This document shows, piece after piece, positions 1-64,000 of a stretch of 64,000 nt of DNA. The translations under genes were made by a program, and so were the position numbers. Positions within the stretch are counted from its first letter, which is position 1; the number at the start of each line of letters is the position of its first letter. The notes under the pieces were generated by a model, which made no database searches, had not been told where the DNA came from, and was given only the letters and a program-made list of their open reading frames with translations. Origin of the DNA: Escherichia coli (GTDB lineage: Bacteria; Pseudomonadota; Gammaproteobacteria; Enterobacterales; Enterobacteriaceae); assembly GCF_965641715.1 (NCBI RefSeq), contig NZ_OZ282455.1; one strand, written 5' to 3'.

Positions 1-79
1 TAAGGCCGCGCAGCCCGAGCCTCAGCCGCAACCGCCGGAGGGGGAGGATTACGGGTTTTCAGACGATATCCCGTTCTGA
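1..79 (+). CDS. ssb: single-stranded DNA-binding protein, 3' end only (partial)
   Basis: Frame ending at the TGA at 77-79 translates ...PEPQPQPPEGEDYGFSDDIPF*, the Pro/Gln-rich tail and acidic DDIPF tip typical of SSB C-termini; position matches plasmid leading-region order ssb-psiB-psiA. Confidence 0.6.
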   Translation, partial: KAAQPEPQPQPPEGEDYGFSDDIPF

Positions 80-97
80 CTGGCCTGACTGTGATAA

Positions 98-370
<273 letters not shown>

Positions 371-428
371 GAGAGGTGCCGGACGCGCGAACGTCCGGCA
401 GGACATAAGCAATTATAAGGGGATGATT

Positions 429-2387
429 ATGCCTGTAACGAAGTGTGAACCAGAAACCACCCGCAAAGCAAGCCGTAAATCTGCAAAAACGCAGGAAACA
501 GTCCTGTCTGCCCTGCTGGCGCAGACGGAGGAAGTGAGCGTGCCGCTGGCCTCACTGATTAAGTCACCGCTGAATGTGCGCACGGTGCCGTATTCTGCGG
601 AGTCCGTCAGCGAACTGGCAGGGTCCATTCAGGGCGTCGGACTGCTGCAGAATCTGGTCGTGCATACCCTGCCTGGTGAGCGCTACGGTGTCGCCGCAGG
701 TGGTCGCAGACTGGCAGCACTCAATATGCTGGCTGAGCGTGGAATCATTCCGGCTGACTGGCCTGTCCGCGTGAAAATTATTCCGCAGGAACTGGCGACG
801 GCTGCATCGATGACCGAGAACGGTCATCGCCGGGATATGCACCCTGCCGAACAGATTGCCGGATTCCGCGCAATGGCGCAGGAAGGCAAAACAGCGGCAC
901 AAATCGGTGATTTGCTGGGCTATTCACCCCGCCACGTTCAGCGAATGCTGAAACTGGCAGACCTTGCGCCTGTCATCCTTGATGCGCTGGCAGAAGACCG
1001 CATCACCACAGAGCACTGTCAGGCGCTGGCGCTGGAGAACGACACCGCGCGTCAGGTGCAGGTGTTTGAAGCTGCCTGTCAGTCGGGATGGGGCGGAAAA
1101 CCGGAAGTACAGACCATTCGTCGTCTGGTGACCGAAAGTGAAGTGGCGGTGGCGGGGAACACTAAATTCCGCTTCGTGGGGGCTGATGCCTTCTCGCCAG
1201 ATGAACTGCGCACTGATTTGTTCAGCGACGATGAGGGTGGCTATGTGGACTGTGTTGCGCTCGATGCCGCCCTGCTGGAAAAACTCCAGGCTGTTGCAGA
1301 GTACCTTCGGGAAGCTGAGGGCTGGGGATGGTGTGCCGGACGCATGGAGGCCGTTGGTGAGTGCCGTGAAGATGCCCAGGCATACCGCAACCTGCCGCAG
1401 CCGGAAGCAGTGCTGACGGAGGCGGAAGAAGAACGCCTGAACGAACTGATGGCACGTTACGACGCACTGGAAAACCAGTGTGAGGAATCTGACCTGCTGG
1501 AAGCAGAAATGAAGCTGATGCGCTGCATGGCGAAGGTCAGAGCGTGGACGCCGGAGATGCGTGCCGGAAGCGGTGTGGTGGTGTCCTGGCGTTATGGCAA
1601 CGTGTGTGTCCAGCGTGGTGTGCAGTTGCGCAGCGAGGATGACGTGGCTGACGACGCTGACCGCACGGAACAGATGCAGGAGAAAGCGTCAGTGGAGGAA
1701 ATCAGTCTGCCACTGCTGACGAAAATGTCTTCCGAACGCACGCTGGCAGTCCAGGCGGCACTCATGCAGCAACCGGACAAATCTCTGGCACTGCTGGCAT
1801 GGACGCTCTGCCTGAATGTGTTTGGCAGCGGGGCGTACAGTAGTCCCGCCAGAATTTACCTGGAATGTGGGCATTACTCACTGACCAGCGCTGCGCCGTC
1901 AGGGAAGGAAGGTACCGCATTCATGGCGCTGATGGCAGAGCACTTTCGCCTTGCTGCCCTGCTGCCGGATGAATGGGAACGGGACATGACGACGTTCCTG
2001 TCACTCAGCCAGGAGGTGCTGTTATCCCTGCTCAGTTTCTGCACTGCATGCAGCATCCACGGCGTTCAGACCCGTGAGTGTGGTCACACGTCACGCAGTC
2101 CGCTGGACTCGCTGGAAACCGCCATCGGCTTTCACATGCGCGACTGGTGGCAGCCGACAAAAGCAAACTTCTTCGGACACCTGAAAAAGCCGCAGATTAT
2201 CGCAGCCCTGAATGAGGCAGGACTGTCCGGTGCCGCACGGGACGCGGAGAAGATGAAGAAAGGTGATGCGGCTGAACATGCAGAGCACCATATGAAAGAC
2301 AACCGCTGGGTTCCAGGCTGGATGTGTGCACCACATCCACAGACAGATGCCACTGAACGCACCGATAACCTGGCTGATGCCGCCTGA
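429..2387 (+). CDS. ParB-like nuclease domain protein (leading-region, 652 aa)
   Basis: Long ORF; N-terminal region has ParB/Srx-like signature (LQNLVVH...GERY.VAAGGRRLAAL); AAGGGG RBS 6 nt before the ATG at 429; lies upstream of psiB as in IncF/IncI leading regions. Confidence 0.8.
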   Translation: MPVTKCEPETTRKASRKSAKTQETVLSALLAQTEEVSVPLASLIKSPLNVRTVPYSAESVSELAGSIQGVGLLQNLVVHTLPGERYGVAAGGRRLAALNMLAERGIIPADWPVRVKIIPQELATAASMTENGHRRDMHPAEQIAGFRAMAQEGKTAAQIGDLLGYSPRHVQRMLKLADLAPVILDALAEDRITTEHCQALALENDTARQVQVFEAACQSGWGGKPEVQTIRRLVTESEVAVAGNTKFRFVGADAFSPDELRTDLFSDDEGGYVDCVALDAALLEKLQAVAEYLREAEGWGWCAGRMEAVGECREDAQAYRNLPQPEAVLTEAEEERLNELMARYDALENQCEESDLLEAEMKLMRCMAKVRAWTPEMRAGSGVVVSWRYGNVCVQRGVQLRSEDDVADDADRTEQMQEKASVEEISLPLLTKMSSERTLAVQAALMQQPDKSLALLAWTLCLNVFGSGAYSSPARIYLECGHYSLTSAAPSGKEGTAFMALMAEHFRLAALLPDEWERDMTTFLSLSQEVLLSLLSFCTACSIHGVQTRECGHTSRSPLDSLETAIGFHMRDWWQPTKANFFGHLKKPQIIAALNEAGLSGAARDAEKMKKGDAAEHAEHHMKDNRWVPGWMCAPHPQTDATERTDNLADAA

Positions 2388-2441
2388 TGAACAACCACAC
2401 CGCCCCGCCGGAGACGGGGCGGCAGCAAGGGAGATACCGTG

Positions 2442-2876
2442 ATGAAAACTGAACTGACCCTGAATGCCCTGCAGTCCATGAACGCACAGGAATATGAAGA
2501 TATCCGTGCTGCGGGAAGCGATATGCGCCGTAATCTCACTCACGAGGTGATGCGTGAAGTGGACGCACCGGCTAACTGGATGATGAATGGCGAGTATGGC
2601 AGTGAGTTCGGGGGCTTTTTCCCCGTCCAGGTTCGTTTCACGCCAGCCCACGAACGTTTCCACCTGGCATTATGTTCGCCGGGAGACGTCTCTCAGCTCT
2701 GGATGCTGGTTCTGGTGAATTGTGGTGGACAGCCTTTCGCCGTCGTTCAGGTGCAACATATCTTCACGCCTGTCGCTATCAGTCACACGCTGGCGCTTGC
2801 CGCGACACTTGATGCGCAGGGGTACAGTGTTAACGACATCATCCATATCCTGATGGCAGAAGGAGGTCAGGCATGA
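2442..2876 (+). CDS. psiB: plasmid SOS inhibition protein PsiB
   Basis: 144-aa product [27 protein letters not shown]...ILMAEGGQA matches my recollection of PsiB along its length; stop overlaps psiA start. Confidence 0.9.
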
Positions 2877-3592
2877 GCGCACGTTCACGGGCACTGATCC
2901 CCCTCAGCGCAGAGCAACAGGCCGCCATGCAGGCTGTGGCTGTCACCGAACAACGTCGTCGTCAGGGACGCACACTTTCAGCATGGCCTTATGCCAGCGC
3001 TTTCTTTCGCTGCCTGAATGGCAGTCGCCGGATTTCGCTGACCGATCTCCGCTTTTTTGCTCCTGCGCTGACGAAGGAGGAATTTCATGGCAACCGTCTC
3101 CTGTGGCTGGCTGCCGTGGATAAACTGATTGAAAGTTTTGGTGAAGTCTGTGTTCTTCCCCTGCCATCCGATGCGGGGCATCGTCTGTTCCCGTCCGTTC
3201 CTTTTCGTGAAGGTGAGCGGCGTCGTCAGAAAACCACGCTGACAGAGCAGAAATACAGCCGCCAGCGGGAACGTGAGGCAGAACGACGGGAACTGGAATA
3301 CCAGACATGTTTTGCTCAGGCGCAGATTGACCTTGCGTTTCATACTCCCGCCACGGTCGGAAGCTGGTTGTCCCGCTGGTCTGGTGTTGTTGAGGAGCAT
3401 GATCTGGAAACGATTTTCTGGGGGTGGTGCGGGCGTTTTCCATCACTGTCATCATTTGACCGGTTTTTCTGGCAGGAGGAACCACTCTGGCGGCTGATTT
3501 TTGAAGCCGGTGAGGCCGGTCGTGGTGCACCGGTACAGGTACGTGCACTTGAGCAGTGGATGATCCCGAACAAGCTGGAGAACGCAATATGA
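2873..3592 (+). CDS. psiA: plasmid SOS inhibition protein PsiA
   Basis: 239-aa ORF immediately after psiB with ATGA overlap; size and position as in F/IncI psiB-psiA operon. Confidence 0.8.
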
Positions 3593-4185
3593 TGAAATCA
3601 GACGAACAATATCACGTTCCCGTGTGGATGCGACCTCTGTTGCCGTTGCTCTGCAATACCGGTGGTAATGATCCGGAGGAACTGCTGAATGATACAGAAA
3701 CCACCGCCAGTGCGAATATTGTCCGTTATGTACTGATAGTTGCAGTGCGGTCGCAGATTGATCTGCTGCAGCTACTGTACAGGAAAGGACTGTTGCGCAC
3801 AGAGATACCAGGTGGCTTTTCACCGGAAGAAGCGCAGGAACTCCTGGATAATCTGGTGCGCAGCCATATCAGCAAGGCGCTGTCGGGTGAGCGAATGGCA
3901 GCCCGTGACAGAAATGCCGATCTGACCTGGATTCGCCAGCAACTGGTCGATGCCGCCTGGTTTGTCCGTGCCACACTGGAAGCGCATGGGATGGGCGTCG
4001 GAAATGAGAGTCCCTCTGCTCCGCCGGAGACAATGCCGGACATACAGACACGGGAACTGGTTATGTTGATCAAGCGACTGGCATCATCGCTGAAAGCGGT
4101 GAAACCCGACAGTAGCGTGGTGCGTGAAGCGCAGGACTGGCTGTGCGACAGAAAACTTGTGGATATCACAGATATTCTCCGGTGA
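3589..4185 (+). CDS. hypothetical protein, translationally coupled to psiA
   Basis: ORF whose ATG overlaps the psiA stop (ATGATG); no family recognised. Confidence 0.55.
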   Translation: MMKSDEQYHVPVWMRPLLPLLCNTGGNDPEELLNDTETTASANIVRYVLIVAVRSQIDLLQLLYRKGLLRTEIPGGFSPEEAQELLDNLVRSHISKALSGERMAARDRNADLTWIRQQLVDAAWFVRATLEAHGMGVGNESPSAPPETMPDIQTRELVMLIKRLASSLKAVKPDSSVVREAQDWLCDRKLVDITDILR

Positions 4186-4199
4186 ACCAGACATGTATA

Positions 4200-4647
4200 T
4201 TTTACGCAGGGACACGCCGATCATGATCGTTTCATATCAGGGGTGGTCTGGAGGTCATGCGGCGTGTCCTCTGCACTCGCCGGAATAAGGAAGTCGCCGG
4301 CGGCTCCGCTTTTACCCGGCCATGCGGGGCATGGCCTTGTGGGTTTTCAGCTCTGTGGCCTCAGCGTCGTGTGCGGGCTGTGCCGTGCCTCCATCTTAGC
4401 CGGGCTGGCAGGGATGCAAGGGTACGCTTCGCCGCTGCGGTCACCCGGTCCCTCCTTCCCGTCTGCCGTGATTTTCCGGTCGTTCACCCGCTCAGATTTC
4501 GCGGTCTCACCCTCCAACTCCCGCCAGCCGTGTGCGTCAGGCTGCGGCTTCCCTTGCGCCCTGTGCATCCCCGCCTTATCGCCCGGCTTTTATGGAGGCA
4601 CGGCACCGCCCGGTGCCGCAGAACATGTGACTATGGAGGATTCGGGA
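4200..4647. promoter_or_regulatory. GC-rich structured leader upstream of ardA; candidate single-strand promoter region
   Basis: Roughly 450 bp of GC-rich sequence with no convincing coding signal (it only appears as an in-frame extension of the ardA ORF); inference from the known ssDNA-promoter arrangement upstream of leading-region genes. Confidence 0.3.
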
Positions 4648-5148
4648 ATGTCTGTTGTTGCACCTGCTGTATACGTTGGAACCTGGCACAAATACAACTG
4701 TGGAAGTATCGCCGGACGCTGGTTTGACCTGACCACGTTTGATGATGAGCGCGACTTTTTCGCCGCCTGCCGTGCTCTTCACCAGGATGAAGCCGATCCT
4801 GAACTGATGTTTCAGGATTATGAGGGATTCCCGGGGAATATGGCCTCTGAATGCCATATCAACTGGGCCTGGGTTGAAGGCTTCCGCCGGGCACGGGATG
4901 AAGGCTGCGAAGAGGCTTATCGTCTCTGGGTGGATGATACCGGTGAGACGGATTTTGACACCTTCCGCGATGCCTGGTGGGGCGAGGCTGACAGTGAGTA
5001 GGCTTTTGCGGTTGAGTTCGTCAGTGATACCGGCCTGCTGGCTGACGTGCCGGAGACGGTGGCGCTCTATTTTGACTATGAGGCGTATGCGCGGGATTTA
5101 TTCCTGGACTCCTTCACCTTTATTGACGGTCATGTGTTCCGTCGGTGA
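4648..5148 (+). pseudogene. ardA: antirestriction protein ArdA interrupted by an in-frame amber codon at codon 118 (4999-5001)
   Basis: [33 protein letters not shown]... matches remembered ArdA; ORF stops at TAG 4999-5001 but the same frame continues AFAVEFVSDTGLLADVPETVALYFDYEAYARDLFLDSFTFIDGHVFRR* to 5148, giving the 166-aa ArdA length if the TAG were CAG. Confidence 0.8.
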
Positions 5149-5496
5149 TTTACTCCCCCGCTCCGGCGGGGGTATGGCCTGCCAGGCCGCCGGAAAACCC
5201 TGGCAGGCTTACGCCTGCCTGAAATGCAGGAGGGCCGCGCCTGCGGCGCTGCCCTTCCTGCCCGTCATGGTGTGAGGCATTTTTCTGTTATGTCGTTTCT
5301 GTTGTTCTGATTTCCGGAGGCGGGGACACCTTCGGCTCCCGGCTGCCTGGCGGCATCCGGTCGTCAGGCCCGACTCCGACAGGCAGCTGCTGGCGCACCC
5401 GCCAGTCTCCGCCGAACCCGCTGGCGCGGTTTCGGGCTGCCGCTACGGTCCGATGTCTGAAAAACCAGGCTTGCAGCGACCGTTCCGGTCGCGCCG

Positions 5497-5860
5497 CCCC
5501 TGTCGCGCCGGAAACGGCGCTCCCTGCACACCTGACGGTGTGTAAGGCCACTGCGCCTGATGGCGCAGTCAACCCTTCCGCCGCCACCCCTGCGGCCTGT
5601 TTCCCGCTGTGGACTTTCCGGGGGCTGGAGTAACCACATCCCGTTTCAGCAGTCTAGGGGAAGATATACCGTCCACAAAATTTTTAGCCATAAACCCGGC
5701 AAAAAATTTTGCGTCCGCCCCCGGACAGCTGCCCCGTGACGTGGTGACGGACGCCCCATCGGAAAGGTCCACTGCGGGGAGAAACCCCGAAGAAGTGGAC
5801 GGCAGAAGGGGCTTTCGCCCCTCCGGGGAGCAACCGGTCGGCCCGGCGACCTGATTCAGC
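5497..5860 (+). repeat. Frpo-like structured repeat, copy 1 (candidate ssDNA promoter)
   Basis: About 360 bp highly similar to 8372-8725; contains inverted repeats CACACC..GGTGTG and CTGCGCC..GGCGCAG; sits directly upstream of an ORF start. Confidence 0.6.
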
Positions 5861-5876
5861 AGAAGGAGACGTTTTC

Positions 5877-6311
5877 ATGACAGTCAGCAGCACGATTTCC
5901 GTTTTTTGCCGCGACGGGGTGTTCCGTACCGTTTACTGCCACCTGCACGGGGAGCCGACCTGGAACGGTCGCATCCTGCATACCCACTATGCCACCGGTC
6001 AGCAGGCCGAAGCCCTGGTTGAACACGGTGATATCCGTTGCCTCGGTCCCCGTTGCGACAAACCCGCCGGGCATACGCTTCAGAACCCGGTGGACGGTGT
6101 GACGGCTTATTACGGACGTGACAGTGGTTTCCGGATGGACAGTGAGGCGCGTGAGTACCGTTCTTTCAGGGAGGCTATTGCCACTGAAAGCACTGAAGAG
6201 GTGCGCTTCCATTATGTGTTCATCGACGGCTACTGGAAGGTGATGTACCGCACGCCGGAAGGCTGGAAGATGAAAGCGCTCGCGCTGGCACTGCGTCGCT
6301 GTCCGAAATGA
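5877..6311 (+). CDS. hypothetical protein (144 aa) downstream of Frpo-like repeat 1
   Basis: Clean ORF with GGAGA RBS; no family recognised. Confidence 0.6.
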   Translation: MTVSSTISVFCRDGVFRTVYCHLHGEPTWNGRILHTHYATGQQAEALVEHGDIRCLGPRCDKPAGHTLQNPVDGVTAYYGRDSGFRMDSEAREYRSFREAIATESTEEVRFHYVFIDGYWKVMYRTPEGWKMKALALALRRCPK

Positions 6312-6317
6312 AAAAAA

Positions 6318-6338
6318 GGCAGGGCGATAAACCCTGCC
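6318..6338 (+). terminator. hairpin after orf144 (weak terminator candidate)
   Basis: GGCAGGG-CGATAAA-CCCTGCC stem-loop preceded by an A-run; no strong T-tract on plus strand. Confidence 0.3.
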
Positions 6339-6404
6339 TCTCTCCGCCGGCGCTTCCCCGCCAGGAAGTCCGGCATCTCAATCACTATCTATGGAGATTA
6401 TGCC

Positions 6405-6671
6405 ATGAGACCATCAATTATCTTCGCAACCGCCGAGTATGTAAAGCGTCTGCGTGAAGAGTGCCTGCGGGAGAATAAACCCCTGCACCGCCATACCCGC
6501 TTCAGACGTCAGGAGCTGGCACAGGATGAGATTAACCCGGACGTCCTGGCGATGAGCGGCCATATCGCCAGACGCTGCAGTGAGCAGAAGCGGGTGCGTA
6601 TCCCCGCTATGAAAGTCAGCGAATGGGGCCACCTGCTCCGCGCGCTTGAAATTGAGCGGGTCTGCCACTGA
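6405..6671 (+). CDS. hypothetical protein (88 aa)
   Basis: ORF preceded by GGAGA; basic, no family recognised. Confidence 0.4.
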   Translation: MRPSIIFATAEYVKRLREECLRENKPLHRHTRFRRQELAQDEINPDVLAMSGHIARRCSEQKRVRIPAMKVSEWGHLLRALEIERVCH

Positions 6672-6735
6672 TTAACCCTTGCCGTCTGCCTGTGCAGGCG
6701 GCAGGATACGTTCAGACATCTCACCAGGAGGAACC

Positions 6736-7662
6736 GTGAGTAAGAAGAAAACCACCACGACGCCCACGCCGCATGATGCCGCGTTCCGGTCGTTCCTGGC
6801 GAATCCCGACGTCGCCAGAGATTTTCTGGAACTGCATCTTCCGGCGGAGTACCGGCAGTTGTGCGACCTGTCCACGCTGAAGCTGGAACCCGCCACCTTT
6901 GTTGAGCCGGACCTGCATCAGTACGCCAGCGATATCCTCTGGAGTGTGAAAACCACCGGGGGTGAAGATGGCTATGTTTATACGCTCATCGAGCACCAGA
7001 GCACCGAAAATCTGTACATGCCTTTCCGCATGTTACGTTACAGTGTGGCGGCGATGCAGAGACATCTGGAGCAGCACAAAACGTTGCCACTGGTCATTCC
7101 GGTGCTGTTCTATCACGGTGAGCGCAGCCCGTACCCGTACAGCATGAACTGGCTGGACTGTTTTGAGAATCCGGCGCTTGCGGCTAAAATATACACAAAG
7201 CCGTTTCCGCTGGTTGATATCACTGTCGTTGATGACAATGAAATCATGAACCATCGCCGGATGGCCGCACTGACGCTGCTGATGAAGCATATCCGCCATC
7301 GTGACATGATGGAGCTGCTGGACAAACTCCCGCAGGTCATGGTGGAAATTTCAGACGAGCAGGTGCGTGTTCTGATTCATTACATCGTTAACGCAGGGGA
7401 CTCTGTATCACCGGAATTTATGCGGGCGCTGGCTGAGCGTCTGCCGCAGCATGAGGATAAACTGATGACTATCGCAGAACGTCTTGAGCAAAAAGGTCGC
7501 CAGGAAGGCAGGATGGAAGGACGCATGGAAGGACGCATGGAAGGAGCGCTTGAAAAAGCCCTGGCTATTGCGTGCCAGCTTCAGAAAATGGGGATGACGC
7601 CGGAGCAGATTAAGCAGGCTACCGGACTTTCCGATGACGAACTGAAGAAAATCACTCACTGA
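6736..7662 (+). CDS. Rpn-family (YhgA-like, PD-(D/E)XK transposase_31) recombination-promoting nuclease
   Basis: HDAAFRSFL...LIEHQS...PLVIPVLFYHGE motif block typical of Rpn/YhgA-like proteins; GTG start after AGGAGG chosen; C-terminal tail carries GRMEG tandem repeat. Confidence 0.75.
   Translation: MSKKKTTTTPTPHDAAFRSFLANPDVARDFLELHLPAEYRQLCDLSTLKLEPATFVEPDLHQYASDILWSVKTTGGEDGYVYTLIEHQSTENLYMPFRMLRYSVAAMQRHLEQHKTLPLVIPVLFYHGERSPYPYSMNWLDCFENPALAAKIYTKPFPLVDITVVDDNEIMNHRRMAALTLLMKHIRHRDMMELLDKLPQVMVEISDEQVRVLIHYIVNAGDSVSPEFMRALAERLPQHEDKLMTIAERLEQKGRQEGRMEGRMEGRMEGALEKALAIACQLQKMGMTPEQIKQATGLSDDELKKITH
7495..7547 (+). repeat. 15-bp tandem repeat inside rpn encoding GRQEG-RMEG-RMEG-RMEG
   Basis: ggacgcatggaagga repeated in tandem; seen directly. 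Confidence 0.8.
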
Positions 7663-7671
7663 GTAAACATC

Positions 7672-7702
7672 ACAGCCCGGCAAAATGCCGGGCTTTTTTG
7701 TC
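7672..7702 (+). terminator. rho-independent terminator after rpn
   Basis: AGCCCGGC-AAAAT-GCCGGGCT hairpin followed by TTTTTTG. Confidence 0.75.
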
Positions 7703-7723
7703 AGCAGGAGCAGAGCAAACAGC

Positions 7724-7882
7724 ATGACGATTGCAGAACGTCTTATTCAAAAAGGCGCACTTGAAGTGGCGCGGGAAATAGCCTGCCGGCTGCGGGATAT
7801 GGGCTGGACGCCGGAACGGATTCAGGAGGCAACCGGACTTTCCGGTGAAGAACTGAAAAAGCTGTTTCCTGATGAGCAGTAG
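7724..7882 (+). CDS. standalone RpnS-like small protein (paralogue of the Rpn C-terminal tail)
   Basis: 52-aa product MTIAERLIQKG...TPERIQEATGLSGEELKK aligns with Rpn residues from the internal Met (MTIAERLEQKG...TPEQIKQATGLSDDELKK); DNA also visibly similar. Confidence 0.5.
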   Translation: MTIAERLIQKGALEVAREIACRLRDMGWTPERIQEATGLSGEELKKLFPDEQ

Positions 7883-7912
7883 CCTGGCATTCAGCCAGGC
7901 TGTGAATCACGC

Positions 7913-8164
7913 TCACACATCCTCTGCCGTTTCCCCCAGTTCATTTTCCAGTCGCCTGATGATATCTGCCTTACGCATCCCCTGCATGTGAGGCAGCAGG
8001 TCACGGACTGAAAGTGCCTGGGTGGTCCTCCAGACGGTGACGTCCACCTGTTCCGCATTTTCCCAGGCGTGCCATGTTCTCTGCGTCACGCCAAATTCTC
8101 TGGCCGCTTTTTCGCGTGACCAGAGCATGCTTTTTCGCCAGATTCGCAGTTCCCAGCCGGTCAT
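7913..8164 (-). CDS. XRE-type helix-turn-helix transcriptional regulator
   Basis: 83-aa ORF with WSREKAAREFGVTQRTWHAWEN helix-turn-helix-like segment; one of only two leading-region protein genes on the minus strand. Confidence 0.55.
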   Translation of the reverse strand: MTGWELRIWRKSMLWSREKAAREFGVTQRTWHAWENAEQVDVTVWRTTQALSVRDLLPHMQGMRKADIIRRLENELGETAEDV

Positions 8165-8179
8165 AAAACACCTTTAAAA

Positions 8180-8266
8180 AAGTGAAAAAACTTCACTTTA
8201 TTTTATCATCATAATCACCAAATTAACGCGATAAATAAGTGTGAAAAAGTGAAGAAATTTCACTTT
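8180..8266. promoter_or_regulatory. two palindromic operator-like sites (AGTGAA-N4/5-TTCACT) in the promoter region of the HTH gene
   Basis: Perfect inverted repeats at about 8181-8198 and 8248-8264 in an AT-rich region immediately upstream of the minus-strand HTH gene. Confidence 0.5.
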
Positions 8267-8371
8267 TTTTGCTTGTAAATGTCGTGCGGTTTTCTCTGTT
8301 TTCACCTGTGCGGGAGTGGTGTGCCAGTGACCACCACATGCCATTGTTGTGCCGTCGTTTTTCTTCAGTCG

Positions 8372-8725
8372 CGCCGTATGCGGCGCTCCCTGCACACCTT
8401 ACGGTGTGTAAGGCCACTGCGCCTGATGGCGCAGCTGTCTCTGCCTGTCTGCCGCCGCACTGCGGCCTGTTCTCCGCAGACGGACTTTCCGGGGGTACAT
8501 ACATGACCACATCCCGTTTCAGTCGTCCAGGGGAGAGATGTACCAGCCACAAAACTTTTTGCCGCAGGCGTCAAAAACTTTTGCGTCTGCCCCCGGACAA
8601 CTGCCCCGTGACGTGGTGAGCGTCCCCCGTCGGAAAGGTCCACTGCGGGGAAATCCCCGAAGACCCGGACGGCAGAAGGAGCTTCGCTCCTCCGGGAAAT
8701 GACCTGGCTGACCCGGCAGTCGTGA
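8372..8725 (+). repeat. Frpo-like structured repeat, copy 2 (candidate ssDNA promoter)
   Basis: Paralogous to 5497-5860 including the GCGCTCCCTGCACACCT.ACGGTGTGTAAGGCCACTGCGCCTGATGGCGCAG core; ends just before an ORF start. Confidence 0.6.
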
Positions 8726-8740
8726 CGATGAGGAGACAAT

Positions 8741-9592
8741 GTGATGAATCAGACTTTACCCACTGCTGACCTGAATACTGCCGGCACGACAGATGTTATT
8801 CCGTCTGTGGCTATCGACCGCATCATCGCGCAGCGTAACGAAGGTATTGCACTGTTCATGCAGGCGATGGAATGCCTGGCGACAGCGCGCAAGATTCTGC
8901 TCGATGCGTCAGGTGATATTTTTCTTTACGGGTTTGAAGACTGCGTGACTGATTCCGTTCGTCGCATAGATAAACCGGAAGAAGCGAAAAGGAATATCAC
9001 CCGTCTTGCCGACCGGAAAATCTGGGATCGCCTGATGACAGATACGGGCATGTACACCTTCATGAGTTCATGCCAGCGTGATGAGTGGAACAGCCAGCTG
9101 ATGAGCGACACCTGTCCTGAAATCACCCTGGACAATGTACTGGCAACATTCCGCCATCTGAATGCCTGCAAGATGCAGACATTTGAACAGGGACTGATTG
9201 ATGTCTACCGGAAATTGTCATGGGATTACAGAACCAATAATCCCTGCCGTCTGGGTAAGAAAATCATTATTGAAAACCTGCTGTACCGCTGGAGTAACGG
9301 GCGTGTGACGCTGGACTGCAGCGGACGGGAGGCACTGGATGACCTGGTACGTCCGTTTTATCTGCTGGAGGGGCGCAACGTTCCTGACTTCAGGAACAGT
9401 ATCGGGGCGCAGTATGGTGAATTTCTCGGGAACGGCGACAATGTCGGTAAGCTGTTAGAAGGGGAATATTTTACGGTGCGTGGCTACCAGAAAGGGACCG
9501 TACACATTGTCTTTAAGCGTTCTGACCTTGTTGAAAAACTGAATGATATTATTGCACGGCATTATCCAGGTGCATTGCCGCCACGAGTCTGA
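8741..9592 (+). CDS. hypothetical protein (283 aa) downstream of Frpo-like repeat 2
   Basis: ORF with GAGGAG RBS; no family confidently recognised. Confidence 0.6.
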   Translation: MMNQTLPTADLNTAGTTDVIPSVAIDRIIAQRNEGIALFMQAMECLATARKILLDASGDIFLYGFEDCVTDSVRRIDKPEEAKRNITRLADRKIWDRLMTDTGMYTFMSSCQRDEWNSQLMSDTCPEITLDNVLATFRHLNACKMQTFEQGLIDVYRKLSWDYRTNNPCRLGKKIIIENLLYRWSNGRVTLDCSGREALDDLVRPFYLLEGRNVPDFRNSIGAQYGEFLGNGDNVGKLLEGEYFTVRGYQKGTVHIVFKRSDLVEKLNDIIARHYPGALPPRV

Positions 9593-9602
9593 TTAAACAG
9601 AA

Positions 9603-9636
9603 AAGCCCTGGTATTTATGCCGGGGCTTTTTTTTCT
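9603..9636 (+). terminator. rho-independent terminator after orf283
   Basis: GCCCTGG..CCGGGGC hairpin followed by TTTTTTTT. Confidence 0.7.
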
Positions 9637-9677
9637 GTAATCATCATAATCTCAGAACACGATGTGACATTGTCACA

Positions 9678-10019
9678 TCAATTGTTGTTCATATCGATGC
9701 CATCTTTCCTGCCTGAATCTGTCTTTTTAGGTGCTGTTTTAGAGGAAGAACGGCGGGATGGTTTTTTCGATTCTGCTTCCCGAATAATGTCACGAAGTGC
9801 CTTCTCTCCTACTTCATACCCTGCATTTTTGAGCGTGTCACGAACATCTGCCAGTGTATAACCCTTTGTCCTTACCAGGACAATAATGTCATCACGAATG
9901 GCATCAAGAAAATCACGCAATGTTTTCCGTTGAGCGGTGAGATCTGGCAATTCCGATAAAGCAGCTTTTGCCAGCTGGATGTCATCATCTGAGTAAAATT
10001 TTTTAGAAGCCATTGGCAC
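9678..10019 (-). CDS. hypothetical protein with basic Ser/Lys-rich C-terminal tail
   Basis: 113-aa ORF from the six-frame track, divergent from nikA across oriT; no family recognised. Confidence 0.45.
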   Translation of the reverse strand: MPMASKKFYSDDDIQLAKAALSELPDLTAQRKTLRDFLDAIRDDIIVLVRTKGYTLADVRDTLKNAGYEVGEKALRDIIREAESKKPSRRSSSKTAPKKTDSGRKDGIDMNNN

Positions 10020-10149
10020 TTTCTCTCCGTTTCATGTTGAAGTCTGATTTTATCATCAAAAACTGACTCCTGGCAGGGCTGCGCCCTGCCTCTGCCGTCT
10101 GCATAAGACTATGATGCACAAAAATAACAGGCTATAATGGCCTGAAAAA

Positions 10150-10246
10150 CGGGACAGGATGTGCAATTGTAATACCGTCACACGCGACGCTATTACAATT
10201 GCCATCTGGTCAGGGCTTCGCCCCGACACCCCGTAAGGAGCCTGAA
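10150..10246. other. oriT: origin of transfer (oriT) region
   Basis: Imperfect inverted repeat AATTGTAATACCGTCACACGCGACGCTATTACAATTG immediately upstream of nikA; position and sequence consistent with my recollection of R64 oriT; nick site not resolved. Confidence 0.6.
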
Positions 10247-10579
10247 GTGAGTGATAGTGCGGTAAGAAAGAAAAGTGAGGTACGGCAAAAGACAGTTGTC
10301 AGGACACTCAGATTCTCTCCTGTTGAGGATGAAACCATCAGGAAAAAAGCTGAAGATTCCGGACTTACTGTATCTGCTTACATCCGAAATGCAGCACTGA
10401 ATAAGCGAATTAACTCCCGTACAGATGATGCTTTTCTGAAGGAGTTAATGAGACTGGGAAGGATGCAGAAGCATCTGTTTGTTCAGGGAAAAAGAACCGG
10501 TGACAAGGAATACGCAGAAGTGCTTGTTGCCATAACCGAACTTACAAATACATTGCGTAAACAGTTAATGGAAGGTTGA
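10247..10579 (+). CDS. nikA: relaxosome accessory protein NikA (110 aa)
   Basis: GTG start after AAGGAG gives 110 aa (VSDSAVRKKSEVRQKTVVRTLRFSPVEDE...), the size I recall for R64 NikA; directly upstream of the relaxase. Confidence 0.8.
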   Translation: MSDSAVRKKSEVRQKTVVRTLRFSPVEDETIRKKAEDSGLTVSAYIRNAALNKRINSRTDDAFLKELMRLGRMQKHLFVQGKRTGDKEYAEVLVAITELTNTLRKQLMEG

Positions 10580-10589
10580 GGATTCTCCG

Positions 10590-13289
10590 GTGAATGCAGT
10601 CATTCCAAAAAAGAGAAGGGACGGCAAGTCTTCGTTCGAAGACCTGGTATCCTACGTCTCTGTCCGGGATGACATGACCGATGAGGAACTGGATTTATCT
10701 TCTTCTTCGCAGGCTGAACAACCGCACCGAAGCCGTTTCAGTCGCCTTGTTGATTATGCGACACGTCTTCGAAATGAGTCATTCGTGGCGCTGGTTGATG
10801 TCATGAAGGACGGCTGCGAATGGGTCAACTTTTATGGTGTCACCTGCTTTCATAACTGTACTTCTCTTGAAACTGCCGCTGCAGATATGGAGTACATTGC
10901 CCGGCAGGCACACTATGCAAAAGATGACACTGATCCTGTTTTTCACTACATTCTTTCCTGGCAGTCACATGAAAGCCCGCGTCCGGAACAGATTTATGAC
11001 AGTGTACGTCATACGCTGAAATCACTCGGCCTTGCCGACCATCAGTATGTCTCTGCCGTGCATACTGATACAGATAATCTGCACGTCCATGTGGCTGTTA
11101 ACCGGGTACACCCTGAAACGGGTTATCTGAACCGGTTATCCTGGAGTCAGGAAAAACTCAGTCGTGCCTGCCGTGAGCTTGAACTGAAGCATGGTTTTGC
11201 TCCGGATAACGGTTGCTGGGTCCATGCACCGGGAAATCGTATCGTTCGCAAAACCGCCGTTGAACGTGATCGCCAGAACGCGTGGACACGCGGGAAAAAA
11301 CAAACTTTTCGCGAGTATGTCGCGCAGACAGCGGTCGCTGGTTTACGCAGTGAACCTGTAAATGACTGGTTATCCCTGCATCGTCGTCTTGCGGAAGATG
11401 GTCTGTACCTGTCTCAGATGGACGGAAAATTTCTGGTGATGGATGGCTGGGATCGCAACAGGGAAGGTGTACAGCTTGACTCGTTTGGTCCCTCCTGGTG
11501 TGCAGAAAAACTCATGAAAAAAATGGGTGACTACACGCCAGTACCAAAAGACATTTTCAGCCAGGTGGAAGCACCAGGACGCTATAATCCGCACTTCATT
11601 GCCGCTGATGTTCGCCCGGAAAAAATCGCTGAAACAGAAAGTCTGCAGCAGTATGCCTGTCGTCATCTTGGAGAACGTCTGCCGGAAATGGCACGGGAAG
11701 GACGGCTGGAAAACTGCCAAGCTATTCACCGCACACTGGCTGAAGCGGGATTATGGATGCGTGTTCAGCATGGTCACCTGGTTATCTGTGACGGTTATGA
11801 TCATAACCAGACTCCCGTTCGTGCTGACAGCGTATGGTCGCTGCTGACGCTCGACAATGTGAATCAACTCGATGGTGGCTGGCAGCCTGTACCAACAGAT
11901 ATTTTCCGCCAGGTTACGCCAACAGAACGCTTCCGTGGTCGTCGTATGGAGAGCTGTCCTGCGACCGATAAAGAATGGCACCGTATGCGTACAGGCACGG
12001 GGCCGCAGGGGGCTATCAAACGCGAACTGTTTTCTGACAAAGAAAGTCTGTGGGGATACAGCATCAGCCATTGTAGCCCTCAGATTGAAGAAATGATCAC
12101 ACAGGGTGAGTTTACCTGGCAGCGTTGTCATGAGCTGTTTGCACAACAGGGACTGATGCTACAGAAACAACATCACGGGCTTGTTGTCGTTGATGCCTTT
12201 AATCATGAGCAAACGCCGGTGAAGGCCAGCAGCATTCATCCTGATCTGACACTGGGGCGTGCAGAGCCACAGGCCGGACCTTTTGTGAGTGCCCCAGCAG
12301 ATTTGTTTGACAGGGTGCAACCTGAAAGTCGCTATAACCCGGAGCTGGCTGTCAGTGACAGGTACGGGGTCAGCAGTAAACGTGACCCAATGCTGCGCCG
12401 GCAGCGACGTAAAGCCAGAGCTGAGGCCCGTGCTGACCTGCGTGCCCGCTATCTGGCATGGCGTGAACAATGGCGTAAACCAGATCTGCGTTATGGGGAA
12501 CGTTGTCGGGAAATTCATCAGGCATGCCGTCTGCGGAAGTCACACATTCGTGCGCAGTACGATGATCCGGCATTACGTAAGCTGCATTATCACATTGCAG
12601 AAGTTCAGCGAATGCAGGCATTGATCAGGCTGAAAGAAGACATCAGGGATGAGCGACAGAAACTTATTGCTGACGGGAAGTGGTATCCACCCTCTTACCG
12701 TCAGTGGGTCGAAACTCAGGCTGCTCAGGGAGACAGGGCTGCTGTATCGCAGCTGAGAGGCTGGGATTATCGCGATCGCCGTAAAGACAGGTCACGCACA
12801 ACGACGACAGACCGCTGTGTCGTGCTTTGTGAACCGGGCGGAACGCCGGTATACGGTAATACCGGTGATCTCGAGGCCCGTCTGCAGAAGAACGGGAGTG
12901 TTCGTTTCCGTGACCGTCGGACGGGAGAGTTTGTCTGTACGGATTATGGTGACAGGGTTGTTTTCCGTAATCACCATGACCGCAATGCGCTGGCAGATAA
13001 ACTGGATTTGATTGCACCGGTATTATTCGGGCGTGATCCTCGCATGGGTTTTGAACCAGAAGGAAACGACAAACAATTTAACCAGGTCTTTGCTGAAATG
13101 GTTGCCTGGCATAATGTGACAGGCCGTACCGGTCACGAAGACTACAGGATTACGCGACCGGACGTGGATCATCACCGTGAAGGAAGTGAACGCTACTACC
13201 GCGATTATATCGCGGCGAACAGCAACGATGACGCATCACTGCCTCCGCCGGAGCAGGATAAACGCTGGGAACCGCCTTCTCCAGGTTAA
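10590..13289 (+). CDS. nikB: relaxase NikB (MobA/MobL-type, 899 aa)
   Basis: 899-aa ORF with histidine-triad-like motif HTDTDNLHVHVAVNRV; length matches recalled R64 NikB. Confidence 0.85.
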   Translation: MNAVIPKKRRDGKSSFEDLVSYVSVRDDMTDEELDLSSSSQAEQPHRSRFSRLVDYATRLRNESFVALVDVMKDGCEWVNFYGVTCFHNCTSLETAAADMEYIARQAHYAKDDTDPVFHYILSWQSHESPRPEQIYDSVRHTLKSLGLADHQYVSAVHTDTDNLHVHVAVNRVHPETGYLNRLSWSQEKLSRACRELELKHGFAPDNGCWVHAPGNRIVRKTAVERDRQNAWTRGKKQTFREYVAQTAVAGLRSEPVNDWLSLHRRLAEDGLYLSQMDGKFLVMDGWDRNREGVQLDSFGPSWCAEKLMKKMGDYTPVPKDIFSQVEAPGRYNPHFIAADVRPEKIAETESLQQYACRHLGERLPEMAREGRLENCQAIHRTLAEAGLWMRVQHGHLVICDGYDHNQTPVRADSVWSLLTLDNVNQLDGGWQPVPTDIFRQVTPTERFRGRRMESCPATDKEWHRMRTGTGPQGAIKRELFSDKESLWGYSISHCSPQIEEMITQGEFTWQRCHELFAQQGLMLQKQHHGLVVVDAFNHEQTPVKASSIHPDLTLGRAEPQAGPFVSAPADLFDRVQPESRYNPELAVSDRYGVSSKRDPMLRRQRRKARAEARADLRARYLAWREQWRKPDLRYGERCREIHQACRLRKSHIRAQYDDPALRKLHYHIAEVQRMQALIRLKEDIRDERQKLIADGKWYPPSYRQWVETQAAQGDRAAVSQLRGWDYRDRRKDRSRTTTTDRCVVLCEPGGTPVYGNTGDLEARLQKNGSVRFRDRRTGEFVCTDYGDRVVFRNHHDRNALADKLDLIAPVLFGRDPRMGFEPEGNDKQFNQVFAEMVAWHNVTGRTGHEDYRITRPDVDHHREGSERYYRDYIAANSNDDASLPPPEQDKRWEPPSPG

Positions 13290-13320
13290 AAAAAAGGCCG
13301 CGCCAGAATCCGGCGCGGCC
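13288..13320 (-). terminator. terminator hairpin between convergent nikB and trbC
   Basis: GGCCGCGCC-AGAATC-CGGCGCGGCC hairpin flanked by an A8 run (a T-run on the minus strand). Confidence 0.6.
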
Positions 13321-13325
13321 ACTGT

Positions 13326-15617
13326 TCAGTACATTCCGTCCCAGTCCGGACGGTTGGTTTTTTTATGATGAAACCCGTTTACAGGACGCCCTGTCGGGTG
13401 GTTATTGTCCTGTGGAAGCGTTAACAGGTTTATACCTGCTCTTTCTGCTCTCACTGATATCTGATTTTCCTCTTTTGTTTCAGGTAGTTCTGGTCTGTTC
13501 AGCGTGATATAGCGAATTCGTCGCTCTTCCCGTGTGGTCGTTTTAAGCGTATTCACCGCTGTTTCCCACAAGGCACTTTCACGTGCGTTGATATCTGTGT
13601 CGTACTCTTCCAGCATTGCCATAGCCGCCTGACGTCCTGCAATGCGTTGCTGGAATGTATCCACGATCGTGTGCGGCTCTGTGCGAATTTTTCGTCTTTT
13701 TCTGGAGGGTTTTGCAGTCAGGACGCCAATGATGGCACTGACATTTTCCGGTGACGGTATTCGACGTTGAGTAGTACGGGGAACAAGACGGCGGAGACGG
13801 TCCAGGCGTGGCGCATCCACGCTGATATACCTGTTTATAACAACGGGATCGCTGCTGCAGCTTTTCTCATCGTCAGGGATGAAGAATGATGCTGATGGTA
13901 CGGTTTCTCCCCGGAAAATAGAAAAGAACTCGCCAGGATGAAGTTCAATCAACTCCTGAACATTTATCTTGCTTTCCATCAGGATGCTGATTTGTGGGCT
14001 GTCAATCCATGATTCACCAAATATGCCGTCCTGACGCTGCAGGTTGTTCATTCTCGCCCTGGCTTCTTCACCGGCGGCGCTTTTCAGCGTTCTGGCCGTA
14101 CTACCCTCGCTGACAATCCTGCCGGCAAATTTTGTCCCCGTGTTCTGCATCAGTGTTGCAGTATTCGTGGCTGTTGTCTGTCCTTCTATACGTTCCTGGT
14201 CCTGTGCCATCAAAATCAGAGCAAAATCCAGTGAACGCACCTGAGTGGCTTCCACAGCAATACGGTCCGTATAGTATGCCCCCACTTCATCAAGGAAACA
14301 CAGATAAGGGAAACGCCCCTTATATTTTTTGACTTCCAGTGCATCGGAATCAGTTCCTTCGAGGCGGTAGCCCAAATCACGGGCGAGAATCATACTTTTC
14401 TGGGTGATAAACATTCGTCCAAGAGCAGACGTTGTATGCGCTGATGTATCCAGAGCGGGGATCATTACCATCAGAATCCTGTCGCTGTGAATGCTGTCAC
14501 GGATATCGATATCACCGGAATCTTCAGCAAAAATATCCCCGAATGCTTCCGTGAATGTGCTGAAAGTTTCAGAAAACTGCCCGGAGAGATAAGCATGTTG
14601 TTTTCTGGGTTCTTCCGTCCAGGCTGATGGTGTCCTGACCAGCGACAGGTCGAAACCGGGAACGTCCTGAAGGTAGTTACGTAACGGTGCGATAGCTTCT
14701 TCCGGCCACTGATCATCGAGGCCACGACAGTAAAGTTTGGCCATCCCTTCGAGAGTCATATGTTCACGGAGCATCTGCAGCGACATTGTTTTGCCTTCGC
14801 GCACACACCAGAATTTAGTACCAAATACCAGTGCCTTATTCATGGCAATGGCCCGGGACTGCCACTCGCCCCCCTGGACGTTCTGGGGCAGCATTGACTG
14901 CATTGTCTCCGCTGTGAATGCCTCAGTGCTGTAACAGAAGGGATTCCAGGTATTTGACTGAGGACGCGTTTTTTCACCACTCAGAATGATTTCACTGCGG
15001 GATTTTCCTCCGTTCATGAAGTTAATGACTTCCACATCGTCTTCACGTCCAAAGCGTCTGGCCAGATACCAGATCGTTCTTGCCGTATCATTCTGTGCCT
15101 TGCCATCGACAAGGGTGAATCCTCTTGCCCAGCAAAGTGGGTTAATCGCCCAGGCAAAGATGGTTTCCGTTTTACCGCCACCGGTGGTGGCGAAAAACAT
15201 TATATGGCGGGTCAGATCGTCCATACTCAGCCATAACTCCCTGCCAATATCCCTGACGCGTTGATAACCAACATAGAATATGCCGCTGGCCGGTGATTCC
15301 AGAATGACCTCATACTGGAACAGGGTTGGCCAGAAGCTGAAAAGACTTCTTTTAATCATTCTGTCCTGTGACGGGTCAGCACATTCCAGCGTCATGGGCA
15401 TACGAAGAGGGCAGCGCCATCGCTGCAGACTAAATACCAGCATTGTTATCAGTGTGAACAACAGACATGCCGGTAATGCAAGTGGCCAGATAAAACTGGC
15501 CACAAGACTTGCCACCAGGCAAAAGCCATAGATATTGAGACTCTGGAGTGCATTCCAGACAGGATTTCCCCAGGCTGTACGGTGTAAAAGCTCGGGGTTA
15601 ACGCGATGTTCACTCAT
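13326..15617 (-). CDS. trbC: conjugal transfer protein TrbC (P-loop NTPase)
   Basis: 763-aa ORF with Walker A FATTGGGKTE and N-terminal TM segments; gene order trbA-trbB-trbC-nikB as in R64. Confidence 0.75.
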   Translation of the reverse strand: MSEHRVNPELLHRTAWGNPVWNALQSLNIYGFCLVASLVASFIWPLALPACLLFTLITMLVFSLQRWRCPLRMPMTLECADPSQDRMIKRSLFSFWPTLFQYEVILESPASGIFYVGYQRVRDIGRELWLSMDDLTRHIMFFATTGGGKTETIFAWAINPLCWARGFTLVDGKAQNDTARTIWYLARRFGREDDVEVINFMNGGKSRSEIILSGEKTRPQSNTWNPFCYSTEAFTAETMQSMLPQNVQGGEWQSRAIAMNKALVFGTKFWCVREGKTMSLQMLREHMTLEGMAKLYCRGLDDQWPEEAIAPLRNYLQDVPGFDLSLVRTPSAWTEEPRKQHAYLSGQFSETFSTFTEAFGDIFAEDSGDIDIRDSIHSDRILMVMIPALDTSAHTTSALGRMFITQKSMILARDLGYRLEGTDSDALEVKKYKGRFPYLCFLDEVGAYYTDRIAVEATQVRSLDFALILMAQDQERIEGQTTATNTATLMQNTGTKFAGRIVSEGSTARTLKSAAGEEARARMNNLQRQDGIFGESWIDSPQISILMESKINVQELIELHPGEFFSIFRGETVPSASFFIPDDEKSCSSDPVVINRYISVDAPRLDRLRRLVPRTTQRRIPSPENVSAIIGVLTAKPSRKRRKIRTEPHTIVDTFQQRIAGRQAAMAMLEEYDTDINARESALWETAVNTLKTTTREERRIRYITLNRPELPETKEENQISVRAERAGINLLTLPQDNNHPTGRPVNGFHHKKTNRPDWDGMY

Positions 15618-16680
15618 GGCCAGACTCGCTGTCGGTGGTTTTCAGGAATAAATTAAGCGTGCCAGTTTCCTGCAGAATTCCTGTAGGCAGATGCCAGCCG
15701 GTGTCGGACAGCACCCATGGGGTACCGGCAAATCCGAACTTACGGAAGGCGACATTGTTAACATCAATCGCAGCTCTGGCTGCTTTCAGGCATGTTTCAT
15801 CTGCAGGCGTTGTTTCTTCTGATGGCGTCATCATTCCGTTATCTGCGGAATACAGTCGGTGCCAGCCGGCAGCACGTTTCTGAGCATCTTTTTCACACAG
15901 CAGTGGTGCCACACGGTCGGTGGATTCCTCTCCACCAATAACTGAAACCGGGTAGATAACGACATTGAAGTCGCTGGCCAGGCGTTTTAAGGCCGGCTCC
16001 AGAAGTCTGCAGTTAGGACAGGCAGGATCGAGAAATGCGAACAGGGTTCGTTCATGACCGGATGACAGGTTGATGGTAAACATGCCCCGATCGGCGTTCC
16101 GCTTCAGAACAGTAGCCAGATTATGTCGCGCAGCTGCGGCTTCCGGATTTTTGCTTGTGATTGTTTTCTCCGGGACCTGGACGTCTTTTTTCGGGGGAAC
16201 CGGGAGTTGAATGCCTTCATTTAATGGCACAGTGTGATTCAGGTGAGGGGGTAGCAGTCGTGGCTCACCTGCTGTCTGTACTGCTTCAGGCGTTGTATCA
16301 TCCCAGAATACACGATCAACATAGCGGAACAGAGAGAAGCCAATCGTTGCCATTACGAACAGCACAACGCTGGCGATTATGCCACGGAACAAAGGTGTTC
16401 TGCTGAAGCGGCGTTCCATCAGATATTCAAGGCGCAGGCAGGAATCAATAGCTGTAAGTATCTGGTCAGCGTTATGCTCCTGTTTATCAATCAGGACGGT
16501 TTCTCTGTTACGGGTGCCCATGGCGTCAAAGGCTATATGAATCAGTTGATTATTTCGTGTTACCAGCCCTGACAGGGCATCCCGTGGAAGGACGGCAATA
16601 ATTTCTGTCCTGCCATCCGGCCAGATTGCCTGCACGGAAATATGTTTTGCAATGCGTGTTGCAAAGTACTCGATTGTCAT
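15610..16680 (-). CDS. trbB: TrbB, thioredoxin-fold disulfide isomerase-like
   Basis: 356-aa ORF with CPNC active-site-like motif (FLDPACPNCRLLEPAL). Confidence 0.7.
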   Translation of the reverse strand: MTIEYFATRIAKHISVQAIWPDGRTEIIAVLPRDALSGLVTRNNQLIHIAFDAMGTRNRETVLIDKQEHNADQILTAIDSCLRLEYLMERRFSRTPLFRGIIASVVLFVMATIGFSLFRYVDRVFWDDTTPEAVQTAGEPRLLPPHLNHTVPLNEGIQLPVPPKKDVQVPEKTITSKNPEAAAARHNLATVLKRNADRGMFTINLSSGHERTLFAFLDPACPNCRLLEPALKRLASDFNVVIYPVSVIGGEESTDRVAPLLCEKDAQKRAAGWHRLYSADNGMMTPSEETTPADETCLKAARAAIDVNNVAFRKFGFAGTPWVLSDTGWHLPTGILQETGTLNLFLKTTDSESGHE

Positions 16681-16698
16681 TTTCAGTTCTCCGGATAA

Positions 16699-17907
16699 TC
16701 AGAATTCGTTGTCTGTAGCAGGTGTGCGGGGCAGGATGTCGTCGGTGAGGGACCAGTTGGTCAGGATGCGGCGTTTCCGGTCGCGATCTGGTTGTGGTTC
16801 ATCCCAGATAAGACCGAGACTGAGCATATCCCGCCGTAAGCCTTCCACCGCTTCATCAACACAGGGTTCAGGGCAGGGAAGACCAAAACGCATGGCTTCG
16901 GCCTCTGCACGTGCAACGGCCACCACGCCAGCGCCTTCAATAAATCCTTTCGTGGTATTGGCGCGGTGTAATGCATAAAACAGCGTCCTGTCCACGCCTT
17001 TCAGCCAAATCCAGTTGGGTGGCGTAAGCCGCAGGTCATGTGCATACAGCCAGACCAGCCCACTGCGGACGTAGCGATGTTGTTTCAGCCATTGCTGTGC
17101 TCCGTTGCTTTTAATCACTCTCTGGAAAGCTGATTTGGCCAGTGAATAAACAGGGGTACAGAATTTCCCACTGTCCCGTTTGCTTTTAATTCTGCATGAG
17201 AGGTTCAGTGTATCCATGAGCTTTAATGCTGCCTTACGATCATCCAGGAAATACTGAAGACCAAATATGGCAAAGAGCGCTTTTTCATGTGGTGCCATGT
17301 CTTTCCAGGACGTTAAAGGTTTACCCAACTGGGCCATGAAACATCGTCTTGCAGCTGCAACATCGAGCTGCATATTGGTGATGAGAGTATGCTGCTCGAC
17401 AAATGCTTCCGGGGTGAGAGCAACCCGCCGTTCAGGTCGTTTGCCACCATGAAAGAGTTTTTCCGGATCACCATCTGCCAGTACAGGGGCGATAGCAGGG
17501 GACAACGAAGCAAAGATGTGTGGCAGTCGGGTAATATCTACTGGTCTGCGGGTGAAACGGCTTTGTCCCGGATGTTGATACCATTCCCACAAACACCAGA
17601 GTGTCACAGGTAAGAGGTACATCCACAGAATACCTATGGTCTGCTCCATGACGTTAACCCACTGGCTATAGCTTATGTTGGCGGCGTTGTTACCGGTCAT
17701 GGCAAGCAGGTTGTATCGTGGTGCTGCATAGTTATGAAATGGCCCCCAGTCGACCAGTCCCCATAAGGTATGAAGAATCAGGCAGCTGGCGTAAACCACT
17801 TCCGGCAAGAATAACCATATGACGAATAGCAGCAGGATAAGAAGGACACCAACAGCGCCCCATATCTGCATAGGATCTTCTGCGACAGGCTGTCGATTGT
17901 AAGACAT
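16699..17907 (-). CDS. trbA: TrbA membrane protein
   Basis: 402-aa ORF with hydrophobic N-terminus at the R64 trbA position. Confidence 0.65.
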   Translation of the reverse strand: MSYNRQPVAEDPMQIWGAVGVLLILLLFVIWLFLPEVVYASCLILHTLWGLVDWGPFHNYAAPRYNLLAMTGNNAANISYSQWVNVMEQTIGILWMYLLPVTLWCLWEWYQHPGQSRFTRRPVDITRLPHIFASLSPAIAPVLADGDPEKLFHGGKRPERRVALTPEAFVEQHTLITNMQLDVAAARRCFMAQLGKPLTSWKDMAPHEKALFAIFGLQYFLDDRKAALKLMDTLNLSCRIKSKRDSGKFCTPVYSLAKSAFQRVIKSNGAQQWLKQHRYVRSGLVWLYAHDLRLTPPNWIWLKGVDRTLFYALHRANTTKGFIEGAGVVAVARAEAEAMRFGLPCPEPCVDEAVEGLRRDMLSLGLIWDEPQPDRDRKRRILTNWSLTDDILPRTPATDNEF

Positions 17908-18140
17908 GACAAAGTCTCCATTTCTGGAATTTAAATCAAACGGAAAGGTTAAAAATTTATTTGCAGGCGATAAGAGCTAACCAGAGGAATTAGCCGTGCG
18001 ATAAAAGGATTGTTGCAGATACGAAAGTCGTTAGAATAGCTGCGGGCGCTTGAGGCTGTATGCCGAAAGCGTTTTGTGGACGGTATACAGCAGAAAGCCC
18101 CTGGAGATTTTTTTATCAATCAACCAAGGGCTCTACTGTA

Positions 18141-18344
18141 ATGCCTAGACAACATTATAGTAGCCCGATAACCGCCGTAAGGCAATGGAGGGGCTATGAT
18201 GCCACAGCGAACGTTTTTAATGATGTTAATCGTCATCTGTGTGACGATTCTGTGTTTTGTCTGGATGGTGAGGGATTCGCTTTGCGTACTCCGGCTCCAG
18301 CAGGGAAACACAGTGCTTGTGGCAACGTTAGCCTACGAAGTTAA
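18141..18344 (+). CDS. pndC: PndC (mok-type overlapping reading frame)
   Basis: Reading frame overlapping pndA and ending inside it, as in hok/mok and pndA/pndC. Confidence 0.45.
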   Translation: MPRQHYSSPITAVRQWRGYDATANVFNDVNRHLCDDSVFCLDGEGFALRTPAPAGKHSACGNVSLRS

Positions 18345-18351
18345 ACGTTAA
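18199..18351 (+). CDS. pndA: Hok-family toxin PndA (50 aa)
   Basis: MPQRTFLMMLIVICVTILCFVWMVRDSLCVLRLQQGNTVLVATLAYEVKR: single TM helix plus conserved DSLC motif of Hok/PndA. Confidence 0.8.
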   Translation: MPQRTFLMMLIVICVTILCFVWMVRDSLCVLRLQQGNTVLVATLAYEVKR

Positions 18352-18360
18352 CGGGCAACA

Positions 18361-18390
18361 CGGCGGCAGGTTTTCTGCCGCCGCTTTGTT
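18361..18390 (+). terminator. terminator hairpin after pndA
   Basis: CGGCGGCAG-GTTTT-CTGCCGCCG hairpin followed by a T-rich stretch. Confidence 0.5.
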
Positions 18391-18422
18391 GCGAAGGCTG
18401 ACCTCATTGCGCCCTTTCTTCT

Positions 18423-18674
18423 TCAATGAAGCGTATCCGGTATTGTTTCATTTCCCCTGAAGCCGATTAGCTCCAGCCGAATGCCTTTGCCATCGGGGGC
18501 CACGTTCTGCATTTCGCAGATACCACGTCGGGTCATGAGTGTGAAGGCTGTCATTGCCAGCATGGCTAACGCGTTTTCCTCGCTTCCGCTGCGTTTCTCG
18601 AGAGCATCGGCAATTTCTTCTATGCTCCCCACCTGAAAGCAAGAGTCGAATTCTTTACTCCACTTTTCTGACAT
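18423..18674 (-). CDS. hypothetical protein (83 aa)
   Basis: ORF only; no family recognised. Confidence 0.35.
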   Translation of the reverse strand: MSEKWSKEFDSCFQVGSIEEIADALEKRSGSEENALAMLAMTAFTLMTRRGICEMQNVAPDGKGIRLELIGFRGNETIPDTLH

Positions 18675-18828
18675 CGGATTTTCTCTCTGTATTTATGGGT
18701 AGTTATCGAACTGAATGTGCCAGTTTTTTCAGGAGACGGCAAAGTTGAGATGATTGGTTCTGATTCAGAGCATGAGTTTCCTCGGTGTGACGGGCATGTC
18801 GGGCGGATTTTGAGAAACAACAGATGTA

Positions 18829-18860
18829 AAAAAACCGACTGGTGAGGTCGGTTTTTTTAC
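18829..18860. terminator. bidirectional rho-independent terminator
   Basis: A7-ACCGACTGGTGAGGTCGGT-T7: hairpin flanked by A-run and T-run. Confidence 0.7.
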
Positions 18861-18890
18861 TGTTCCGTTACAGAGTGGGTGGCCCTGACC

Positions 18891-18914
18891 GGAGGAAATC
18901 TCTTTTCAACTAAC
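18891..18914 (+). repeat. direct repeat copy 1 (GGAGGAAATCTCTTTTCAACTAAC)
   Basis: 24-bp element repeated at 19078-19101 with one mismatch. Confidence 0.7.
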
Positions 18915-19077
18915 GTTCTTATAATAGCGAGCTGTTCATTTGATAGCAACCATCCTTATAATCCGCAGGTTAGCTCTGTCTGGCGACACTTCTGCCGTGA
19001 TATCCATCGGGACTATGGATGCAAGATTTTAAGTCCTGGCTGAACAAACAGGTGGTGCTGTGTTCAGTGCTCTGGCA

Positions 19078-19101
19078 GGAGGAAGTCTCTTTTCAACTAA
19101 C
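19078..19101 (+). repeat. direct repeat copy 2 (GGAGGAAGTCTCTTTTCAACTAAC), in the 5' leader of the small toxin-like ORF
   Basis: As above; lies about 60 bp upstream of the 35-aa ORF; GATTTCCTCC at about 19148-19157 is complementary to the repeat's GGAGGAAATC. Confidence 0.7.
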
Positions 19102-19160
19102 ACTGAAAGTGCCGTTGTGACAGGCAATGTAAGAGTAAGCAACGGTGATTTCCTCCAGTG

Positions 19161-19268
19161 ATGGAGAAGCGGATGATTAATCTGTTAATCATCGTTCTCA
19201 GGGCAGTAGTTGCCGTTGCAAACGCGCTGATTGCTGTTCTGGAACTGATCCGGGAACTTGTCGACTGA
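19161..19268 (+). CDS. 35-aa hydrophobic peptide, DinQ/TisB-like type I toxin candidate
   Basis: MEKRMINLLIIVLRAVVAVANALIAVLELIRELVD: single predicted TM helix resembling DinQ/TisB-type peptides as I remember them; too short for the ORF track; followed by a hairpin. Confidence 0.5.
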   Translation: MEKRMINLLIIVLRAVVAVANALIAVLELIRELVD

Positions 19269-19288
19269 TAAGCCTGGAAACGTAACTA

Positions 19289-19317
19289 AGGGCAGGGAGT
19301 TACCGCTTCCTGCCCTT
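19289..19317. terminator. hairpin between the convergent small toxin-like ORF and orf58
   Basis: AGGGCAGG-(loop)-CCTGCCCT stem-loop. Confidence 0.45.
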
Positions 19318-19332
19318 TAACAAAAAGAGATC

Positions 19333-19509
19333 TCACGTTAAAAATTTGTACCCTTCTTTAACTTCCAGTGCCTGCTCCTTTGACTCAAACATCAGTCTTG
19401 TTTTCCCGGGAACACCCCATGAAATGTATTCAACATCTATCCACCATTTTCCATATTCTTCATATGGCCCGGATATTACTTTTTTGACAAAGGCGTCTAC
19501 CAGATTCAT
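19333..19509 (-). CDS. hypothetical small protein (58 aa from internal Met)
   Basis: MNLVDAFVKK... preceded by AAGGAAAAA RBS; the longer 94-aa track ORF probably over-extends. Confidence 0.35.
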   Translation of the reverse strand: MNLVDAFVKKVISGPYEEYGKWWIDVEYISWGVPGKTRLMFESKEQALEVKEGYKFLT

Positions 19510-19894
19510 TATTTTTTCCTTTTTGTGTTGAAAATAATTAATGCCAGAGCACAGCGAAAATAATGAATGCGCTGGCTGTGATAATTGCGATTTTCTCCCA
19601 TATGATATTTTTCTCATGGGGGATTCTACGGAGATTATTTCTTCGCATTGAGATACCGGTATTCATGTTTTATCTTGGACTTTTGTTTTGTTGTCTGTCT
19701 GGCAGGCTGTTCTGCGCCCGTTTGTGACAAGGTTAGCTTATGGGGTTAAATGGTCACGGACATCATGCGGACGGTTCCCTGTCACATGCCATCTGGTTTT
19801 TTCATTCAAATTGAGAGATATTGCTAAGTTGAGTCGCTTGCGATAGTGGACTCCTGTTTGTAAGTGAGTGCCATTGTTTATTTCATGAAGAGGA

Positions 19895-20110
19895 TTGATT
19901 ATGAGCATGCCTCCTGCGATAGCTAATACTTTCTTGTTTGAAATGATGAAGAGTAAATCAAAAGACGTTACACTTGCTGCGATCTATGCATTAGGTGAAG
20001 GCCGGTGTCAGGCGGAGAACATTACTCGTGAATTACATAGATTGAGTCAAAGTGATGATATGGAAATAAAAATTGCTGCGATTAAAGCACTTGGTCGAAT
20101 TTATCGGTAA
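19895..20110 (+). CDS. hypothetical small protein with HEAT-like repeat motif
   Basis: 71-aa ORF with repeated AA(I)xALG motifs; weak. Confidence 0.3.
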   Translation: MIMSMPPAIANTFLFEMMKSKSKDVTLAAIYALGEGRCQAENITRELHRLSQSDDMEIKIAAIKALGRIYR

Positions 20111-20181
20111 CGGCATAAGTTATCTGTTGTAATGAACAAAAGCCGGCTCATTTGAACCGGCTGTTATGGAGGGAGCTTATC

Positions 20182-20856
20182 TTAAAATACTTCGGCTACA
20201 GGCATGCCTGCAATCTGCTCCCACTCCTTACGCTTCTCCTGAATTAGGCGAGGAAAGTCGACAGGGTAATCATATCCTCTTTCTGCCATTGCATGCATTG
20301 TATCCGCCATCATTTTGGGATGGATGCATCCTGACGGAATTGAGACCATTGGTATATTTATGTATTTTGTATAAATCTCTAGTGTCTTGGCGTCGGTCAC
20401 AGTGCGTGTGAAGTTGTCAATGTCAAAGCCGATAATATCCATTATATTTCCAGGGTAAGCACGAGCATACAGCATAGTGCCTTTTTTGGTATCCACGCCA
20501 AAATAGACGCCCTGAGTAAAAGACAGTCCCTCATATTCTTTGTCAGGTGAATAAAAACCGGTGTTTTTTATCTCCGCGACAATTTTTTTTATTTTGTCTT
20601 TTCTTGAGCTTGCTCGGGAATACATCAATATTGCAGGGGCAATTAGTAAAAACAGACAGACGCAAGTATAAATATAATCTTCTTGCGTCACATATCTTGA
20701 AGATGTAATGGAGAGCACTCCGAAAAGAATAAAAATGGATAACACTGGTATGCTTATGAAATATATAAATCTAAGGGCGTAATATAATGTCCACCAAGCA
20801 GGATATCTATTGATTGTTTTTACCATTTGCATAATAAACCCTCCATAAACACTCAT
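20182..20856 (-). CDS. excA: entry exclusion protein ExcA
   Basis: AT-rich 224-aa membrane-protein ORF immediately downstream of traY, at the R64 exc position. Confidence 0.7.
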
Positions 20857-20905
20857 CGATATTTTAATGCGATTGAGTGTTTATGGCAAGGTTGTTTTAT
20901 TAAAA

Positions 20906-23143
20906 TTATCCTTTTATTCCATCTTTATTATCATCCTTTGTGACATTTTTTAGTCTGTCCTCTCTAACTCCAGGGCTGTGTCTAATATTTCTATTAGAAC
21001 CTGCAAAAATATCTTTTACTGATGAGGTGAGGTTGCCAAGAGTATTTACACCATCTCTACCACCCAAGAAATTGATAACATGGTCAGGAAGATATGCTTG
21101 TAAAGCAAATATTGCAGCTACAGACGTTGTACACATACGGGCGTAAATTAGCAGGAACCCGGCAAGGCTGAATATCCCTGTTAATGATTTTACCTGTACG
21201 TTAACTAGTGCTGCGCCAAACAGTGAGTTTAATATTGTGCCGACGGCAATGATGGCGACAGAGGCAAAAAAGAAACCGAATACCATGAGAGGTGGTCTTA
21301 TCATGCTGTCAATTAAGTATATATATCCGTAAGCTGCTCGACTTCCTCTGTCCTCTGATGTTCCTAGATGTGTTGCTGCCCACAGAGGCCCGGCGGTGCA
21401 TCCTATTAATACGCTTACTATCCAGTTCCCAATGCCTGTCATCCAGAAAATGAATGGTATAAATGGTAGGTAAATTGATAAGGAAAAACCCGCACAAAAC
21501 AACAGGAACAACAAGAAATATATTGGGGGAGCTGCAGCATCCAGCAGAGCAACAAATCCTTTAGGTAATCCAGAGAACAAATTAACAGCCTTTCCGAAAA
21601 TAGAGTTATCACCCATTGTCGCGAGAACTCTGACAGTTGTATATCCTGTCCAGAGAATTTCTGTTGTACCCAATGTATAATCGCCGATGTTTTTCATCTT
21701 AATTAATGGGTTAACTTGGTTGCTGGTTGTTCCTGTTCCTGACCATTCAGTAGCAGCTTGGTTTGTCCATTTTAATATGGTTGGCGCTATACTTTTCATG
21801 ACCACACTTTGTGGGTCTGTGCTATTAGCTGCATTACTTTCATCTTGAGTTGTTATCGTTCCTATCGTTGGAGTATATGTGGAGTTCTGCAATTGAGTCT
21901 TGTATGCCCCCATAACAGCACTAAATAAATCAGTATCGCCAACTTCCCCAAGTGATGACATTGAAGTTACAGCTGGAGCTCGGTCTGCCAGCTCTGCCAG
22001 ACGTTGGTTAGCAGTGGCAAAGGTCTGATACCACGCGCCAAGCGTCACCCATCCATAGGTTGTGAGATAAGACTTGAGAGCTTCTTTCCTGGATTGTTCT
22101 CCGTTATCAATAGGTAATGATTTTTGTACAGCACGTTCATACTCGTCGGCTGCTCTCTGAATCCGTGTCTCGATATCCGGCAATGTTCCGTTGCCAGAAT
22201 TTCTTTTTTCCAGAAATGTTGTCACAAACTCACTGGCAGCGTTGTCCATGTCGCTAATCATATTATCCATGGCTGCACGTTGTGCTGAGATAACACCGCT
22301 GTATTCGTTTTTACTGAAGGGATTAAAGAATTTTCCAATCGTCGATTGATCTGTTGTTCCGTTTCCTTCTACTGACAGGCTGGCTGAACCACAGATACCG
22401 CTGCCATTGGATACCGTGACAGTGTAATTACCACTGGCGGTTTTAGCTGATTCTGTCATCAGTGAAGTCGAGGATTTGACCGTCTGATTAAAATCATTTA
22501 GTCCTGCGTTAACCGCATACTTACACAGTTCCATTTCAAAAATGCCACGCGCTGCTGTTCGTGTGGATGCCTGAACTGGCTGTACAGTCATTGAATAACC
22601 ATTTGCGATATTATCAGCGGCAAGTTGCACCATCACATTGGCGGACCCAACCCCCATTATCGATGCGCCCCATAACATAATGAGCTGAGCGATACTCCAG
22701 CCATTTCCGGTTGGAACGATCATCAGAAAACCTGCAACGACACTCAGTGTGCCGACGATATCGCGTCCGGTGCTGAATACCTGTCCCTGATGCCCCGAAC
22801 GCACAACATGACGGATACCAATGAACATAAACCAGACAACGGCAAGTACGGCGATGATACTGTTGAACGCCCCGAACATGCTTCCGATCAGAGTGGGGGC
22901 GCTGGTTGACAGTGGATTGGTGACTACATCACCGAATATCGTGACCAGCGCCTGACGGGACAGATCGTCAGGATTGGTTGCGGCAGACACAATATCCTGA
23001 TAGGTCACTGAAGCCATTGCCGGCAGTGAGGATATAGCAAGGCCTGCACAGAGTGCGCGAAGTAAAATTTTCACAGTAACTCCGGAATAGAATTGCGTAT
23101 GGGCAAAGGCCACACAGGATTTAATTAAGGGGGATGGCGACAT
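20906..23143 (-). CDS. traY: conjugal transfer integral membrane protein TraY
   Basis: 745-aa polytopic membrane ORF; length matches recalled R64 TraY. Confidence 0.8.
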   Translation of the reverse strand: MSPSPLIKSCVAFAHTQFYSGVTVKILLRALCAGLAISSLPAMASVTYQDIVSAATNPDDLSRQALVTIFGDVVTNPLSTSAPTLIGSMFGAFNSIIAVLAVVWFMFIGIRHVVRSGHQGQVFSTGRDIVGTLSVVAGFLMIVPTGNGWSIAQLIMLWGASIMGVGSANVMVQLAADNIANGYSMTVQPVQASTRTAARGIFEMELCKYAVNAGLNDFNQTVKSSTSLMTESAKTASGNYTVTVSNGSGICGSASLSVEGNGTTDQSTIGKFFNPFSKNEYSGVISAQRAAMDNMISDMDNAASEFVTTFLEKRNSGNGTLPDIETRIQRAADEYERAVQKSLPIDNGEQSRKEALKSYLTTYGWVTLGAWYQTFATANQRLAELADRAPAVTSMSSLGEVGDTDLFSAVMGAYKTQLQNSTYTPTIGTITTQDESNAANSTDPQSVVMKSIAPTILKWTNQAATEWSGTGTTSNQVNPLIKMKNIGDYTLGTTEILWTGYTTVRVLATMGDNSIFGKAVNLFSGLPKGFVALLDAAAPPIYFLLFLLFCAGFSLSIYLPFIPFIFWMTGIGNWIVSVLIGCTAGPLWAATHLGTSEDRGSRAAYGYIYLIDSMIRPPLMVFGFFFASVAIIAVGTILNSLFGAALVNVQVKSLTGIFSLAGFLLIYARMCTTSVAAIFALQAYLPDHVINFLGGRDGVNTLGNLTSSVKDIFAGSNRNIRHSPGVREDRLKNVTKDDNKDGIKG

Positions 23144-23170
23144 GCCAGTGGTACTGGCATCTGGACGTGA

Positions 23171-23755
23171 TCAGTATTGTTTACTGGTTACGGCAATTAA
23201 TGTGGCATTGCGCCAGCCATTGCGGTCGTTCAGAAAATCACGGAAAGTCCCCTGCTCGGGTTCGCTGACTTTTCGTTCATGCAACTGCCAGAGGCGGTAT
23301 GTAACAATCAGTGCTCTGGAAGCACAAAGAGCGACGCCTGACAGTATCAACACAAGAGTGCTGATGGCGCGTACCAGAGTCGTAAGAGGTAATGAAGAGG
23401 CGGCAAAGAGCATACCACTGAGAAACAAAGCGATGGCCAGCAGACTCCAGCAACAGAATCGCCATACTGTTCTGCGCCGGCGGAAACGACGATCCAGATC
23501 GTCTACTGACATATGGCTGGCCTGCAGAGCTTCTTCCCACGTGAGGTGGAGTTGCGCCTTTTTATTATTTACCTGACGAAATCTGTCCAGCCTGCGTTTT
23601 TGTTGTTCCAGCATATGCTGTACAGAATTCGTTATCAGGCGAGTCTCCATCAGAGGAACAAAAATGTTAATAATCCCCCGGGTGGCTATGCGGGTTATGG
23701 ATGGTGATTTTTTGACGTTTTTCGTCTGGTCTGAATTTTCCGGTAACTTATTCAT
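23171..23755 (-). CDS. traX: TraX
   Basis: 194-aa ORF with two hydrophobic segments; synteny. Confidence 0.65.
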   Translation of the reverse strand: MNKLPENSDQTKNVKKSPSITRIATRGIINIFVPLMETRLITNSVQHMLEQQKRRLDRFRQVNNKKAQLHLTWEEALQASHMSVDDLDRRFRRRRTVWRFCCWSLLAIALFLSGMLFAASSLPLTTLVRAISTLVLILSGVALCASRALIVTYRLWQLHERKVSEPEQGTFRDFLNDRNGWRNATLIAVTSKQY

Positions 23756-23783
23756 TTTTTCAGTCCTGTTCTGACGTCAGCTT

Positions 23784-24986
23784 TCAACGTGCGTTTGCCT
23801 GATTGATTGTTTTCTCAAGGCTACCGAGTTGTTTTTCATAATACTGGCGGGCGGTCAGAGCCAGTTGCTGTCCAGAGATGACATTACCCTGGCGGATCTG
23901 TTCTTTCAGGTCGTTCAGTTGCCAGTTCATTTGCGCAGTGATTCTTACCAGTTCACGGAGCAGGTTATCTCCCTGCATTTCCTGTAAATCCACCAGGTAT
24001 GCTGTGTTGGCGTAGCGCCGGCCAGCCTCAAAAGCTTCAAACTCACGGGTACTCATATATCCCCGTGCTTTTGCTTCTGGTGAAGCCACCTGGTCGAAGT
24101 AAGCGGCCGCTGAGTCTGACTGCAGTGTTTCAGCCAGTGCTTTACGTGTGCTTTCATTAGGCGTGCTGTCAGCAATCAGCGTCAGTTGGGGATTCGACGC
24201 AGAATCAATGATGCCGTTGTATTCGTTCTGGAGTCCGACGTAGGTTCGCCCACTCTGGGTATTCACTTCTCCTTTACCCAGAGCACGACCGGCAGAGGGG
24301 CGGGAAGTGTTTTTCATGTAAGCCGTCGCTGCATCTATTTGCTTCTGATCCCATGTCAGTGCTGCAGGTGTGTCCGCTGTACCTGCGCCGTGGTAAATCG
24401 AGCGTACCTGACTGTCTCCACCTGGTATTTCGCCCACAGAAGGACAAACGGCGGTTCCTCCAAAACGTGCATATTCTGCTTCTGTACAGTAACTGGCGTG
24501 TATGGCCGCGCCATCATAAGCTTCCCGCACGGGAGAGTTTGCTGCGCTGGCCAGACGGTCGCGGATGCTACGGTTGCTCACACCGCCACCTTTACTGAGT
24601 TTTGAGGCTGCGGATGCTGAGGCACTTTTGCTTTCTGTTGCAATCCCTGATGCGGATTCACTGCAGATGGAGTCTGGCACGGTGAAGCTTTTCCGTGCCT
24701 CCTCGAGGCGCTGAGTTTCATTACTGAAAATCATCTGCTGACGTGTCGCCTGTCCGTTCTGGGCAATGACACTTGCCAGCTTTTCAGAGTTCTGATTGAT
24801 AGCGGTACCCGTGGCTGTCTGGGTACTCAGTATGTTGCCAAGGACATCTTTGATGGCTTCCATTCTGGGGATGACCTGCTCTTCAACAGGCCGGCTGGCG
24901 ACGACGGTGACTGAATAAGCATGAGCCTGGCATGCCGTTCCACTCAGGGTGGCTATAAGGGCTGCGAGTAATGTTTTTCTTTGCAT
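23784..24986 (-). CDS. traW: TraW lipoprotein
   Basis: 400-aa ORF with signal peptide; synteny. Confidence 0.7.
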   Translation of the reverse strand: MQRKTLLAALIATLSGTACQAHAYSVTVVASRPVEEQVIPRMEAIKDVLGNILSTQTATGTAINQNSEKLASVIAQNGQATRQQMIFSNETQRLEEARKSFTVPDSICSESASGIATESKSASASAASKLSKGGGVSNRSIRDRLASAANSPVREAYDGAAIHASYCTEAEYARFGGTAVCPSVGEIPGGDSQVRSIYHGAGTADTPAALTWDQKQIDAATAYMKNTSRPSAGRALGKGEVNTQSGRTYVGLQNEYNGIIDSASNPQLTLIADSTPNESTRKALAETLQSDSAAAYFDQVASPEAKARGYMSTREFEAFEAGRRYANTAYLVDLQEMQGDNLLRELVRITAQMNWQLNDLKEQIRQGNVISGQQLALTARQYYEKQLGSLEKTINQANAR

Positions 24987-25567
24987 TTTATTGTCTCCTG
25001 CTCGGGATGGAGCACAAGGTCAGGAAGGCTGTCGTATTTTCTGTTTTCAGGTAGTGGGGCCAGTGGGAAACACTGAAATCGCCTGGTGATATAACCTTTC
25101 CTGTTCCGGTTATCGATGATGCTGAAAGAACGACGTCTGACGCGCCGTAAGGTGGAAGGGTCAGTATCCATAACAGGCCAGTCACCGGCACTCAGTGCCG
25201 GCGTTCCGGGAACGGATGGCCATAACCAGGTATCATCGGACATCAGCGAAGCCAGCGGTGAAGGGAGTATCCACTGGATGACATGCTGAACGTCGAATGG
25301 TGCTTCATCCGGGACAGAAACCTGCCATATTGCCGTTGTTATCAGCTCATCTGTGCTGGACGGCAACAACAACCGCATGCCTGTAACCTTTCCCTGTGTT
25401 CTGGCATCCGAGGCGTATATCACTCTGGGATTGGGGGCCGGATGTAATCTGAAGACACGTGACGGCAGAGTGAATGAGAAACTGTCACCTTTTACCTCAA
25501 GTTTTTTAAGAAATACCTGCCCTCTGGCAGGTCTCCGGCAGCGTGGGGTGATATGAATTGTACACAT
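24953..25567 (-). CDS. traV: TraV
   Basis: 204-aa ORF; synteny. Confidence 0.65.
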   Translation of the reverse strand: MCTIHITPRCRRPARGQVFLKKLEVKGDSFSFTLPSRVFRLHPAPNPRVIYASDARTQGKVTGMRLLLPSSTDELITTAIWQVSVPDEAPFDVQHVIQWILPSPLASLMSDDTWLWPSVPGTPALSAGDWPVMDTDPSTLRRVRRRSFSIIDNRNRKGYITRRFQCFPLAPLPENRKYDSLPDLVLHPEQETIKCKEKHYSQPL

Positions 25568-28500
25568 CAGAGATTGTATCCCTGTTTTCGGATGAGCTCC
25601 GAGGCCAGTTCTTCAATAACATTGTCACTGTTATGTTGGCCCGCCCGGTGCTCAATTAATGACGTTGCAGAACCTCTGGGGAAGTTTTCGGCCAGAATCT
25701 TACGTGCCCGAACTGAACCTAACTTATTTGTCAGTGTTTTACGCAGGGCACTGTCTTTTGGCGATGAGTTCAGCGCCCATAGCTCCAGTGGACCGACGGT
25801 AAATTTGAGTATTCTCGCAAGCGTGCCACTTTTTACCCTGAATACTCCCAGAACAGGAACACCACTACCATCTGGTGCCGGGCCTTCCGGCATTTTCAGG
25901 AAGCGTTTCAGCATAAATTCAGGAACGTTGAAGTTATCCCTCAGTACGGGGATATCTTCGGGTTTGTAGCGCAGTAACCAGAGAGTATTTGCTGACTTAA
26001 GAACGCTTTCCGGGTAGTCCCTCAGATACTGCGTACTCAGAACCGTGCGGATAGCAAACTTGCGTTGCTCACGCTCCTGGGTATCCAGATTTTCCCAGAT
26101 GAAGTCAATGCCCCGGGCGTTATGCAGTTCATCATAAACTTTTGTCTTAACCTCCTGATCAAGTTGGTTAATACGTTTAAGAGCGATTTCATGGTATTCC
26201 CGTGGAAGCTGCTTTAACACTTCATCCCTGTATTGTGGCAGGGTGAAGTCACCACCGGCGATCTGACCTGCAAGCAGGTACATGATGCCGGTTTTAAGCC
26301 TGCCTGCAGGCGTTTTGTCACCGGCAACATTATTCAGATCGACAGCGATGACCCGGGTTTCCGGGTTGATCATAAACCGGGTATACCCGGATATCATGGG
26401 GTAGTCGTTATGTCCCTGCTCCAGGGCGCGGCGGATGTAGTCCAGCAGAAGCTCGTTTGAACCATCACGCTGAACAGTACCGAAAACATCCCTGAGACTG
26501 GTATGGCCCAGCATCGAGGACACTTCGGGAAGCTGGGGCATTGCCTGATAATGTGCCCGCTGAGCCGCCATGATATACCCGGCATTGTGGAGCATATCCC
26601 GGACTTCAAACCAGGTTGATCTGGCCCACCAGGCTGCATCATGTTTTTCATACAGTCCCGAGTCCTGCAGTGCTGAATCCACCAGTTCTTCCGTTGAGGC
26701 GCGATAAAGTCGCGGATTATTTTCACCGTACTCTTTAAAAGCCAGCTCGATAAGCTGGTTGATAATTTGTCGGGTGTCTCCGGGGTTACAGGGTTGACCG
26801 GTACCGGTATCGACACAGAGAGCACACAGCACCGATGACATGAAATTCTTTTCCGGCGTAATAGGCTTTTTAGCGCCGTACATCACGTCAAAAAGGTTAC
26901 GGGTGTAGTCCGGATCATTGCTCAGAATAATACCGACAGCTTCGTCTTTTCTTTCCTGAGGAAGACTGTCGCGAATAAGCTGAACCAGTCCCTGAGCACT
27001 GTATCCCTTATCGATATAGGCAATGAAGGGCAGGTTTTTCTGAGCAGATGATATCTGTATTTCCGACAACGTATTAATCAGAACTGATTTACCCAGTCCC
27101 GGATCGCCTGGTGCCAGTTCTGTATGTTTATTTTGTTGGGATGACGCCAGACCAACCTCAAATGCGGAACCGTCTTCTGTATGTAACATCAGATTCCCTT
27201 TGCCTCGCCAGACAGAGCCTGCCCTGTTAAGCGGGAAAAGCGAGATGGCATGTGACAACGGGGGATACAGGGGAACCGGGCCGGAGCCTCCGGATGCCGC
27301 GAGAATGGTATTCACCCAGGCGCGTCGGGGATCGCCAAATGTTGTCGTGGTGCCACATACGCCCCAGCCTTCAATGGCCGATTTCAGAATGGCCTGGTTT
27401 CGTGTGCATATTTCACGTGTTTTTCCCCACGTGGAGGCCATGATGGTCATTATGCAGACAGGTTCTTTTTCATCCGTTGCCGCCAGGGTCATAACGGATT
27501 CATACATTGGACGAACGGCAGAAATGAAGCTGCTGTAAGTCAGAAGCGTTTTCTTCAGATTAAGAGCCTTCATCCCGCCGGGCATCAGATCCATTCTGAT
27601 GCGCCAGGGGACTGCGCGGGGGACGGCACGGACCAGTTCGTTAAACGTCTGCAGATTTTGCGGAGGTAAAGTAATCGATACCATTCCGTGCCAGAGTCCA
27701 CCCGCCTGAACCAGGTTGCCCTGTGTGGTCACCTGAGTGTTGAATAACTGCAAATGCAATGAAGGAGCATGTAGTACGGATTCATCGTCAGTCCAGCGAT
27801 ATCCCGCTGGCTGGGCATCTTCAGGCAGGTGGGGTTGCCAGTTACGCGGTGTGCTGTGCCGTTCTGTCTGACGACGTATTTCACGCCCGACCTCGTGTAT
27901 ATCCAGTAGCCGGAGAATCAGGCCATCAGATGAATGTCTCAGTGCCTGTTCCACATTATCAAGAAAAGCTTCGTGGCGGATTTTCAGTGCAGATAAGGTC
28001 CACTGCCAGGGGGACTGGGCAAAGCGTGCTTTCGGTACCCGTTCAGCCAGTCTTCTGACAAGCTCATCATGGGCGGTGCGATCGCTGTTGCTGATAAGGT
28101 CGGGTCCACTCCAGATCGCCAGCCAGCAACGCTCCCGGACCAGCCATGGGGACAGTGTTGTGACTTTCTCATCGACCACATCCTGTAACTGGATACCTGT
28201 ATTAGCCAGTGAGCGCTTTTGTGGGGCGACCATGTCTTCGATTTCTTCTTTCCCCATGTCAGGATCACGCTCAAAAACGAAGCTGATTTTATGACCGCTG
28301 TTTTTATATGCCGTATTCAGGCTGTCACTCATGCTGGTGATCAGCGATTCCAGTGAACCTGGGCCAGTCTGGTCGGATGCTTCATCCATTTCCCTGAAAG
28401 CACCGCTGACTTCAAAGACAGAGAGATATTCTCCACGCTTTGTGGCTGCAATATAGGGCGAATTCAGCCATGGGCGACGTTCACGATCCTGTCTGTCCAG

Positions 28501-28611
28501 ACCTATTACAGTACGTAAATCGCAATACTCAACAAAACTGCTTGCGACAGAGAAACGGGATAGCGTGTTCAGACAGTCTTCGATAGTGAAGATTAAACGG
28601 TTTATGTTCAT
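25567..28611 (-). CDS. traU: TraU, DotO/IcmB-like ATPase
   Basis: Large ORF with P-loop GDPGLGKS; start placed at the internal Met giving 1014 aa, which matches my recollection of R64 TraU; track ORF extends to 28704. Confidence 0.8.
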   Translation of the reverse strand: MNINRLIFTIEDCLNTLSRFSVASSFVEYCDLRTVIGLDRQDRERRPWLNSPYIAATKRGEYLSVFEVSGAFREMDEASDQTGPGSLESLITSMSDSLNTAYKNSGHKISFVFERDPDMGKEEIEDMVAPQKRSLANTGIQLQDVVDEKVTTLSPWLVRERCWLAIWSGPDLISNSDRTAHDELVRRLAERVPKARFAQSPWQWTLSALKIRHEAFLDNVEQALRHSSDGLILRLLDIHEVGREIRRQTERHSTPRNWQPHLPEDAQPAGYRWTDDESVLHAPSLHLQLFNTQVTTQGNLVQAGGLWHGMVSITLPPQNLQTFNELVRAVPRAVPWRIRMDLMPGGMKALNLKKTLLTYSSFISAVRPMYESVMTLAATDEKEPVCIMTIMASTWGKTREICTRNQAILKSAIEGWGVCGTTTTFGDPRRAWVNTILAASGGSGPVPLYPPLSHAISLFPLNRAGSVWRGKGNLMLHTEDGSAFEVGLASSQQNKHTELAPGDPGLGKSVLINTLSEIQISSAQKNLPFIAYIDKGYSAQGLVQLIRDSLPQERKDEAVGIILSNDPDYTRNLFDVMYGAKKPITPEKNFMSSVLCALCVDTGTGQPCNPGDTRQIINQLIELAFKEYGENNPRLYRASTEELVDSALQDSGLYEKHDAAWWARSTWFEVRDMLHNAGYIMAAQRAHYQAMPQLPEVSSMLGHTSLRDVFGTVQRDGSNELLLDYIRRALEQGHNDYPMISGYTRFMINPETRVIAVDLNNVAGDKTPAGRLKTGIMYLLAGQIAGGDFTLPQYRDEVLKQLPREYHEIALKRINQLDQEVKTKVYDELHNARGIDFIWENLDTQEREQRKFAIRTVLSTQYLRDYPESVLKSANTLWLLRYKPEDIPVLRDNFNVPEFMLKRFLKMPEGPAPDGSGVPVLGVFRVKSGTLARILKFTVGPLELWALNSSPKDSALRKTLTNKLGSVRARKILAENFPRGSATSLIEHRAGQHNSDNVIEELASELIRKQGYNL

Positions 28612-28700
28612 AGGTGAGGGAACTCCGGACTTACAGGAGGGAGGTTTGTGCAGTTTGATTTTTTTAATGCCACCCCGCGCTGGAGTGGCATGAAGAAAAA

Positions 28701-29501
28701 TCAATCAACGTATTCTTTTTTGATGAATGAATCTGGTGTCAGAATCAGGGCAATCCCGTTCATTTTTTCACGCAGGGGCGAACGACCGGAAGGTGGATAG
28801 CGACGAAAAACGTCAGCGAAATCGGCCGGGCGGAAACTGCGGAATTTATCCTCAACCGCCAGTCTGTTTTGCATCAGTGCAGAGAGCGCTTCCCGTCCCC
28901 GCCGGACCCGGAACTTATCATTACTGAAAACTTCCTGTAATGAACGACGGTTAAGGGCCACGACCGTGGATGGATGAAGGTCGGGTAGCCACACCATAAC
29001 GCCCTGTGCTGCGGCATAACCATTCAGTGAATGCCAGGCGTGGCAGAAAGCACATAAGCTGTAAGGCGGGCCGTCTTCATGAAACAGTTCCTGCTCTTTC
29101 TCTGACAACGACTCTGTACTGGTGATTTCAGCTTTCTGTACATGGCGGAGTGAAAGACGTCTGGCAGACAGACGGGCCTGCTCAAGCGCCCGTTCAGCGG
29201 CTTTTACTGCCGTGTTGTACTTTTCCTTTTCGCCGGTTGCGACTGGTTCACCACGCTTTTTTAACTTATCCAGATGTTCTGTGGCCTTATTAAGACGAAC
29301 TCGTGTGTCACTGATTGTGTCGGTAAGCTGTCTGAGTGGCCATGAGTCATCCAGTCTGAAACGGTGCCTGACGTTTTGCCGGCAGCAGATACATCGACCG
29401 GGCGTTGTTAATTCCGGTTCCGGTAACAGTGGCTCCTGTGTATGAACCACATCAATTTCTGGAAAGGGATACAACCACAAGTCTTTAATGCTGTGTTGCA
29501 T
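28701..29501 (-). CDS. traT: TraT
   Basis: 266-aa ORF; synteny. Confidence 0.65.
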   Translation of the reverse strand: MQHSIKDLWLYPFPEIDVVHTQEPLLPEPELTTPGRCICCRQNVRHRFRLDDSWPLRQLTDTISDTRVRLNKATEHLDKLKKRGEPVATGEKEKYNTAVKAAERALEQARLSARRLSLRHVQKAEITSTESLSEKEQELFHEDGPPYSLCAFCHAWHSLNGYAAAQGVMVWLPDLHPSTVVALNRRSLQEVFSNDKFRVRRGREALSALMQNRLAVEDKFRSFRPADFADVFRRYPPSGRSPLREKMNGIALILTPDSFIKKEYVD

Positions 29502-29673
29502 GAGCAGGCTCCGTACTGGTGTAACGTTTCACGGCTTCCAGAATGATGTTTGCGATTTCATCGGAACAGCATTCTGCAAAAATGAATTCCTGATCGTCCC
29601 GACTGTCGTGGGCAATCACATTGCCGTTTTCTGTTCGTCGTAACGTTATGTGCTCCGGGCTCCAGGCAGACAT
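29485..29673 (-). CDS. traS: TraS
   Basis: 62-aa ORF overlapping traT start; synteny. Confidence 0.5.
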   Translation of the reverse strand: MSAWSPEHITLRRTENGNVIAHDSRDDQEFIFAECCSDEIANIILEAVKRYTSTEPAHATQH

Positions 29674-29736
29674 ATGTGCCTCCTTGTATTGCCGAACAGG
29701 AAGGGCACCGGATAAATGCCAGTGCCCTGGACAAGA

Positions 29737-30141
29737 TTAGCCAATGGAAATTGTGGAAATCCCCAGCTGTTTCTGGCTGCGACTCATCATTTCAGGTCCG
29801 GCGACAAGTAGCGCCCCAATGACGATAGATACAATGCAACCAGCCAGTCCCATCCCCCCTTGTTTCCCAACTTTTTTCAGGCCAATCAGGCCCCCGAGAA
29901 ACAGAATTACGCCGATGAACTGCGCAATAGTCAGTGATGATGACTGTGCTGTTTTGGCACCTTGTTCGACATTGCGAACCATATCGGCAAGATCTCCATC
30001 GGCAAGAACGGCTTTGGGCAGCAACATCATGGGAATGAGCAGCAGGAACTTAGTCAGTTTGCTCCGGCATGACATTACAAACAGTTGTGCGTGGATAAAT
30101 GCGGCGTACAGACGGGCCGCTACGACACGAATACGTGACAT
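29737..30141 (-). CDS. traR: TraR membrane protein
   Basis: 134-aa hydrophobic ORF; synteny. Confidence 0.6.
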   Translation of the reverse strand: MSRIRVVAARLYAAFIHAQLFVMSCRSKLTKFLLLIPMMLLPKAVLADGDLADMVRNVEQGAKTAQSSSLTIAQFIGVILFLGGLIGLKKVGKQGGMGLAGCIVSIVIGALLVAGPEMMSRSQKQLGISTISIG

Positions 30142-30191
30142 AGTTTCTCCTTAAATGGATATATCAGTGGTTTATATGAAGGTGAAAAAAA

Positions 30192-30719
30192 TCAGAAGAC
30201 GATTCCAATGCTTGCCAGCAGGGCATTGAGGACACGATCGATAAAGACCAGCAGGACGCCGGCAATAAATTTGACGTTTCCCTTACTGACGGATTCACTG
30301 GCACTCAGTGCGGTATGTCCATCGAGTCCGGCCTTGCGCCAGATGGATATCCCGTTCATTACAAATCCAACACCGGCCAGCTTGGCCAGCGACAGAACTG
30401 CATTTGCTGCGCCAGCAGCAGCGCCAAACGTCTGAGGTTGTACATATGCAATCGGGCCAAATGAGTCAGCCCTGAATCCCATTTGTACGCCTCCGGCGTT
30501 AATCATTGCCGGGAGTGATACGAGCATGCAGCTGGTTAACATCCCCGCAATAAATTTTCCGGGAGACATTTTTACCGGACCGGCTGAACGGGCGCGGGCA
30601 AACAGGGTAATCATGCTGATCACCCCGATGAATTCTCCCCAGGTAAACAGGAAATCCATTCCGGCACTGAAAATACTGCTGGCAAAGTTCTCAATGGCGG
30701 TCAGGGCATCCATGTTCAT
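30192..30719 (-). CDS. traQ: TraQ membrane protein
   Basis: 175-aa hydrophobic ORF; synteny. Confidence 0.6.
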   Translation of the reverse strand: MNMDALTAIENFASSIFSAGMDFLFTWGEFIGVISMITLFARARSAGPVKMSPGKFIAGMLTSCMLVSLPAMINAGGVQMGFRADSFGPIAYVQPQTFGAAAGAANAVLSLAKLAGVGFVMNGISIWRKAGLDGHTALSASESVSKGNVKFIAGVLLVFIDRVLNALLASIGIVF

Positions 30720-31423
30720 CAGCGTAACGTCCCTGCACTGGTGATGATGGTCCGGGTCGTCGGATCAATCCGCTGGATCACCACATTGCCCAGAGTCTGA
30801 CCTTCTCTGACAGCCCAGGTACTACCCTGCCAGCGAATCCAGGCCATGCCAGTTTCCATCGACATGATTTTCATTCCGTTAAGTACAGACGACGTTTTTT
30901 TCTTTGCTGGATGCGGTGTGGAAGAGGATTCGGTGACGCTTTTCTGTGTCATCATTCCGTTCAGGTGGCTCCGGATATCATCCAGCTGACGGCGCGTTTC
31001 CTGTGCGTATTCTTCATCCTTTTTTATAGCTTCGCCCAGCTTGTTAATGCTGTCGTGAAGCATATTCAGTGTTGCCTGAATTTTTTCATCGCGGTTATCC
31101 AGCTCTGTTTTTACATCCCGGGCAAGCTGGCTCATATCTTCTCCTGTCCGGACAGTCATGGTCTCAGTGGACTGAACGGAAGGTGATGATTCTTGTGTGG
31201 TTTGCCAGGTCTGTACGCCAGCATCCGCATCATTAAACGGAGGCATGCCTGTTTCCGATGGTGCTCTCAGGAACAGATACCATATGGCTGCGAGCAATAC
31301 TACTGCACATAGCCCCCATGTTGCTACAGATATCCCCCAGACGGAACGTTTCCAGAAAGGGGCGGGTTTCTCTTCGGGTTCACCGAAGCTGCCGGTTTCA
31401 TCTATTTCTGTTTCAGGTTTCAT
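30719..31423 (-). CDS. traP: TraP
   Basis: 234-aa ORF with one TM segment; synteny. Confidence 0.6.
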   Translation of the reverse strand: MKPETEIDETGSFGEPEEKPAPFWKRSVWGISVATWGLCAVVLLAAIWYLFLRAPSETGMPPFNDADAGVQTWQTTQESSPSVQSTETMTVRTGEDMSQLARDVKTELDNRDEKIQATLNMLHDSINKLGEAIKKDEEYAQETRRQLDDIRSHLNGMMTQKSVTESSSTPHPAKKKTSSVLNGMKIMSMETGMAWIRWQGSTWAVREGQTLGNVVIQRIDPTTRTIITSAGTLR

Positions 31424-32712
31424 TATGGTGTCTCCGGTTGTTCATCATACCGACGTTGCATCACAGCTTTTCTTTGCTCCATGGCTGTCTGCATTCGTGC
31501 CTGCGAGCGTTGTTCCGTCTGTGATGTACGATTAACTGAAGGGGAAATGCCACTGGAAAGGGAAGATGACCTGGCGTCGTTTGTCATTACCGGGTCAACA
31601 AACAGAATTGATACGACTTCATGCTGATACACTTCTACCTGTTTATAGGGCTCACTTTCTGCCTGGCGGGTTAATATCTGACTTCCTCTTTCCGCCATAC
31701 CACCGGCAATAACGCCCGCAACAGCTTCACCACTGGGCATTCCCACGCGTCCGGTAACCGTGCCATAGTTACCCTGAATAACCTGCGTGTTGGCATCTTT
31801 ATAAAGTGTGCCAATACTGCCCACACCTCCTAACACTGACGGCAGAATGATATGTTTAAACCAGCGTGTATTCACATTGCTGGCCACGGATGACATCAGG
31901 TTGTCTTCCCGTTGAGCATATGCATTGACCTTAAGGTCCATGCCGTTCCAGCTCATCCGGTCGAAATGGATCTCCACGCCGTTACCCACCAGTTTGACTC
32001 CCGGACTGAACAGCGTTGCCCCTGCCCAGGGGCCAGCGGGAATGGTTGCGATAACCTTGGATGACGGGTTATCAGAATCCACTGCCGTATCAATATATGC
32101 TGGTATACGGGTCAGAGCAGGTATCAGTTGTATCCCTTTTTCTGCTACCGGCGTGGACAGGCTGGCATTCTGTAATGCGAATTGCTGCGTACCATTCTGC
32201 CCTGTTGTTTCTGCCGGAGATTTATTCCACATAGCCGTTGCTATGGTTGGTGTACTACCGGCAGGATGCTGATCTTTTATTCTTACAATCAGCTTTTGCA
32301 GCCGCTCCATACGTTTTTCACTGGCTGCTCGATCCTCCTGTGGTGTGCCGGAAGCCTGGCGATGAGCATAGTTTTCCGGTTTTGCTGCAGGCTGTTGTTG
32401 CTTTTCCGGAGTGTCCGGAATATCAAGCCCCTGTGGAAGACTGGCAATGAACGTCTGATTATTGCGGGCTGCAGCTGCGGCCCCTCGTTCATTATCAGCT
32501 CTTAACAGTTCACGATAGTGAGGCGTTTCGGTAACGCTGCGCGTTCCGCCGCTTGCTGCACTGTTAATGTTCACGGCTGACTGCATATCGCTGTTACTCC
32601 CTGATATTTTGGAAAACGCGATATAGCCGACGCCAAATAAGATGATGCTGCCCAGTCCAAGCAGGGCAGCCAGTTTCTTTCCGGATTTACCGGCATCCTG
32701 TTCAGCACTCAT
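31423..32712 (-). CDS. traO: TraO (DotG/IcmE-like)
   Basis: 429-aa ORF with N-terminal TM segment; synteny. Confidence 0.65.
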   Translation of the reverse strand: MSAEQDAGKSGKKLAALLGLGSIILFGVGYIAFSKISGSNSDMQSAVNINSAASGGTRSVTETPHYRELLRADNERGAAAAARNNQTFIASLPQGLDIPDTPEKQQQPAAKPENYAHRQASGTPQEDRAASEKRMERLQKLIVRIKDQHPAGSTPTIATAMWNKSPAETTGQNGTQQFALQNASLSTPVAEKGIQLIPALTRIPAYIDTAVDSDNPSSKVIATIPAGPWAGATLFSPGVKLVGNGVEIHFDRMSWNGMDLKVNAYAQREDNLMSSVASNVNTRWFKHIILPSVLGGVGSIGTLYKDANTQVIQGNYGTVTGRVGMPSGEAVAGVIAGGMAERGSQILTRQAESEPYKQVEVYQHEVVSILFVDPVMTNDARSSSLSSGISPSVNRTSQTEQRSQARMQTAMEQRKAVMQRRYDEQPETP

Positions 32713-32714
32713 GA

Positions 32715-33698
32715 TTACTCCAGTTCTGGTGTCACGTGAACGGACTGGCCATTCACAGAGAAAGTCAGTAGTGGGGTGACGGGAAGTTTCCAGAGATGAG
32801 TTCCGTCGGCAGAGGACAAGGTCTGTTCAAATTCATCGCGCAACATCGCCCGGGAACGAACCAGTAGGTCATCGCCGTGTTGCCAGATCGTTGTATCCGG
32901 GACATTACCTGTGAATTTCAGCCTCTTAACTGAAGGGTCCCGGGGAGGAATACCATCCAGAAATGCCTGTAATGTTGCATCATGCAGGGCGATTTTATCC
33001 GTCGGGATGGAGACAACCGGGCTGGTTGGTCCCTGCCGTGGTATTCGCAGATCCAGACGACTGTCCATTTCCTGACTGGATGACGGCGTATCTGTTTCGC
33101 CACTGGTTACGTTCAGGATGACCGGTACCGACAGACCTTTCAGGTAGACAGAAATGTTTCCGGATGCCCATGGCCGCAATGGTGTGATTGTCACCATGTT
33201 CTCGTTGTACTGCACATCAAAGAGTTTTGGTGCCGCGTTATAAGGAGGATCGGATTGTGGCCATGGTGAACCGTTGATATCGGTAAATGTCACTACGCTC
33301 AGGTTGTTCATGGCTGTGCGAACAAGAGGAAGGCTGGCACCGGGGGACAGATTAACTGTCAGAGAGCTGATACGGGGTACAACACTGGTGATGGGCGCAT
33401 TGATGGCCCGCTCGTTATCCGCCATGAGACTGCGTAGTGAGCGAATCTCATCGGCGGAGAGCTCAGAATCAAGTCTTGCCGCATCCTGTACCAGCGGGCT
33501 GGCCTGCCCGGGGGCAGGCAGCTCACCTTTTACCAGTGTTGCCGGAACACCTCCGGTGTTTTGGGAGGCGTTCTGAACGTGATCGCTGGCAGAATTTGTC
33601 GTTTGTGGTGTGCGTGCGTTCTGCCATCCTGCGTTATCTGCAGACGTGGCGGCGCTGCACACCAGGAGCAGTGTGCTCAGTAAATAACGTGATTGCAT
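32715..33698 (-). CDS. traN: TraN (DotH/IcmK-like secreted protein)
   Basis: 327-aa ORF with signal peptide; synteny. Confidence 0.65.
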   Translation of the reverse strand: MQSRYLLSTLLLVCSAATSADNAGWQNARTPQTTNSASDHVQNASQNTGGVPATLVKGELPAPGQASPLVQDAARLDSELSADEIRSLRSLMADNERAINAPITSVVPRISSLTVNLSPGASLPLVRTAMNNLSVVTFTDINGSPWPQSDPPYNAAPKLFDVQYNENMVTITPLRPWASGNISVYLKGLSVPVILNVTSGETDTPSSSQEMDSRLDLRIPRQGPTSPVVSIPTDKIALHDATLQAFLDGIPPRDPSVKRLKFTGNVPDTTIWQHGDDLLVRSRAMLRDEFEQTLSSADGTHLWKLPVTPLLTFSVNGQSVHVTPELE

Positions 33699-33708
33699 AT
33701 TACTTATC

Positions 33709-34401
33709 TCAGGAGTTCGGTCCGGCGTTACGGGAGATCATCTGCCGGATTTCCATACCGGATGGTTTCAGTCTGGGGTCAACACGCTGGATGGTGATTT
33801 CGAAAACAAAAGACTGTTCTGGCTTGCTGGTTGTCTGGCCGACCAGACGCATACGGACAGGATACTGAAATGTCCAGAACCATACGCCGTCGGACATTTG
33901 TCCCTGTCGTACCAGAACGCCAGCGCCTGTCGTGGCGGTCAGATTCATCTTCTCTTTCTTGATCGTCTCCAGAATGTTAGATGCCTGTAATGCATTCACA
34001 TATCCGGCAAAACCTTCGTCAGAAAAACGCGGAGACAGAGAGGAAATCTGTGAACGATAGTGCACAAAATCCAGGTTGAATGCGGTCGCCAGTGCCTGGC
34101 TGCCAAAGGCCATTGCGTCATTCTGACTCCATGCTGGCTGATTTGTTGGTGCCAGCCTGACCAGACGACCATTGTCTGTAGCGAAATATTCGCGCTCCAC
34201 ATTCGTTGAGTGCCAGTACTGAATGGCGTTACCAGTAATACTGATAAGAAGACATGTGCCCGTACATAAAAGCGCTTTTATCAGCGCAGGGACATTATTT
34301 GCCCGCTGTTCTGACTGCTTCATAGCCCTGATTGTGCTCTTCAGTATTTCCGGGTCAGGTGCCGGATGTGATGGCGAGGATGGCTCGGTATTTTCGGTCA
34401 T
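33709..34401 (-). CDS. traM: TraM
   Basis: 230-aa ORF with one TM segment; synteny. Confidence 0.6.
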   Translation of the reverse strand: MTENTEPSSPSHPAPDPEILKSTIRAMKQSEQRANNVPALIKALLCTGTCLLISITGNAIQYWHSTNVEREYFATDNGRLVRLAPTNQPAWSQNDAMAFGSQALATAFNLDFVHYRSQISSLSPRFSDEGFAGYVNALQASNILETIKKEKMNLTATTGAGVLVRQGQMSDGVWFWTFQYPVRMRLVGQTTSKPEQSFVFEITIQRVDPRLKPSGMEIRQMISRNAGPNS

Positions 34402-34745
34402 AGGTTGTAGTCCTTCCAGGGATCAATATTCCCCGGCAGCTTTTCATTCACCTTGTCCACGACCGCGTCGCAGACCTGGTTTTCCAGCTGCGACAGAATG
34501 TCGTCAAGGCTGGGGAACTGGGGGAGGTTTATGCTGATTTTTTTGATTCGTGACAGACAGGACTGCAGGGATGAGGAAACATCGTTTTCACGTTGTGACC
34601 ATGCATCCGCAGCTGCACGTGCTCGCTCATATCCTGTATTACTACCGGCCTGTGCCGCGCTACCCGCACGACAGGTTGCAGCACTTGCCGTGGATGAAAT
34701 CAGGATAAGGCCGAGCACGGCAACCAGAGACTTATGCATGTTCAT
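34398..34745 (-). CDS. traL: TraL
   Basis: 115-aa ORF with signal peptide; synteny. Confidence 0.55.
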   Translation of the reverse strand: MNMHKSLVAVLGLILISSTASAATCRAGSAAQAGSNTGYERARAAADAWSQRENDVSSSLQSCLSRIKKISINLPQFPSLDDILSQLENQVCDAVVDKVNEKLPGNIDPWKDYNL

Positions 34746-34762
34746 ATGGCTTCCTTACCGGC

Positions 34763-37700
34763 TCATCGGCCGGGGCTGTGGGAGAGATCCTGATGCAGAG
34801 TTTTTTCCTGCCTGTCCTCCGGCTTTTGGCTGTTGGACCACTGCTGCCATGACTGCTCGAAGCCCAGGTTCCGGTACAACGCATCAGGTTGTTTTTCCGG
34901 CGTGTAGACAGCAGCAAAAAGCGGTTCTTCCCGGGTTTTCAGATGAAACTGCATAAGCTCCGGTGCGGGGCGATTCGTGCTGTCAGCATCGTGGTTTACC
35001 GCTTCACCATAACCTGCAAAGCGTAAACCTTTGTCGGTCAGCGCATTGATAACCAGCTGACTGTTGTCGGCTGATGGGGTGGCCAGTGCCGGATACAATG
35101 TGCCGTTCAGCCGGACCACACCCTGCAGATGTTCATCGGCACTCTGGACAAGTAGCAGGTTGAGTTCACGCGTATCCTTATCCACTGATCCCAGAACAGG
35201 TGTCAGCTTGTCAGGGGCTGCGCTGGTTATTTCTGTTACCTGATTTGCGTTCTGTGGCGCGGAGACCGGATGTCGGTCTTCACCGATAAACAGATGTGAG
35301 CCGACGTTTTCTGGCATACGTAACGTTTTCATCTCTTCGGGCCACCCCTGGCTGATTTGCGCAGCCACTTTCATAAAGGTTTCGACCGGAATCGCCTGAA
35401 TACGCTGACCTTTATCCGGATTATCATGTGATACCGAGATCCCGTTGGTAACTGACTCCATGGACCACTTATTCCGGAAACGTGCTTTTTGCTCTCCCGG
35501 GAGGATGAATTGTTCGCGGTTCTGAAGTGTCAGTGTCACCACGTCACCTTTCTGATGGTTTTTGACCAGACTTTCCAGTTGCTCCCCCCAGTAGAGTTTG
35601 CTGCCACTGCGGTTTTTAAGCTCAACAAAGAAACTCTCTCCTTTGCCGGGTGCATATTCAGCACGACCAAAATTGTGCAGTACGGCAGTCACGCTCTCTC
35701 CCGGGCGAAGTTTTCCTGGTGGTTCTTCACCTTGTGCCGCATCTGCCGTTTTGCCAGGTTCAGCCGGTGATGATGCAGGGACGGTGCTGACGGTTGATGC
35801 TTCAGGGGCTATTGGGGACGCCGGGGATTGTGTGGCTTCTTTTTCCTGAACAGGGTCTGGGACTGCTGGTTGTTCAGGGGTATTCCGGTTAAGTTCCGGT
35901 GTTGGCTTATGGGTGACAACAGCATCCTTACTGACAGCCATTTCCTTGCGTAATTTTTCTAGTTCAGCCCGTTGATCTGGCAATTTCATCCGGACATCGA
36001 TGTTGTGCTCGATAATCAACTGCATTGCTTTTTGCTTAAAGGCATCACTGCCCGTCAGCTCTATGACGCCCCCATAAAATTTGGTGGCCACAGCAAGTGC
36101 GGCCAGAACGCTGCGATCGTCATTGCTGGCACCGTTGACCATTTCCAGCCGGTTTACCCGGTCAATGAAGGCAGGTTTGCCATCCAGTTTGTACAGGACG
36201 GTTCTGTCTGCTCGTTTTTCCCAGTCGAGCTCTTTAAGAATTTCGTCCATGTTGAGCGATATCGGTGCATCAGAACGTTCCGGGGCGTAGACAATACTGT
36301 CAGGTATCGGTGGAGTCGTCGTGGTTTCCGCTGAGGGCGTGGGATCACTGTTCTCATGTGCCTGTGAATCCGTTTTTTTACGCGTAAAAAAGCCACGCGC
36401 TTTGTCGAGAAACGATGAAGTATTATCAGAAGGTGATGTGCTCTGAACAGGTTGCTGTGGAGTGGGTTCATCCCGGACAGCCGGTTCTGCAGTATCTGTT
36501 GTGGCCTGAAGTTCTGACTCATCTGCCTGAACGTGGTCTGTGTCCGGTTGCGACGGCATATCACTGTTTTCCTGCAGATGCTCAGGATTTTCATTGTTCA
36601 TCAGCTCCTGATATGCGCTGTAGTTTTCGTATTCTTCGGGGCCATCTGACTCAGGAAGGAACGGCTCTGGCTGAAGGGGAATGTCTTCAGTTACATGGTT
36701 GACCGCCTCTTCCCGGGGAGTATCCGGGGATATTCCGGTGCTTTGTTTGTCATCAGGCTCCGTCATCACGGTCATTTCCTCTTTGACTGCATCAGGGGAA
36801 GGTGATGGCTCGGCTGATTCATTCATGGTTTCAGATGAGGGACTGTCTTCAGGGGATGCGGGGGCGGCAGCAGGGGCCGGTATTTCAGGTGAAGTGCCGG
36901 ATTCCTGTTGTGACTCGTTTTTTTCCGGTTGTGACAGTTCGGCTTCAAATTCACGCCAGTCTTTATCTGTGGCCACCGAGACAACTTTTTCCGGAGGTTC
37001 CGCCGGATGAGCGGGTTCATCAGGGGCAGATGCCGTTGTACTTTCCGGGGACGCCGGTGATTCTGCAGGGGAGTCCTGAACTACAGAGCTTTCCGTTTGC
37101 GCCTGAACGTTATCAGCGTGCCGCTCATCTTTGCCGTTATTTTCAGTGGCGTGACTGGTAAATGACTGTGTTTCATCAGCAATGTTACTGCTGGAAGCAG
37201 CTGGTTGTTCCTGCTGCGTGGCGGACGGCAGAGAAGGTCCCTGGTCATGGCTGTGCCCTGTATCGGGTGATGTTTCAGGATATTCTGTCGGAGTCATGGT
37301 TTTTTCCTCAGTGTGGACCGGTGTAAAAACGAGGTTGCCGATCACCAGTGCCTCGCGGATTTCCGGGGTGTTACTGTTGGGGGTGGAAACCCCGATGTGT
37401 TCTAACTGGGCGTTGATGACATGCTGAAAAGCGGCCCGTCCCCGGCTTGCGTCCAGGTCATTGAAATCGGTCAGCCCCTGCGCTTTTTCGGCATCGGTGA
37501 ACGCAGGAAAGATGACCGTTCCTCCTGTCAGTTCTGCGGCTTTTGTTGCACTGACGATACCTTTGTTAACCCGGATTGCATGATCGTTGTCGGCACAGAA
37601 GATAAAGGGGCTTTGCGTCCACTTTTGCCGGGCATTTTCGGCAACGGCAATCATGTTGCCTCCATCCACCGTCATCAGTACCGGAAGGCCCGTGGCTTCG

Positions 37701-38530
37701 TGCAGGGAGGCCGCAGTGGCATAGCCCTCGGCAAACAGTACCGGCTGACCGTTGCGCGGTGTGCCCAGCGCAAACCAGTTACCGGTTTTCTCTGAATCTT
37801 TCAGGATGCGGGCATCCTTCCCCCCGGTGACCGGAATACGCTGGTAAGAGCGTATCGCGCCGTTACGGTTACTGAAGGGAATAACCAGTTCATTTTTGTT
37901 GTTTACCCGCACCCCCGGTGCAGCCTGAATGCCTTTCCGGGTCAGGTATTCATGTGCTGTGGCCTGCGGCCATTTGTTGACATAGCGGCGGGCATACGCG
38001 GCCTGTCGGTTGTACTGTGCTTTCAGTTCCCGCTCCGCGTCCTCCCTGCGTTGCATTGAATGCGCTTTCAGGTGGAGTCTTGCGCGGGGATCTGTCTGTT
38101 CTCCGCCGGAGAAGGTCCAGGTGATCGGCGAATCATCCGCGCTGCGATAATCCCTGTACCAGCCGGCAGGTCTGCCGTCCAGGAATCCGCGATATGCGCC
38201 ACTTTTTTGTCCTTTTTTGTCATCGGCGGTCGGGACACGGTGGATTTTCCCGTCCATGACCGGCAGTTCTTTCAGAACCAGTCCGGCATTCTCCAGAACC
38301 TGGGCAAACTCGGTGACCGGATCACTGCCGTTCATGGAGACGTCCTGTGGCCGGGGCAGCCAGCGGTCCAGCCTGGACAGGTCCGCCCCCGGGCGGGCGA
38401 ACCAGAGTTTGTGCTCCTTGTCCCAGATGACGGGCGTGTGCCCGTTCATCGGGGGATGTGCTTTTTTGAGATCTTCTATTTCATCTGCAGGCACGGCAAG
38501 CCAGGTGCGGTAGCGGGATACAGACGGCAT
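34763..38530 (-). CDS. sogL: conjugative DNA primase Sog (SogL; SogS expected from an in-frame internal start)
   Basis: Very large ORF with N-terminal primase-like region, a long acidic Pro/Ser/Glu-rich low-complexity linker and a C-terminal domain; start at Met 13 gives 1255 aa, the size I recall for SogL. Confidence 0.8.
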   Translation of the reverse strand: MPSVSRYRTWLAVPADEIEDLKKAHPPMNGHTPVIWDKEHKLWFARPGADLSRLDRWLPRPQDVSMNGSDPVTEFAQVLENAGLVLKELPVMDGKIHRVPTADDKKGQKSGAYRGFLDGRPAGWYRDYRSADDSPITWTFSGGEQTDPRARLHLKAHSMQRREDAERELKAQYNRQAAYARRYVNKWPQATAHEYLTRKGIQAAPGVRVNNKNELVIPFSNRNGAIRSYQRIPVTGGKDARILKDSEKTGNWFALGTPRNGQPVLFAEGYATAASLHEATGLPVLMTVDGGNMIAVAENARQKWTQSPFIFCADNDHAIRVNKGIVSATKAAELTGGTVIFPAFTDAEKAQGLTDFNDLDASRGRAAFQHVINAQLEHIGVSTPNSNTPEIREALVIGNLVFTPVHTEEKTMTPTEYPETSPDTGHSHDQGPSLPSATQQEQPAASSSNIADETQSFTSHATENNGKDERHADNVQAQTESSVVQDSPAESPASPESTTASAPDEPAHPAEPPEKVVSVATDKDWREFEAELSQPEKNESQQESGTSPEIPAPAAAPASPEDSPSSETMNESAEPSPSPDAVKEEMTVMTEPDDKQSTGISPDTPREEAVNHVTEDIPLQPEPFLPESDGPEEYENYSAYQELMNNENPEHLQENSDMPSQPDTDHVQADESELQATTDTAEPAVRDEPTPQQPVQSTSPSDNTSSFLDKARGFFTRKKTDSQAHENSDPTPSAETTTTPPIPDSIVYAPERSDAPISLNMDEILKELDWEKRADRTVLYKLDGKPAFIDRVNRLEMVNGASNDDRSVLAALAVATKFYGGVIELTGSDAFKQKAMQLIIEHNIDVRMKLPDQRAELEKLRKEMAVSKDAVVTHKPTPELNRNTPEQPAVPDPVQEKEATQSPASPIAPEASTVSTVPASSPAEPGKTADAAQGEEPPGKLRPGESVTAVLHNFGRAEYAPGKGESFFVELKNRSGSKLYWGEQLESLVKNHQKGDVVTLTLQNREQFILPGEQKARFRNKWSMESVTNGISVSHDNPDKGQRIQAIPVETFMKVAAQISQGWPEEMKTLRMPENVGSHLFIGEDRHPVSAPQNANQVTEITSAAPDKLTPVLGSVDKDTRELNLLLVQSADEHLQGVVRLNGTLYPALATPSADNSQLVINALTDKGLRFAGYGEAVNHDADSTNRPAPELMQFHLKTREEPLFAAVYTPEKQPDALYRNLGFEQSWQQWSNSQKPEDRQEKTLHQDLSHSPGR

Positions 38531-38619
38531 GAGTGCTTCTCCTGAAAAAAGACGGAAAAAAACCACCGCCGGAAGCCGGGGGTGGCTGGGGGGATAGAAA
38601 ATCGGGGGAGAAATGTTTG

Positions 38620-39171
38620 TCAGGGTTTCCAGTCTGTACCCTTATTCCAGCGATCCTGCCAGTGTTCAAGATATTGTGCGGCTACATCCGGCATATTCTT
38701 GAGCACAACGACATTCTCTGAATTCTTGCGTGCAGCAGCACGAGAGAAGTTATAGGAGCCAGTTTCAACCGTGTTTCCGTCAACAATGATGACTTTGTCG
38801 TGATGGATGGGGAAGGCATCTACAGTCCGGAGAGGAATGTCCAGCAGGTTGATATATTTCATCGCTTCCTGACTTGCCCGGTTCGTATTCCCCTTGTCAT
38901 CAACAACAATACGGACGTCCACTCCGCGTTTTTTCGCTTTTGCCAGCGCATGCATTACATCCGGGTCGGTGAAGGAATATGCCATCATCCTGATGGAGCT
39001 TTCCGCACTGTTGATTGTGTCAAGCACCAGAGCGGATGCGCTTCCTTCAGGAGAAAAGCCGACCTTCACGGATGGCGTGTCGATCATTGCAAACGATGGT
39101 GTCGTGAACAGTAACGGGCATGCCAGTAGCGATACCCGGAGCAGAGTAACGATAGTTTTTTTACCTGACAT
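38620..39171 (-). CDS. nuc: phospholipase-D-family endonuclease Nuc
   Basis: Signal peptide plus HKD motif (HHDKVIIVDG...GSYNFS); start chosen at MSGKK, track ORF is longer. Confidence 0.75.
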   Translation of the reverse strand: MSGKKTIVTLLRVSLLACPLLFTTPSFAMIDTPSVKVGFSPEGSASALVLDTINSAESSIRMMAYSFTDPDVMHALAKAKKRGVDVRIVVDDKGNTNRASQEAMKYINLLDIPLRTVDAFPIHHDKVIIVDGNTVETGSYNFSRAAARKNSENVVVLKNMPDVAAQYLEHWQDRWNKGTDWKP

Positions 39172-39185
39172 AAAGACTCCAGAAT

Positions 39186-39476
39186 TTAATCGAGGCCAGT
39201 CCAGTCTCGTGGTGATTCCGTATGGTGGCGATACCACCATGGACGACCGGAGGCGATGGCCCCTCTCAGAATGCTGAAAATGCGTGTACAGATAGTCCTG
39301 ACAGTCCAGCCTGAACGGTCGAGAATAACGAAAAATAAAATGATGCCGGTGCAAATCCAGAAGGTTGTTTTGGAGGGAAAGGGGCATATAAACAGATAAA
39401 TCATGGTGAACGGCAGAGGTACGCCCTGGATGTTGACTGGCGGTGTTGCATATCGCCAGAAACCTTCTCTTTTCAT
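39186..39476 (-). CDS. traK: TraK (IcmT-like small membrane protein)
   Basis: 96-aa hydrophobic ORF between nuc and traJ. Confidence 0.55.
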   Translation of the reverse strand: MKREGFWRYATPPVNIQGVPLPFTMIYLFICPFPSKTTFWICTGIILFFVILDRSGWTVRTICTRIFSILRGAIASGRPWWYRHHTESPRDWTGLD

Positions 39477-40621
39477 GACCGTAACTCCCCTGGCGGGATA
39501 AAAAGAATCGCTTCTCTTCGGTCAACTTCATTCCGGATATACATTTCCAGAATCTGGTCCCGGATACGGCGCTTCTCCTGCCGGATTATGGCATCAATGT
39601 GATGCCCCCACTCTGCATGCGGCATTCCGGAAAGATTGTCGCGAAGCTCATCGTTAATGACGATATATTCCCGGACGGCTTTACGACCACCGTCATTTGT
39701 TCTGACCAGAACCTGAACCAGAATGAACTGCAACAGTGACAGGACAGCCCAGGCCATCGAATCCCTGATGACAGGGGGAAACAGCCCAAGAAGACGTGCC
39801 AGCGTTTCACCAGGAGATTTCGTATGCATGGTGCTCAGGCAGTAATGCCCGGTGTTGCCTGCCTGTACCGCTGCGTCGGCGGTTTCGTTATCCCTGATCT
39901 CACCAACACCGATAATTTCGGGATTACGTCGTACAGCAGAACGCAGTCCGGCAGCAAAACTGACCACATCACGCCCGATTTCTGCCTGATGCGGTGGGAG
40001 CAGATCGTTTTCATTTCCCAGGATATATTCCACCGGGTCTTCATATGTCACGATTTTGGCGTCGGGGAAATTGTCCATAATGTAACGGTACAGTGCTGAA
40101 CACAGCGTTGATTTTCCTGACCCGGTTTCACCACATACAAATCCCAGACCGCTTTTGCAGACCATTGCTTCAAGCAGGTCTGGTTCAATGTTCATGGAGA
40201 GAATGTCCGGTATTTCTGTCGGGATGACACGCATGGTTATTGAGATTGCTTTCTCCTCCGCACCAGATGTGCCCTGAATGAGGTGAGAGCGTAACCGGAT
40301 GCGTTCTCCGCGTTTAAGACCATAGCGCCCGGATGCATCCCCGTTAATCTGTATCGTCCTGTCAACCGGATTGCCTGCCAGAACGCGGGGAATGACTTCC
40401 CGACCGAACAGTTCATCAATCAGGGAGGACATGAGTGTGGTTGGTAACGTTGCACTGGAACAACGCACCCGTCGGCCAAAGCGACTGACAGATACAGGTG
40501 ACCCGCCGGTCAGATCCACATCACTGACTTTATGTGCGGCACACCAGACAAAGAAATGCCGTAGTTCATCTGCAGTGAAACGCTGAAACGGAAAAAGACC
40601 AAACTCATCAGGAATATTCAT
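39473..40621 (-). CDS. traJ: TraJ, PilT/DotB-like secretion ATPase
   Basis: 382-aa ORF with Walker A GETGSGKST. Confidence 0.8.
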   Translation of the reverse strand: MNIPDEFGLFPFQRFTADELRHFFVWCAAHKVSDVDLTGGSPVSVSRFGRRVRCSSATLPTTLMSSLIDELFGREVIPRVLAGNPVDRTIQINGDASGRYGLKRGERIRLRSHLIQGTSGAEEKAISITMRVIPTEIPDILSMNIEPDLLEAMVCKSGLGFVCGETGSGKSTLCSALYRYIMDNFPDAKIVTYEDPVEYILGNENDLLPPHQAEIGRDVVSFAAGLRSAVRRNPEIIGVGEIRDNETADAAVQAGNTGHYCLSTMHTKSPGETLARLLGLFPPVIRDSMAWAVLSLLQFILVQVLVRTNDGGRKAVREYIVINDELRDNLSGMPHAEWGHHIDAIIRQEKRRIRDQILEMYIRNEVDRREAILFIPPGELRS

Positions 40622-41436
40622 CGGGAGCCTCCTTCAGTGCCTATAAGCGGACGCCAGTGAGATTTCTGAAGATTGAATTCCGCATGATTTTTAAGGCGAC
40701 GAACACGATCTCCAGTGACCAGTTTTTTCCCGTCACCTGTAACGGTTTGCATTTGATCAGAAACATCCGGACGGGTGATCATGCCCTGACGCCAGAGAAG
40801 TGAGTACAGCATCATGCCCCGGTAATCACGGGTGAGGGTTTTCTGGTTGGCTTCAAGCGTCAGGTCGGCGTTTTGTCTTCCTTCCTGCCATCCCTGCCGT
40901 AATGCGGTTTCCCACACTTTTCGTTGCACGCTGTCTTCTGGAACGACGCTGCCTTCTGTACCCGGAGTGGCTGTTGTTGAAAGCCCCCGGAGAAGCCAGT
41001 CACGCCAGCCCGGTGGATTGCTGACAAAGCGTTCAGGGCGAATGATGGTCCAGACCCGGGAAGAGGTCCGGATTTGATCTGGCGTGATATGAGCTACGTC
41101 CTGTGCTTCATCAATAACCGGTGGTAGCCAGCCTTCCGGGCTAATCAGTGGCCGGAAATCGTATAAGGCATTAAGTGTGCTTTCCCGGGCGTTGAGCGCC
41201 TGAATCAGCTCCCATGAACGCTGAGCCTTGCCACCACGAAATCCAAGCGTTTTACCTGCGTCGGTCAGCATTTTCCAGCGTGTTTCTGACAGACTATCCG
41301 GCTTTTCACTTCGTGGTTTAAGCCATGCATTAATGTCAGGTGGTGGCGTATTGACACCACCTGGCGAGATGGTAGGGGAAGAAGAACAACCAGTAAGCAG
41401 TATTACTGGCAAAAGGAGAGAGGTGAGTGCTTTCAT
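40618..41436 (-). CDS. traI: TraI lipoprotein (DotC-like)
   Basis: 272-aa ORF with lipobox LTGC. Confidence 0.7.
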   Translation of the reverse strand: MKALTSLLLPVILLTGCSSSPTISPGGVNTPPPDINAWLKPRSEKPDSLSETRWKMLTDAGKTLGFRGGKAQRSWELIQALNARESTLNALYDFRPLISPEGWLPPVIDEAQDVAHITPDQIRTSSRVWTIIRPERFVSNPPGWRDWLLRGLSTTATPGTEGSVVPEDSVQRKVWETALRQGWQEGRQNADLTLEANQKTLTRDYRGMMLYSLLWRQGMITRPDVSDQMQTVTGDGKKLVTGDRVRRLKNHAEFNLQKSHWRPLIGTEGGSR

Positions 41437-41891
41437 TTTTTCCGGTTCTCCGGCTGCATGAAGCTGACCTGTAACAAGCCCGGATATTGATGGATTGTTG
41501 CTCTCCAGGCTGTCTGGGCTTCAATAAGTCTCAACGTATTGGAAAACGTCATATCCCGGACGTGAAGGTTGACTGGTAACGGCAGGCGGACACCATTGTA
41601 GTTAAACTGCATCCCCCTGACTCTGGCCAGTTCGTTCAGTAATTCAATTGCATCACCTTCCCAGTCAAAGGAAAGGCGATCGCTGTTAGCTGTCAGAAGA
41701 TGAGACCCCGTTGAAACCGGAAGTTGGCCGGAAAATACACCTTTGTCCCATAATGTGTACTGAGTGTGCCGGGTAACCGCCACATCAGAGGCAGCACCGT
41801 AGTTACGCGGAACAGGAGTATGCTGAGAAGGGGAGTTGCAGCCAGCCAGAAAAAGGGCGGCAAGACACCCCGCAGGTATAATACGGTTCAT
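41433..41891 (-). CDS. traH: TraH lipoprotein
   Basis: 152-aa ORF with lipobox LAGC. Confidence 0.65.
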   Translation of the reverse strand: MNRIIPAGCLAALFLAGCNSPSQHTPVPRNYGAASDVAVTRHTQYTLWDKGVFSGQLPVSTGSHLLTANSDRLSFDWEGDAIELLNELARVRGMQFNYNGVRLPLPVNLHVRDMTFSNTLRLIEAQTAWRATIHQYPGLLQVSFMQPENRKK

Positions 41892-42096
41892 AATAATTCC
41901 TGAGCAGTTAAATCAGAATGGGATATACCGGTGCTCCGGTACAGACAGGATGATGTTTGTTTCCGGCTATACTTGCGTTACCGGAAATAAATGCCAGTGT
42001 GGCCAGGTAAATAGCCTCATAGTTTACTGAAGGTGATTATTCCTGATACTGGCTGGTTGATGTGTCGTCAGACATAAAACGAATATGAGCGTAATC

Positions 42097-42230
42097 TTTA
42101 ACGCTCCGCGCCGAATCGATCCATGATGGATGACTCGACGATTTATGAATCGAACGTACCGGCGCTTGTCCCTGAAACAGTTCCCGGCCCTCGTCCGGAT
42201 AACCTGCAATTCAGACAGGCACATGTGCCC
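42097..42230. repeat. conserved ~135-bp intergenic element, copy A (between traG and traH)
   Basis: Shares TAACGCTCCGCGCCGAA.CGATCCATGATGG and CCCTCGTCC.GA.AA.C.GCA.TTC.GACA blocks with copies at 62168-62300 and 63231-63365. Confidence 0.6.
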
Positions 42231-42285
42231 GTACACTCTTGTATCTTACTGAGTATATCAGAATTTATGTAAATTCAAATATCCT

Positions 42286-42870
42286 CTATGCCTCTTTGTT
42301 GTATTTTCCGTCAAGTATGAGCCGGGTACCATCGTAATGCATGATCAGGGCATCAAGGTACGCCGGTTTGAATTTCTTGCCGAGCCTATCTCTGGCCAGA
42401 AATGATAAACAATGATTATGTGTCATTATTACTATGTTCCTTTTATGAGATTCTCTTGCGATTGATTCAAGCGTCTTATAAAGATCATTATTGCAGTCTG
42501 ATAAACTGTCCATAACGACGGGTTCTTTACCGGAGAAGAATTTTGCAGTTTGTATGGTTCTTACCGCATTGCTGGAGTAAATATCATATTCACTGAAGAT
42601 TGTTGCGAACTTAATACCTTCCTGCTGTGCTTTCTCTGTACCGGTAATAGTGATTCCGCTTTTATCCGAATAGCATGGCATATCTGAACGGTCGCAACGT
42701 TCTCCATGGCGGAAAAGGAAAATAACGGTGTTATCAGCATTAATTTCTTTTGCCTGTTCCAGGGTGATATCGGGAAGCGAGCTTTTTGCTTTTGTCACTG
42801 CCGCTACCAGGAAAACAGAAAATAAAAGAATGAATGCTGTTTTTGAATAAGAAGAACGTGGTTTCATCAT
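42286..42870 (-). CDS. traG: periplasmic histidine-phosphatase-family protein (Ais/PmrG-like) at the traG position
   Basis: Signal peptide plus RHGERCDRS...HNHCL motifs resembling Ais (LPS core heptose phosphate phosphatase) as I remember it; gene name by position only. Confidence 0.55.
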   Translation of the reverse strand: MMKPRSSYSKTAFILLFSVFLVAAVTKAKSSLPDITLEQAKEINADNTVIFLFRHGERCDRSDMPCYSDKSGITITGTEKAQQEGIKFATIFSEYDIYSSNAVRTIQTAKFFSGKEPVVMDSLSDCNNDLYKTLESIARESHKRNIVIMTHNHCLSFLARDRLGKKFKPAYLDALIMHYDGTRLILDGKYNKEA

Positions 42871-42929
42871 GTTATTTAAACTGAATATAAAAATACCCCC
42901 GGGTTTAGTGCCGGGGGCGGGGACAGTAA

Positions 42930-44132
42930 TCAGAAAGTGAACTGAAGTTGTGCCATTGCACCGTAATCGTGGTCAGTTCCTACCAGGCCGGAAACATCGA
43001 TATGTACGACGTCAAATGGAGAGATACCAACGCCAGCGGTGAAGGCGCTTCCGGAGTTTGATGCCATGTTCTGACGATAACCGGCACGCAATTGCGCCCA
43101 TTTCCATGCGTTAAATTCAGCACCAACACTTGCAAACTGACGTTTGCTGTCAGAAGTGAAGCCACTGGCAGGAGTCAGATCAATGTCAAGAGCAGTGGTA
43201 AACAGGTCATTATGCCAGGATACACCGGCGGTTGCCTGCGGACGAACTTTGAAGGTTTCTTTAAAGCCATTGACGACTTTAGTATCAATACTGCGTGGAA
43301 TGATGTTCTGGGCAACAAGACCGACAGTCCAGTTGTCATTCAGGTCTGTATAAGCACCAATATCGGCGTTGAATCCGTTTTTCGTGTTGTGGTACTTGTC
43401 ACCGTCAAAATCGTCTTTGTCGTAATCACGAACCGTTACGTTGTAGTTAAACAGGTCCACACGCTGATATTTTGGTGTGACGCCAAGAGACCATTTTTGT
43501 CCGGCCGTTTCCAGTTCTTTGGCAAATGAAATTCCGACGTCGGTAATTACAGCTGCACGCCCGAATGCGCGTGAGGTCAGGGCATTCTTATCGACGTCGG
43601 TAATTGTTCCATTGGCAACTTTGTCCAGATAATCCAGGTCTGCATCGTTTACTTTTCCGTTTACGCTGACAGTTCCGTAAGACTTGACCATAAGGGCAAA
43701 CGGCAGAGTGTCATTTGCCATGGCTGCTACAGCTGATACACCTACCTGAGCATCTGCATTGATATTGCGGAATTCCTGCAGACGATGTTTAAGATTTGCC
43801 GCTGCCTGTTGTACGCCATGCTGGTTATCTACAGCACTGTCAAACAAATCCCAGTCATCTTTAACATCATCAGCTTTATTTGATACATCATCAGGATCAG
43901 CAACTTGTGCCCCAACAGACGGCAGAAGAAGGCTGAAATCATCATTGCTGTTGTGCTTTGTCAGTAAAGCCGGGTTTGCCAGAGGTGCCACACCATAATG
44001 GGAAGATGCTACCCCGGTACCACCCATTGCATCGTTACGCGCTTCAAAATATGACGTCGCTGCTGCAGCGTTAAAGGAAAATAATACAGCAGATGCAATG
44101 ATGGTGCGGGTAATATGATTTTTCTTCATCAT
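42930..44132 (-). CDS. traF: predicted outer-membrane beta-barrel protein at the traF position
   Basis: 400-aa ORF with signal peptide and C-terminal ...LQFTF terminal aromatic typical of OMPs; name by position. Confidence 0.55.
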   Translation of the reverse strand: MMKKNHITRTIIASAVLFSFNAAAATSYFEARNDAMGGTGVASSHYGVAPLANPALLTKHNSNDDFSLLLPSVGAQVADPDDVSNKADDVKDDWDLFDSAVDNQHGVQQAAANLKHRLQEFRNINADAQVGVSAVAAMANDTLPFALMVKSYGTVSVNGKVNDADLDYLDKVANGTITDVDKNALTSRAFGRAAVITDVGISFAKELETAGQKWSLGVTPKYQRVDLFNYNVTVRDYDKDDFDGDKYHNTKNGFNADIGAYTDLNDNWTVGLVAQNIIPRSIDTKVVNGFKETFKVRPQATAGVSWHNDLFTTALDIDLTPASGFTSDSKRQFASVGAEFNAWKWAQLRAGYRQNMASNSGSAFTAGVGISPFDVVHIDVSGLVGTDHDYGAMAQLQFTF

Positions 44133-44216
44133 TTAATTTCCTGTTTATCAGAATTTAGACAAAACAACGCTATGACACGGATGTGCCGTAATTTTTACTT
44201 TGGTACTATCTGGTAT

Positions 44217-45041
44217 TTACCAGGGTAATAAAGACGTATTAAATAAGCTAACAGGTAGTATTTGCCCTGTAATAAGGTTCCCGGCAAGGCCAGGTCTCAA
44301 CGTGACGCGTCGCAAAGACATTGTTGTATTCTGCCTGGTTGTATATTCAGTTAACCATTTTCTTTTTTCATCGTTCAGAAGTGTTGGTGATAATGATAGT
44401 GCCGGATATATTACAGAGCCATTTATTTCTTTTTTCTGTCTCAATATTACCCCGCAATATTCTCTTTTCGTGTTTCCGGCGAAGGGGAAACTATGCCAGA
44501 AAATAACTTCAGTGTTGCTGCTATCACTAATAAGCATTCTGAAATTATCAGCAGTATCTGGCCATTCACCGGACAACGCTATCGGATAGTTTTCATGGCC
44601 ATTCAGCCAGTCCGGATTGAGATTAAAACATTCAGCAAGATGTTCGAGAGCGTCAGCTGAAAGATAGTCTGCAAGTCTGGCCGGGTCCTGTATAACCGTG
44701 GAGCGGATATTCCATGGCGACAGCAATGTTGCCAGTAATGGCGCATTTATATCATGCGACAGCATGATGTATTCAATTCTGCTTATTATGTTTCCTGTGG
44801 TGTTATCCGCAGGCATAAACATATTATGAAGAGCATCCTCAAGCAGGATTCGGGTTAAATCAGCGGTGGATATGGCTAATTGTTCGCTCATTATCCCCAG
44901 AACTTCTCTTACCCCTTGGGGGTAACGGACCTGCAGAGGTGTCGGGTTTATCTGACGACCGTTGATGAGTTTTTCGCCGATTGCTTTTTTGTCCAGCGAG
45001 AGCATCATTCGGGCCGCAATACCGGTCGTATTCAGTCTCAT
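44217..45041 (-). CDS. traE: hypothetical protein at the traE position
   Basis: 274-aa ORF; name by position only. Confidence 0.5.
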   Translation of the reverse strand: MRLNTTGIAARMMLSLDKKAIGEKLINGRQINPTPLQVRYPQGVREVLGIMSEQLAISTADLTRILLEDALHNMFMPADNTTGNIISRIEYIMLSHDINAPLLATLLSPWNIRSTVIQDPARLADYLSADALEHLAECFNLNPDWLNGHENYPIALSGEWPDTADNFRMLISDSSNTEVIFWHSFPFAGNTKREYCGVILRQKKEINGSVIYPALSLSPTLLNDEKRKWLTEYTTRQNTTMSLRRVTLRPGLAGNLITGQILPVSLFNTSLLPW

Positions 45042-45191
45042 TGTTCCTCCGACTGAAAAAGTCTTTTCAGCTCATGTGGTTATTGTATCTTCGGTGTTTT
45101 TTCTGGTGAAACGAATAATTTCGATCATGCAGATCGAATGTGTTTGGCGAGTTGTTGCAACTCGCCTTTCTGTATGTGTTTTGAATGATGT

Positions 45192-46346
45192 TTACAGCGG
45201 GGTGCTGCCCGGGTTCAGAGGGCAAATCATAATGTAGTCAGGGTCGTTAACAGGTAACGCTCCGGGAGATGGGACACGTTCGCCTTTCTGTGCTGCAATG
45301 GCCAGTGTACGCAACAAAACCTCACTGGCGCGGTGAACTGCTTCCTCTTTCGTTGTGGCAGTGACGTGAAGGTTATCAAAATCACCGATCTCAATACGAT
45401 GCGCTTTCTGCCCATTTTCTTCATCGATGGTCGTGATATGGGCAGGATACGGCACAAACCATGCTGCCACTTTTTGTGTCTGCCGCCGGCGGGCATCAAG
45501 CTTACTGACCAGTTGCCATGCACGAAGATGAGTATACCGTTTCAGCATATTCATGGAACGATGTCCTGATATTGCAGCAATCTCCATTACATTCAGGCTA
45601 CCCAGTTCGAAGAAGCGGCTTATTGCTTCATGCCGTAGATCGTGAAAATGCAGGTCCTCGATGCGAAGTCGTTGTGTGGCTATTCTCCAGGCATTTTTAA
45701 AGCCGGATGCGGTGTAATCAAAAACATTGCCGTGGAGATTAACGGGCATCATCTGAAGAAAGTTACGGGCACGTCTGGACAGAGGAACATCCCGTGAGTG
45801 ACCGTTTTTGGTTTCAGGTAAATGAGCCACACCGTGGCGCAAATCAATGTGCTCCCAACGTAAGGCCAGTATTTCGCCCTGCCGCATGGCTGTCTCAAGG
45901 GCAAGATGGAAAATGACATACAACATCAGATTTTTTTCGCGGAAATAGCGAGAAAGGCGACGTTCTTCTGAAGACGTTAGCCGGCGATCTCGTCCCGAGG
46001 ATACTTTCGGCTTGCGAACCAGTTCAACCGGGTTAGTACGACAGGTTCCCCATTCAACACGAGCAATATTGAACAGAGATGACAGAAGGGCGAGTTCAAG
46101 ACGTACAGTATTACCTGTAATGGGTTTACCCGTTCGGGGGTTGATTTCTGCTAAACGAACGTCTCTGTATGTAGCAATATCAACGGTTGTTATTTCGTCC
46201 ATATTCCGAAGGGCAATGGGATATCGCTTGATAACATTGCTCCGGTAAAACTCCTGTTGATGCCCTTTCTTGTGAACAGAAACTGTTTTCAGGTACTTAT
46301 CCAGTGCGCGTGACAGGGACATTTTACGGATGCGTGGAGACGGCAT
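45192..46346 (-). CDS. rci: shufflon-specific tyrosine recombinase Rci
   Basis: 384-aa product from MPSPRIRK with tyrosine-recombinase motifs ([14 protein letters not shown]); adjacent to 19-bp sfx repeats. Confidence 0.9.
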
Positions 46347-46397
46347 GCTAACCTCAAAAGAGGCAAAAAATAATGCCAACAATCATTCTCTGCAAGC

Positions 46398-46416
46398 GTG
46401 CCAATCCGGTACCTGG
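46398..46416 (+). repeat. sfx 19-bp repeat 1
   Basis: gtgccaatccggtacctgg. Confidence 0.85.
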
Positions 46417-46871
46417 GGCGCTCCTAAAATTCAATTCACAACGCAGACCTACAACATAGCTAAAAACACTCGTAATTTAAGGCTCGGGGTCCATGCATAT
46501 TGCTCATGGACTTACCTGAATGGCTCACCCTTTGGTGGTTTTCAACAGGTATATTCCGACCAAAACAACGTTTGGTATGTGAGTAATTATGCTTGGGGAA
46601 ATTATGAGTCTGGTGGGACCATATCAGTCACATGCCTCAATCTTCCTGGTGCTGGAGCTTAATTAAAGGGGCAACAGTAGGCATCGACATGTTCCTCATC
46701 AACACCATCACCAATACCGTACATGCGTGTTCCAGTCATAATGTATCCAGTCGGACATTGAATCGGCTTGTAATAGATCGAACCACCACTCTTACCGCCG
46801 ATAAAGTGATTCATTGCTACGGATGATTTGTACCAATTACATGCTGAGTAATTAATTTTATTACCCCCTGA

Positions 46872-46890
46872 CCACCGACCGGATTGGCAC
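46872..46890 (-). repeat. sfx 19-bp repeat 2 (inverted)
   Basis: ccaccgaccggattggcac. Confidence 0.8.
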
Positions 46891-46898
46891 TGGCCTAC

Positions 46899-46917
46899 GT
46901 GCCAATCCGGTACCTGG
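46899..46917 (+). repeat. sfx 19-bp repeat 3
   Basis: gtgccaatccggtacctgg. Confidence 0.85.
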
Positions 46918-47404
46918 AAATCATCATCAGCGTCGATATGGACGAATATAAAAACATTTACGTTATATCCCAAAAACACACAGGTCTTAGGGAGGTTTAA
47001 ACTGTGTATTAACACCTATCGTATTGACGGGCGTGAAATGGCAGAAACAGAAGTCGTTCCTATTGACATGCCTGACTCTAACGGCGAGATGACTTGGCAA
47101 GCCAAAAACTACACACAGTATTCGTCCTACTTTATGAAGATTACTTGCTTGAAATAGCTTATTGGCAAATGGCATATACAGTTATTGAACCATTCTGATC
47201 TTCGGTTGTATCGCACGCAGCCGACCATGAGTTATTGGCTGATGGGAATGACCTGGTAAGCCATATGTAACCAGTTCGTGAGGTGCATATTCCGCCGCCA
47301 CCTGTAACACGTTTTCCAGTTGGACAGGTAGCTGTTGCTCCAGGAAAGCGCCAACCTGTGGCCTGTGCTGTAGCAATTTGAAGCTCACCAGATCCTACCT
47401 TTCT

Positions 47405-47423
47405 CCAGGTACCGGATTGGCAC
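47405..47423 (-). repeat. sfx 19-bp repeat 4 (inverted)
   Basis: ccaggtaccggattggcac. Confidence 0.85.
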
Positions 47424-47431
47424 GTAGGCCA

Positions 47432-47450
47432 GTGCCAATCCGGTACGTGG
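47432..47450 (+). repeat. sfx 19-bp repeat 5
   Basis: gtgccaatccggtacgtgg. Confidence 0.85.
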
Positions 47451-47650
47451 GGGACAATAGGTGGAAAACTCAAAGTTACTCAGCTTTCCACCACAGGTTA
47501 TCTGGGGCAATTCGACTTCTGTGCCATTGCCAGAATGGGCAACGCAGAGGATGCCCACTACTGCCAGGTAGTTGAGAGCCCAGCAGGTTCACGCAAATGG
47601 TACAAATACGAGCATAAGACAGGTTGTATTGCGTCGTGTGTAACGCTCAA

Positions 47651-49087
47651 TTAAGTTTGATATCCAAATACTGAAAATACCCCGGCACCACATGATGTAT
47701 TTTCTGTTGGATAGGATGTTATCTGATAGGAAGTACCTGCAGGTACAGCAAAGCTGATAAAGGCTGTTTTTCCATATGCAGGGTTATTACTGGCATTCAC
47801 GCTAATTAGCGTCCCACCAACATATCCCTGCAGTCGGGATGTATTTGCACATGCACCTCCGGCAGATCCTCCATTACCTCCAGATGCATAAATAAACAAT
47901 GTACTGCCCCCTGAATTCCGCCCTGAGAATGAACCTCTATGTGAACCTAAGTTTGTGTAAGAACCATTGAGCGAACCAGAAGTCTTCCACGTACCGGATT
48001 GGCACGAAAGTATTGCCCCTGTATTATCGCGGCCTACAAGGCCGTTAGGCGAACATGATGCGCCAGCAACGGCAGTTCTTTCCAGTTGTAAGTATTCACC
48101 AGTATAAAGGCGACCATCAGCCCGAACAGTACCGCCTTTCACCTGACCGCCGGTATAGATGCCCTTGTTGTTTACACTTCGAACCCATGATCCGTCGGAC
48201 ATATAAAATCCGCCACCGTGAGTTTCATTGAGCCAGCCTTTGCTGTTACGAGTAATTAACCAACCATTATTACTTCTGATATCACCGCCAGCGGTGACAT
48301 TTACGTCAAAGTTTCCGCTATTGCCTTTTACCTGACCGCTGAAAGTGCCATTTACACCATTCACATTGCCGCTGAAATTACCAGTCTGGGCATTTACTGC
48401 CCCAATGTTATTCAGGTTATTTGATCCCATATCAATGGCCGTGTGCATTTTGTTTAAGTCAGGGCGACCATTGACCTGGAATCTGTAAAGACGATCAGTG
48501 TCCTCTGCTGCACCACTAAGTTCATCTGTCGATAACAGTACGGCAATATGCCCGTTACCGCTTTTGGCACCATAATTACTTAAAGCTACTGACCAGGAAC
48601 GTAATGCACCTGTGGCTGTTTTGCCGTCCTGGATATATCCACCAAGACCAGTGGTAATATCCTTAGCCATCTGGATAAGTGCTTTCACTGGATAAGGGGT
48701 GCCACCACTGGATACAACCATTGCCTGTAGTAATTCCGGGTTTTGGGCGTTTCGAACTACATATGCCTGTAACCGCTGCCCCTCGCTGTTTGTCTCAATA
48801 AAGCCGCTGGACAAAAAGCCGGTATTTTTCAGCATGGTTGTCGTGATAACGGCAGGGGTTGATGTGGTACTACTTGCCTGGAGAGTTGTGTAGTTTTTCC
48901 CTATATAAGAGCGGGCTGCACTGGCCCAGTTGCTGACAAGACGAGCTTCAGCCTGCCAACCTTTGGTTTTTAAATAGTCCTGCCATATGCCTGCTCCCCA
49001 GGCAACTATGATCATAACAATCAATAAAGCCGCGCCAATTTCCAGCGATGCCCAGCCTCGGTCATATTTTTTCATCAGATTACCCAT
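47651..49087 (-). CDS. pilV: thin-pilus tip adhesin PilV (constant region fused to the currently adjacent shufflon segment)
   Basis: 478-aa ORF with type IV prepilin-like N-terminus; crosses sfx repeat 6 into the shufflon. Confidence 0.85.
47987..48005 (-). repeat. sfx 19-bp repeat 6 (inverted), junction with the pilV constant region
   Basis: ccacgtaccggattggcac; encodes the ...CQSGTW... junction of PilV. Confidence 0.85.
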
Positions 49088-49731
49088 AGTGGTTGATAAA
49101 GATTATCCAGTAGCAAAAGGACATGGCCAAGACACAGCCATGGACCCAGTGGGCCTTCTTTATGTCCTTTTATGCACCATGTTGAATGCCATAAGACAAA
49201 TCCTCCTGCGCCCAGCAACACACTCCATATGGCGTTATATAGCCCTGACCATGCGGTAATACCTGCAATAAGCCACAGGTCTCCTGTGCCAATATTAAGA
49301 CGATGGCGGTTAACCAGTTTATGCAGACAGAATAAGACAATTGCGGCAGAGACAATTTCTGTTGCACGGAGCCACCATATATCAGTTGTGATTTGTGATA
49401 ATATTCCAGCGATTAAAAAACGCCTGGTGAATGTACCAGGTAAGAGGCCTGTTAGTGCATCCGTTACTGCCATTTGCAGCATGAACGAAAGAATAAGAAC
49501 AGCATGAATACGGTAGAGAAGTTGGGATGGCGATAAAATAATTAATGCCACAGCTATACTATATAGCCATATTCCTGACAGAACTGCAGTGTGTGTCTTA
49601 TACCAGAGATGTTCTGTATCAGATAAAAAATAACGAACTCTGAATAACAGAGTTCGTCCAATAATGGAAAATATGAACATCAATGGGAGGATATAAACAG
49701 GGGAGAGACTTATGCCTACGATTGTCTGCAT
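49075..49731 (-). CDS. pilU: prepilin peptidase PilU
   Basis: Polytopic membrane ORF; start at internal Met gives 218 aa; synteny. Confidence 0.7.
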
Positions 49732-50276
49732 TGTCTGCCTCCCTGCCCGGGAAGGCATATCCCTTTCATGTCACGATAAATTCTCCATACTTTATTAGCA
49801 TATTGCTCTCTTGTTTCATGTCTGTCCTTACGGAATCCGGCATTGTATGATCCAAGGCAATTCCAGCTGACGCCACATATCTGAAAATGTCTTGCCAGTA
49901 TCCAGCTTCCTATATGGATATTAAGACATGGTTTGGTAATTAAATCCTCAGACTTTTTGATTACGCCCATCTTTATAAGCTTTGGAATATGGGTTGAGTT
50001 TATTTGCATCAACCCATAATCCGTACTACTGGCTTTGCCTGTTTTTCTGTCCTTATTTATGTTAATTGCGCCCGGCTTCAATGAAGATTCCCCGGCAGAA
50101 ATGGCCTTCAACAATAATGGTTCAATTTGATAGCGTGCGCCGGCGGCGGCAAAGCAATTGTCCCACTTGTTAGTCCAGATTTGTTTGGGGGCGATGTATG
50201 AAGCTCGGGCGGGATAAATAAGAGAACAAAGCAGGATTAATGAAATAAGTCTGAGGGGCACTTTACCCCCGGACAT
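49716..50276 (-). CDS. pilT: lytic transglycosylase PilT
   Basis: 186-aa ORF with signal peptide and SLT-domain motifs (ES...GLMQIN...Y). Confidence 0.75.
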   Translation of the reverse strand: MSGGKVPLRLISLILLCSLIYPARASYIAPKQIWTNKWDNCFAAAGARYQIEPLLLKAISAGESSLKPGAININKDRKTGKASSTDYGLMQINSTHIPKLIKMGVIKKSEDLITKPCLNIHIGSWILARHFQICGVSWNCLGSYNAGFRKDRHETREQYANKVWRIYRDMKGICLPGQGGRQCRQS

Positions 50277-50285
50277 TAAAACTCC

Positions 50286-50900
50286 TTAGCCATTGATGGT
50301 GAAGATTAGTTTGTTTGTACCGGTGCTGCCATTATCAGCTGTGCATTGCGCACTGGCTTCTTCAGTAGTGACTTTTCCATCATTGTGAGTCGTACTGTTC
50401 AGGGTAATACCGTTAGTTAAACCAGTACGACTGATTTGTGTGGCAATCTGGATACAGGCATCCTGTGGGACTTTTTCATAGGTGACGGTAAAACCATTGT
50501 TGAAACCTGATGTTGAAGCCGGAGCAACAGTTACGGCACCGCCCCATGAGTTATAGAGCGTTGCAGTACCTGATGATGGAGTACCACGCACTGTCATAGT
50601 CTTGGGTACGCCACCCATCTGAATGAGAGCACCCGTCATTTTGGTTCCACTGGTAAACGTATATCCATCGCTACCTTTTAGCAGCCCCTGAGTACTTGTG
50701 ATGATTGTCTGTATGTTCGAGCTTTCATTTGCCACACCGGTTCGTGAACGCAACATATACAATCCACCAAAAACAAGGGCAAGTACGATAATTACAACAA
50801 GTGCTATTGCACCCTGTTCCATAATACCCCAGCCTTTGTCATGAGACGTTTCTTTCTCATTTTTCTTCAGAGCGTTAACATCAATATTTTGGATTAACAT
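50286..50900 (-). CDS. pilS: type IV prepilin PilS (thin-pilus major pilin)
   Basis: Leader followed by G/WGIMEQGAIALVVIIV hydrophobic pilin N-terminus. Confidence 0.8.
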   Translation of the reverse strand: MLIQNIDVNALKKNEKETSHDKGWGIMEQGAIALVVIIVLALVFGGLYMLRSRTGVANESSNIQTIITSTQGLLKGSDGYTFTSGTKMTGALIQMGGVPKTMTVRGTPSSGTATLYNSWGGAVTVAPASTSGFNNGFTVTYEKVPQDACIQIATQISRTGLTNGITLNSTTHNDGKVTTEEASAQCTADNGSTGTNKLIFTING

Positions 50901-50916
50901 AAATACCTCGTTTTAT

Positions 50917-52002
50917 TTAAAGATTACCCATACTGTTGTCGCCAATAGACTGAATGTCTACAACGGCCATGACCAGTAACAGGAGTGACATGACAAGAAA
51001 TATCAGCATAATTAAACGCACAACAGCTGCTCGTTTTTTTACTCGCTCCAGCGTTTGTACAAGCCACCGTTGGCCATAATTGCCGATTAGCTCCGTTGCG
51101 CCATCTCCCTGTAATAAAGACAGGAAGTTGGCTGCTTCCCTGGATGGGAACTGATAACCGCACTGACGCAAAGCCAGCCCAAGGTGATCCCCCTGGCGTA
51201 CGCGGTAAATAATGCTGTCAAGGCGTGTGCTTAACCATGGTGATGCAAAGTCCTGAAGAACGTTCAGTGAGTTGAGCGTTGTCATTTTGGCTTTCAGAAG
51301 TGCAGCCATATTCAGGAGGAATGCTGCCCCCTGTATATCCTTATAAATACTCCATGGCATTATATTGTCAGCCAAAGAGCGGCTTTTCCAGTTTTTCAGA
51401 GACCATGATATTACACCTGTGACCACTGCAAAAAGAACGGCACATATAGCGCCGTAATTATCGACAAACAAAGATAATCCATAGAGAAAACCAAGAGCAC
51501 CACTCCATGAATCAGGGGAGCTTATTTTGCTCAGTACAGGTATTAGCTCTGTATTAAGAACATATAATGTCCCCGTCATCATGATTAACAACCCCACCGG
51601 GTAAATAGCCATTTGCCATATGGCCTGATGGAGTTGCTTTTTGGCATCTGTAAGTGTGGTGGCAAATTGTAATGCATCCACAATGGAACCACTTCTTATT
51701 CCGGCACTGATTACTGCAGCCTCTTCCTGGGGAACCCATAAACCAAGAGTATATTCCAGAGAGTTTTCGCCACTGTTTTCACGAAGAGACTCAATACAGT
51801 CTGTGGCCAGTTCAGCAAAGGGATGCCATTTTCGTCCAAAGTCTGTCCAGGCATCCCGCATCTGTTCCAGTGCGGTCTTTAATGGCTGTTTATTTTCCAG
51901 CAGAAAACGCAGAGCTTCGTAAAACTGCACCCTGTAGGGGGCGCTGAACGTTTTTCTGACAATGAAACGTCTCAGCCGTTGACTGAAATTCATTTCACGC
52001 AT
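50917..52002 (-). CDS. pilR: PilR inner-membrane platform protein (PilC/TcpE-like)
   Basis: 361-aa ORF with three TM regions; synteny. Confidence 0.7.
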   Translation of the reverse strand: MREMNFSQRLRRFIVRKTFSAPYRVQFYEALRFLLENKQPLKTALEQMRDAWTDFGRKWHPFAELATDCIESLRENSGENSLEYTLGLWVPQEEAAVISAGIRSGSIVDALQFATTLTDAKKQLHQAIWQMAIYPVGLLIMMTGTLYVLNTELIPVLSKISSPDSWSGALGFLYGLSLFVDNYGAICAVLFAVVTGVISWSLKNWKSRSLADNIMPWSIYKDIQGAAFLLNMAALLKAKMTTLNSLNVLQDFASPWLSTRLDSIIYRVRQGDHLGLALRQCGYQFPSREAANFLSLLQGDGATELIGNYGQRWLVQTLERVKKRAAVVRLIMLIFLVMSLLLLVMAVVDIQSIGDNSMGNL

Positions 52003-52014
52003 GTTGTTCTCCTG

Positions 52015-53568
52015 TTAGGCATCATCGATGCTGAGGCGTTCGTCTTCGTCCAGAGGGATGATTCTGTCGGCTTCAAGAGGGTCCACCAGGCCTTCATTGA
52101 TACGGCGAAGAAGATGCTCTACACGACTGATGCCATGCATGTTTTCAAGCCAGTATTTACGTGCTGCAACTTTGCCGCGTGTTTTCAGAATCTGAAATAA
52201 GCGATTATCAGGTTCTATCACTTCAGCAATTACGGTCCTGCCGGTGAGGCCTTTACCTATTTCACCGCGCTTTCTGCCGTTAATAATTACGTCGTGATTA
52301 CAGTCGGAGCATCCGTGAGGATTTCGGAACCAGATATTATCTGTACTGCAGAGTGAATCTTTATTGCAGTGCCGCTCAAGGTAAGCGCGGTCGTCTTCGC
52401 TAAGTTCTGGTACTCGCTTTTCCCATGGAATACGGCAGGAGGGACACAGAGTTGGTACAAGACGCTGGCTGATCATCCCAATCAGTAATTGCGCATCGCA
52501 AATAAGATCGGCATTCATACCCATCGTAATCATCCGCTCCGGTATACCCAGAGCTGAGTTTGTATGTAATGTCGTCAGAACGATGTGACCGGTCTGAGCC
52601 GCGTAGGTTGTTGACATCATCGAGACAAGATCGCGCATTTCCCCTTCCATGATGGCATCGGGGTCAAGTCGCATTGCCGATGAAATAGCACGACTCCATG
52701 CCAGTTTGACGGCCTCTTCGTCGGATTTGTCACAGATAATCGGGGTTTGTGTTGCCCCCAGAATCTGTCCTTCCAGCGGATCTTCGATCGTCAGCAGGTG
52801 TCGCCCCTGATTATCGTCAAGATATACACGGCAGGCACTGCGTAACGTTGTTGATTTACCTGAACCTGTTGGACCAGACAGAACTATTTTCCCTTCCGGG
52901 CGGCGCAGCATGACGTTCAGCAACCGGATTTGCTCCGGTATAAAGCCCAGTTGCTTAAACGTGGGAACTTTGTCTCCGTCATCGGGTATCAGGCGCATAA
53001 CTGCAATCAGACCATCTCCCGTAGGTCTGTGACTGTATCGTGCACCAAATATTCCTATTTTTCGCATTAATTGTGGGGACAGGCGCGCATCCTGTTCCCT
53101 TTGAGGGAAGAAACTGGTTTCAGTCACATCAGCCATTGACAGAATGGCTGTTGCGCAAAGTGAATAACCCAACGCAGGTTGATCTTCATCTACAGTTTGC
53201 AGTTCACCGAATATTCTCATGCGAACTTTGAAAATAGACTCTGAAATTAAAAAATGAATATCTGAAGCACCAAGTTTTCTGGCTGTTTCAAAATAGGAGA
53301 GAACTTTCTTCTCACTTTCACTAACATCTGCAAGATCTTTCAGATGAATAATCCGTTCTTTCGGACCTTTATTTTCATCATCCTGACCGGCTTCCTGTAA
53401 CTCAGACAGCGAGACTACTTTTGGGGTGATGTCAGGGTATAAGTTTAGCAGTTCCTGGAGATTACTCTGTACGTCAGGTCTTGTTCGCTGATTTGTTTCG
53501 ATGAGAATTTCATGGGTGTCTCCCCGGGATATAAAAAGGAGAGCATCCTTCAAATTATATTTGTCCAT
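52015..53568 (-). CDS. pilQ: PilQ assembly ATPase (GspE-like)
   Basis: 517-aa ORF with Walker A GPTGSGKST and Cys-rich C-terminal cluster. Confidence 0.8.
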   Translation of the reverse strand: MDKYNLKDALLFISRGDTHEILIETNQRTRPDVQSNLQELLNLYPDITPKVVSLSELQEAGQDDENKGPKERIIHLKDLADVSESEKKVLSYFETARKLGASDIHFLISESIFKVRMRIFGELQTVDEDQPALGYSLCATAILSMADVTETSFFPQREQDARLSPQLMRKIGIFGARYSHRPTGDGLIAVMRLIPDDGDKVPTFKQLGFIPEQIRLLNVMLRRPEGKIVLSGPTGSGKSTTLRSACRVYLDDNQGRHLLTIEDPLEGQILGATQTPIICDKSDEEAVKLAWSRAISSAMRLDPDAIMEGEMRDLVSMMSTTYAAQTGHIVLTTLHTNSALGIPERMITMGMNADLICDAQLLIGMISQRLVPTLCPSCRIPWEKRVPELSEDDRAYLERHCNKDSLCSTDNIWFRNPHGCSDCNHDVIINGRKRGEIGKGLTGRTVIAEVIEPDNRLFQILKTRGKVAARKYWLENMHGISRVEHLLRRINEGLVDPLEADRIIPLDEDERLSIDDA

Positions 53569-53578
53569 ATCACATCAC

Positions 53579-54031
53579 TCAGAAAGTAAGGGTGGTGCCA
53601 TCACTTAACGTGACGCCAGACAATGAGATCGACTTCACCGTGACGGATGTACCCGGAAGCTGGCTACCAGTGGTGACGCTTGTCTGACGTCCATCAGCCA
53701 TGCGAAGAACGGCATGAAGACGTTTATCTTTGCCGTTTATTTCCATAATAACGGGCAATTCCTTTCTGTTTTTAGATGTCGGCTGCTCTGAAACTGATGG
53801 CAAAGAGGCAGTCATACCAGAGAAACCTGAAACAGTTTCAGATGACAGATTAACATCTGATTCTTCGAGTTGTTTCTGTAGCTGTGCGCCCTGAACTTTT
53901 GCCTGTAAAAGAATATTCCGGTTTTGTTGTGCTTCAAGTTCTCCTATTGTGACAAGAGGTTGTGTTGTTGCAAATGAAAAACCGGAGAAGAAAAATATGG
54001 ATGGAATAATGAGTGATTTACCTGGACGCAT
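53579..54031 (-). CDS. pilP: PilP
   Basis: 150-aa ORF with signal peptide; synteny. Confidence 0.6.
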   Translation of the reverse strand: MRPGKSLIIPSIFFFSGFSFATTQPLVTIGELEAQQNRNILLQAKVQGAQLQKQLEESDVNLSSETVSGFSGMTASLPSVSEQPTSKNRKELPVIMEINGKDKRLHAVLRMADGRQTSVTTGSQLPGTSVTVKSISLSGVTLSDGTTLTF

Positions 54032-55313
54032 AAATATGACCTTCTGAGGAATAACTGAAAGTACCGCCGTTTAATTCAAAATGGATATTGCTCAGACGAA
54101 CGCCGGTATCCTGAAATAAAGGGAACAACTCATCAGGATTTACAGGCGTTGATAAACTGAACTGATATTCTTTCCATTTCTGAACAGGGGCTGGTTCACC
54201 ATCGTTACCTGGTAATGGTTCCGGTATGGCTATTTCATTAATGGCCGGCGTTAACTGTTTTTTCTGAAACCACGTGAACACCCGCATCAGTTGTTCTGAG
54301 GGGGCAGGGACTGCCTCATCCCTGCGGGGCAGGGAAGGCAGTGGTCGGGTTACAGAAGCCAGGCGTGCACCATCTTTAAGGTTAAAGTCAGGAATAACAT
54401 TAAAGATTTCTTTGCTTCTTGCCAGAAAGCCTTCAATAGTTCCTCCTGGCTGTCGTTCGTAAATCAGTGTGAATGTCTCGGGAGTACATGTTCCACCGGT
54501 AAGTTTCCAGCCTTCTAGCGCGACCGGTGATGGTTTTCGAAGGTCCGCGCAGGCTTTCAGAAAATCACTGATTACAGGTTGTGACGCCCATGGATGCGGG
54601 AGCTCCGGTGGTGGTTCGAGCTTTTTAAACTGTAATCTTGCCCGTGCAGCTATCTCCTCGGCGGTCGGTCCGACATCAGGCTCTGGCTGAGTCATCCAGA
54701 ATACTGTGCCTGCGCCGGCTGCTACTAAAAACAGTACGGCAGGAAGTGTGAATTTGCTGCGATTGCCGACAGTAAGTTTGCAACGGCGGAGGTCTGCTGA
54801 TGATAACCGGGTAATAATACTTTCCCAGTTATCAGGATGTTCCAGAGACGATACAACCTGCCATTTTTCGGGGGGCTCTTCGTTCATCGCCAGAAAAAGG
54901 CTGACCTTTTGGGCAACGTCGGCATCATTTCCTGATAAGTCAGCCATAACGGCAGGCTGGCCATTAATGGAAGCAAGGAATAAGAGCTCCTTATCGCTGT
55001 ACCGGAAGACACCGTATCCATTTCTGACCCATGAGCAGAAAGCCAGTGCCAGGGAAAAATAATGATTGCGTTCTGGCCTGGTCAGTATTCCTGTGCCGGT
55101 AAGGCGGCTGATCTTTCCACGGGAATTTCTGCTGCCTACAGTCACTTTCAGGGAGGTAAGCCGTCTGGGTTTTACATGAGACTTGTGTTTATGATGTGAG
55201 GGGACGCGCTGTTTTTTTACGACAGGAGTCCATTTAAGACAGGCAGCCCACACGCGATGATTTACTTTAGGATCTGCGAGAAGCACTACCGGGTTGATAT
55301 CTTCATCAGCCAT
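54018..55313 (-). CDS. pilO: PilO
   Basis: 431-aa ORF; synteny. Confidence 0.6.
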   Translation of the reverse strand: MADEDINPVVLLADPKVNHRVWAACLKWTPVVKKQRVPSHHKHKSHVKPRRLTSLKVTVGSRNSRGKISRLTGTGILTRPERNHYFSLALAFCSWVRNGYGVFRYSDKELLFLASINGQPAVMADLSGNDADVAQKVSLFLAMNEEPPEKWQVVSSLEHPDNWESIITRLSSADLRRCKLTVGNRSKFTLPAVLFLVAAGAGTVFWMTQPEPDVGPTAEEIAARARLQFKKLEPPPELPHPWASQPVISDFLKACADLRKPSPVALEGWKLTGGTCTPETFTLIYERQPGGTIEGFLARSKEIFNVIPDFNLKDGARLASVTRPLPSLPRRDEAVPAPSEQLMRVFTWFQKKQLTPAINEIAIPEPLPGNDGEPAPVQKWKEYQFSLSTPVNPDELFPLFQDTGVRLSNIHFELNGGTFSYSSEGHIYASR

Positions 55314-56988
55314 TATTGCCTCCTGACGGGAAAGTCGGGGTAATGATGATCACAAGCGTGCTGCGTTCATTTTTCCCGGTTTGTGAACCACCAAATAATG
55401 GATTTGCTGGCGTAAATGTACCGGCTTTACTTGTCGTCGTATTGTTCTGATCGAAACCAGTAACGACAAGTGATTGCCCTTCTTTCAGATTGACCTTCTG
55501 GCTCAGTGAACGCAGTTTGGTATATGGCATTTCGATGTAACTGTTTCCGTCTTTTGACGTAAAGCTACGGATAGTTGGGGGATCAGACAGATTAAAGTTC
55601 ATCTGCAACTGGAGATTGCCTGTTTTCTGAATTAAAGGCAGCAGGGTCATATTGAATCCAGTGGTGATCATGCCCGGTGTTAATGTTGTTGTTGCTCCTA
55701 CATCCGTAGTCGTAGTTGTTGCTGACTGGGCGACGTAAACTGTCTGATCTGCCATCTGGATAGGTACCGGCGTCAGGTTTGTGACAGTGCTTTCTTGTGA
55801 AGTTACAACGCTGACATCGCCTTGTTCACTCAGTGCTTTAATCAGAAGGCTGGAACCGCTGAATTTGGCGGCATTCCCTGTTGCCGTATCCAGAATTGAT
55901 ACGCCTGCAGATGTAGCGCCTGTAAAATCTCCGCTTGCATTGTTCAACGTTGCTCCGGCGGAATGTAGCGATTTATAAACAAGGTTCCAGTCCAGACCGA
56001 ACTGTTCGTTTCTGGTATTGCTGACGCTCAGAACCTGTACGTTCAGGGCTACCTGGCGGTTCATAATACTGTTTTGTTCGTCTACATATCGTGCGACGGC
56101 TTCCTGGACAGCTGGAGTATCAGTGACTGTCAGCGTTGAGCTCGATGCAGATAACCAGTAACGGCCTTTTTCTGGTGTCAGCATTGCTTCAATAGTTTTC
56201 CGGATATCTTCATACAGATCGTATTCCTGACCAACGGTTGTGCTCTGAGAGGACGTTGCATCACCGGATGCTGAGTTATCCTGGCCTCCTGTTGCCCCCA
56301 TTGTGCTTGTTGAGCCAGAGCTGACACTGGAACTGCTGCTGGTTTTGGTGTTCAGCATATGAAGTGGATACGTTCTGGTTTCAGTCAGATAGAATACAAT
56401 CCGACCATTATCCATGCGCCAGTACAGACCACTCCGGCTGGCCATCAGATCCAGAAGACCATTGATATCTCCCTGCCACATGAGGTTATTCAGCGTTAAT
56501 GGCTGAGTGGAGGTAGCCATTGTTGTGCTGCCCAGGCTGCTTAACGGTAGACGTCCATTTTCATCTGGTGCTGGTAGTGTTCCTGTCATCTGGCGGGTAG
56601 CGCCTCCTTCAAGAGTTGAATTGGCTGCGTCAGGCGTGATGATCACAGGGATGCCGCATACGGCAGTAATACGTTGCCCCAGTTCCTGCAGAGTGATCTC
56701 TCCTTTTCTTGCCTGCGTGATGTAGCAGGCTGGAGCTGTTTGTTTTTTCTCTCTTGATACCTGAGCGACCGGAACAGGGTTTATCCATTGATTATCGAGC
56801 CAGGTAAGAGCCTGCGATTTACGGGCCGAAAGGGCTGATACCTTTTCCCGTGCATGTGCTGAGTCTTCCTGTGCTTTTTTCTGCATTTTGTTGATTTCGC
56901 TGAAAGTACATCCGGAGATGGAAAGAGCGACGGCGATCATGCAGGGGAGCACCGCCAGCTTCATTGAACGCTGGTGTGATTTTTTCAT
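55306..56988 (-). CDS. pilN: PilN secretin-like outer-membrane lipoprotein
   Basis: 560-aa ORF with lipobox ISGC and secretin-like C-terminal region. Confidence 0.75.
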   Translation of the reverse strand: MKKSHQRSMKLAVLPCMIAVALSISGCTFSEINKMQKKAQEDSAHAREKVSALSARKSQALTWLDNQWINPVPVAQVSREKKQTAPACYITQARKGEITLQELGQRITAVCGIPVIITPDAANSTLEGGATRQMTGTLPAPDENGRLPLSSLGSTTMATSTQPLTLNNLMWQGDINGLLDLMASRSGLYWRMDNGRIVFYLTETRTYPLHMLNTKTSSSSSVSSGSTSTMGATGGQDNSASGDATSSQSTTVGQEYDLYEDIRKTIEAMLTPEKGRYWLSASSSTLTVTDTPAVQEAVARYVDEQNSIMNRQVALNVQVLSVSNTRNEQFGLDWNLVYKSLHSAGATLNNASGDFTGATSAGVSILDTATGNAAKFSGSSLLIKALSEQGDVSVVTSQESTVTNLTPVPIQMADQTVYVAQSATTTTTDVGATTTLTPGMITTGFNMTLLPLIQKTGNLQLQMNFNLSDPPTIRSFTSKDGNSYIEMPYTKLRSLSQKVNLKEGQSLVVTGFDQNNTTTSKAGTFTPANPLFGGSQTGKNERSTLVIIITPTFPSGGNNG

Positions 56989-57001
56989 GAATATATCCAG
57001 A

Positions 57002-57439
57002 TTAGTTAACGTAGACGACAGAACCAGCAGTAATGCCTGCCGGGGGTGTCAGACCGGTTGCAGTTCCTGATAGCCAGGTGAGTTGCCCGTTTTGGAAGAT
57101 CCCTATTAGTGCAGAACCACGACTTTTTGAACGCAAAGTTTCAACAAGTCCTGGTTGTTCAGGCATCCATACCCACAGACGCCCCTGTTGTAACTGATGT
57201 TTAATTCGGGAGTCCGGAGTGACAGGGAGAGCCAGTTTATCTGAGGAAATTACTCCGTCCTGCTGGCCTGATACGTATCTGATATCATTGATTCTATTAG
57301 CAATCATTAGTATCTGACTTGCCCATACAGACGCACTTGCATATTGCTGGGCGTTTGTGGTTTCAGACATCTTCTGATTCTGGTAGCTACCAGTGATAAT
57401 CAGAATGGTCAGGCCGACGGCCATGACCAGCCATCCCAT
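57002..57439 (-). CDS. pilM: PilM
   Basis: 145-aa ORF with N-terminal TM; synteny. Confidence 0.6.
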   Translation of the reverse strand: MGWLVMAVGLTILIITGSYQNQKMSETTNAQQYASASVWASQILMIANRINDIRYVSGQQDGVISSDKLALPVTPDSRIKHQLQQGRLWVWMPEQPGLVETLRSKSRGSALIGIFQNGQLTWLSGTATGLTPPAGITAGSVVYVN

Positions 57440-58506
57440 TAGCGACCATCCCTTGTATCAGAAACTGTAATGATGCACTGCATGCGAGAAGCCTGTGCGT
57501 ATAAAGGTTTTTGCGCAGTCCGATATAACTCAAATACCTGCTCCATGGCTGATTCAAATGATCCCCGGAACATCAAAGGCGCATCAAGACGGTAATCGGT
57601 TACAGAAAGTGGCCATATGACCATCCAGTGCGTTGATGCCATGCTTTCGCATTTTGTTTCTTCTGCCCACTTAATAATGTTTTCCCTTAATGTAGTGCCT
57701 GCCGGCGCACGCCACTCTTTACCCTGAGATACCGGTTTGACAGGTGTCCCGGTCATGAGTGGGATAGACTTGACTGTAGAGCCGGTCGGAGTCGGGATTG
57801 CTGCGGGCGTAGACGGAGATACGCTGTTTCCCCTGAATGGGTTTCGTGGTTTGTTCTGGCTATTTGCTGTCGTTGAAGACTCCGGGGAAGTGGATGTGGT
57901 TACCATGGCTGCTGGCGAGATAGTGGTTGCCGTGTCCTGTGCCGGTGCAGCAGCCGATGTTGTGACGGTCAACATTTTATTATCCCAGTCCAGATGGCCC
58001 CAGAGGTGTTGTTCTTCCAGCAACCGGTTCAGAGAACGGGTCCACTGATCATTGGCAGACCATGAAACCAGTTTGGTATTCAGTTTGGGCGTGGCTGCAT
58101 TCTCTTGTCTGAATTTCCATCCTTCCGGTAGTAATGTTTTTATCCACTGACTGACGGTCCGGTTACGGGCCGTCGGCGATAGTGTTACAGGGGTGCTACC
58201 AGGCTTGCCTGTAATGATTAACCGGGAGAAATTCTGACTTATTGTTGGTGAAGGTAACGGTCGGGATTCGCTTACTGGCTGTGCTGTTTTTACTGTCTCT
58301 GGCACGCTGACTCTCGGGGGCGGAGTTATTTTAGGTGGAGAAAGTCGTTGTTGCGTAAGTGCCAGGACGCCAGCACTCTCACTGATTTGTCCGTCAACAA
58401 AAACCAGAGCAGGCGTATCTGATGGTGCCACGTTATTGCCGCCGGAAATTCCGGCACAGCCGGACAATAATGACGGCAGTATAAGTGTCAGATAGTTTTT
58501 TTTCAT
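57439..58506 (-). CDS. pilL: PilL lipoprotein
   Basis: 355-aa ORF with lipobox LSGC; synteny. Confidence 0.65.
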   Translation of the reverse strand: MKKNYLTLILPSLLSGCAGISGGNNVAPSDTPALVFVDGQISESAGVLALTQQRLSPPKITPPPRVSVPETVKTAQPVSESRPLPSPTISQNFSRLIITGKPGSTPVTLSPTARNRTVSQWIKTLLPEGWKFRQENAATPKLNTKLVSWSANDQWTRSLNRLLEEQHLWGHLDWDNKMLTVTTSAAAPAQDTATTISPAAMVTTSTSPESSTTANSQNKPRNPFRGNSVSPSTPAAIPTPTGSTVKSIPLMTGTPVKPVSQGKEWRAPAGTTLRENIIKWAEETKCESMASTHWMVIWPLSVTDYRLDAPLMFRGSFESAMEQVFELYRTAQKPLYAQASRMQCIITVSDTRDGR

Positions 58507-58834
58507 AACGGAGACTCCGTGTTCGTATATACGTGTTTGTTAGTTAATGCGGACTTTAAGTAAGGGTTCATTATTTTATGTGCAATTGGATGGGTAATGT
58601 ATACCGGTATTGAGAGAATTACTCCTGAATGTCCCGTTTTAGTCGCATTCAGAAGTCTGCTTGGGTCTTTAATATTGTTGATTAGTATTTTCATTATTCT
58701 ATCTTTTGAATTTTAATGTTGCATGTTATTTTAAAGGTGAGGTTGTGGATAGCCAATTAAGCCAGTGTTTTGGGATTTTTTGTGAAAATAAAAATCCTGC
58801 TTATGAGCATTCTTTTTATATCTAAATGTATTTT

Positions 58835-59428
58835 TTAATTGGTGTGGTGGGTCTGGAGAGGACGAATGACGACTGTCATTCCGTCCGAATGCAAATGCGG
58901 GAAAGACCACTGAAACAAGAGATATATAAAAGGAATTGATAATTTTTCGTACAGACTTGTTTTCCGTGGGTATGTAATAACTGAAAAACTCAAATCATAA
59001 GATTCCAGTCTCTTTATAAGTTTATTTATTCTTGCTGGAGTAAAGAGATGTGAATGCATGACAATGATTTCATCATTATTAATTGCTTTTGATATCAGAG
59101 AAAGCAATACATCCCAGTGTTTCCTCATTGACTTCGGGCAACGTGTGTCAGCATAGGGGCTAAGATGTATAGTTGATTTCTTGCTTCCCTTTTTCTTCTT
59201 CACAAAGAATGTGAAGTCGTATTTAGATGCAGACCTTACAATAAGAAGTACACATCTGAAAAGTAGTGGGAAAATGCAAATCACAACCACCACACAGAAA
59301 TATAACATATAAGGCAATGATAAGTTGTCAGTGTATGGATAACGTAAGTATTGCCATGGGGTAGTGATGTACAGACAAAGCGTACACCAAAGCAACCAGA
59401 GATATAATGGTGCGTTATTATTTTTCAT
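58835..59428 (-). CDS. pilK: putative PilK (membrane protein, AT-rich gene)
   Basis: 197-aa ORF with two N-terminal TM helices in AT-rich DNA; name by position. Confidence 0.45.
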   Translation of the reverse strand: MKNNNAPLYLWLLWCTLCLYITTPWQYLRYPYTDNLSLPYMLYFCVVVVICIFPLLFRCVLLIVRSASKYDFTFFVKKKKGSKKSTIHLSPYADTRCPKSMRKHWDVLLSLISKAINNDEIIVMHSHLFTPARINKLIKRLESYDLSFSVITYPRKTSLYEKLSIPFIYLLFQWSFPHLHSDGMTVVIRPLQTHHTN

Positions 59429-59552
59429 GTTGGCTGAGGCAGGCGACTAAAATAACAGACTAAGGAGGATTAACTGTTTAATTCTTTGGAACAAAAAAAT
59501 GCAGTTCCTGATCATCACACACCATTGAATAAACATTTTGCTTCGGTTGCGT

Positions 59553-59852
59553 TCATGATAGCCAGTCCTGTAGATGCTGATGGCGGGAGCTGCTGCCCTT
59601 GTGCCAGCGGCAGTGGCTGCCGGGAGCACGCTCCAGTCGGAACAGAAATCGGTTGTCGCGTAGTACCATCACGAGACAGTTATCCGGCGTGCAGAAACGT
59701 CGGGCAAGCTCATCGGGGTCTGTCGGTGTTTTCGTTGAAAACAGCCTGCGTTTGCAGTGCGTGTCGACGACCAGTACCTGTAGTCGTCCGGGATGTTGCT
59801 GTGGCATCAAAGACTCCTTCCGGAACGGGAAAAGAAGCAGCTGTACCGCCAT
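59553..59852 (-). pseudogene. degenerate partial duplicate of the 5' part of the downstream lipoprotein gene
   Basis: Leader plus N-terminal coding sequence is paralogous to 60400-60710 (HPQVTFTVDTVRTDT vs HPGRLQVLVVDTHCKRR) but lacks the signal peptide. Confidence 0.3.
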
Positions 59853-59869
59853 AACTGCACGTACCGGTT

Positions 59870-59995
59870 GCGAAAAAACGGCACAAGCGAGTAGTGACAG
59901 AAAGAATCCCGGGAACGGCAGAAAGGGGGGTACAGGCTGCGAAGGCGGGACACGGGGTGTGTCGGGAATTAACGCATGTGAGGCGTGATGAGAAC
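59870..59995. repeat. ~125-bp direct repeat, copy 1
   Basis: TTGCGAAAAAA.GGCACAAGCGAGTAGTGACAGAAAGAAT...GGTACAGGCTGCGAAG repeated at 60583-60710. Confidence 0.7.
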
Positions 59996-60520
59996 AACGC
60001 GTTTTTCGCTAGCTCCGCCTCCGGCGAATCCATTCATGACAAGGGACTGTTCCGGTCTGAGAGAAATGCTCTGCTCAACAGTCTGGTTTCGTTTCTGGTC
60101 TGTGGTCGAGAGTCGCAGAGTGATATTTCCGGAGCCCCCCTGAATATCCGGCGATATCTGCATTCTGACATCGGGGGATACATCAGCAGTAAAGGCATCC
60201 GGACCTACGGATGTTACCTGTGATTCAACACAGGACGTATTCTGCATCATCCTGTGGAGCGTTTCAGGTGTCAGCGTCAGGCTGTCATTAAAAAAAGCAC
60301 TGTGTGAAATGACCCCCTGAGCATCGGCAAACAGGTCCGGATGGCGCTCATTAAGAAGGCTTCCGTATTTTTCCGCCAGGCAGATTGGGTTGCTGGCCGT
60401 TGTGTCTGTTCGCACGGTATCGACCGTGAATGTCACCTGCGGGTGATGTTCCCTGTGGCCTGTGCAGCCGGACAGCAGTGCGGCGGCTATCGTCATCCAG
60501 AGTAGTGGTTGTTTTTTCAT
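59969..60520 (-). CDS. putative lipoprotein (pilI/pilJ region)
   Basis: 183-aa ORF with lipobox LSGC. Confidence 0.5.
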   Translation of the reverse strand: MKKQPLLWMTIAAALLSGCTGHREHHPQVTFTVDTVRTDTTASNPICLAEKYGSLLNERHPDLFADAQGVISHSAFFNDSLTLTPETLHRMMQNTSCVESQVTSVGPDAFTADVSPDVRMQISPDIQGGSGNITLRLSTTDQKRNQTVEQSISLRPEQSLVMNGFAGGGASEKRVVLITPHMR

Positions 60521-60582
60521 GCTGTTAATTTCCTCTCAGGGTAAAAAGAAAGACTCGCACCGTCATGTCGATGGGGGGCCGC

Positions 60583-60710
60583 TTGCGAAAAAATGGCACA
60601 AGCGAGTAGTGACAGAAAGAATGTCGGAAACGGCAGGAAGGGCGGTACAGGCTGCGAAGACTGGAAACGGGGTATGCCGGGGATTACACATCCTCAGTGT
60701 AATGTGATAG
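60583..60710. repeat. ~125-bp direct repeat, copy 2
   Basis: See copy 1. Confidence 0.7.
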
Positions 60711-61377
60711 TCGTCTGCTCCTGTGTTGCACCCCAGACATCTTCTGGCAGGCTGGGCAGCCCGATAAATAGGGTGTGAAAGAGGGTTTCTCTGCGTTCGA
60801 TCCCGAATTGATGTTCGTATCCTCTCACCACCTGAAATCCTTCGTCGGAGAATATTAACTCTGCCGTTTCCAGAAGCTGCATAGTTTTGCGGTGTAGTGG
60901 AGTGATCAGCTGCAACGTAACTGGTGCCCTCATATCGCCTGTCGGTAGAAAACACTCTTCGGTGCGACTTAGTTGTAGCAGGTGACGTTTCCCGGAACAG
61001 GCCCGTTCAATGGATTCATTGAACACCCTCTCAGGCCATGGGCAGACATATGTGCGCCAGCCTGCTTTTTGTAATTTACCCAGTGCAGCCCGAAAACGAA
61101 ACAACGGACATTCCCCGACAGTGGCAGAGCTGAGAAAGAGCGTATTCAGCGTTCCGATGATGGGAATATTGCGATCTTTTTCGGTCAATGCTTTTAACGC
61201 CATGATTTCGCCAGGGAGACTACGGAACTCAGGATGTCTGCTGGCACCAGAAAGCCATTCAAGCAGGTAATGCCGTAATCCGGTTTCACTGGTTATATTG
61301 TGGTTTTCCTGTGCCGTTTTCAGGGCATTCAGTGCACACCAGAGCAACTGGCGCACGGGATGTTCTGTCGTGGTCAT
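60694..61377 (-). CDS. hypothetical protein (227 aa) in the tra regulatory region
   Basis: ORF only; no family recognised. Confidence 0.45.
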   Translation of the reverse strand: MTTTEHPVRQLLWCALNALKTAQENHNITSETGLRHYLLEWLSGASRHPEFRSLPGEIMALKALTEKDRNIPIIGTLNTLFLSSATVGECPLFRFRAALGKLQKAGWRTYVCPWPERVFNESIERACSGKRHLLQLSRTEECFLPTGDMRAPVTLQLITPLHRKTMQLLETAELIFSDEGFQVVRGYEHQFGIERRETLFHTLFIGLPSLPEDVWGATQEQTTITLH

Positions 61378-61593
61378 GCGAATGTCCTACTGTGAGATGA
61401 AAAGAAGACCGGTATCCGCTCTCTCCGCCACACGTGATGGCACGGGCCGGCCTTTGATAAAACGAATCAATACTCTGGGGTGAAGCCTTTTATTTCTTTC
61501 GCCATTAAGAAATACACGATTCCATCAAAAGACAGGGGGAGTCCATGGTGGGGATGGCTTCGTGCAGGCTTCACTCCAGAATATTCTCTGAAT

Positions 61594-61621
61594 TGAAAAA
61601 AGCCCGGCCCGAAGGCCGGGA
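61594..61621 (-). terminator. rho-independent terminator immediately downstream of the NusG-like gene
   Basis: GCCCGGCC-CGAA-GGCCGGG hairpin followed on the minus strand by T6. Confidence 0.6.
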
Positions 61622-61629
61622 AATACTGG

Positions 61630-62184
61630 CTATGGGATGTTTACAAGGCGCTCCATAAAGCCGTGATGTTCGGCATTTGATACCAGTTCCAGGAGCAGGG
61701 ATATCCTCGACTCAGGCTGGAGAGTATTTTCCATTCTGAGGAGATACTGATATTGTGCTTTTGTCAGCCATATGCTGGAAGCCGCATTCAGCTCTTCCCT
61801 GGCTCCCGGATTTAGCACAGGGTCCGGGTAAATCTTCATTAATCCATCAACAATATCTTTATTGACGGGTTTTATTTCACCGCCAAACTTCACGAAATCA
61901 ATGAAGGCGCTATGGCGACGTAATGCCGATACTGGTTGAATGTCAAAATTAGCCAGAATAAAAAAGTACCCTGGAAAAATAGCGAATATTCTTTCACGGT
62001 AACAGCGCCTGGAGTCTGCCCGTCTTATCTTTCTTGTTATTAATGGAGTCCATGGTACGACGTTTTGCTCATTCAGCCATGAGAATAAAGATTCTCTGTT
62101 TTTGCCGGCTGTATTATATTGCGCAAGATACCAGTTCCGGTTATTCAGGTGTTCTATATTCACGAAGTTCAACGCTCCGCGCAA
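61630..62184 (-). CDS. traB: RfaH/NusG-like transcription antitermination factor (likely TraB)
   Basis: N-terminal NGN-like WYLAQY...LFPGYFFI and KOW-like FVKFGG motifs; track ORF begins at a TTG, true start uncertain. Confidence 0.6.
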   Translation of the reverse strand: MRGALNFVNIEHLNNRNWYLAQYNTAGKNRESLFSWLNEQNVVPWTPLITRKIRRADSRRCYRERIFAIFPGYFFILANFDIQPVSALRRHSAFIDFVKFGGEIKPVNKDIVDGLMKIYPDPVLNPGAREELNAASSIWLTKAQYQYLLRMENTLQPESRISLLLELVSNAEHHGFMERLVNIP

Positions 62185-62300
62185 AACCGATCCATGATGG
62201 ACGATTTTGCGATGTCAGGCGAATATGCTAAATCATATGTCTGAAGCAGTGTCCAGCCCATATCTGGATAAACTGCAGTTCTGACAGGCATATAACCAGC
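62168..62300. repeat. conserved ~135-bp intergenic element, copy B (at the 5' end of the NusG-like gene)
   Basis: See copy A. Confidence 0.6.
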
Positions 62301-62604
62301 AGACTCTAGTACGTTCTGTATCGGTGATTTGGCGAACTCACAGATAAAGAACGGCTAAGCACTAATATCAGCAATACAGTGGCACAGTATTGTGATACGC
62401 GAAATAAAACATCAGCACGTCAGTTCAGAGTAAGATCGCCATATATCGGGCATGAGCCAGATACAAATAACTGGGACACCGTCTGAAGTGATTTGCTTTA
62501 TTAAAGTAACTTGTGCTTGGTGTTTATGTTTATCAATTTGGGATCGCCTGTAAAGTGCAAAATGCAATTTCCATGAAAGTGTCCCCTTTAATGGGGACAC
62601 CTGT

Positions 62605-62913
62605 TCACATTTTTTCGTTTTCTTTAGCTGTATTGCTAATCATGAAAACGAAAGTTCGCATCAGCACAGCAGAGCGAAGTGCATCATATCCTTCCAGATT
62701 TAAATTCTTCAGGCTTCGCTTCAGGTAGGTTCGTACCGTTTCGGGAGAAAGCCGACAGTTCTGAGCAATGGCGTCGTAAGGAACACCCATTGCGTAAAAA
62801 ACGCAGACTTTAAGCTGGTTTGTTGATAGCTCGGGAAACATGCCTTCCAACAGAGTGATGGCCGGGAGTTTCTGTATCAGTTGAGGTGACATAGCAAAGG
62901 TCTCCGATGACAA
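62605..62913 (-). CDS. LuxR/GerE-type HTH transcriptional regulator (tra regulatory gene)
   Basis: C-terminal HTH pattern LKVCVFYAMGVPYDAIAQNCRLSPETVRTYLKRSLKNL. Confidence 0.55.
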   Translation of the reverse strand: MSSETFAMSPQLIQKLPAITLLEGMFPELSTNQLKVCVFYAMGVPYDAIAQNCRLSPETVRTYLKRSLKNLNLEGYDALRSAVLMRTFVFMISNTAKENEKM

Positions 62914-63230
62914 CTAAAAACGCTATCACCGAGTTCCTACGCTCATTGGTGATAGCCCAGACGGGGGTAGGAATACCGGCGTCATCGGAAACCGGCCAGG
63001 CTAATGCCTGCCCCGCCTGAGCTACCATAGATGACGACAAGAAATACAAGTTCCTGTCTTTATGGTATGGCAAAAAACGACGCCAAATGAAGAAATTAAC
63101 TTCTGCGCCGACGATGACTACGCGGGTTCCTACGCCCGATCACAGTTTTGCCTGTGACCAGTAAAGGGTACTTAGTATAACGCACCGAGTCAACTAACAG
63201 CTTAAAAAACATACAAAAAAGCGTCAAAAC

Positions 63231-63365
63231 TTAACGCTCCGCGCCGAAGCGATCCAGGCATGATGCTTCTGCTTTGTGGCGTTCGAACATGCTGGTCCAT
63301 ATGCACGAAACGGTGTCTGACCCTCGTCCAGACAATCCGCAGTTCTGACGAACATATGAACAAAT
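63231..63365. repeat. conserved ~135-bp intergenic element, copy C (upstream of the LuxR-type gene)
   Basis: See copy A. Confidence 0.6.
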
Positions 63366-63439
63366 ATGCTCTTGTAGAGGCTGTTGTTACACAATTGGCG
63401 GGTTGTGTAACAAATGGTTTTATCATCTAAGAATTATTC

Positions 63440-63600
63440 TATTTACGATCGAATGATCTACAAAATGATTTTTTAAAGGTTATTTAGATCGTTTAATTGC
63501 ATTAAAACAGAATATTATTCTGTTGGGTAGATCGGTTGTAAGATAAATGATCGTGAGTAGGACAAAAGTCGATCTTTTAATCCAAAAGAAAGATCTAAAG
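63440..63600. promoter_or_regulatory. AT-rich region with a cluster of GATC-containing short repeats
   Basis: At least seven GATC sites, mostly as (T)AGATC(G/T), within about 160 bp. Confidence 0.3.
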
Positions 63601-63892
63601 CAGAAAAATCTGCTTTTAAAAATAGATTTTATTTTTTTGACGCAGGTCAAGATTAACTTATTAGAGGTATCAGTGAGGAGGCACTGGAAGAGAAGAGATC
63701 GTTGTAATGCTTTTCAAATTAACGTAAAGCGGGTATATTTCGGCTGTTATTAGCTGTGCAGAGGGTGGCACTCTGTGGAGCAAAGCGGCGAAAGCCGGAC
63801 GGCAGAATGCGCCATAAGGCATTCAGGAGAGATGGCATGTACGGACAGTAAGTCAGAAGACTGAAGATGTTCCGGAAGCCATAAAAGGAAAA

Positions 63893-63943
63893 CCCCCACT
63901 ATCTTTCTTACGAACTTGGCGGAACGACGAAAGATAGTGGGGG
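63893..63943. promoter_or_regulatory. IncI-type replication-control stem-loop (target/antisense Inc RNA region); rep genes lie beyond the window
   Basis: Perfect 15-bp stem CCCCCACTATCTTTC / GAAAGATAGTGGGGG with a loop containing TTGGCG, the loop hexanucleotide I recall for IncI/IncB copy-number control RNAs. Confidence 0.45.
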
Positions 63944-64000
63944 CCTCACAGAATACGGGTAAAGTATAATGAAACCGTACCAGAGATTCAACCCTGTGCA

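Follow-up and report, generated by a model that had tools for sequence, protein, structure and literature searches.

The closest described counterparts of the element analysed here are found in the plasmids F, ColIb-P9 and pESBL. As relayed by the papers that cite the original work, F Frpo in its single-stranded form attracts RNA polymerase, and a primer RNA is synthesized there (Masai and Arai 1997), and ColIb-P9 carries three homologous ssi repeats (Bates et al. 1999). [quoted passage not shown] 2023, PMC9849209). The most detailed picture comes from pESBL (PMC12672017, 2025). According to this report, which includes RNA-seq, six leading-region operons are up about 500-fold at most at 15 min post-mating, all six start sites have been mapped by 5' RACE, and the induction is prolonged in a uvrD recipient, a host with persistent single strands. 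The ssi1-3 elements of pESBL are classified there as 'class 1' ssDNA promoters. Like F Frpo, they are reported to work on single-stranded and not on duplex DNA, with a start inside the hairpin.

The window, i.e. the whole stretch of 64,000 nucleotides of Escherichia coli DNA that was analysed (contig NZ_OZ282455.1), holds the leading region of a plasmid of the IncI complex, beside oriT and nikAB, since its gene order matches that of annotated relatives, of ColIb-P9 and of pESBL-EA11. The 1.5 kb around the ygfB locus finds a 100% match in pRKI3099a, an E. coli plasmid (IncI-gamma/K1, MOBP, MPF_I), and the locus occurs at 95% identity or more in about 1900-2000 IncI-type plasmids of Escherichia, Salmonella, Shigella and Klebsiella, nearly all of which are predicted to be conjugative. 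The order in the annotated relatives is ssb-parB-like-psiB-psiA-ardA-ygcA-ygdA-rpn-ygeA(-)-ygfB-yggA(-)-oriT-nikA-nikB, and the leading regions of ColIb-P9 and pESBL-EA11 have a gene order identical to this pRKI3099a/pHU590 type. In the series ssb-psiB-ardA-ygcA-ygfB-oriT-nikAB, the genes lie on the plus strand and are directed to oriT. The features to which the following text refers are listed below, each with the evidence that defines it.

5502-5865, minus strand: second copy of the element (Frpo2/ssi2 of ColIb-P9), 5' of ygcA (orf144, 5877-6311); repeats, BLASTN and MAFFT
8366-8694, minus strand: ssi1/Frpo1-type class 1 ssDNA promoter element; match to the ColIb-P9 reference
8368-8434, minus strand: conserved group of three small hairpins, located 3' in the element as read on the transferred strand; repeats, fold and consensus helices 9-11
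8448-8676, minus strand: long imperfect hairpin of about 230 nt; fold with DNA parameters
8496-8529, minus strand: candidate promoter hexamers on the non-template arm; suggested by the layout
8730-8735, plus strand: Shine-Dalgarno sequence GAGGAG, 8 nt before ATG 8744; sequence
8744-9592, plus strand: ygfB, coding for a DUF4942 protein; Pfam PF13708 and annotated relatives
9601-9634, plus strand: intrinsic terminator of ygfB; GC-rich stem followed by T8
10143-10230, strand not applicable: inverted repeat of the oriT type with the nick region, lying between yggA and nikA; sequence

The oriT-type repeat at 10143-10230, directly followed on its right by the annotated genes nikA and nikB, shows on which side of the plasmid the leading region lies; the nick position within it is presumably the one given in the R64 literature. 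The minus strand of the window is the template of the plus-strand leading-region genes, ygfB included, and we take it, from established knowledge of R64 and ColIb-P9, to be the transferred strand. The transfer arrow described for pESBL agrees, the equivalent of the minus strand being the transferred one in that report (PMC12672017).

On its sequence, the element at 8366-8694 is ssi1/Frpo1, the one nearest to oriT among the three class 1 ssDNA promoters of the IncI complex, which have already been described. Its minus strand is the entry 'ColIb P-9 plasmid, Frpo1, AJ238399.1:1459-1787' of Samuel et al. (2024, Supplementary file 4), in whose naming the copy at 5502-5865 is 'Frpo2' and the copy 5' of ssb is 'Frpo3'. 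It is the reference member of the Frpo/ssi class 1 family, and there is nothing new in the element itself. The segment 8368-8725 is 99.2% identical to ColIb-P9 37850-38207, directly upstream of the DUF4942 gene, and equally to pESBL-EA11 68571-68928, likewise directly upstream of a DUF4942 gene. In both plasmids, the element occupies the same position between ygeA and ygfB, with the same downstream gene; the differences amount to a few substitutions and to the host plasmid, which is here IncI-gamma/K1 instead of IncI1.

When 8368-8725 was compared with the whole window by BLASTN, a single other copy was found at 5502-5827 (81.5% over 335 columns, E = 2e-83), a similarity well above what chance would give. 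The first-pass annotation, which had recognized a second Frpo-like repeat here, was right in this respect. The mean column identity of the two window copies in a MAFFT alignment is 85%, and a third copy is located upstream of ssb, just outside the window (pRKI3099a locus L002 2958-3283). Direct-repeat blocks link 5502-5568 to 8368-8434 (94%) and 5697-5756 to 8569-8628 (87%), with further collinear blocks joining 5502-5790 to 8368-8658. The first of these, 8368-8434, is the best-conserved block between the two copies; the two short inverted repeats that the annotation ascribed to a near-identical core turn out to be three small hairpins, all inside this block, and a long imperfect hairpin is present in addition. 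The structured repeat covers 330-360 nt at 8366-8725. Its limits according to the published ColIb-P9 reference are 8366-8694, and the similarity between the window copies is weak past 8694 and fades by about 8725, so that the limits initially proposed (8372-8725) were essentially correct, as was the distance of about 15 bp to the reading frame orf283, measured here as 16-19 nt.

The relationship with F is more distant. The alignment shows homology to F Frpo1 (ssiD) and Frpo2 along the whole element, and the F elements share with it the long hairpin, an A/T-rich tip, the TGGAC box and the orientation to oriT, as well as the terminal GGGAGCGC...GGCGCGAC hairpin. The identity reaches, however, just about 74-78% over a 111-nt core by BLAST, and the cargo differs: F Frpo elements precede ygeA/ygeB and ssb-psiB, whereas the window element precedes ygfB.

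The gene downstream has a simple anatomy. The open reading frame ends at 9592 and may start at GTG 8741, which gives 283 aa, or at ATG 8744, which gives 282 aa; the latter is the annotated start in RefSeq and pHU590. The product probably has 282 residues instead of the 283 first assigned. The gene is called ygfB or DUF4942 in pHU590, pRKI3099a, ColIb-P9 and pESBL, and the pESBL protein is identical to the window YgfB at 279 of 282 residues. The good ribosome-binding site noticed earlier corresponds to GAGGAG at 8 nt from ATG 8744, and the strong terminator to 9601-9634, with an RNA fold of -25.7 kcal/mol (z = -6.0) followed by T8; a simple terminator scanner did not flag this segment. No other gene lies between the element and the terminator. 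Among the genes oriented for transcription from the transferred strand, ygfB is the one closest to oriT on the leading side, at a distance of about 0.5-1.4 kb. Six operons are named in the main text of the pESBL report, and ygfB is not among these names (PMC12672017). Since ygfB is the sole gene between ssi1 and a terminator, we infer that it corresponds to the ssi1 operon. The results obtained with pESBL should also transfer to the window, because element and protein are 99% identical and ygfB stands alone before its terminator.

The element folds with a clear strand bias. Folded with DNA parameters, the segment 8360-8745 reaches -109 kcal/mol (z = -8.5) as minus strand and -89.6 kcal/mol (z = -5.0) as plus strand. 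The minus strand is the more stable one in all eight elements of the family, by 7.6-19.4 kcal/mol, and its fold contains 5-11 G-T pairs, against 0-7 in that of the plus strand. In the long hairpin 8448-8676, the 5' arm (8569-8676) serves as template and runs on into the ygfB template, the 3' arm (8448-8564) stands for the non-template strand, and the apical loop is at 8564-8569. Next to it, the three small hairpins have their loops at 8376-8381, 8398-8403 and 8423-8428, and the corresponding helices 9-11 are 87.5-100% paired across the family alignment.

A single common structure with F Frpo1 and Frpo2 was obtained with RNAalifold, in which 90.5% of the cells are paired. Pairs that have changed on both sides and still pair amount to 27 of 106, against 5-7 in slid controls, where the pairing partners were shifted by 1-3 columns, and the observed values were equalled in none of 500 column shuffles. 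Between the elements of IncI and those of F, compensatory changes have thus kept the long hairpin.

The element 8366-8694 and ygfB very probably form an ssDNA-promoter-gene architecture. This promoter identity is based on homology, on the strand-biased fold, on covariation, on the gene anatomy and on the induction published for 99% identical DNA. By analogy with the pESBL class 1 promoters, whose DNA is 99% identical, the early-expression architecture proposed in the first-pass annotation also appears well founded. During conjugation, the minus strand would enter the recipient with its 5' end first, from oriT at about 10.15 kb, and ygfB followed by the element 8366-8694 would be among the first sequences to arrive. 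The single-stranded element would fold into the hairpin of about 230 nt, the stem of which would imitate duplex promoter DNA. Host sigma-70 RNA polymerase would then start on the 5' arm, transcribe ygfB toward oriT and end at 9601-9634. The same RNA may prime complementary-strand synthesis, a step proposed for this copy by analogy with F Frpo. Once the complementary strand is made, the hairpin would be lost and the promoter switched off, so that the new host would receive a brief pulse of YgfB. The element is an experimentally mapped, textbook-grade example of gene expression by conjugative plasmids ahead of the conversion to double-stranded DNA.

Some details of this promoter may be read from the layout of the hairpin. 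TGGACG (8529-8524) lies inside a fully paired stem segment of the 3' arm, and a bulged TCATGTATGTA segment (8506-8496) is found 17 nt downstream of it. TGGAC and the unpaired segment downstream are positionally conserved across the eight elements. The second hexamer is poor, with an agreement with TATAAT at just 2-3 of 6 positions. We infer that TGGACG and the bulged TCATGTATGTA could be the -35 and -10 boxes, a pre-melted -10 being expected at that place. Given the arrangement of the arms, transcription must begin on the 5' arm and proceed away from the loop to 8744.

It has to be considered whether single-strand initiation is the main role of the element, with an RNA that primes the complementary strand and ygfB expression as a by-product, a view which we hold possible though somewhat doubtful. 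Such elements were first found as ssi sites, primer RNA has been reported at F Frpo (Masai and Arai, again through citing papers), and the three dispersed copies, all facing the incoming 5' end, resemble priming sites of the Okazaki type. A function in priming does not, however, exclude a promoter function. Within 20-70 nt of each copy begins a gene that has a ribosome-binding site, the operons behind the elements respond with strong induction, and early protein production in F depends on Frpo. Moreover, the copy studied here would prime just about 1.5 kb.

The protein expressed from this promoter belongs to a family about which little has been written. The sole Pfam hit of YgfB is DUF4942 (PF13708, E = 3.2e-50, model positions 5-189 of 190), and in the literature searched this domain receives passing mentions only, with no function assigned. 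The search with NCBIfam profiles gave noise only. No PADLOC defence model was matched, a 15-bit match of 36 residues to a '2TM effector' being judged as noise, and sequence and profile searches against the PDB returned nothing meaningful. The first-pass annotation had described orf283 as a protein of unknown function and had called for a homology and fold search; this search, which yields DUF4942 only, with no relative among solved structures, agrees with that description.

An exhaustive search, with E values up to 0.001, gathered 1998 cluster representatives of the family. Among the best 150 of these, the full-length ones mostly have 255-300 aa, and a few have 460-560 aa. In the long relatives, from metagenomes and phages, a SAM-dependent methyltransferase with the motifs EPSAGxG and NPPF follows at the C-terminus. 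The same DUF4942 module makes up the N-terminal half of orphan DNA methyltransferases of the N6-adenine type from phages and plasmids, for instance phiPSA1 gp22 (Pseudomonas phage), P12026 gp32 (Marinomonas phage) and phrog_6263, to the N-terminal 260-290 residues of which YgfB aligns over nearly its full length. YgfB differs from them in being without their C-terminal methyltransferase domain (EPSAGxG ... NPPF). Judged from the alignment, it ends before that domain, and the 'methyltransferase' label given in databases is unjustified; SAM motif I, motif IV and a methyltransferase HMM match are absent from YgfB, for which DUF4942 is the only Pfam hit. Since the sequence ends where the SAM-dependent methyltransferase domain starts, YgfB would not be able to methylate by itself.

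A partnership between YgfB and the ssDNA methylase M.EcoGIX was also considered and found to be unsupported, the DUF4942-fused methyltransferase being of another class with a reversed motif order. The sole similarity found between the methyltransferase domain of the fused relative P0223 and the M.EcoGIX-type methylase of the plasmid covers 38 residues at the SAM-binding motif. It also counts against the partner idea that F has an M.EcoGIX homologue, yet no DUF4942 gene was found in its segment 36-68 kb, which includes the leading region. The F protein encoded at 55565-56341, tried as a YgfB homologue, has no similarity to it. The absence of a DUF4942 gene from the searched 36-68 kb of F suggests that YgfB is not universally needed.

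A structural model could be obtained by prediction. The AlphaFold model from the single sequence was unusable (pLDDT 38) and was replaced by a model from 99 homologous sequences, with a pLDDT of 88 and a pTM of 0.78. The predicted fold has a long helix at the N-terminus, a bundle of helices and an alpha/beta domain at the C-terminus. Among solved structures, no relative of this model was found, and in the AFDB it is matched by its own family alone. In the 99 aligned homologues, W94, L158, D200, H254 and N267 are invariant, and D90, S159, N165, R203 and R217 nearly so, D90, R203 and R217 being conserved in more than 90%. H254 and N267 are located on a predicted strand-strand-helix unit. This pattern of conservation suggests a defined binding or catalytic site, and not a simple DNA mimic. 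With a pI of 6.0, YgfB is not acidic as DNA mimics are; compared with the known anti-restriction families (ArdA, ArdB/KlcA, Ocr-like DNA mimics), it gives no match and is not strongly acidic. ArdA and KlcA/ArdB resemble YgfB in their neighbourhood, in their strand and in the logic of early expression, and differ from it in having no sequence or fold similarity.

The family is widely distributed on plasmids. DUF4942 homologues are encoded in at least 5000 plasmid records, of which 92% are predicted to be conjugative, and the family, labelled uncharacterised, ranks 24th by size among the leading-region-enriched families, with 2171 members. A MOBF plasmid and pOXA-48-like IncL plasmids have homologues at 40-50% identity in their leading regions, where these point to the relaxase gene and have KlcA/ArdB-type antirestriction, RadC/JAB, toxin-antitoxin and ssb genes as neighbours. 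[quoted passage not shown] Upstream of the DUF4942 gene of the MOBF plasmid, the folds of the two strands are equally good (-112.7 vs -118.3 kcal/mol); upstream of that of the pOXA-48-like plasmid, where only the minus strand was folded, its z value is a modest -3.3.

This distribution also bears on the distinctly unlikely possibility that YgfB is a relaxosome or transfer accessory protein of the donor, and not an establishment factor of the recipient. Its gene lies indeed about 0.5-1.4 kb from oriT, beside yggA (MobC-like) and nikAB. However, the promoter is reported to be silent in duplex form, ygfB is oriented for transcription from the transferred strand, the MOBF and IncL homologues stand among antirestriction genes and ssb, and not in mobilisation operons, and DUF4942 also occurs in phages, fused to methyltransferases.

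That YgfB is instead an establishment or anti-defence factor, which would act on DNA or on modification/restriction enzymes, has in our view slightly less than an even chance of being correct. The anti-defence part of this proposal would follow from guilt by association. What the evidence on YgfB supports is limited to a burst on entry and to a module that is elsewhere joined to DNA methyltransferases. A more specific version, which we consider somewhat unlikely, is that YgfB/DUF4942 represents a new anti-restriction or restriction-alleviation factor, a stand-alone version of the module by which orphan methyltransferases recognize DNA or enzymes, or else an enzyme itself. As such a factor, it would be the earliest plasmid protein produced from the incoming single strand, and might shield the plasmid because it occupies the DNA, or because it diverts or blocks the modification-restriction enzymes of the host. 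The enzyme alternative is based on the invariant Asp200, His254 and Asn267 and on Asp90, Arg203 and Arg217, conserved in more than 90% of the homologues. IncI plasmids are major carriers of ESBL genes, and the YgfB family is also found on pOXA-48-like carbapenemase plasmids. Defining the role of YgfB would fill a gap in anti-defence and establishment, and could offer a target against plasmid spread.

The strand bias described above bears on another question, namely whether the repeat acts as RNA, its structure being a 5' leader that controls the translation or stability of a ygfB mRNA made from an upstream duplex promoter. The plus strand, and with it the mRNA leader, does fold better than its shuffles (z = -5.0), and a weak sigma-70-like site is present upstream on that strand, at 8182-8209. 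Such sites are nevertheless at chance level (2 found for 1.8 expected), no acceptable sigma-70-like duplex promoter was detected between 8210 and the start codon at 8744, and no Rfam family matches the element, as expected of a DNA element. The minus strand is the more stable one in eight elements out of eight, and the G-T pairs of its fold become C-A mismatches in the RNA sense. In addition, the published induction is confined to the single-stranded phase (PMC12672017). An RNA leader is thus highly unlikely as the explanation, and an ssDNA promoter remains the preferred reading of the element; the structure may have some role in RNA all the same.

It is hardly credible that the repeats are remnants of a mobile module, recombination sites or protein-coding: a plasmid without the 9.7 kb between two repeats is consistent with recombination (PMC3817090) and several ORFs overlap the element (109-124 aa for those crossing it, and a 65-aa RefSeq ORF at 8198-8395), but recombination follows from repetition and is not a function, the segment is GC-rich and has ORFs on either strand, the 65-aa ORF touches the edge of the element only, and the substitutions preserve base pairing, unlike a coding constraint.

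The class 2/3 promoters of pESBL, located 5' of ardA and klcA and 5' of M.EcoGIX, follow the same principle of a hairpin on the transferred strand as the class 1 element of the window. They have no sequence similarity to it, BLASTN retrieving the two class 1 copies only. In the window, ardA is also preceded by a strand hairpin of this class 2/3 kind, at 4374-4612.

Upstream of ardA, the leading region holds a hairpin, which is listed here with the other features in window coordinates.

4374-4612: inverted repeat upstream of ardA (4648-5148); 32-nt arms, 88% complementary, spacing 175 nt
6679-7662: Rpn/YhgA-like recombination-promoting nuclease gene, within 6679-7882
7913-8164, minus strand: ygeA, a divergent HTH gene
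8166-8270: AT-rich segment with palindromic repeats, between ygeA and the ssi1 element
8198-8395, minus strand: 65-aa "hypothetical protein" (RefSeq annotation), extending into the small hairpins of ssi1
9678-10019, minus strand: yggA, adjoining oriT
10143-10230: oriT-type region, with inverted repeat AATTGTAATACCGTCACACGCGACGCTATTACAATT and CTGAAAAACGGGACAGGATGTGC flanking

The interval 4340-4650, 5' of ardA, folds at -77.3 kcal/mol (z = -4.7) on the minus strand and at -67.2 kcal/mol (z = -2.6) on the plus strand. The hairpin sequence closely resembles candidate "Frpo' 4" of Samuel 2024. A class 2 ssDNA promoter has been reported 5' of ardA in the IncI plasmid pESBL-EA11 (PMC12672017), and the 4374-4612 inverted repeat fits it.

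Outside the window, two DUF4942 genes (the family of ygfB, next to the class 1 ssDNA promoter element ssi1) have the following surroundings.

pOXA-48-like IncL plasmid (locus L012), 6130-6995, minus strand: segment upstream of its DUF4942 gene, reading …CATCAGACACTAGCGATAGCCCGAAACCCC…GGCGGAGCTGCCAGGCTTTGCCTGGCTAGCGGAGTG…
Metagenome contig (locus L009), within 432-3124: DUF4942-methyltransferase fusion, 559 aa

The IncL segment resembles the 3' part of the Samuel 2024 candidates "Frpo* 4" and "Frpo* 5"; judging from this sequence likeness, a hairpin element of another kind may thus precede DUF4942 in other backbones. Immediately 5' of the fusion gene is another gene that matches N6_Mtase faintly, and an H-NS-like gene also adjoins the fusion.

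The palindromic repeats between ygeA and ssi1 consist of AAAAAAGTGAAAAAACTTCACTTT and a partner, 88% complementary, and this AT-rich segment probably serves as the ygeA operator or promoter. It contains the sole plus-strand sigma-70-like site (8182-8209). Several further ORFs of 109-124 aa cross the ssi1 repeat on both strands; these, and the 65-aa ORF as well, seem to be fortuitous reading frames of a structured, GC-rich stretch.

In its minus-strand reading, the 10143-10230 region presumably matches the R64 nick region and includes a putative nick site. Many records label yggA [quoted passage not shown]. Given that the gene adjoins oriT, this name seems to have been confused with that of the mobilisation protein MobC.

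The Rpn/YhgA-like product carries a (MEGR)n repeat at its C-terminal end. Downstream of its gene, 7685-7882 is a truncated duplicate of the gene's 3' end, as seen in the repeat pair 7541-7649 versus 7752-7860 (75%).

Follow-up and report, generated by a model that had tools for sequence, protein, structure and literature searches.

The pnd–excA interval of an Escherichia coli IncI1 plasmid: an agrB/dqlB type I toxin–antitoxin module and four small protein genes in probable R64-type backbone

Introduction

What is encoded between the pnd addiction locus and the entry exclusion gene excA, and is it cargo acquired by one plasmid or part of the common backbone? IncI1 plasmids are major carriers of ESBL/AmpC resistance genes in E. 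coli and Salmonella. The question was raised by a stretch of 64,000 nucleotides of E. coli DNA (contig NZ_OZ282455.1, hereafter the window), for which a sequence-only reading had proposed an accessory mini-island of small, unrecognised open reading frames, located where plasmid-specific cargo can sit. According to the analysis presented here, the interval is, with a probability of about 0.85, ordinary and widely shared R64-type IncI1 backbone between pnd and excA, consisting of an agrB/dqlB core and four small moron-like protein genes.

Results

To begin with, the layout first described was recovered in full. The frames for an 83-aa protein, a toxin-like peptide, a 58-aa protein and a HEAT-like protein were all present at their positions, they alternated between strands (minus, plus, minus and plus, respectively), and they were separated by hairpins at 18826-18860, 19288-19317 and 20141-20162, with the sok RNA and PndA at the left border and excA at the right. 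The features considered were the following:

18044-18351: pnd (Hok/Sok-type) locus, immediate neighbour of the interval
18423..18674, minus strand: orf83, 83-aa protein, 'hypothetical protein' in RefSeq
18826..18913, minus strand: AgrB-like antitoxin sRNA (Rfam RF02891, full-length model), with a terminator hairpin at 18826-18860 and a promoter-like site at 18949..18921 (consensus scan)
18957-18962, plus strand: putative dqlB promoter element TATAAT
18969..19320, plus strand: dqlB toxin mRNA, both ends predicted
19069-19101, plus strand: agrB target in the dqlB 5′ UTR
19147-19158, plus strand: sequence-3 (anti-SD) of the dqlB mRNA
19163-19166, plus strand: dqlB SD, GGAG
19173..19268 (frame also open from 19158), plus strand: dqlB coding sequence, 31-aa hydrophobic DinQ-like type I toxin (NCBIfam NF041473; RefSeq name dqlB)
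19288-19317, plus strand: dqlB terminator hairpin
19333..19509, minus strand: orf58, 58-aa protein, predicted small OB-like beta-barrel, PHROG 8110
19538..19666, minus strand: orf42, directly upstream of orf58, 42-aa peptide, basic at its N-terminus and ending in a transmembrane segment (IAIITASAFIIFAVLW)
19901..20110 (TTG start at 19895), plus strand: HEAT gene, 69-aa protein with two HEAT-like (alphaRep/PBS-type) repeats, Pfam HEAT_2
20141..20162: G+C-rich hairpin, terminator-like on the minus strand, between the convergent HEAT gene and excA

Extent and spread of the interval

The interval (18352-20181) differed from the IncI1 reference plasmid R64 by only 4 mismatches in 1830 bases (99.8% identity), and its four annotated genes appeared in the same order in R64; the adjacent excA was only 74.9% identical to that of R64. 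At least 80% of the interval was carried by 894 plasmids of the PLSDB database and by 600 of the 5426 complete E. coli genomes, and the hundreds of plasmids bearing it came from Escherichia, Salmonella, Shigella and Klebsiella. Given this near-identity and the conserved gene order, the interval is to be regarded as backbone and not as plasmid-specific cargo, and it already has RefSeq annotation. Such an outcome was named in the sequence-only reading itself as one that would refute its proposal. The proposal of an accessory island survives in part, as the orf83/dqlB region is dispensable in the published Tn-seq of pESBL, the G+C content drops from ~50% to ~40% across the interval, below that of the trb genes, and the region is variable across the IncI complex, but it is not specific to one plasmid.

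Moreover, no integrase or IS gene was annotated between pnd and excA, and the borders of the interval showed no integrase, IS or flanking repeats as signatures of mobility. All the repeats found were internal to the toxin–antitoxin module, the HEAT gene or the orf58 leader, and the insertions of IS609 and finQ were seen in other plasmids only. The PADLOC defence-system models gave only weak matches to the interval (E ≥ 0.005), which reflected similarity to HEAT/ARM repeats.

The agrB/dqlB module

Judged by its sequence, the core of the interval is a second post-segregational killing module, namely a DinQ-like type I agrB/dqlB pair. The toxin-like peptide, which had gone unrecognised, matched the DqlB equivalog model NF041473 over residues 1-31 of 31 (67 bits, cut-off 35, E 9e-19), while the DinQ model scored 20.7 bits, below its cut-off of 30; it thus belongs to a named and experimentally validated family, and it was only the other small genes that were left with no assigned function. 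The antitoxin RNA scored 55.3 bits against a gathering score of 40, the match including the terminator stem-loop, and lay 260 nt from the dqlB start codon, the two genes being divergent. A second AgrB candidate on the plus strand (18765-18860, 20.8 bits) was discarded, being no more than the palindromic terminator.

The 5′ end of agrB (the reverse complement of 18882-18914) was complementary at 29 of 33 positions to the UTR at 19069-19101, the two segments forming the 33-nt repeat D1. In the published map of dinQ, the target lies at G88-A119, sequence 3 at U167-U178, the SD at G184-G187 and the start at G195, and the spacings of the RNA elements of dqlB agreed with it, with elements 2, 3 and 4 at the expected distances. 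As thermodynamic predictions only, the minimum free energy folds of the dqlB mRNA paired 19079-88 with 19147-56 (the 2:3 duplex) and paired the 5′ end of the mRNA with the SD region, whereas in the model of dinQ the partner of the 5′ end is 'sequence 2'. The ends of the dqlB transcript, as well as the promoters of the small genes, were placed by consensus matches and by analogy with dinQ.

In the IncL plasmid pOXA-48, the toxicity of DqlB and its rescue by AgrB through base pairing have been demonstrated, including compensatory mutations, and the pair has also been validated on the IncX3 plasmid pOXA-484; in that work, agrB-dqlB alone was sufficient as a toxin–antitoxin system and for plasmid stabilisation. 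Furthermore, dqlB was reported in 67.4% of IncI1 plasmids in the pOXA-48 paper. The copy in the window is presumably active as well. A LexA box has been reported at dqlB -119 in the IncI1 plasmid pTF2, and the same LexA-like sequence occurs in the window at 19034-19053; the alignment to dinQ, however, places the box within the 5′ UTR and not at the promoter, in a position shared with a predicted stem-loop, so that SOS control of dqlB is at most putative.

The four small protein genes

Diverged homologues of unchanged length were found for each of the four small genes, with dN/dS values of 0.04-0.20; even at 38-57% identity and in unrelated contexts the length was kept, with synonymous sites near saturation. 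By these substitution patterns, orf83, orf42, orf58 and the HEAT gene are genuine protein genes under purifying selection.

The orf83 product (WP_001291965 in NZ_CP122835 and ColIb-P9; WP_001291964 in R64 and in pESBL, where it is Hp25) was predicted to fold into three helices and a three-stranded sheet, for which neither a known fold nor a family was matched, including any Pfam match such as YbaJ. A link of orf83 to Hha/TomB was considered and dropped, as hha adjoins it in one diverged context only (L012) and YbaJ was not matched; apart from this NCBIfam-named Hha nearby, the genes beside that homologue had no family matches. Two multi-repeat relatives (P0261 and P0263) proved to be low-complexity repeat artefacts.

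The orf42 gene was newly identified in this analysis. RefSeq places no feature on it in NZ_CP122835 or R64, and it corresponds to 'Hp28' of pESBL. It was matched in 1407 plasmids; most of these matches coincide with no annotated feature, while some older records list a 'hypothetical protein'. Its substitutions were concentrated at synonymous sites (pS 0.70-0.90 vs. pN 0.21-0.25), with third-position changes dominating, and the +1 frame of the IncK2/Z copy has a stop. Homologues of the peptide precede orf58 in IncK2/Z plasmids (L029) and precede an orf83 homologue in another context (L011), while no matches to orf42 were found in phages or family libraries.

On the other side of this apparent pair, orf58 matched the PHROG 8110 profile with an E-value of 1.9e-19 (residues 1-57 vs. 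profile positions 1-58 of 59), and tblastn detected homologues in 18 phage records, where they are embedded among consecutive small genes, most of which are unannotated; no orf42-like partner was found upstream of these homologues. The structure model was confident, and orf58 is predicted to be a small OB-like beta-barrel. Several further proposals for this gene were set aside. The 94-aa extended form annotated in ColIb-P9 disagreed with the phage homologues, whose first residues are MN(L/I/V/Y); in pESBL and IncK2/Z, the added stretch either falls out of frame or contains stops. A hairpin upstream of orf58 that would sequester its start codon (repeat I4) derived from a 26-nt duplication absent in pESBL and pDJH, and its fold had a z-score of -1.66. 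The PDB sequence matches to RsgI3 and to the T5 Llp lipoprotein were borderline at best (E 0.0035 over 30 residues, and E 0.23-0.37), and the N-terminus MNLVDAFVKK has no evident signal peptide or lipobox.

Finally, the HEAT-like repeat previously noticed is genuine: the protein comprises two 33-aa repeats, encoded by a 99-nt internal direct repeat (D2), it matched Pfam HEAT_2 (PF13646, E 2.6e-7), HEAT-type families being the only Pfam families found, and the profile search retrieved alphaRep HEAT-like repeat proteins (E 3e-9). The length of 71 aa originally given is correct from the TTG, but the homologues and RefSeq use the ATG, which gives 69 aa. Homologues were found in prophages of Citrobacter koseri (74% identity) and in Yersinia (40-42%, with the prophage context shown for Y. 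rohdei), and none in sequenced phage genomes. These prophages are lambdoid, with the HEAT copy placed between lysis and terminase genes and read from the opposite strand; the genes adjoining the copies had no family matches, and nucleotide similarity to a prophage copy was confined to 19852-20110.

Variation across the IncI complex

The trbA-traY region of the IncI complex has been described as very variable (PMC8004404), and cassette swaps were found here: the HEAT gene was replaced by hha or by nothing, dqlB was present, absent or decayed, and finQ or IS609 had been inserted. In particular, the HEAT gene (plus strand) of R64, ColIb-P9 and the window stood against hha (minus strand) in pESBL and pDJH, with the same breakpoints (window 19651-20109); a total of 1215 records had the HEAT gene and 303 the hha-type junction, while in p14263 the slot was empty. 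The idea of a cargo slot therefore holds at the wider scale of the IncI group only, and not within R64-type IncI1.

Beside these swaps, two neighbourhoods were observed to persist, agrB with orf83 in L011 and dqlB with orf42-orf58 in IncK2/Z, which could mean a functional link rather than hitch-hiking.

Discussion

The reading as R64-type backbone was weighed against four others. An island of novel cargo, specific to this plasmid and lodged between pnd and excA, would fit the low G+C content, the dispensability of genes in pESBL and the cassette polymorphism and finQ and IS609 insertions of the variable trbA-traY region; it is nevertheless very improbable in view of the conserved sequence and gene order shared with R64, the presence of the interval in hundreds of plasmids of four genera, the lack of any annotated integrase or IS, and the fact that one of the supposedly unrecognised frames is the named dqlB. 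It is even harder to believe that the small frames arose by chance in non-coding regulatory or spacer DNA. Many frameshifted or truncated versions occur among the database matches, the SD of orf42 is weak or absent and orf83 matched no family or fold, all of which such an origin would explain, but chance frames would not be expected to keep their length in unrelated contexts at such low dN/dS with synonymous sites nearly saturated, nor to yield a confident model for orf58 and significant HEAT_2 and alphaRep matches. The HEAT mini-protein might also stand in for Hha in function, as a small, all-helical protein that modulates either H-NS-type silencing or the expression of transfer genes; this proposal draws on the swap of the two genes at the same breakpoints beside excA in sister plasmids and on their common size of ~70 aa, the all-helical fold of the HEAT protein being deduced from its repeat type. 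It is improbable, as the two share no annotated family (Pfam HEAT-type only vs. NCBIfam Hha, compared by annotation), the slot has a third, empty state, no Hha-domain gene (PF05321) lies near the prophage HEAT copies, and two genes that use one slot of a recombination hot spot need not have equivalent roles.

Somewhat less remote, although still unlikely, is that orf83 and/or orf42-orf58 are themselves addiction machinery, either with orf42 as a toxin and a soluble partner as its antidote or regulator, or as accessory factors of agrB/dqlB. In favour of this, the genes sit amid clustered addiction loci, the size and hydrophobic character of orf42 recall those of small membrane toxins, the order dqlB, divergent agrB, orf42-like gene and orf83-like gene is kept in L011 even though the orf83 homologue there is only 52% identical, and IncK2/Z plasmids retain orf42-orf58 beside dqlB at 77% nucleotide identity. 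Moreover, in the Tn-seq of pESBL (Table 2), a plasmid related to that of the window, Hp25 (orf83) and the dqlB region were non-essential at 1.00 for transfer and maintenance, while transposon insertions were under-represented in Hp27 (orf58, 0.42) and Hp28 (orf42, 0.76), which were ambiguous or 'essential for maintenance', scores that plain dispensability does not account for. Against this reading, agrB-dqlB needs no helper for toxin–antitoxin function and stabilisation, the dqlB loci of IncX4 and IncX5 lack all three genes, the orf83 homologues of L012, L013, L025 and L027 have no AgrB nearby, the phage homologues of orf58 occur with no orf42-like partner, and the transmembrane segment of orf42 is truncated in pESBL-type plasmids. 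In IncK2/Z, a deletion removed both toxin–antitoxin promoters, yet orf42-orf58 was kept. H-NS binding to AT-rich DNA could also cause the insertion bias seen in the orf42 and orf58 counterparts. A bolder form of this proposal, to which we would likewise give little credence, is that orf42 and its downstream partner (orf58 in IncI1 and IncK/Z, the orf83 homologue in L011) form an unrecognised two-gene module beside type I toxin–antitoxin loci, in which a tail-anchored membrane peptide would be coupled to a small soluble protein, perhaps a protein-controlled membrane toxin that would make up a third addiction or exclusion system. If true, it would explain the maintenance scores of Hp28 and Hp27 as well as the location of orf83 and orf58, which are unrelated in fold, both beside agrB/dqlB.

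Returning to R64-type backbone with an agrB/dqlB core, the single-stranded 5′ end of AgrB would pair with 19069-19101 in the long 5′ UTR of dqlB. As in dinQ, this pairing would free the anti-SD (19147-58), which would then close the SD hairpin at 19163-66, and it would create a substrate for RNase III, so that the 31-aa membrane peptide DqlB would not be made. After plasmid loss, AgrB, which is presumably short-lived, would no longer be replenished, and DqlB would kill the cell. The four small genes, none of which is likely to be required for conjugation or replication, may be cassettes shared with phages and prophages and travelling beside addiction modules, probably with their own promoters. 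Our best guess is that they encode small binding proteins that modulate either the host or elements competing with the plasmid: the possible ligand would be a protein for the HEAT mini-protein and nucleic acid or protein for the OB-like orf58, while orf42 may be a tail-anchored peptide of the inner membrane.

Post-segregational killing has been published to persist in pESBL after deletion of pnd, and agrB/dqlB offers an explanation for this residual killing. A backbone with two adjacent RNA-controlled killer modules (pnd and agrB/dqlB) is relevant to plasmid-curing strategies. Furthermore, the four small proteins have no assigned function although roughly one complete E. coli genome in ten carries them, and they are cheap targets for deletion and overexpression.

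Comparison with known systems

Nothing found suggests a new kind of system, as the module has already been described and is flanked by uncharacterised small genes. Among these, the HEAT mini-protein shares the signature AAIxALGxxG with alphaRep/PBS-lyase-type proteins, but it has two repeats in 69 aa and no capping repeats, while the matched alphaRep chains are 170-499 aa long. The predicted fold of orf58 may be compared with the OB-fold small beta-barrels of eS28, IF1/eIF1A, SSB/PriB and the PAN N-domain. The cassettes of the window resemble phage morons in their short length, their low G+C content, the hairpins at their borders and their exchange between elements, orf58 belonging to a phage protein family and the HEAT gene having opposite-strand homologues in lambdoid prophages; unlike morons, they form part of the backbone of a conjugative plasmid and show high conservation within IncI1, and their independent promoters are putative.

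As regards the toxin–antitoxin loci, pnd of IncI plasmids resembles agrB/dqlB in that a small membrane toxin is under antisense RNA control for the same purpose, but the families are unrelated and the antisense RNAs are arranged differently: Sok/PndB is a cis RNA overlapping its target, while the UTR on which AgrB acts in trans is ~150 nt away. The modules of pOXA-48 (IncL) and pOXA-484 (IncX3) are plasmid-borne as well, with the same toxin family (the DqlB equivalog) and the same antitoxin RNA family (AgrB), arranged as divergent, non-overlapping pairs with ~33-35 nt of complementarity inside the toxin 5′ UTR. The window differs from them in having an IncI1 (R64-type) allele, known here from sequence alone, with a single agrB beside pnd, and in the flanking orf83 and orf42-orf58, which the IncX4 and IncX5 loci examined do not have. 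Finally, compared with the dinQ/agrA/agrB locus of E. coli K-12, the peptide of the window is DqlB instead of DinQ and there is one agrB instead of agrA and agrB, but the architecture is the same, with a full-length match to the AgrB model and with the target, anti-SD, SD and start at equivalent distances.

Gene content and conservation of the interval

The interval between the pnd locus (Hok/Sok-type killing) and excA (about 18352-20181), with its flanks, presented the following features:

18044-18201, sok RNA (134 bits)
18199-18351, PndA, on the flank opposite excA
18423-18674 (-), orf83, 83 aa
18826-18860, hairpin separating ORFs
19158/19173-19268 (+), hydrophobic peptide (dqlB)
19288-19317, hairpin separating ORFs
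19333-19509 (-), orf58, 58 aa
19538-19666 (-), orf42
19895/19901-20110 (+), HEAT-like ORF
20141-20162, hairpin separating ORFs
from 20182, excA, on the other flank

Thus, the ORFs claimed by the sequence-only reading were all found exactly as described, as were hairpins between them, and the location between pndCA and excA was borne out by the sok RNA and PndA on one side and excA on the other. In RefSeq, four of the genes were labelled hypothetical protein, 'DinQ-like type I toxin DqlB', hypothetical protein and 'HEAT repeat domain-containing protein'. By megablast against 72,556 plasmids, the interval was matched in 2093 records, 894 of which had at least 80% of it covered, with Escherichia, Salmonella, Klebsiella and Shigella among the hosts of the latter. 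Moreover, at least 80% of the interval was present in 600 of 5426 complete E. coli genomes, nearly always plasmid-borne. The IncI1 reference plasmid R64 had the identical gene order (pnd, 83 aa, dqlB, 58 aa, HEAT, excA), and a base-by-base comparison of 18352-20181 with it gave differences at only 4 of 1830 positions. Therefore, the proposal of plasmid-specific cargo, which the earlier reading had itself made dependent on the interval not being identical and annotated as non-coding or known backbone in reference IncI1 plasmids, is refuted.

The identity of excA (20182-20682) to the R64 allele was 74.9%, against 99.8% in the neighbouring 1.8 kb, so that the exclusion allele differs while its surroundings are those of R64; this step in identity implies a sharp recombination boundary at the excA 3′ end and a different entry-exclusion specificity. 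A public record 100% identical in excA was typed as IncI-gamma/K1. The G+C content was about 50% in trbA/trbB, 39-46% in the interval and 33-36% over the excA 5′ end and the excA-traY junction (traY 3′ end), a drop (19200-21200 region) that fits a recombination-prone, horizontally exchanged segment.

The agrB/dqlB toxin-antitoxin module

The peptide at 19173-19268 scored 67 bits against the NCBIfam DqlB equivalog (cut-off of 35) and below the cut-off of the DinQ-proper model. On the minus strand, opposite dqlB, 18826-18913 matched Rfam AgrB over its full length, terminator stem-loop included (55.3 bits, gathering score of 40), with a promoter-like site TTGCTA-17-TATTAT at 18949..18921. Two direct copies of a 33-nt sequence, at 18882-18914 and 19069-19101, make the AgrB 5′ end complementary to the dqlB 5′ UTR at 29 of 33 positions. 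The published dinQ map comprises an antisense target (G88-A119), sequence 3 (U167-U178), the SD (G184-G187) and the start (G195) (PMC5066626), to which 19069-19101, 19147-19158, 19163-19166 and 19173 are equivalent here, respectively. By analogy, the dqlB +1 would lie near 18979-18982, just 3′ of TATAAT (18957-18962). Folding predicted the duplex of 19079-88 with 19147-56 ('2:3' of the dinQ model); a further pairing, between the 5′ end and the SD region, was predicted for the full-length RNA alone. In broad terms, this purely thermodynamic prediction agrees with an inert primary transcript.

The dql family received its name in 2016. A study of pOXA-48 that included compensatory pairing mutants established dql there as a true toxin-antitoxin and addiction module, and reported dqlB in 67.4% of IncI1 plasmids (PMC12365149); the module was validated on an IncX3 plasmid as well (PMC12317039). 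In the IncI1 plasmid pESBL, killing continued without pnd and its authors suspected a second toxin-antitoxin (PMC7602700), for which agrB/dqlB is an obvious candidate. A LexA-like box published for dqlB of the IncI1 plasmid pTF2 (ACCTGTTTGTTCAGCCAGGA, heterology index of 11.6) was found at 19034-19053. According to the dinQ-map alignment, it lies within the transcribed 5′ UTR, over a predicted stem-loop, and not at the promoter, so SOS control of dqlB at this locus seems doubtful.

The small genes orf83, orf42, orf58 and HEAT

No family match was found for orf83 in Pfam, NCBIfam, PHROG or PADLOC, and a word-indexed search returned close relatives only. An exhaustive phmmer search gave diverged homologues (P0253, P0255 and P0258) with 48-57% identity and 83-85 aa, except for P0258, called as 64 aa, in which the core was conserved and the C-terminal His invariant. 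Their contexts were heterogeneous: one adjoined hha on a chromosome-like contig, and others lay close to IS elements or to a locus for contact-dependent inhibition (two-partner-secretion toxin). The sole standout was the metagenome scaffold L011, which kept the order dqlB <-> agrB -> small peptide -> orf83 homologue. This scaffold (1068 bp) contained the entire block in diverged form, with AgrB (56.4 bits) between a partial minus-strand dqlB and an orf42-like peptide, and then the orf83 homologue (52% identity) and a signal-peptide protein absent from the window; agrB and the dqlB 5′ UTR/N-terminal coding region had about 80-86% nucleotide identity to the window, while orf83 had diverged far more. 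The protein Hp25 of pESBL (WP_001291964), identical to orf83, was classed as non-essential by Tn-seq, with a score of 1.00 for transfer as well as for maintenance (PMC4288162).

The orf42 product (19538-19666, minus strand), just 5′ of orf58, was MNTGISMRRNNLRRIPHEKNIIWEKIAIITASAFIIFAVLWH, with a basic N-terminus and a hydrophobic C-terminal segment (Kyte-Doolittle mean of 2.79 over 15 residues). Homologues occurred at the same place in the IncK2/Z plasmid (…NTVWEKIAIFTAALFLIFAVCWS) and 5′ of the orf83 homologue in L011 (…NSFWERVAIVTAAAFILFAVFWRT). Over 23 shared codons, pS was 0.70-0.90 (synonymous sites near saturation) and pN 0.21-0.25, the differences fell mostly at third positions, and one alternative frame (+1) was broken by a stop in the IncK2/Z copy, which together argue that orf42 is very probably translated; no good SD sequence was visible upstream. 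It was present in 1407 plasmids, with no annotated feature under most matches, as 'hypothetical protein' in some older records and without a RefSeq feature in the records examined. Family searches gave no match, and it was not found in phages. Its pESBL equivalent, Hp28, had a Tn-seq score of 0.76 and was classed, together with the neighbouring hha, as 'essential for maintenance' (PMC4288162). The pESBL copy has lost 26 nt between two short repeats, which truncates its hydrophobic segment and leaves the stop overlapping the orf58 start. The orf42 3′ end in the window (19530-19570) carried a 26-nt tandem duplication (direct repeat D3, GAAAATAAT[T/G]AATGC repeats) that pESBL-type plasmids lacked; with it the hydrophobic segment is full, and without it truncated, with the orf42 stop and orf58 start overlapping as ATGA. 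The most novel interpretation, in which orf42 would be a membrane toxin forming a hitherto unrecognised module with its partner, is considered quite improbable.

The orf58 product matched PHROG 8110 (E-value of 1.9e-19), with homologues of 38-54% identity in Aeromonas, Pseudomonas, csAssE-Sib (human gut) and Bacteroides phages, where the gene is found in stretches of small genes, most of them unannotated, its start overlapping the stop of varied upstream genes. The HEAT protein (69 aa, two repeats of 33 residues each) matched Pfam HEAT_2 (E-value of 2.6e-7), and its family profile matched the alphaRep HEAT-like repeat proteins (3e-9). Homologues with 74% identity were common in Citrobacter koseri prophages, and others with 40-42% identity appeared in Yersinia, the prophage context being shown for Y. 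rohdei. In every prophage context examined, the gene separated the lysis cassette from the terminase and was on the opposite strand to the late genes, which is a classic moron position. It was absent from all sequenced phages of the collection searched. Its dN/dS ranged from 0.04 to 0.20, and nucleotide similarity between plasmid and prophage copies was confined to the gene and about 50 nt 5′ of it.

Variation across the IncI complex

The trbA-traY region has been described as very variable, with finQ inserted between trbA and pnd, and IS609 at R64 nt 75,496 (about 18695 in the window) (PMC8004404). In the slot adjoining excA, R64, ColIb-P9 and the window carried HEAT (plus strand; 1215 records). 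Its place was taken by hha, on the minus strand, in pESBL and pDJH, a junction present in 303 records, and the slot was empty in p14263. Breakpoints common to these states were located by comparing 19651-20109 with the pESBL locus L023 (3253-3554) and with L021. In ColIb-P9-type plasmids (ColIb-P9 itself, NC_002122, locus L024, 8300-9020; also L019, L020 and L022), the single agrB+dqlB was replaced by three AgrB-like sRNA genes (37.7, 50.7 and 59.4 bits) and an orphan second sok-like element (67.5 bits), an arrangement that lacked a dqlB toxin ORF and was covered to at least 80% in 316 PLSDB plasmids. Such a toxin-less antitoxin array might confer cross-immunity to DqlB or Pnd killing by competitor plasmids. 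Other plasmids had three agrB copies and a diverged dqlB. In the IncK2/Z plasmid p135-2 (L029, 1945-2530), the agrB body ran straight into the dqlB 5′ UTR through the 33-nt repeat common to both, with loss of about 150 nt between the repeats; because both promoters were deleted, this module has probably decayed, and the neighbouring orf42-orf58 pair was intact. Hence, the suggestion of a place where cargo can sit holds for the IncI complex overall, in which the slot and the mid-interval vary, but not for the window plasmid compared with R64.

Comparison with known systems

New here are orf42, a conserved membrane-peptide ORF unannotated in the RefSeq records examined, with its pairing with orf58 (in L011, with the orf83 homologue), the predicted OB-like fold of orf58 and the HEAT relatives in prophage moron positions. 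The analysis made no further additions, and these indicate no new kind of system: the interval is known, ordinary backbone, comprising a characterised type I toxin-antitoxin family and four small conserved genes.

Follow-up and report, generated by a model that had tools for sequence, protein, structure and literature searches.

The 64,000-nt stretch of Escherichia coli DNA analyzed here (the window) carries, between the pnd locus and excA, a short open reading frame and two copies of a repeated element. Is this a second type I toxin–antitoxin system next to pndCA, to which family does it belong, and what might it do for the plasmid? Positions 18700–19400 of the window were 100% identical to plasmid R64 (IncI1). 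We consider it very probable that the locus is the dqlB/agrB type I toxin–antitoxin module of R64, which is related to dinQ/agrB of the chromosome and most likely serves as an addiction (post-segregational killing) system alongside pndCA. A preliminary description, made from the sequence alone, had proposed a second, different type I system beside pndCA, and this agrees with the matches to the DqlB and AgrB models and with the Hok/Gef gene (18199–18351) and sok match nearby (Table 1). The novelty it implied does not hold, however, as the module is already known: RefSeq annotates the gene on R64 itself as dqlB, “DinQ-like type I toxin DqlB” (WP_001303310.1). The dql family and its four-element leader switch were described in 2016 by Kristiansen et al. 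(PMC5066626), and the family has been named and validated on other plasmids. Two reports from 2025 showed dql to act as a plasmid addiction module on IncL (PMC12365149) and IncX3 (PMC12317039) plasmids, and the former gives dqlB as present on 67.4% of IncI1 plasmids.

Table 1. Features of the dqlB/agrB locus and its neighbors (window coordinates).
Feature	Coordinates	Strand	Basis or remark
sok Rfam match, pnd locus	18044–18201		
Hok/Gef gene, pnd locus	18199–18351		Neighbor of dqlB/agrB
agrB-like antitoxin sRNA gene	18826–18914	−	≈89 nt; predicted 5′ end ≈18914/18913; Rfam AgrB
Rho-independent agrB terminator	18826–18860	−	14-bp stem, 100% complementary; minus-strand T run after it
Upstream repeat copy (AgrB target-recognition 5′ domain)	18882–18914	−	Repeat search
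agrB promoter	18921–18949	−	TTGCTA, 17-nt spacer, TATTAT; sigma-70-like site scan
dqlB promoter −10, TATAAT	18957–18962	+	T, A, T and final T invariant in 11-locus alignment
dqlB 5′ untranslated leader	18969–19172	+	≈204 nt; alignment with dinQ and nine dql leaders
Leader stem-loop, probably SL2 of DinQ model	19039–19068	+	Helix 1: 8/11 pairs compensatory, 95.8% of cells paired
Downstream repeat copy (AgrB target site in dqlB leader)	19069–19101	+	Begins 104 nt before ATG; cognate duplex −56 kcal/mol
Element 2, GGAGGAAGUC, anti-anti-Shine-Dalgarno	19078–19087	+	Inside AgrB target; pairs with 19147–19156
Leader stem-loop, probably SL4 of DinQ model	19111–19146	+	Helix 3: 3/8 pairs compensatory, 88.6% of cells paired
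Element 3, GAUUUCCUCC, anti-Shine-Dalgarno	19147–19156	+	Partner is element 2 or the Shine-Dalgarno
Element 4, Shine-Dalgarno GGAG	19164–19167	+	5 nt before ATG; conserved in 11-locus alignment
dqlB toxin ORF	19173–19268	+	31 aa, MINLLIIVLRAVVAVANALIAVLELIRELVD, plus stop; NF041473 match and RefSeq annotation
dqlB terminator hairpin, then TTTAAC	19288–19317	+	Helix 5: covariation in 5/12 pairs
excA	20182–20844		Neighbor on the other side of dqlB/agrB

The encoded peptide matched the NCBIfam DqlB family (NF041473, equivalog) with 66.4–67.0 bits (cut-off 35) over all of profile positions 1–31, and failed the DinQ family (NF041472), scoring 20–21 bits against a cut-off of 30. No TisB, ZorO or ShoB protein match was found in NCBIfam, and no IstR or OhsC RNA match in Rfam; the TisB and IstR searches extended to E 10, and a relationship to TisB was rejected on these grounds. 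The toxin had been described as DinQ/TisB-like, of which the first half stands and the second does not. Its sequence reads as one short hydrophobic helix, presumably flanked by polar or charged residues, and has been kept as a coding sequence: the ORF is intact at 31 codons and never interrupted in 11 loci, and the variable columns number 11, 3 and 22 at codon positions 1, 2 and 3, a bias toward the third position.

The 35-aa ORF originally reported (19161–19268) is present, but its start is probably four codons too early. The sole good Shine-Dalgarno sequence falls within that ORF, and both the RefSeq protein and the 31-position NCBIfam profile begin at MINLL, so that ATG 19173 is the likely start codon. 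GGAGGA at 19078 is not the ribosome-binding site of the ORF; that role falls to the GGAG at 19164–19167. The toxin start is frequently mis-called in annotations, and the features annotated on R64 and on the further RefSeq records inspected do not include the antitoxin RNA (those of R64 came from a PLSDB table that leaves out RNA genes). The practical value of the locus lies in annotation, and it carries little weight as a discovery.

On the opposite strand, the Rfam AgrB model (RF02891) matched at positions 18913–18826 over its full length (1–84), scoring 55.3 bits where the gathering threshold is 40 (E = 6e-8); the covariance search that had been suggested for the repeat-containing region thereby placed the upstream copy inside an AgrB match. 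The RNA is predicted to fold into a single-stranded 21-nt 5′ tail, a small stem-loop and a terminator hairpin (−27 kcal/mol, z-score −3.3). Since the terminator stem is a perfect palindrome with A/T runs on both sides, it could work in both directions. Both of the hairpins said to bound the locus, at 18826–18860 and 19288–19317, were found. A scan of positions 18600–19500 for sigma-70-like sites yielded two, of which only that at 18921–18949 is placed to drive either transcript; the other (19317–19345, plus strand) lies downstream of dqlB. In most of 10 loci, a −35 hexamer of the TTGC(A/T) or TTGAC type and a −10 hexamer of the TAnnAT type keep a constant distance from the RNA 5′ end, the hexamers being poor in L007a and L009. 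An antisense RNA had been anticipated at 18880–18960; it is predicted instead at 18826–18914 on the minus strand, and 18921–18962 holds two divergent promoters.

Of 12 other loci, 10 had an AgrB match that was placed divergently in the same way. In L011, the pOXA-48-type locus, and in L012, Rfam gave none at E ≤ 0.01, although an agrB-type repeat could be found by eye in L011. A sub-threshold match to OrzO-P (33.6 bits against 60) was obtained on the R64 antitoxin RNA.

The two repeat copies connect this RNA to the toxin mRNA. The 24-bp element noted earlier as recurring about 185 bp upstream is real, but the repeat is longer (33 nt, 29/33 identical, with a spacing of 187 nt) and its copies are dispersed rather than tandem. 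Allowing up to three mismatches, the 24-mer GGAGGAAGTCTCTTTTCAACTAAC occurred only at 18891–18914 and 19078–19101 in the 64 kb, and none of 100 shuffles reached even two matches. As an RNA duplex, the 33 nt comprise 29 Watson-Crick pairs, three G.U pairs and one mismatch; of the four positions at which the copies differ, three are precisely such as to retain a G.U pair between sRNA and mRNA. Ten related loci have other repeat sequences, yet each AgrB matches its own leader, and the target sits 96–111 nt before the ATG in every locus while its core sequence varies. Over 11 loci, the duplex energy averaged −57 kcal/mol for cognate and −36 kcal/mol for non-cognate combinations. G.U-compatible transitions between copies outnumbered incompatible ones by 30 to 8 in ten of the eleven loci (excluding the mis-registered L011), counts that are not phylogenetically independent; the p-value of this direction test is invalid as independent evidence because several of the differences are shared by descent. 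The above-threshold AgrB match on the opposite strand and the co-variation of the pairing in the ten other loci thus support the earlier suggestion of a divergent sRNA that covers the upstream copy and pairs with the toxin leader.

The dqlB promoter was not reported by the promoter scan because its −35 element is poor (TTCATT, 16-nt spacer, 3/6 matches). The transcription start was placed at about G18969, where GTTAGCTCTG after the −10 element aligns with the mapped +1 of dinQ, whose position we derived from coordinates in PMC5066626. The whole dqlB transcript had a fold z-score of −6.0. Its leader helices were paired in 95.6% of cells overall, against 87% in shuffles, with 22 pairs showing double changes, against 10.7 in shuffles. 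The names SL2 and SL4 in Table 1 are tentative assignments made here against the DinQ model. GGAGGAAGTC (19078–19087) is 90% complementary to GATTTCCTCC (19147–19156), and in this 2:3 duplex 5/10 pairs are compensatory and 97.3% of cells are paired in 11 loci. When the AgrB target was blocked in silico, the anti-Shine-Dalgarno shifted onto the Shine-Dalgarno as a CUCC:GGAG hairpin. As most loci read CTCC/GGAG by eye, these 3:4 pairs look almost invariant and carry little information. Taken together with the folding models, the alignment indicates that the mutually exclusive 2:3 (Shine-Dalgarno open) and 3:4 (closed) pairings of the dinQ/dql switch are present on R64. The complementarity between GGAGGA and TCCTCC had been read as sequestering ribosome binding; the pairing itself is backed by compensatory changes, but in the DinQ model it frees the site.

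Other aspects of the switch were less sharply defined by the predictions. The unpaired probability predicted for the Shine-Dalgarno went from ≈0.3 to ≈0.2 upon blocking the target, and thermodynamic predictions are weak discriminators here. In-silico 5′ truncations scarcely altered its predicted accessibility; because full-length, 5′-truncated and target-blocked leaders differ so little, the accessibility scans neither confirm nor refute a 5′ processing step. The start codon lay within a hairpin in all predicted states. For the element 1:2 lock of the DinQ model, only an 8-bp candidate was present (18989–18996 with 19074–19081), and in the minimum-energy fold the 5′ element at 18989–18996 paired with the Shine-Dalgarno, not with element 2.

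Based on these features and on the homologous systems, we propose the following mechanism. The dqlB mRNA would start at the TATAAT promoter and carry a structured leader ahead of the sequence for a single-helix inner-membrane toxin of 31 aa, while the divergent promoter (18949–18921) would give rise to an AgrB-like RNA of ≈89 nt running from 18914 to 18826. In the open state, GGAGGAAGUC would pair with the anti-Shine-Dalgarno, presumably leaving the GGAG free. Binding of the single-stranded AgrB 5′ end to leader positions 19069–19101 would take element 2 away from the anti-Shine-Dalgarno, which, having lost this partner, would close over the ribosome-binding site. The long AgrB:dqlB duplex is probably also an RNase III substrate. 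Upon plasmid loss, the antitoxin RNA would decay sooner than the toxin mRNA, so that DqlB would be made and the cell would die. By analogy with the homologues, the R64 toxin would be harmful to the cell and repressed in trans, its mRNA would be processed at the 5′ end, cleaved by RNase III and more stable than AgrB, and the module would confer addiction to R64.

The closest characterized systems are those of pOXA-48 (IncL) and pOXA-484 (IncX3), for which we took loci L011 and L008, respectively, as representatives of the validated types. For pOXA-48, PMC12365149 reports that DqlB is toxic and gives ghost cells, that agrB supplied in trans rescues them, that an agrB mutant with 4 nt changed in the pairing region was built, and that plasmid loss leads to killing; for pOXA-484, toxicity, neutralization and plasmid stabilization were shown experimentally (PMC12317039). 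The pOXA-48 DqlB has 31 aa and is 81% identical to the R64 peptide. Its agrB likewise gives a divergent antisense RNA, ≈33–35 nt of which can pair with the leader at a site some 100 nt ahead of the ATG, and the leader motifs, the layout from Shine-Dalgarno to ATG and the terminator are conserved with R64. In contrast, the pairing sequence is unrelated (R64 AgrB gives −39.5 kcal/mol with the pOXA-48 target, compared to −56 with its own), the RNA escapes the Rfam model that detects its R64 counterpart, and the module sits between repA and trbC instead of between pnd and excA. In the IncX3-type locus, which comes from an OXA-181 plasmid, the toxin is also 81% identical to that of R64 and an AgrB match lies divergently upstream, but the specificity sequence is another one, the agrB–dqlB spacing is 308 nt compared to 260 nt in R64, and transposable elements lie around it.

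More distant parallels are found in zorO-orzO, shoB-ohsC and tisB-istR1, trans-encoded type I systems of E. coli in which a divergent sRNA targets a long 5′ leader that undergoes processing, at a site far ahead of the ribosome-binding site, but the R64 locus does not belong to these sequence families. The neighboring pndCA, 0.7 kb upstream and of the Hok/Sok type, is also a type I membrane toxin system for plasmid maintenance that is controlled via mRNA folding. Hok/Sok antisense RNAs overlap the leader of their toxin in cis; these systems couple translation to a leader ORF and activate the mRNA by 3′ processing. The R64 AgrB, by comparison, is encoded apart from its target and would act via the direct-repeat copy. 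With pndCA and dqlB/agrB adjacent to each other, R64 and IncI1 plasmids would therefore hold two type I addiction modules, which bears on plasmid-curing strategies against IncI1 resistance plasmids.

The chromosomal dinQ-agrAB locus (PMC3567139, PMC5066626) shares with R64 a divergent sRNA with a 33-nt match ≈105 nt before the start codon, the SL2 and SL4 stem-loops, the anti-Shine-Dalgarno/Shine-Dalgarno hairpin and a similar terminator. The DinQ peptide has the motifs MI-IIVL and LELIR in common with the R64 peptide, but is 27 aa long and lacks its central AVVAVAN segment. The E. coli chromosome has two sRNA genes (agrA and agrB), R64 only one; a LexA operator covers the promoter of dinQ but is absent from that of dqlB on R64; and the presumed role is the SOS response for dinQ, but plasmid addiction for dqlB on R64.

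Might the R64 module nevertheless be an SOS-induced stress toxin like dinQ, repressed by LexA and triggered by DNA damage instead of plasmid loss? We consider this very unlikely. Regulation of dinQ by LexA (PMC5066626) makes it a natural suggestion, as does a CTG-N10-CAG motif at 19036–19051, the identical sequence of which is listed as a candidate LexA site (heterology index 11.64) in the IncI1 plasmid pTF2 (PMC12211044). However, this motif, the sole one near the dqlB promoter, lies ≈70 nt inside the transcript, away from the promoter, and overlaps and mostly forms the 5′ arm of the co-varying SL2-like hairpin; its CTG and CAG triplets are replaced in other loci. Furthermore, the 49 CTG-N10-CAG matches in the window compare with 47 predicted by trinucleotide frequencies, and the two triplets occur just as often at other spacings. 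As an operator, the motif was rejected on account of its position in the hairpin and its unexceptional frequency. The dinQ operator, TACTGTATGATTATCCAGTT, overlaps −10 to +1, a position at which R64 has CCTTATAATCCGCAGG and at which none of nine other plasmid loci has both half-sites. The search for a LexA box that had been recommended thus gave no operator at the dqlB promoter. We also considered that dinQ had acquired its LexA box through a 20-bp insertion relative to R64, an idea that was dropped because the MAFFT alignment shows equal spacing with diverged sequence.

It is similarly improbable that dqlB/agrB has decayed on R64 into an inactive relic that is neither expressed nor toxic, leaving addiction to pndCA. 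Such a reading could appeal to the poor −35 element, to the derivation of toxicity and addiction on R64 from homologues, and to a transposon screen of the IncI1 plasmid pESBL that scored the ORF covering the region as non-essential, in gene-level data that do not report on the agrB segment. The score is no argument against function, since disruption of a toxin gene by insertion should be tolerated. Against the relic reading, the locus has an intact ORF, Shine-Dalgarno, invariant −10, pair of terminators and 33-nt pairing. The exact cassette recurs in ≈485 plasmid records at ≥99% identity, substitutions fall mostly at third codon positions, and compensatory changes preserve both the RNA helices and the match between sRNA and mRNA. 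The toxin and RNA homology, the promoters, terminators and complementarity, and the co-variation of pairing and leader helices come from the present analysis. That the repeat copies act as DNA sites for protein binding or recombination rather than via RNA pairing is extremely improbable: they are direct repeats flanking the promoter region, but one is the 5′ domain of the covariance-model match, the other co-varies with the anti-Shine-Dalgarno, which is sensible only in RNA, the differences between them favor retained G.U pairs, and for the pOXA-48 homologue PMC12365149 describes rescue from DqlB by agrB in trans and a pairing mutant built to test base-pairing.

As a separate observation, IncI1 backbones appear to exchange a specificity cassette of ≈280 bp within the dqlB/agrB module. 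R64 and the IncI1-type sequence NZ_CP021533.1 are 96–100% identical per 50-nt window for at least 0.5 kb on each side (most windows 50/50), but only ≈40–85% identical across 18870–19161, a segment in which both promoters, the recognition domain of AgrB and the dqlB leader as far as the anti-Shine-Dalgarno are found. Neither the AgrB terminator nor the toxin ORF takes part in this divergence (1 nt difference in the ORF). We found no description of such an exchange in the dinQ/dql literature examined. Cross pairs between the two alleles gave −27 and −36 kcal/mol, compared to −56 and −67 for the cognate pairs, and the alleles are thus predicted not to cross-neutralize. It is conceivable, though doubtful at this point, that the recognition specificity of the module is a swappable cassette. 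If the exchange were adaptive, related plasmids would diversify their antitoxin specificity such that a competitor's AgrB could not protect a cell losing the resident plasmid, an RNA-level analogue of incompatibility-determinant switching; the swap could in this respect offer a modest clue to the diversification of antitoxin specificity among plasmids. At ≥95% identity, the two alleles are represented by roughly 500 and 560 PLSDB records, respectively.

Plasmid R64 (NC_005014.1, IncI1/B/O, conjugative) matches the region 18700-19400 at 100% identity, as do hundreds of further IncI1 plasmids; the gene order is trbA, Hok/Gef gene, 83-aa hypothetical, the locus described here, small hypothetical, excA. 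The locus, the dqlB/agrB type I toxin-antitoxin module of R64, belongs to a family that is already known, annotated and validated by experiment. The preliminary description of a DinQ/TisB-like toxin candidate was confirmed as an observation and supported in its interpretation, although the start codon, the RNA coordinates and the role assigned to a GGAGGA:TCCTCC pairing needed correcting; the hairpins said to bound the locus were also found.

Features of the dqlB/agrB locus and its surroundings
Feature	Position	Strand	Details
Rfam sok match	18044-18201		
Hok/Gef gene (pnd locus)	18199-18351		
Hypothetical gene	between pnd locus and dqlB/agrB locus	minus	83 aa
Hairpins delimiting the locus	18826-18860 and 19288-19317		
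Repeat copies	18882-18914 and 19069-19101		33 nt; 29/33 identical; 187 nt apart
agrB sigma-70-type promoter	18949-18921	minus	TTGCTA, 17-nt spacer, TATTAT
dqlB −10 box	18957-18962		TATAAT; T, A, T and final T invariant in the 11-locus alignment; placed by alignment with dinQ
dqlB (WP_001303310.1)	19173-19268		31 aa; RefSeq annotation of R64 gene
Small hypothetical gene	between dqlB/agrB locus and excA	minus	
excA	20182-20844		

The toxin ORF is present as proposed, and its peptide scored 66-67 bits against the NCBIfam equivalog NF041473, “DinQ-like type I toxin DqlB” (cut-off 35), but only 20 bits against the model for DinQ proper, under the cut-off of 30. The ORF had been started at 19161; ATG 19173 is better supported, being preceded at a distance of 5 nt by the only good Shine-Dalgarno (GGAG, 19164-19167), which falls inside the longer ORF; the 31-position NF041473 profile, too, opens with MINLL. 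Disruption of the frame in relatives had been named as evidence against a toxin gene. The 31-codon ORF was uninterrupted in all eleven diverged loci, and its variable columns (11/3/22 at codon positions 1/2/3) displayed the third-position bias that is the signature of a translated gene. The start codon itself lies within a 9-bp hairpin (GAUGAUUAA/UUAAUCAUC, 19172-19193), built by codons 1-7 and 98% paired over the 11 loci, which dinQ retains via changes on both sides at one pair. Translation may thereby be subject to an additional level of control.

The Rfam AgrB model (RF02891) is matched over its full length by 18913-18826 on the minus strand, at 55.3 bits (gathering score 40). The agrB promoter is located directly upstream, and the RNA ends in a perfect 14-bp terminator, preceded in the predicted ≈89-nt molecule by a 21-nt single-stranded 5' tail and a small stem-loop. 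An antisense RNA had been anticipated over the upstream copy of a repeated element, and AgrB does lie there, although at corrected coordinates: the upstream copy coincides exactly with the AgrB 5' domain. The repeat is likewise real, but is 33 nt long rather than 24; no further copy of the 24-mer core was found within the 64 kb at ≤3 mismatches, and chance alone would give none. The two copies are direct repeats and AgrB is transcribed from the opposite strand, which makes this RNA complementary to the dqlB leader at 19069-19101. Of the four positions at which the copies differ, three still allow G·U pairs, so that the duplex comprises 29 Watson-Crick pairs, 3 G·U pairs and 1 mismatch.

A divergent AgrB match was found in 10 of the 12 other dql/dinQ loci fetched, with a −35/−10 pair equidistant from the RNA start in most of these ten (the hexamers are poor in two). 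In each of ten other loci an equivalent repeat precedes the start codon by 96-111 nt; its core sequence varies by locus, and both copies change together. The computed duplexes averaged −57 kcal/mol when cognate and −36 kcal/mol when non-cognate; a few groups cross-react. This co-variation is strong comparative evidence for selection on the RNA-RNA interaction. The antitoxin RNA was absent from the annotated features of the records examined; for R64 these came from the PLSDB table, which leaves out RNA genes. The divergent agrB and dqlB promoters (18921-18962) are interleaved, with the agrB −35 between the dqlB −35 and −10, and a mere 55 bp or so separates their predicted starts; the two could therefore interfere with each other.

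Alignment to the mapped dinQ +1 (coordinates from PMC5066626) placed the dqlB transcription start at about G18969, giving an inferred leader of about 204 nt. In dinQ (Kristiansen et al. 2016, PMC5066626), element 2 is part of the AgrB target and base-pairs with the anti-Shine-Dalgarno (element 3), which keeps the Shine-Dalgarno of the processed mRNA accessible; once AgrB has bound, element 2 is no longer available, and elements 3 and 4 close as a Shine-Dalgarno hairpin. RNase III cuts the AgrB:mRNA duplex, and the primary transcript stays locked by the 5' element 1 until it is processed. In R64, GGAGGAAGTC (19078-19087) is complementary to GATTTCCTCC (19147-19156), and the GGAGGA/TCCTCC pair is elements 2 and 3. 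The pairing was 97.3% maintained over 11 loci, and 5 of its 10 pairs show compensatory changes. The terminator also co-varies, as do two more helices of the leader, interpreted as SL2 and SL4 in the DinQ model; overall, 95.6% of cells were paired, vs 87.0% in shuffles and ≤61% in slid controls. In silico, blocking 19069-19101 shifted the anti-Shine-Dalgarno onto the Shine-Dalgarno. Together with the DinQ switch model, the co-variation and this shift indicate that the pairing, while real, most likely serves to open the ribosome-binding site, not to sequester it as had been suggested. AgrB bound at 19069-19101 would take element 2, and the anti-Shine-Dalgarno would then close over the Shine-Dalgarno. 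The element 1 lock was not clearly recovered in R64, where there is only an 8-bp candidate; the minimum-energy fold pairs this segment with the Shine-Dalgarno instead, and predicted accessibilities shift little.

A LexA box had also been considered. Where dinQ has its promoter-overlapping operator, neither R64 nor any of the nine other plasmid loci has one at the aligned position. A CTG-N10-CAG motif at 19036-19051 has been proposed as a weak LexA site on another IncI1 plasmid (PMC12211044). Against this reading, it lies inside the transcript, overlaps the 5' arm of a co-varying stem-loop (19039-19068), and has triplets that are not conserved in other loci. Its frequency, too, argues against it: across the window this motif occurs 49 times, whereas dinucleotide shuffles predict 17, but the surplus is no LexA signal, since the abundance of CTG and CAG trinucleotides accounts for it fully (47 expected) and other spacings behave similarly. 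Constitutive expression fits an addiction module, not an SOS gene.

The dql family (dqlA, dqlB) was named in 2016; its members are found both on the chromosomes and on the natural plasmids of Enterobacteriaceae. DqlB of a pOXA-48-type plasmid and that of an OXA-181 plasmid, taken to represent the IncL and IncX3 systems, each share 81% identity with the R64 peptide. According to the 2025 pOXA-48 (IncL) study (PMC12365149), DqlB is toxic with ghost cells, is neutralised by agrB in trans, and kills cells that have lost the plasmid; the authors also made an agrB pairing mutant and report dqlB on 67.4% of IncI1 plasmids. The IncX3 copy is toxic, neutralised by agrB, and stabilises its plasmid (PMC12317039). 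We found no published experiment on the R64/IncI1 allele itself; a pESBL transposon screen was uninformative for agrB.

R64 and L002, an IncI1-type plasmid locus (NZ_CP021533.1), are 96-100% identical per 50-nt window across 18320-19830 (most windows 50/50), except in a ≈280-bp patch (18870-19161; 551-845 in L002) where identity drops to about 40-85%. The AgrB recognition (5') domain falls in this patch, together with the two promoters and the leader of dqlB, and the two alleles are predicted to be poorly cross-reactive. At ≥95% identity, PLSDB contains about 510 records of the R64 type and about 560 of the other, with a third type at 80-90%. The near-identical flanks, the toxin ORFs differing by one nucleotide, and the abundance of both alleles suggest recombinational exchange of an antitoxin-specificity cassette.

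On the plasmid NZ_AP027755.1 (L014, 645-892), a true dinQ, going by its name in RefSeq, adjoins a Tn3-family transposase, and the AgrB match ends only 77 nt before the start codon; no long complementarity was found in the short intervening leader, and the arrangement is unlike all other loci. The L005 plasmid has two AgrB-like matches (499-586 and 804-891) ahead of its one dqlB gene, reminiscent of the agrA/agrB pair on the chromosome. Two dqlB genes lie in tandem in L006 (172-267 and 856-951) and L007 (664-747 and 1308-1403), where copy L007a encodes a shortened 27-aa variant, MMNLLIIVLRAVLAIANALIAIQKLIE.

Follow-up and report, generated by a model that had tools for sequence, protein, structure and literature searches.

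A covarying leader with an ops-format tail as a candidate loading site for the RfaH-type protein TraB of an IncI1 plasmid

The window, that is, the whole stretch of 64,000 nucleotides analyzed here, belongs to an R64/ColIb-type IncI1 plasmid and contains exactly three copies (c1, c2, and c3) of one element, all on the minus strand. The element is a leader of roughly 148 nt that lies ahead of the RfaH-like gene traB in many enterobacterial plasmids, and each copy comprises two hairpins, P1 (long) and P2, together with the invariant tail GCGCGGAGCGTT. In E. coli and Salmonella, plasmids of the IncI complex rank among the chief carriers of resistance genes, ESBL genes included, and traB together with traC has been known since 1993 to be an essential activator of IncI transfer genes; to our knowledge, neither a target site nor a mechanism has been described for these two genes. 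The features are as follows:

42870..42286, minus strand: traG-like ORF (194 aa), upstream of c1
42097..42245, minus strand: c1, whole element (covariance model match of 164 bits, and alignments)
42152..42238, minus strand: P1 of c1, a long hairpin in three tiers, its 8-nt asymmetric internal loop conserved (UCUGAAUU) (MFE, covariation, de novo fold)
42109..42140, minus strand: P2 hairpin of c1, its 3' arm ending at the first G of GCGGAGC (MFE, covariation, de novo fold)
42100..42111, minus strand: tail of c1, GCGCGGAGCGTT, with the mini-hairpin core GCGGAGC at 42109..42103 (exact match; GCGNAGC format, PMC13037366)
42087..42106, minus strand: weaker hairpin, partly within the c1 tail (GAGCGTTAAAGATTACGCTC, then ATATTCGTTTT)
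41891..41433, minus strand: traH, downstream of c1
62168..62313, minus strand: c2, whole element, the traB leader (covariance model match of 150 bits; orthologous copies in the same position)
62221..62306, minus strand: P1 of c2 (MFE and covariation)
62180..62211, minus strand: P2 of c2 (MFE and covariation)
62171..62182, minus strand: tail of c2, GCGCGGAGCGTT, core at 62180..62174, with GGAG 11 nt before the traB GTG (exact match)
61630..62163, minus strand: traB, an RfaH/NusG-family paralog, proposed to load at c1-c3 (Pfam NusG, PDB matches)
63230..63378, minus strand: c3, whole element (covariance model match of 153 bits)
63285..63371, minus strand: P1 of c3 (MFE and covariation)
63242..63273, minus strand: P2 of c3 (MFE and covariation)
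63233..63244, minus strand: tail of c3, GCGCGGAGCGTT, core at 63242..63236 (exact match)
63205..63240, minus strand: terminator-like hairpin that uses the c3 tail as its 5' arm (GGAGCGTTAAGTTTTGACGCTTT, then a T-run; 10 pairs, loop of 3, T-rich tail)

The threefold repeat described by the initial annotation proved to be real. A covariance model built from the three copies and run over the 64-kb window with filters off recovered only c1-c3, at 150-164 bits (next best 10 bits), and the alignments of the copies gave a mean column identity of 75-82% and a pairwise identity of 65-69%. Within the window, GCGCGGAGCGTT as an exact 12-mer and the core GCGGAGCGT were likewise confined to c1-c3. The extents first assigned were nearly right, but about 13-15 nt were missed at the minus-strand 5' end, a part that holds the conserved edge motif ACAAGAG and the 5' arm of the outer stem. 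No Rfam 15 family lay over the copies when the whole window was searched at the gathering threshold, and Rfam, including JUMPstart, gave no match over c2 and c3 even at E up to 10. No conserved ORF spans the element, and stops break every frame in most homologs.

All copies lie on the tra-sense strand. The placement of c1 between traG and traH was correct, 40 nt past the 194-aa traG-like ORF and 206 nt before traH. Copy c2, which had been put at the 5' end of the RfaH/NusG-like gene, is instead its leader: the tail stops 4 nt before the GTG start codon at 62163, a start that agrees with the pESBL annotation. Nor does c3 stand immediately before traA; it heads the C4/traA unit on the repZ side, about 317-338 nt away from traA, with the terminator-like hairpin and the C4/Hft antisense-RNA module between. 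A shared promoter, one of the roles suggested initially, found no support, as consensus scans found no promoter within 100 nt upstream and no sigma-70-like hexamers at a fixed spacing, while the outer stem covaries and so must be in the strand that folds and acts. The notion of an attenuator suits c3 and, weakly, c1, but not c2 and its orthologs, where no terminator hairpin follows and traB starts immediately. An intrinsic terminator or attenuator common to all copies was therefore ruled out, a hairpin with a U-tract being present after c3 and a weak one after c1.

Every other TraB-encoding plasmid examined except one carries a single copy, with 0-4 nt between its end and the start codon of traB. 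These single-copy hosts are IncK2/Z, IncI-gamma/K1, Citrobacter, Enterobacter, Klebsiella, Serratia, Yersinia, Erwinia, and Pluralibacter replicons; the element is kept down to 47% TraB identity, and its linkage to traB is strict in about 15 diverged plasmids. A Cedecea TraB homolog (43% identity) had no recognisable element. The element was not found in MPF_I regions without traB, in the leading region, or, by the covariance model, in IncX3. Additional copies, one ahead of traH and one ahead of the C4/traA module, are confined to the IncI1 backbone; ColIb-P9 and about 1,390 IncI1 records have c3 fully (100%) conserved and carry no annotation over it. By comparison among these plasmids, the traB leader, c2, is the ancestral position.

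The common RNA fold is the MFE structure in all three copies (z -2.6 to -3.3). The cross-plasmid alignment for conservation and covariation, proposed at first as a check, bore the element out: among 19 distinct sequences from about ten genera, compensatory double changes were present in 37 of 45 pairs, 85.8% of pairing cells were paired vs 33-40% in slid controls, and the observed values were reached by none of 500 shuffles. Compensatory changes affected most pairs of the outer and middle stems of P1 (19 of 22) as well as of P2, or helix 4 (11 of 13), and de novo MAFFT/RNAalifold recovered the fold with 15 of its 27 pairs compensatory. G.U pairs exceeded A.C pairs among the homologs (81 vs 29), which points to the sense strand as the functional strand. 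The internal loop of P1 has an invariant consensus, YUCNGAAYU, and its apical part is variable; in two distant plasmids a short hairpin replaces P1, and P1 is reducible to a 7-bp hairpin. Since c1-c3 are as diverged from one another as from the orthologs and yet have all kept the fold and the tail, each copy is under selection.

The tail has a recognisable format. GCGNAGC and GCGNNAGC are defined stable mini-hairpin DNAs with a Tm of 71-76 C (PMC13037366), and all 19 distinct sequences contain one or the other; the variants were GCGGAGC, GCGAAGC, and GCGAGAGC, with GT, AT, or CT next, so that the general format is GCG-N(1-2)-AGC. The ops core is GCGGTAGC-GTG, and RfaH reads its hairpin loop (PMC5995543). 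The tail can accordingly be described as the stable DNA mini-hairpin format of the ops core, GCG-GT-AGC-GT, with different loop bases, and in one lineage (L018) the tail GGCGAGAGCGTG matches ops at 10 of 12 positions. The non-template strand is predicted to form a small GCG...AGC hairpin with a sheared G.A pair and exposed loop bases. RfaH ops proper (GGCGGTAGnnTG), in which RfaH reads the invariant loop bases G5 and T6, was ruled out: all variants have loops of G, A, or AG and lack T6, which suggests a paralog-specific site rather than an RfaH target. Of the pause consensus, which has G at -10/-11, a pyrimidine at -1, and G at +1, all copies have G at -10 and T at -1, and only c2 and the L018-type tails have G at +1. 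With the pause site assumed from ops, the 3' arm of P2, which ends at the first G of GCGGAGC, lies at -9 to -11 from the U(s) of GCGUU, a position that would suit a hairpin-stabilised pause (class I, his/opsX type), for which the hairpin stands about 9-12 nt upstream.

TraB itself is recognisable as an RfaH homolog. It has the Pfam NusG NGN domain, matches PDB RfaH-family chains over nearly its full length (E = 9e-14 and 3.5e-7), and is annotated as NusG family in the matching plasmids. At the positions equivalent to RfaH 23, 24, and 71, the TraB proteins of loop-G sites have E, Q, and R (C in one subgroup), and those of loop-A sites, which form two separate clades, have D, R, and A or Q. The residues at ops-contacting positions thus appear to track the loop base, a correlation that comprises about two independent transitions on an unsupported NJ tree and a mixed AG-loop clade. 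Other contact positions of RfaH are changed in TraB (K10 to N or I, H20 to W, and R73 to S).

Taken together, these comparisons favor the reading that each copy is a composite 5'-leader module through which RNA polymerase, on entering a long transfer unit, probably receives the RfaH-type TraB encoded by the plasmid itself. That the element is transcribed, that the polymerase pauses there, and that TraB binds and antiterminates are all inferred here from sequence. Recruitment of the NusG-like factor had already been suggested, and the ops-format tail, the linkage to traB, and the residue-loop covariation speak for it; but the ops-like part makes up only about 12 of about 148 nt, and the ops idea alone is insufficient for the remainder, a covarying two-hairpin RNA that had escaped notice. 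In the proposed sequence of events, RNA polymerase would transcribe P1 and P2 and arrive at the tail, where the non-template strand in the bubble would fold into the very stable GCG-G-AGC mini-hairpin, of ops format with another loop. GCGU(U) and the just-completed P2 RNA hairpin, its base about 9-11 nt behind the RNA 3' end, would hold the polymerase paused, and TraB would read the exposed loop base(s) and bind the paused complex. The TraB-loaded polymerase might then withstand Rho and H-NS-type polarity, perhaps also terminators, reading through traBC-pil-traEFG from c2 and through traH onwards from c1. From c3 it would read into the C4/traA module, where the tail is the 5' arm of the terminator, and positive feedback would result; lambda Q-qut with tR', in which an adjacent downstream terminator gives a short RNA unless the factor is loaded, has the arrangement proposed here for c3 and its terminator. 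The read-through idea for c3 is weakened by the poor performance of RfaH itself against intrinsic terminators (PMC7819879). In all lineages the tail GGAG/GAAG precedes the traB start by 9-12 nt, so that traB would also be autoregulated through its own leader site, as are IncX3 prfaH and Bacteroides upxY.

An ops-type mechanism requires the tail alone, which leaves P1, at about 85 nt the most conspicuous conserved part, unaccounted for. Also against the TraB-loading reading stand the consensus scans, which gave no promoter within 100 nt upstream, the restriction of G at +1 to c2 and one other lineage, and the Cedecea TraB homolog that has no recognisable element. Most plausibly, P1 would stabilise the 5' terminus or counter Rho, or else provide a second site of protein or RNA contact. 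A further idea, which we regard as tentative and unlikely, is that P1 with its invariant YUCNGAAYU loop is an RNA recognition module, so that a combined nascent-RNA and non-template-DNA signal recruits or retains TraB or its obligatory partner TraC (DUF2913). If true, the leader would combine the RfaH (DNA) mode with the LoaP/put (RNA) mode and would in effect be a new class of processive-antitermination RNA specific to MPF_I conjugative plasmids; the terminated c3 transcript could then additionally be a free RNA that titrates the factor.

The same structure could be read at the RNA level without any loading of TraB: as a cis-regulator or small RNA, the leader would bind a protein (TraC, ProQ/FinO-type, or Hfq) or an RNA and control mRNA stability or traB translation, the tail GGAG being a ribosome-binding site and c3 with its terminator a free-standing small RNA of about 170 nt. 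The RNA-type covariation with many G.U pairs, the 9-12 nt between GGAG/GAAG and the traB start in all lineages, the terminator-like hairpin after c3, and unpublished hfq effects on traA and traBC expression mentioned by Poidevin et al. (PMC5801416) are all consistent with this, and as far as P1 is concerned it is compatible with TraB loading. We nevertheless consider it unlikely, as the tail is invariant in c1 and c3, where no ORF or start codon stands at that spacing, and varies only inside GCG-N(1-2)-AGC and keeps the ops-like GT flank, which is unexpected for a Shine-Dalgarno or RNA-pairing role; moreover, P1 varies at its apex and may be no more than a 7-bp hairpin. A point against the TraB-loading reading is that the tail GGAG could be simply a distant Shine-Dalgarno sequence for traB, though c1 and c3 lack an ORF there.

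Two readings place the function in DNA. According to one, the element would fold on the T-strand in the recipient and there allow complementary-strand synthesis or early transcription, either as a G4-type ssi for priming or as a hairpin promoter. The T-strand is the minus strand of the window, with the leading genes and nikAB on the plus strand and the tra genes on the minus strand; leading-region genes use the T-strand as template (PMC12672017), GCGNNAGC/GCGNAGC mini-hairpins are present both in ssiA and where primase starts on phage G4 (PMC13037366), the size and the multi-hairpin layout resemble G4-type origins, and the copies are three and dispersed. This is improbable given that the distance from tail to traB start is fixed in every lineage with the element, that the element follows traB strictly and is absent from MPF_I regions without it, and that the leading region, the site of ssDNA promoters, has no copy. 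DNA folding parameters also failed to reproduce the common fold, giving diffuse ensembles (c3 z = -0.9), 11% of the paired cells are G.T, and a hairpin promoter there would run antisense to the tra genes. The other reading, a double-stranded promoter or operator bound by TraA (LuxR-type) or TraC, draws on two would-be recognition sites, the almost invariant 5'-edge motif ACAAGA(G/A) and, in most copies, a CCGCCAA(GAG) box 25-28 nt upstream, and on an unmapped 54-bp upstream stretch required for TraA-dependent activation of traB (PMC5801416). It would explain at most the 5' edge and not the whole element; compensatory changes and the asymmetry of G.U over A.C make no sense for duplex DNA, c1 lacks the box, IncK-type plasmids have the element without traA, and sigma-70-like hexamers at a fixed spacing are absent, so we judge it highly improbable.

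For TraB loading, one of the closest known systems is E. coli RfaH/ops (GGCGGTAGCGTG), which has a role in the F tra operon. Both have an RfaH-homolog factor, a site in the leader of long, horizontally acquired operons, and a non-template-strand core GCG-loop-AGC-GT whose mini-hairpin exposes the loop. The loop of the TraB site is one base (G or A) or AG, whereas that of ops is GT with the T6 that RfaH inserts into its pocket; unlike RfaH, TraB is plasmid-encoded, with its gene directly downstream of its own site, which is preceded by a covarying RNA structure of roughly 130 nt. JUMPstart (Rfam) is likewise a conserved ops-containing leader with a proposed hairpin around ops, but the present element is far larger and differently organised. 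In processive antitermination, the LoaP leader RNA hairpin and the HK022 put RNAs are structured leader RNAs that help to modify the polymerase; neither these nor lambda Q have any known similarity of sequence or structure to the element. The Bacteroides UpxY class-1 opsX, experimentally shown, combines a GCG..AGC non-template hairpin with an RNA pause hairpin (-12 to -9) (PMC11685472), and resembles the TraB site in the GCG...AGC stems, the pause hairpin, and the paralog's own gene just downstream, with pausing and binding being predicted for TraB; a further likeness is that a genome has several paralog-specific sites. It differs in phylum and operon type and in having many factor-site pairs, where IncI1 has one TraB and three near-identical sites; the TraB system has no evident UpxZ-like inhibitor and has the large P1 in addition. 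IncX3 PrfaH (ActX family) is also a plasmid NusG paralog essential for conjugation and co-transcribed with T4SS genes, with an experimentally shown site in the 5'UTR of its own gene (PMC11880322). That single site is unrelated in sequence (TCGGGGTCATCCGAG, 6-nt loop), gave no match to the covariance model, and lies at -42 to -25, vs about -23 to -12 for the TraB site; PrfaH serves an MPF_T and TraB an MPF_I system.

The TraB leader is therefore best read as a variant of the known ops-type recruitment and pause site, new in sequence and equipped with the RNA pause hairpin P2. From the comparison it seems that variants of one ultra-stable DNA mini-hairpin are read by RfaH, UpxY, and TraB alike, a link absent from the mini-hairpin review, which mentions neither RfaH nor ops. 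Three precise candidate loading sites are hereby given for TraB, together with a proposed recognition rule, in which the loop base of GCG-loop-AGC corresponds to the TraB residues equivalent to RfaH 23, 24, and 71, and a proposed operon map, in which c3 serves C4/traA, c2 serves traBC-pil, and c1 serves traH onwards. The unexplained 'Hft' superspreader region adjoins c3.

The repeated element of the window is probably, on strong comparative evidence, a paralog-specific site of the ops/opsX class (ops being the RfaH recruitment site), with an extra conserved RNA domain and an IncI1-specific triplication. The minus strand carries all tra and pil genes of the window, and the three copies that the initial annotation had claimed on it were confirmed with R1, a covariance model built from them, with a mean column identity of 75-82% in alignments:

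42097-42245, minus strand: c1, the copy before traH, R1 match
62168-62313, minus strand: c2, the copy in the traB leader, R1 match
63230-63378, minus strand: c3, the copy upstream of the C4-traA module, R1 match

On the minus strand, the copies begin ∼13-15 nt further 5' than the initial annotation had placed them. Read from the repZ side, this strand comprises c3, a terminator-like hairpin, a C4 antisense-RNA module, traA, a hairpin and c2, followed by traB, traC, the pil genes and further genes up to a traG-like ORF, then c1 and traH onwards. At 61000-64000, the 3 kb match hundreds of IncI1-type plasmids of E. coli and Salmonella at 99.9% identity, and these plasmids are annotated over this span with traA, a NusG-family gene (traB) and traC; the c1 region was 100% identical to R64 (NC_005014.1) and c3 to ColIb-P9 (NC_002122.1). 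R1 scored the copies at 150-164 bits, the next match in the whole window reaching 10 bits with filters off, and the 12-mer GCGCGGAGCGTT of the 3' tail occurs in the window only in these three copies. No extra copies were found ahead of pil, traE, trb or nik or in the leading region with R1 and the broader model R2, filters off. Blastn of the element retrieved near-identical IncI1 copies only and did not link c1, c2 and c3 to one another, so that covariance models were required, and no Rfam family matched the copies at the gathering threshold, or c2 and c3 even at E up to 10.

Coding was rejected, because the 70-, 40- and 34/74-aa ORFs over the copies are unconserved and stops occur in every frame in most homologs; no conserved reading frame passes through the element among them. 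The mechanical ORF calls over the copies were:

42024-42236, minus strand: 70-aa ORF
62169-62291, minus strand: 40-aa ORF
63202-63426, minus strand: 74-aa ORF

The longest possible traB ORF (TTG at 62184) reaches into the element, as do some RefSeq traB annotations, e.g., in locus L005 (19851-20441), which is likely mis-annotation from a frame that is open through the tail.

The minus-strand minimum free energy RNA fold was common to c1-c3 (z from -2.6 to -3.3), whereas the plus strand folded more weakly and inconsistently. The element begins with a short single-stranded ACAAGA motif, followed by P1, an ∼85-nt hairpin of three tiers whose 8-nt asymmetric internal loop is conserved and whose apex varies, then by a linker, the ∼32-nt hairpin P2 and the single-stranded tail. 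Compensatory changes were present in 11 of 45 pairs already from the three window copies alone. The cross-plasmid alignment suggested in the initial annotation bore out conservation and covariation: in a 20-sequence model alignment (19 distinct rows), both sides had changed in 37 of the 45 pairs, standard pairs filled 85.8% of cells vs. 33-40% with partners slid by 1-3 columns, the covariation score was 0.395 vs. 0.05-0.08 in slid controls, and none of 500 shuffles reached any of the observed measures. Because this alignment had been fitted to its model, the analysis was repeated with MAFFT and RNAalifold on the raw sequences, which again gave P2 and the tiers of P1; 15 of 27 pairs were compensatory. 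G.U pairs (81) far exceeded A.C pairs (29) across the element, and therefore the functional strand is the tra-sense strand. A pseudoknot between GAAC of the internal loop and GUUC of the P1 base was discarded, as the alignment inspected by eye displayed no covariation.

TraB homologs were gathered in PLSDB, where identity fell in tiers from 100% to ∼47%, with IncX ActX/PrfaH next at ∼33%. We compared loci from IncK2/Z, IncI-gamma/K1, Citrobacter, Enterobacter, Klebsiella and Serratia plasmids; contigs of Yersinia ruckeri, Erwinia, Pluralibacter and more Citrobacter and Enterobacter came from scanning species-representative genomes. Far from being absent or unconserved in related plasmids, the element was found once in every locus outside IncI1 whose TraB homolog reaches 47% identity or more, and in each it ended 0-4 nt before the traB start codon. 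The broader model R2 confirmed this single copy; in lineages other than IncI1 it detected nothing ahead of traH or traA, and in IncI1 nothing in the leading region. Likewise, no element was found in MPF_I plasmid regions without traB (filters off) or, by covariance model, at the IncX3 prfaH locus. The Cedecea sulfonylureivorans contig (L024 2650-3000), whose TraB is 43% identical, had no recognizable element and no GCGNAGC in the leader, and its TraB homolog may use a different site. Since the other lineages have the traB-leader copy only, this distribution identifies that copy as ancestral and c1 and c3 as duplications specific to the IncI1 backbone. With 65-69% mutual identity, c1-c3 are about as far from one another as from orthologs of other genera, so the duplications are old; that all three have kept the fold and an invariant tail points to selection on each copy.

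Of all parts of the element, P1 is the largest and shows the strongest covariation. In Klebsiella pmk1 (L004 19881-19966) and E. coli pRHB40-C09_2 (L003 605-706), the two most distant TraB plasmids, only a short, simple hairpin remains of it, and P2 plus the tail, which both plasmids retain, is therefore the minimal conserved unit. An ops-type mechanism does not need P1. Its variable apex and its replacement by a short hairpin in two distant plasmids make a generic role plausible, e.g., as a 5'-terminal stabilizer or a Rho-loading block, but the invariance of the internal loop points to a specific contact.

The tail varied among lineages as follows:

GCGGAGC-GTT: IncI1, IncK and Klebsiella pmk1
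GCGGAGC-CTT: a further variant among the lineages
GCGAAGC-GTT: Citrobacter and Enterobacter plasmids and pRHB40-C09_2
GCGAGAGC-(A/G)TG: Serratia, Yersinia, Erwinia and Pluralibacter

Every variant is GCGNAGC or GCGNNAGC, the defined "mini-hairpin DNA" with two G-C pairs and a sheared G.A pair, for which melting temperatures of 76 C (GCGAAGC), 73 C (GCGGAGC) and 71.5 C (GCGAGAGC) have been given (PMC13037366). The E. coli ops consensus GGCGGTAGCGTG holds GCG-GT-AGC and then GTG; in the RfaH:ops structure the non-template strand forms a hairpin with stem C3:G8 and loop G4-A7, of which RfaH reads only G5 and T6 (PMC5995543). Since the GCG-loop-AGC mini-hairpin is common to both, the tail is an ops-format site with a different loop. 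The loose likeness to ops first noticed in the sequence extends to the mini-hairpin format and stops at the loop bases. The tail of locus L018, GGCGAGAGCGTG, matches ops at 10 of 12 positions. In the window, the core GCGGAGCGT occurs solely at the three copies, and the candidate non-template forms for TraB recognition would be GCGGAGCGT, GCGAAGCGT and GCGGTAGCGT. Other GCGNAGCGT matches in the window were at chance level, the one on the tra strand being intragenic. Two bare ops-format sites were set aside: GCGCAGCGTT at ∼32542 sits within a 429-aa ORF, and GCGAAGCGT at 4432 is at chance frequency. The tail had no likeness to boxA or nut.

TraB has a NusG NGN domain, and its profile matched RfaH-family PDB chains (9ik0, E = 9e-14) and E. 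coli RfaH (E = 3.5e-7, residues 9-164). When the RfaH ops-contact positions were mapped onto TraB homologs, loop-G sites were accompanied by Glu-Gln at RfaH positions 23/24 and by Arg or, in one subgroup, Cys at 71; for loop-A sites the residues were Asp-Arg (23/24) and either Ala or Gln (71). The latter state appeared in two separated clades of a neighbor-joining tree built without support values, and the AG-loop clade was mixed. These thin data suggest that the loop base and the TraB contact residues may co-evolve. The functions of plasmid NusG paralogs still await experimental assessment (Wang et al., 2020).

The first G of the mini-hairpin core is also the last base of the 3' arm of P2. 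Were the polymerase to pause, as assumed here, with the U(s) of GCGUU at the RNA 3' end, the base of P2 would lie at roughly -9 to -11, as in a class I pause hairpin. Experiments on Bacteroides UpxY have established a three-part design for class-1 opsX sites: GCG..AGC stems form a DNA hairpin in the non-template strand, an RNA pause hairpin extends to -12 to -9, and the start codon of the paralog itself follows (PMC11685472). The element with traB is predicted from its sequence to share this design. For IncX3 PrfaH, too, the recruitment site is a stem-loop of the non-template strand in the prfaH 5'UTR (PMC11880322), so that the factor's own leader holds the site, as we propose for traB. From the P2/tail geometry and these analogs, we propose that TraB loads at c1-c3. 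At c2 it would be loaded for traBC-pil-traEFG, at c1 reloaded or loaded for the T4SS operon from traH, and at c3 loaded for the C4/traA unit. The c3 tail serves in addition as the 5' arm of a terminator-like hairpin of 10 pairs that is followed by a T-run, and because of this double role TraB loading there could turn termination into read-through, with feedback on traA; TraA activates traB (PMC5801416). Read-through at c3 is the weakest step, since RfaH itself is inefficient against intrinsic terminators (PMC7819879). We found no description in the literature of the element or of a TraB target site, and no TSS or RNA-seq account of these leaders.

The covariation would also fit a regulator or small RNA that acts through RNA only, with GGAG read as a ribosome-binding site, but this reading leaves unaccounted for both the invariant tail at c1 and c3 and the mini-hairpin-constrained variation of the tail. 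Those mini-hairpins also mark G4 and ssiA priming sites (PMC13037366), and the minus strand is the transferred strand (PMC12672017 and gene polarity), as a single-stranded DNA signal on the T-strand would have it; the strict linkage to traB at a fixed spacing, a leading region without copies, and poor, inconsistent folds under DNA parameters argue against such a signal. A duplex promoter or operator is incompatible with the compensatory changes and with the strand asymmetry of G.U vs. A.C, and the shared promoter offered in the initial annotation is rejected also in its sigma-70 form with TACAAG as -10: the motif is really ACAAGA and lacks the final T, its distance from the CGCCAA box varies between 17 and 20 nt, and there is covariation in the outer stem.

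Further features flank c2 and c3:

∼63398-63404 and 62338-62343, minus strand: CCGCCAA(GAG) box, recurring at the same position in L002, L008, L010, L011 and L018-L022
63384-63413, immediately upstream of c3: perfect 11-bp inverted repeat TTGTTACACAA-N8-TTGTGTAACAA
62575-62604, minus strand, directly after the traA stop: hairpin GTGTCCCCATTAAAGGGGACAC

In c2, c3 and most orthologs, 25-28 nt separate the box from the ACAAGA downstream of it, while c1 has no such box; it may be an activator site for TraA or TraC, and may lie within the 54-bp TraA-responsive region (PMC5801416). At c3 it sits in the loop of the operator-like inverted repeat, which a scan flagged as terminator-like on the plus strand. 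At the same place after traA, L002 has a clearer terminator, GCACCCCTTAAGGGGTGC then a T-run, and this points to separate transcription units for traA and traB.

The Hft superspreader region (pESBL 35394-35663, 270 bp) maps to window 62915-63184, i.e., to the C4 module. Identity of Hft with c3 is ruled out, Hft lying 45 bp downstream of it. Three Rfam matches fill exactly this 270-bp region:

63032..62945, minus strand: C4 antisense RNA, phage-P1-type (RF01695), 77.5 bits
63171..63119, minus strand: c4-a1b1-like, sub-threshold match (a1b1 is the C4 target)
63158..63073, minus strand: isrK-like, sub-threshold match

In published pESBL work, transposon insertions in Hft raised transfer ∼20-fold and traA expression ∼50-fold; C4 is not mentioned in the published Hft papers. 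A C4-like RNA that represses traA is probably what these insertions and the X2 point mutation inactivate. Citrobacter p112298-KPC (L002 1260-1470) has the same C4 arrangement, with repeated GTGAGAAC boxes before the traA homolog. Three other Rfam matches at the gathering threshold are ordinary IncI1 features:

18044-18201, plus strand: sok antitoxin RNA (pnd/hok-type system, trb region)
18826-18913, minus strand: AgrB antisense RNA
63885-64000, plus strand: repZ pseudoknot, cut by the window end

In addition, Klebsiella pmk1 (L004 16328-17417) carries a ProQ/FinO-family gene beside a second DUF2913 (TraC-like) gene, near rep/traB, which may hint at cooperation between TraC-type proteins and RNA chaperones.
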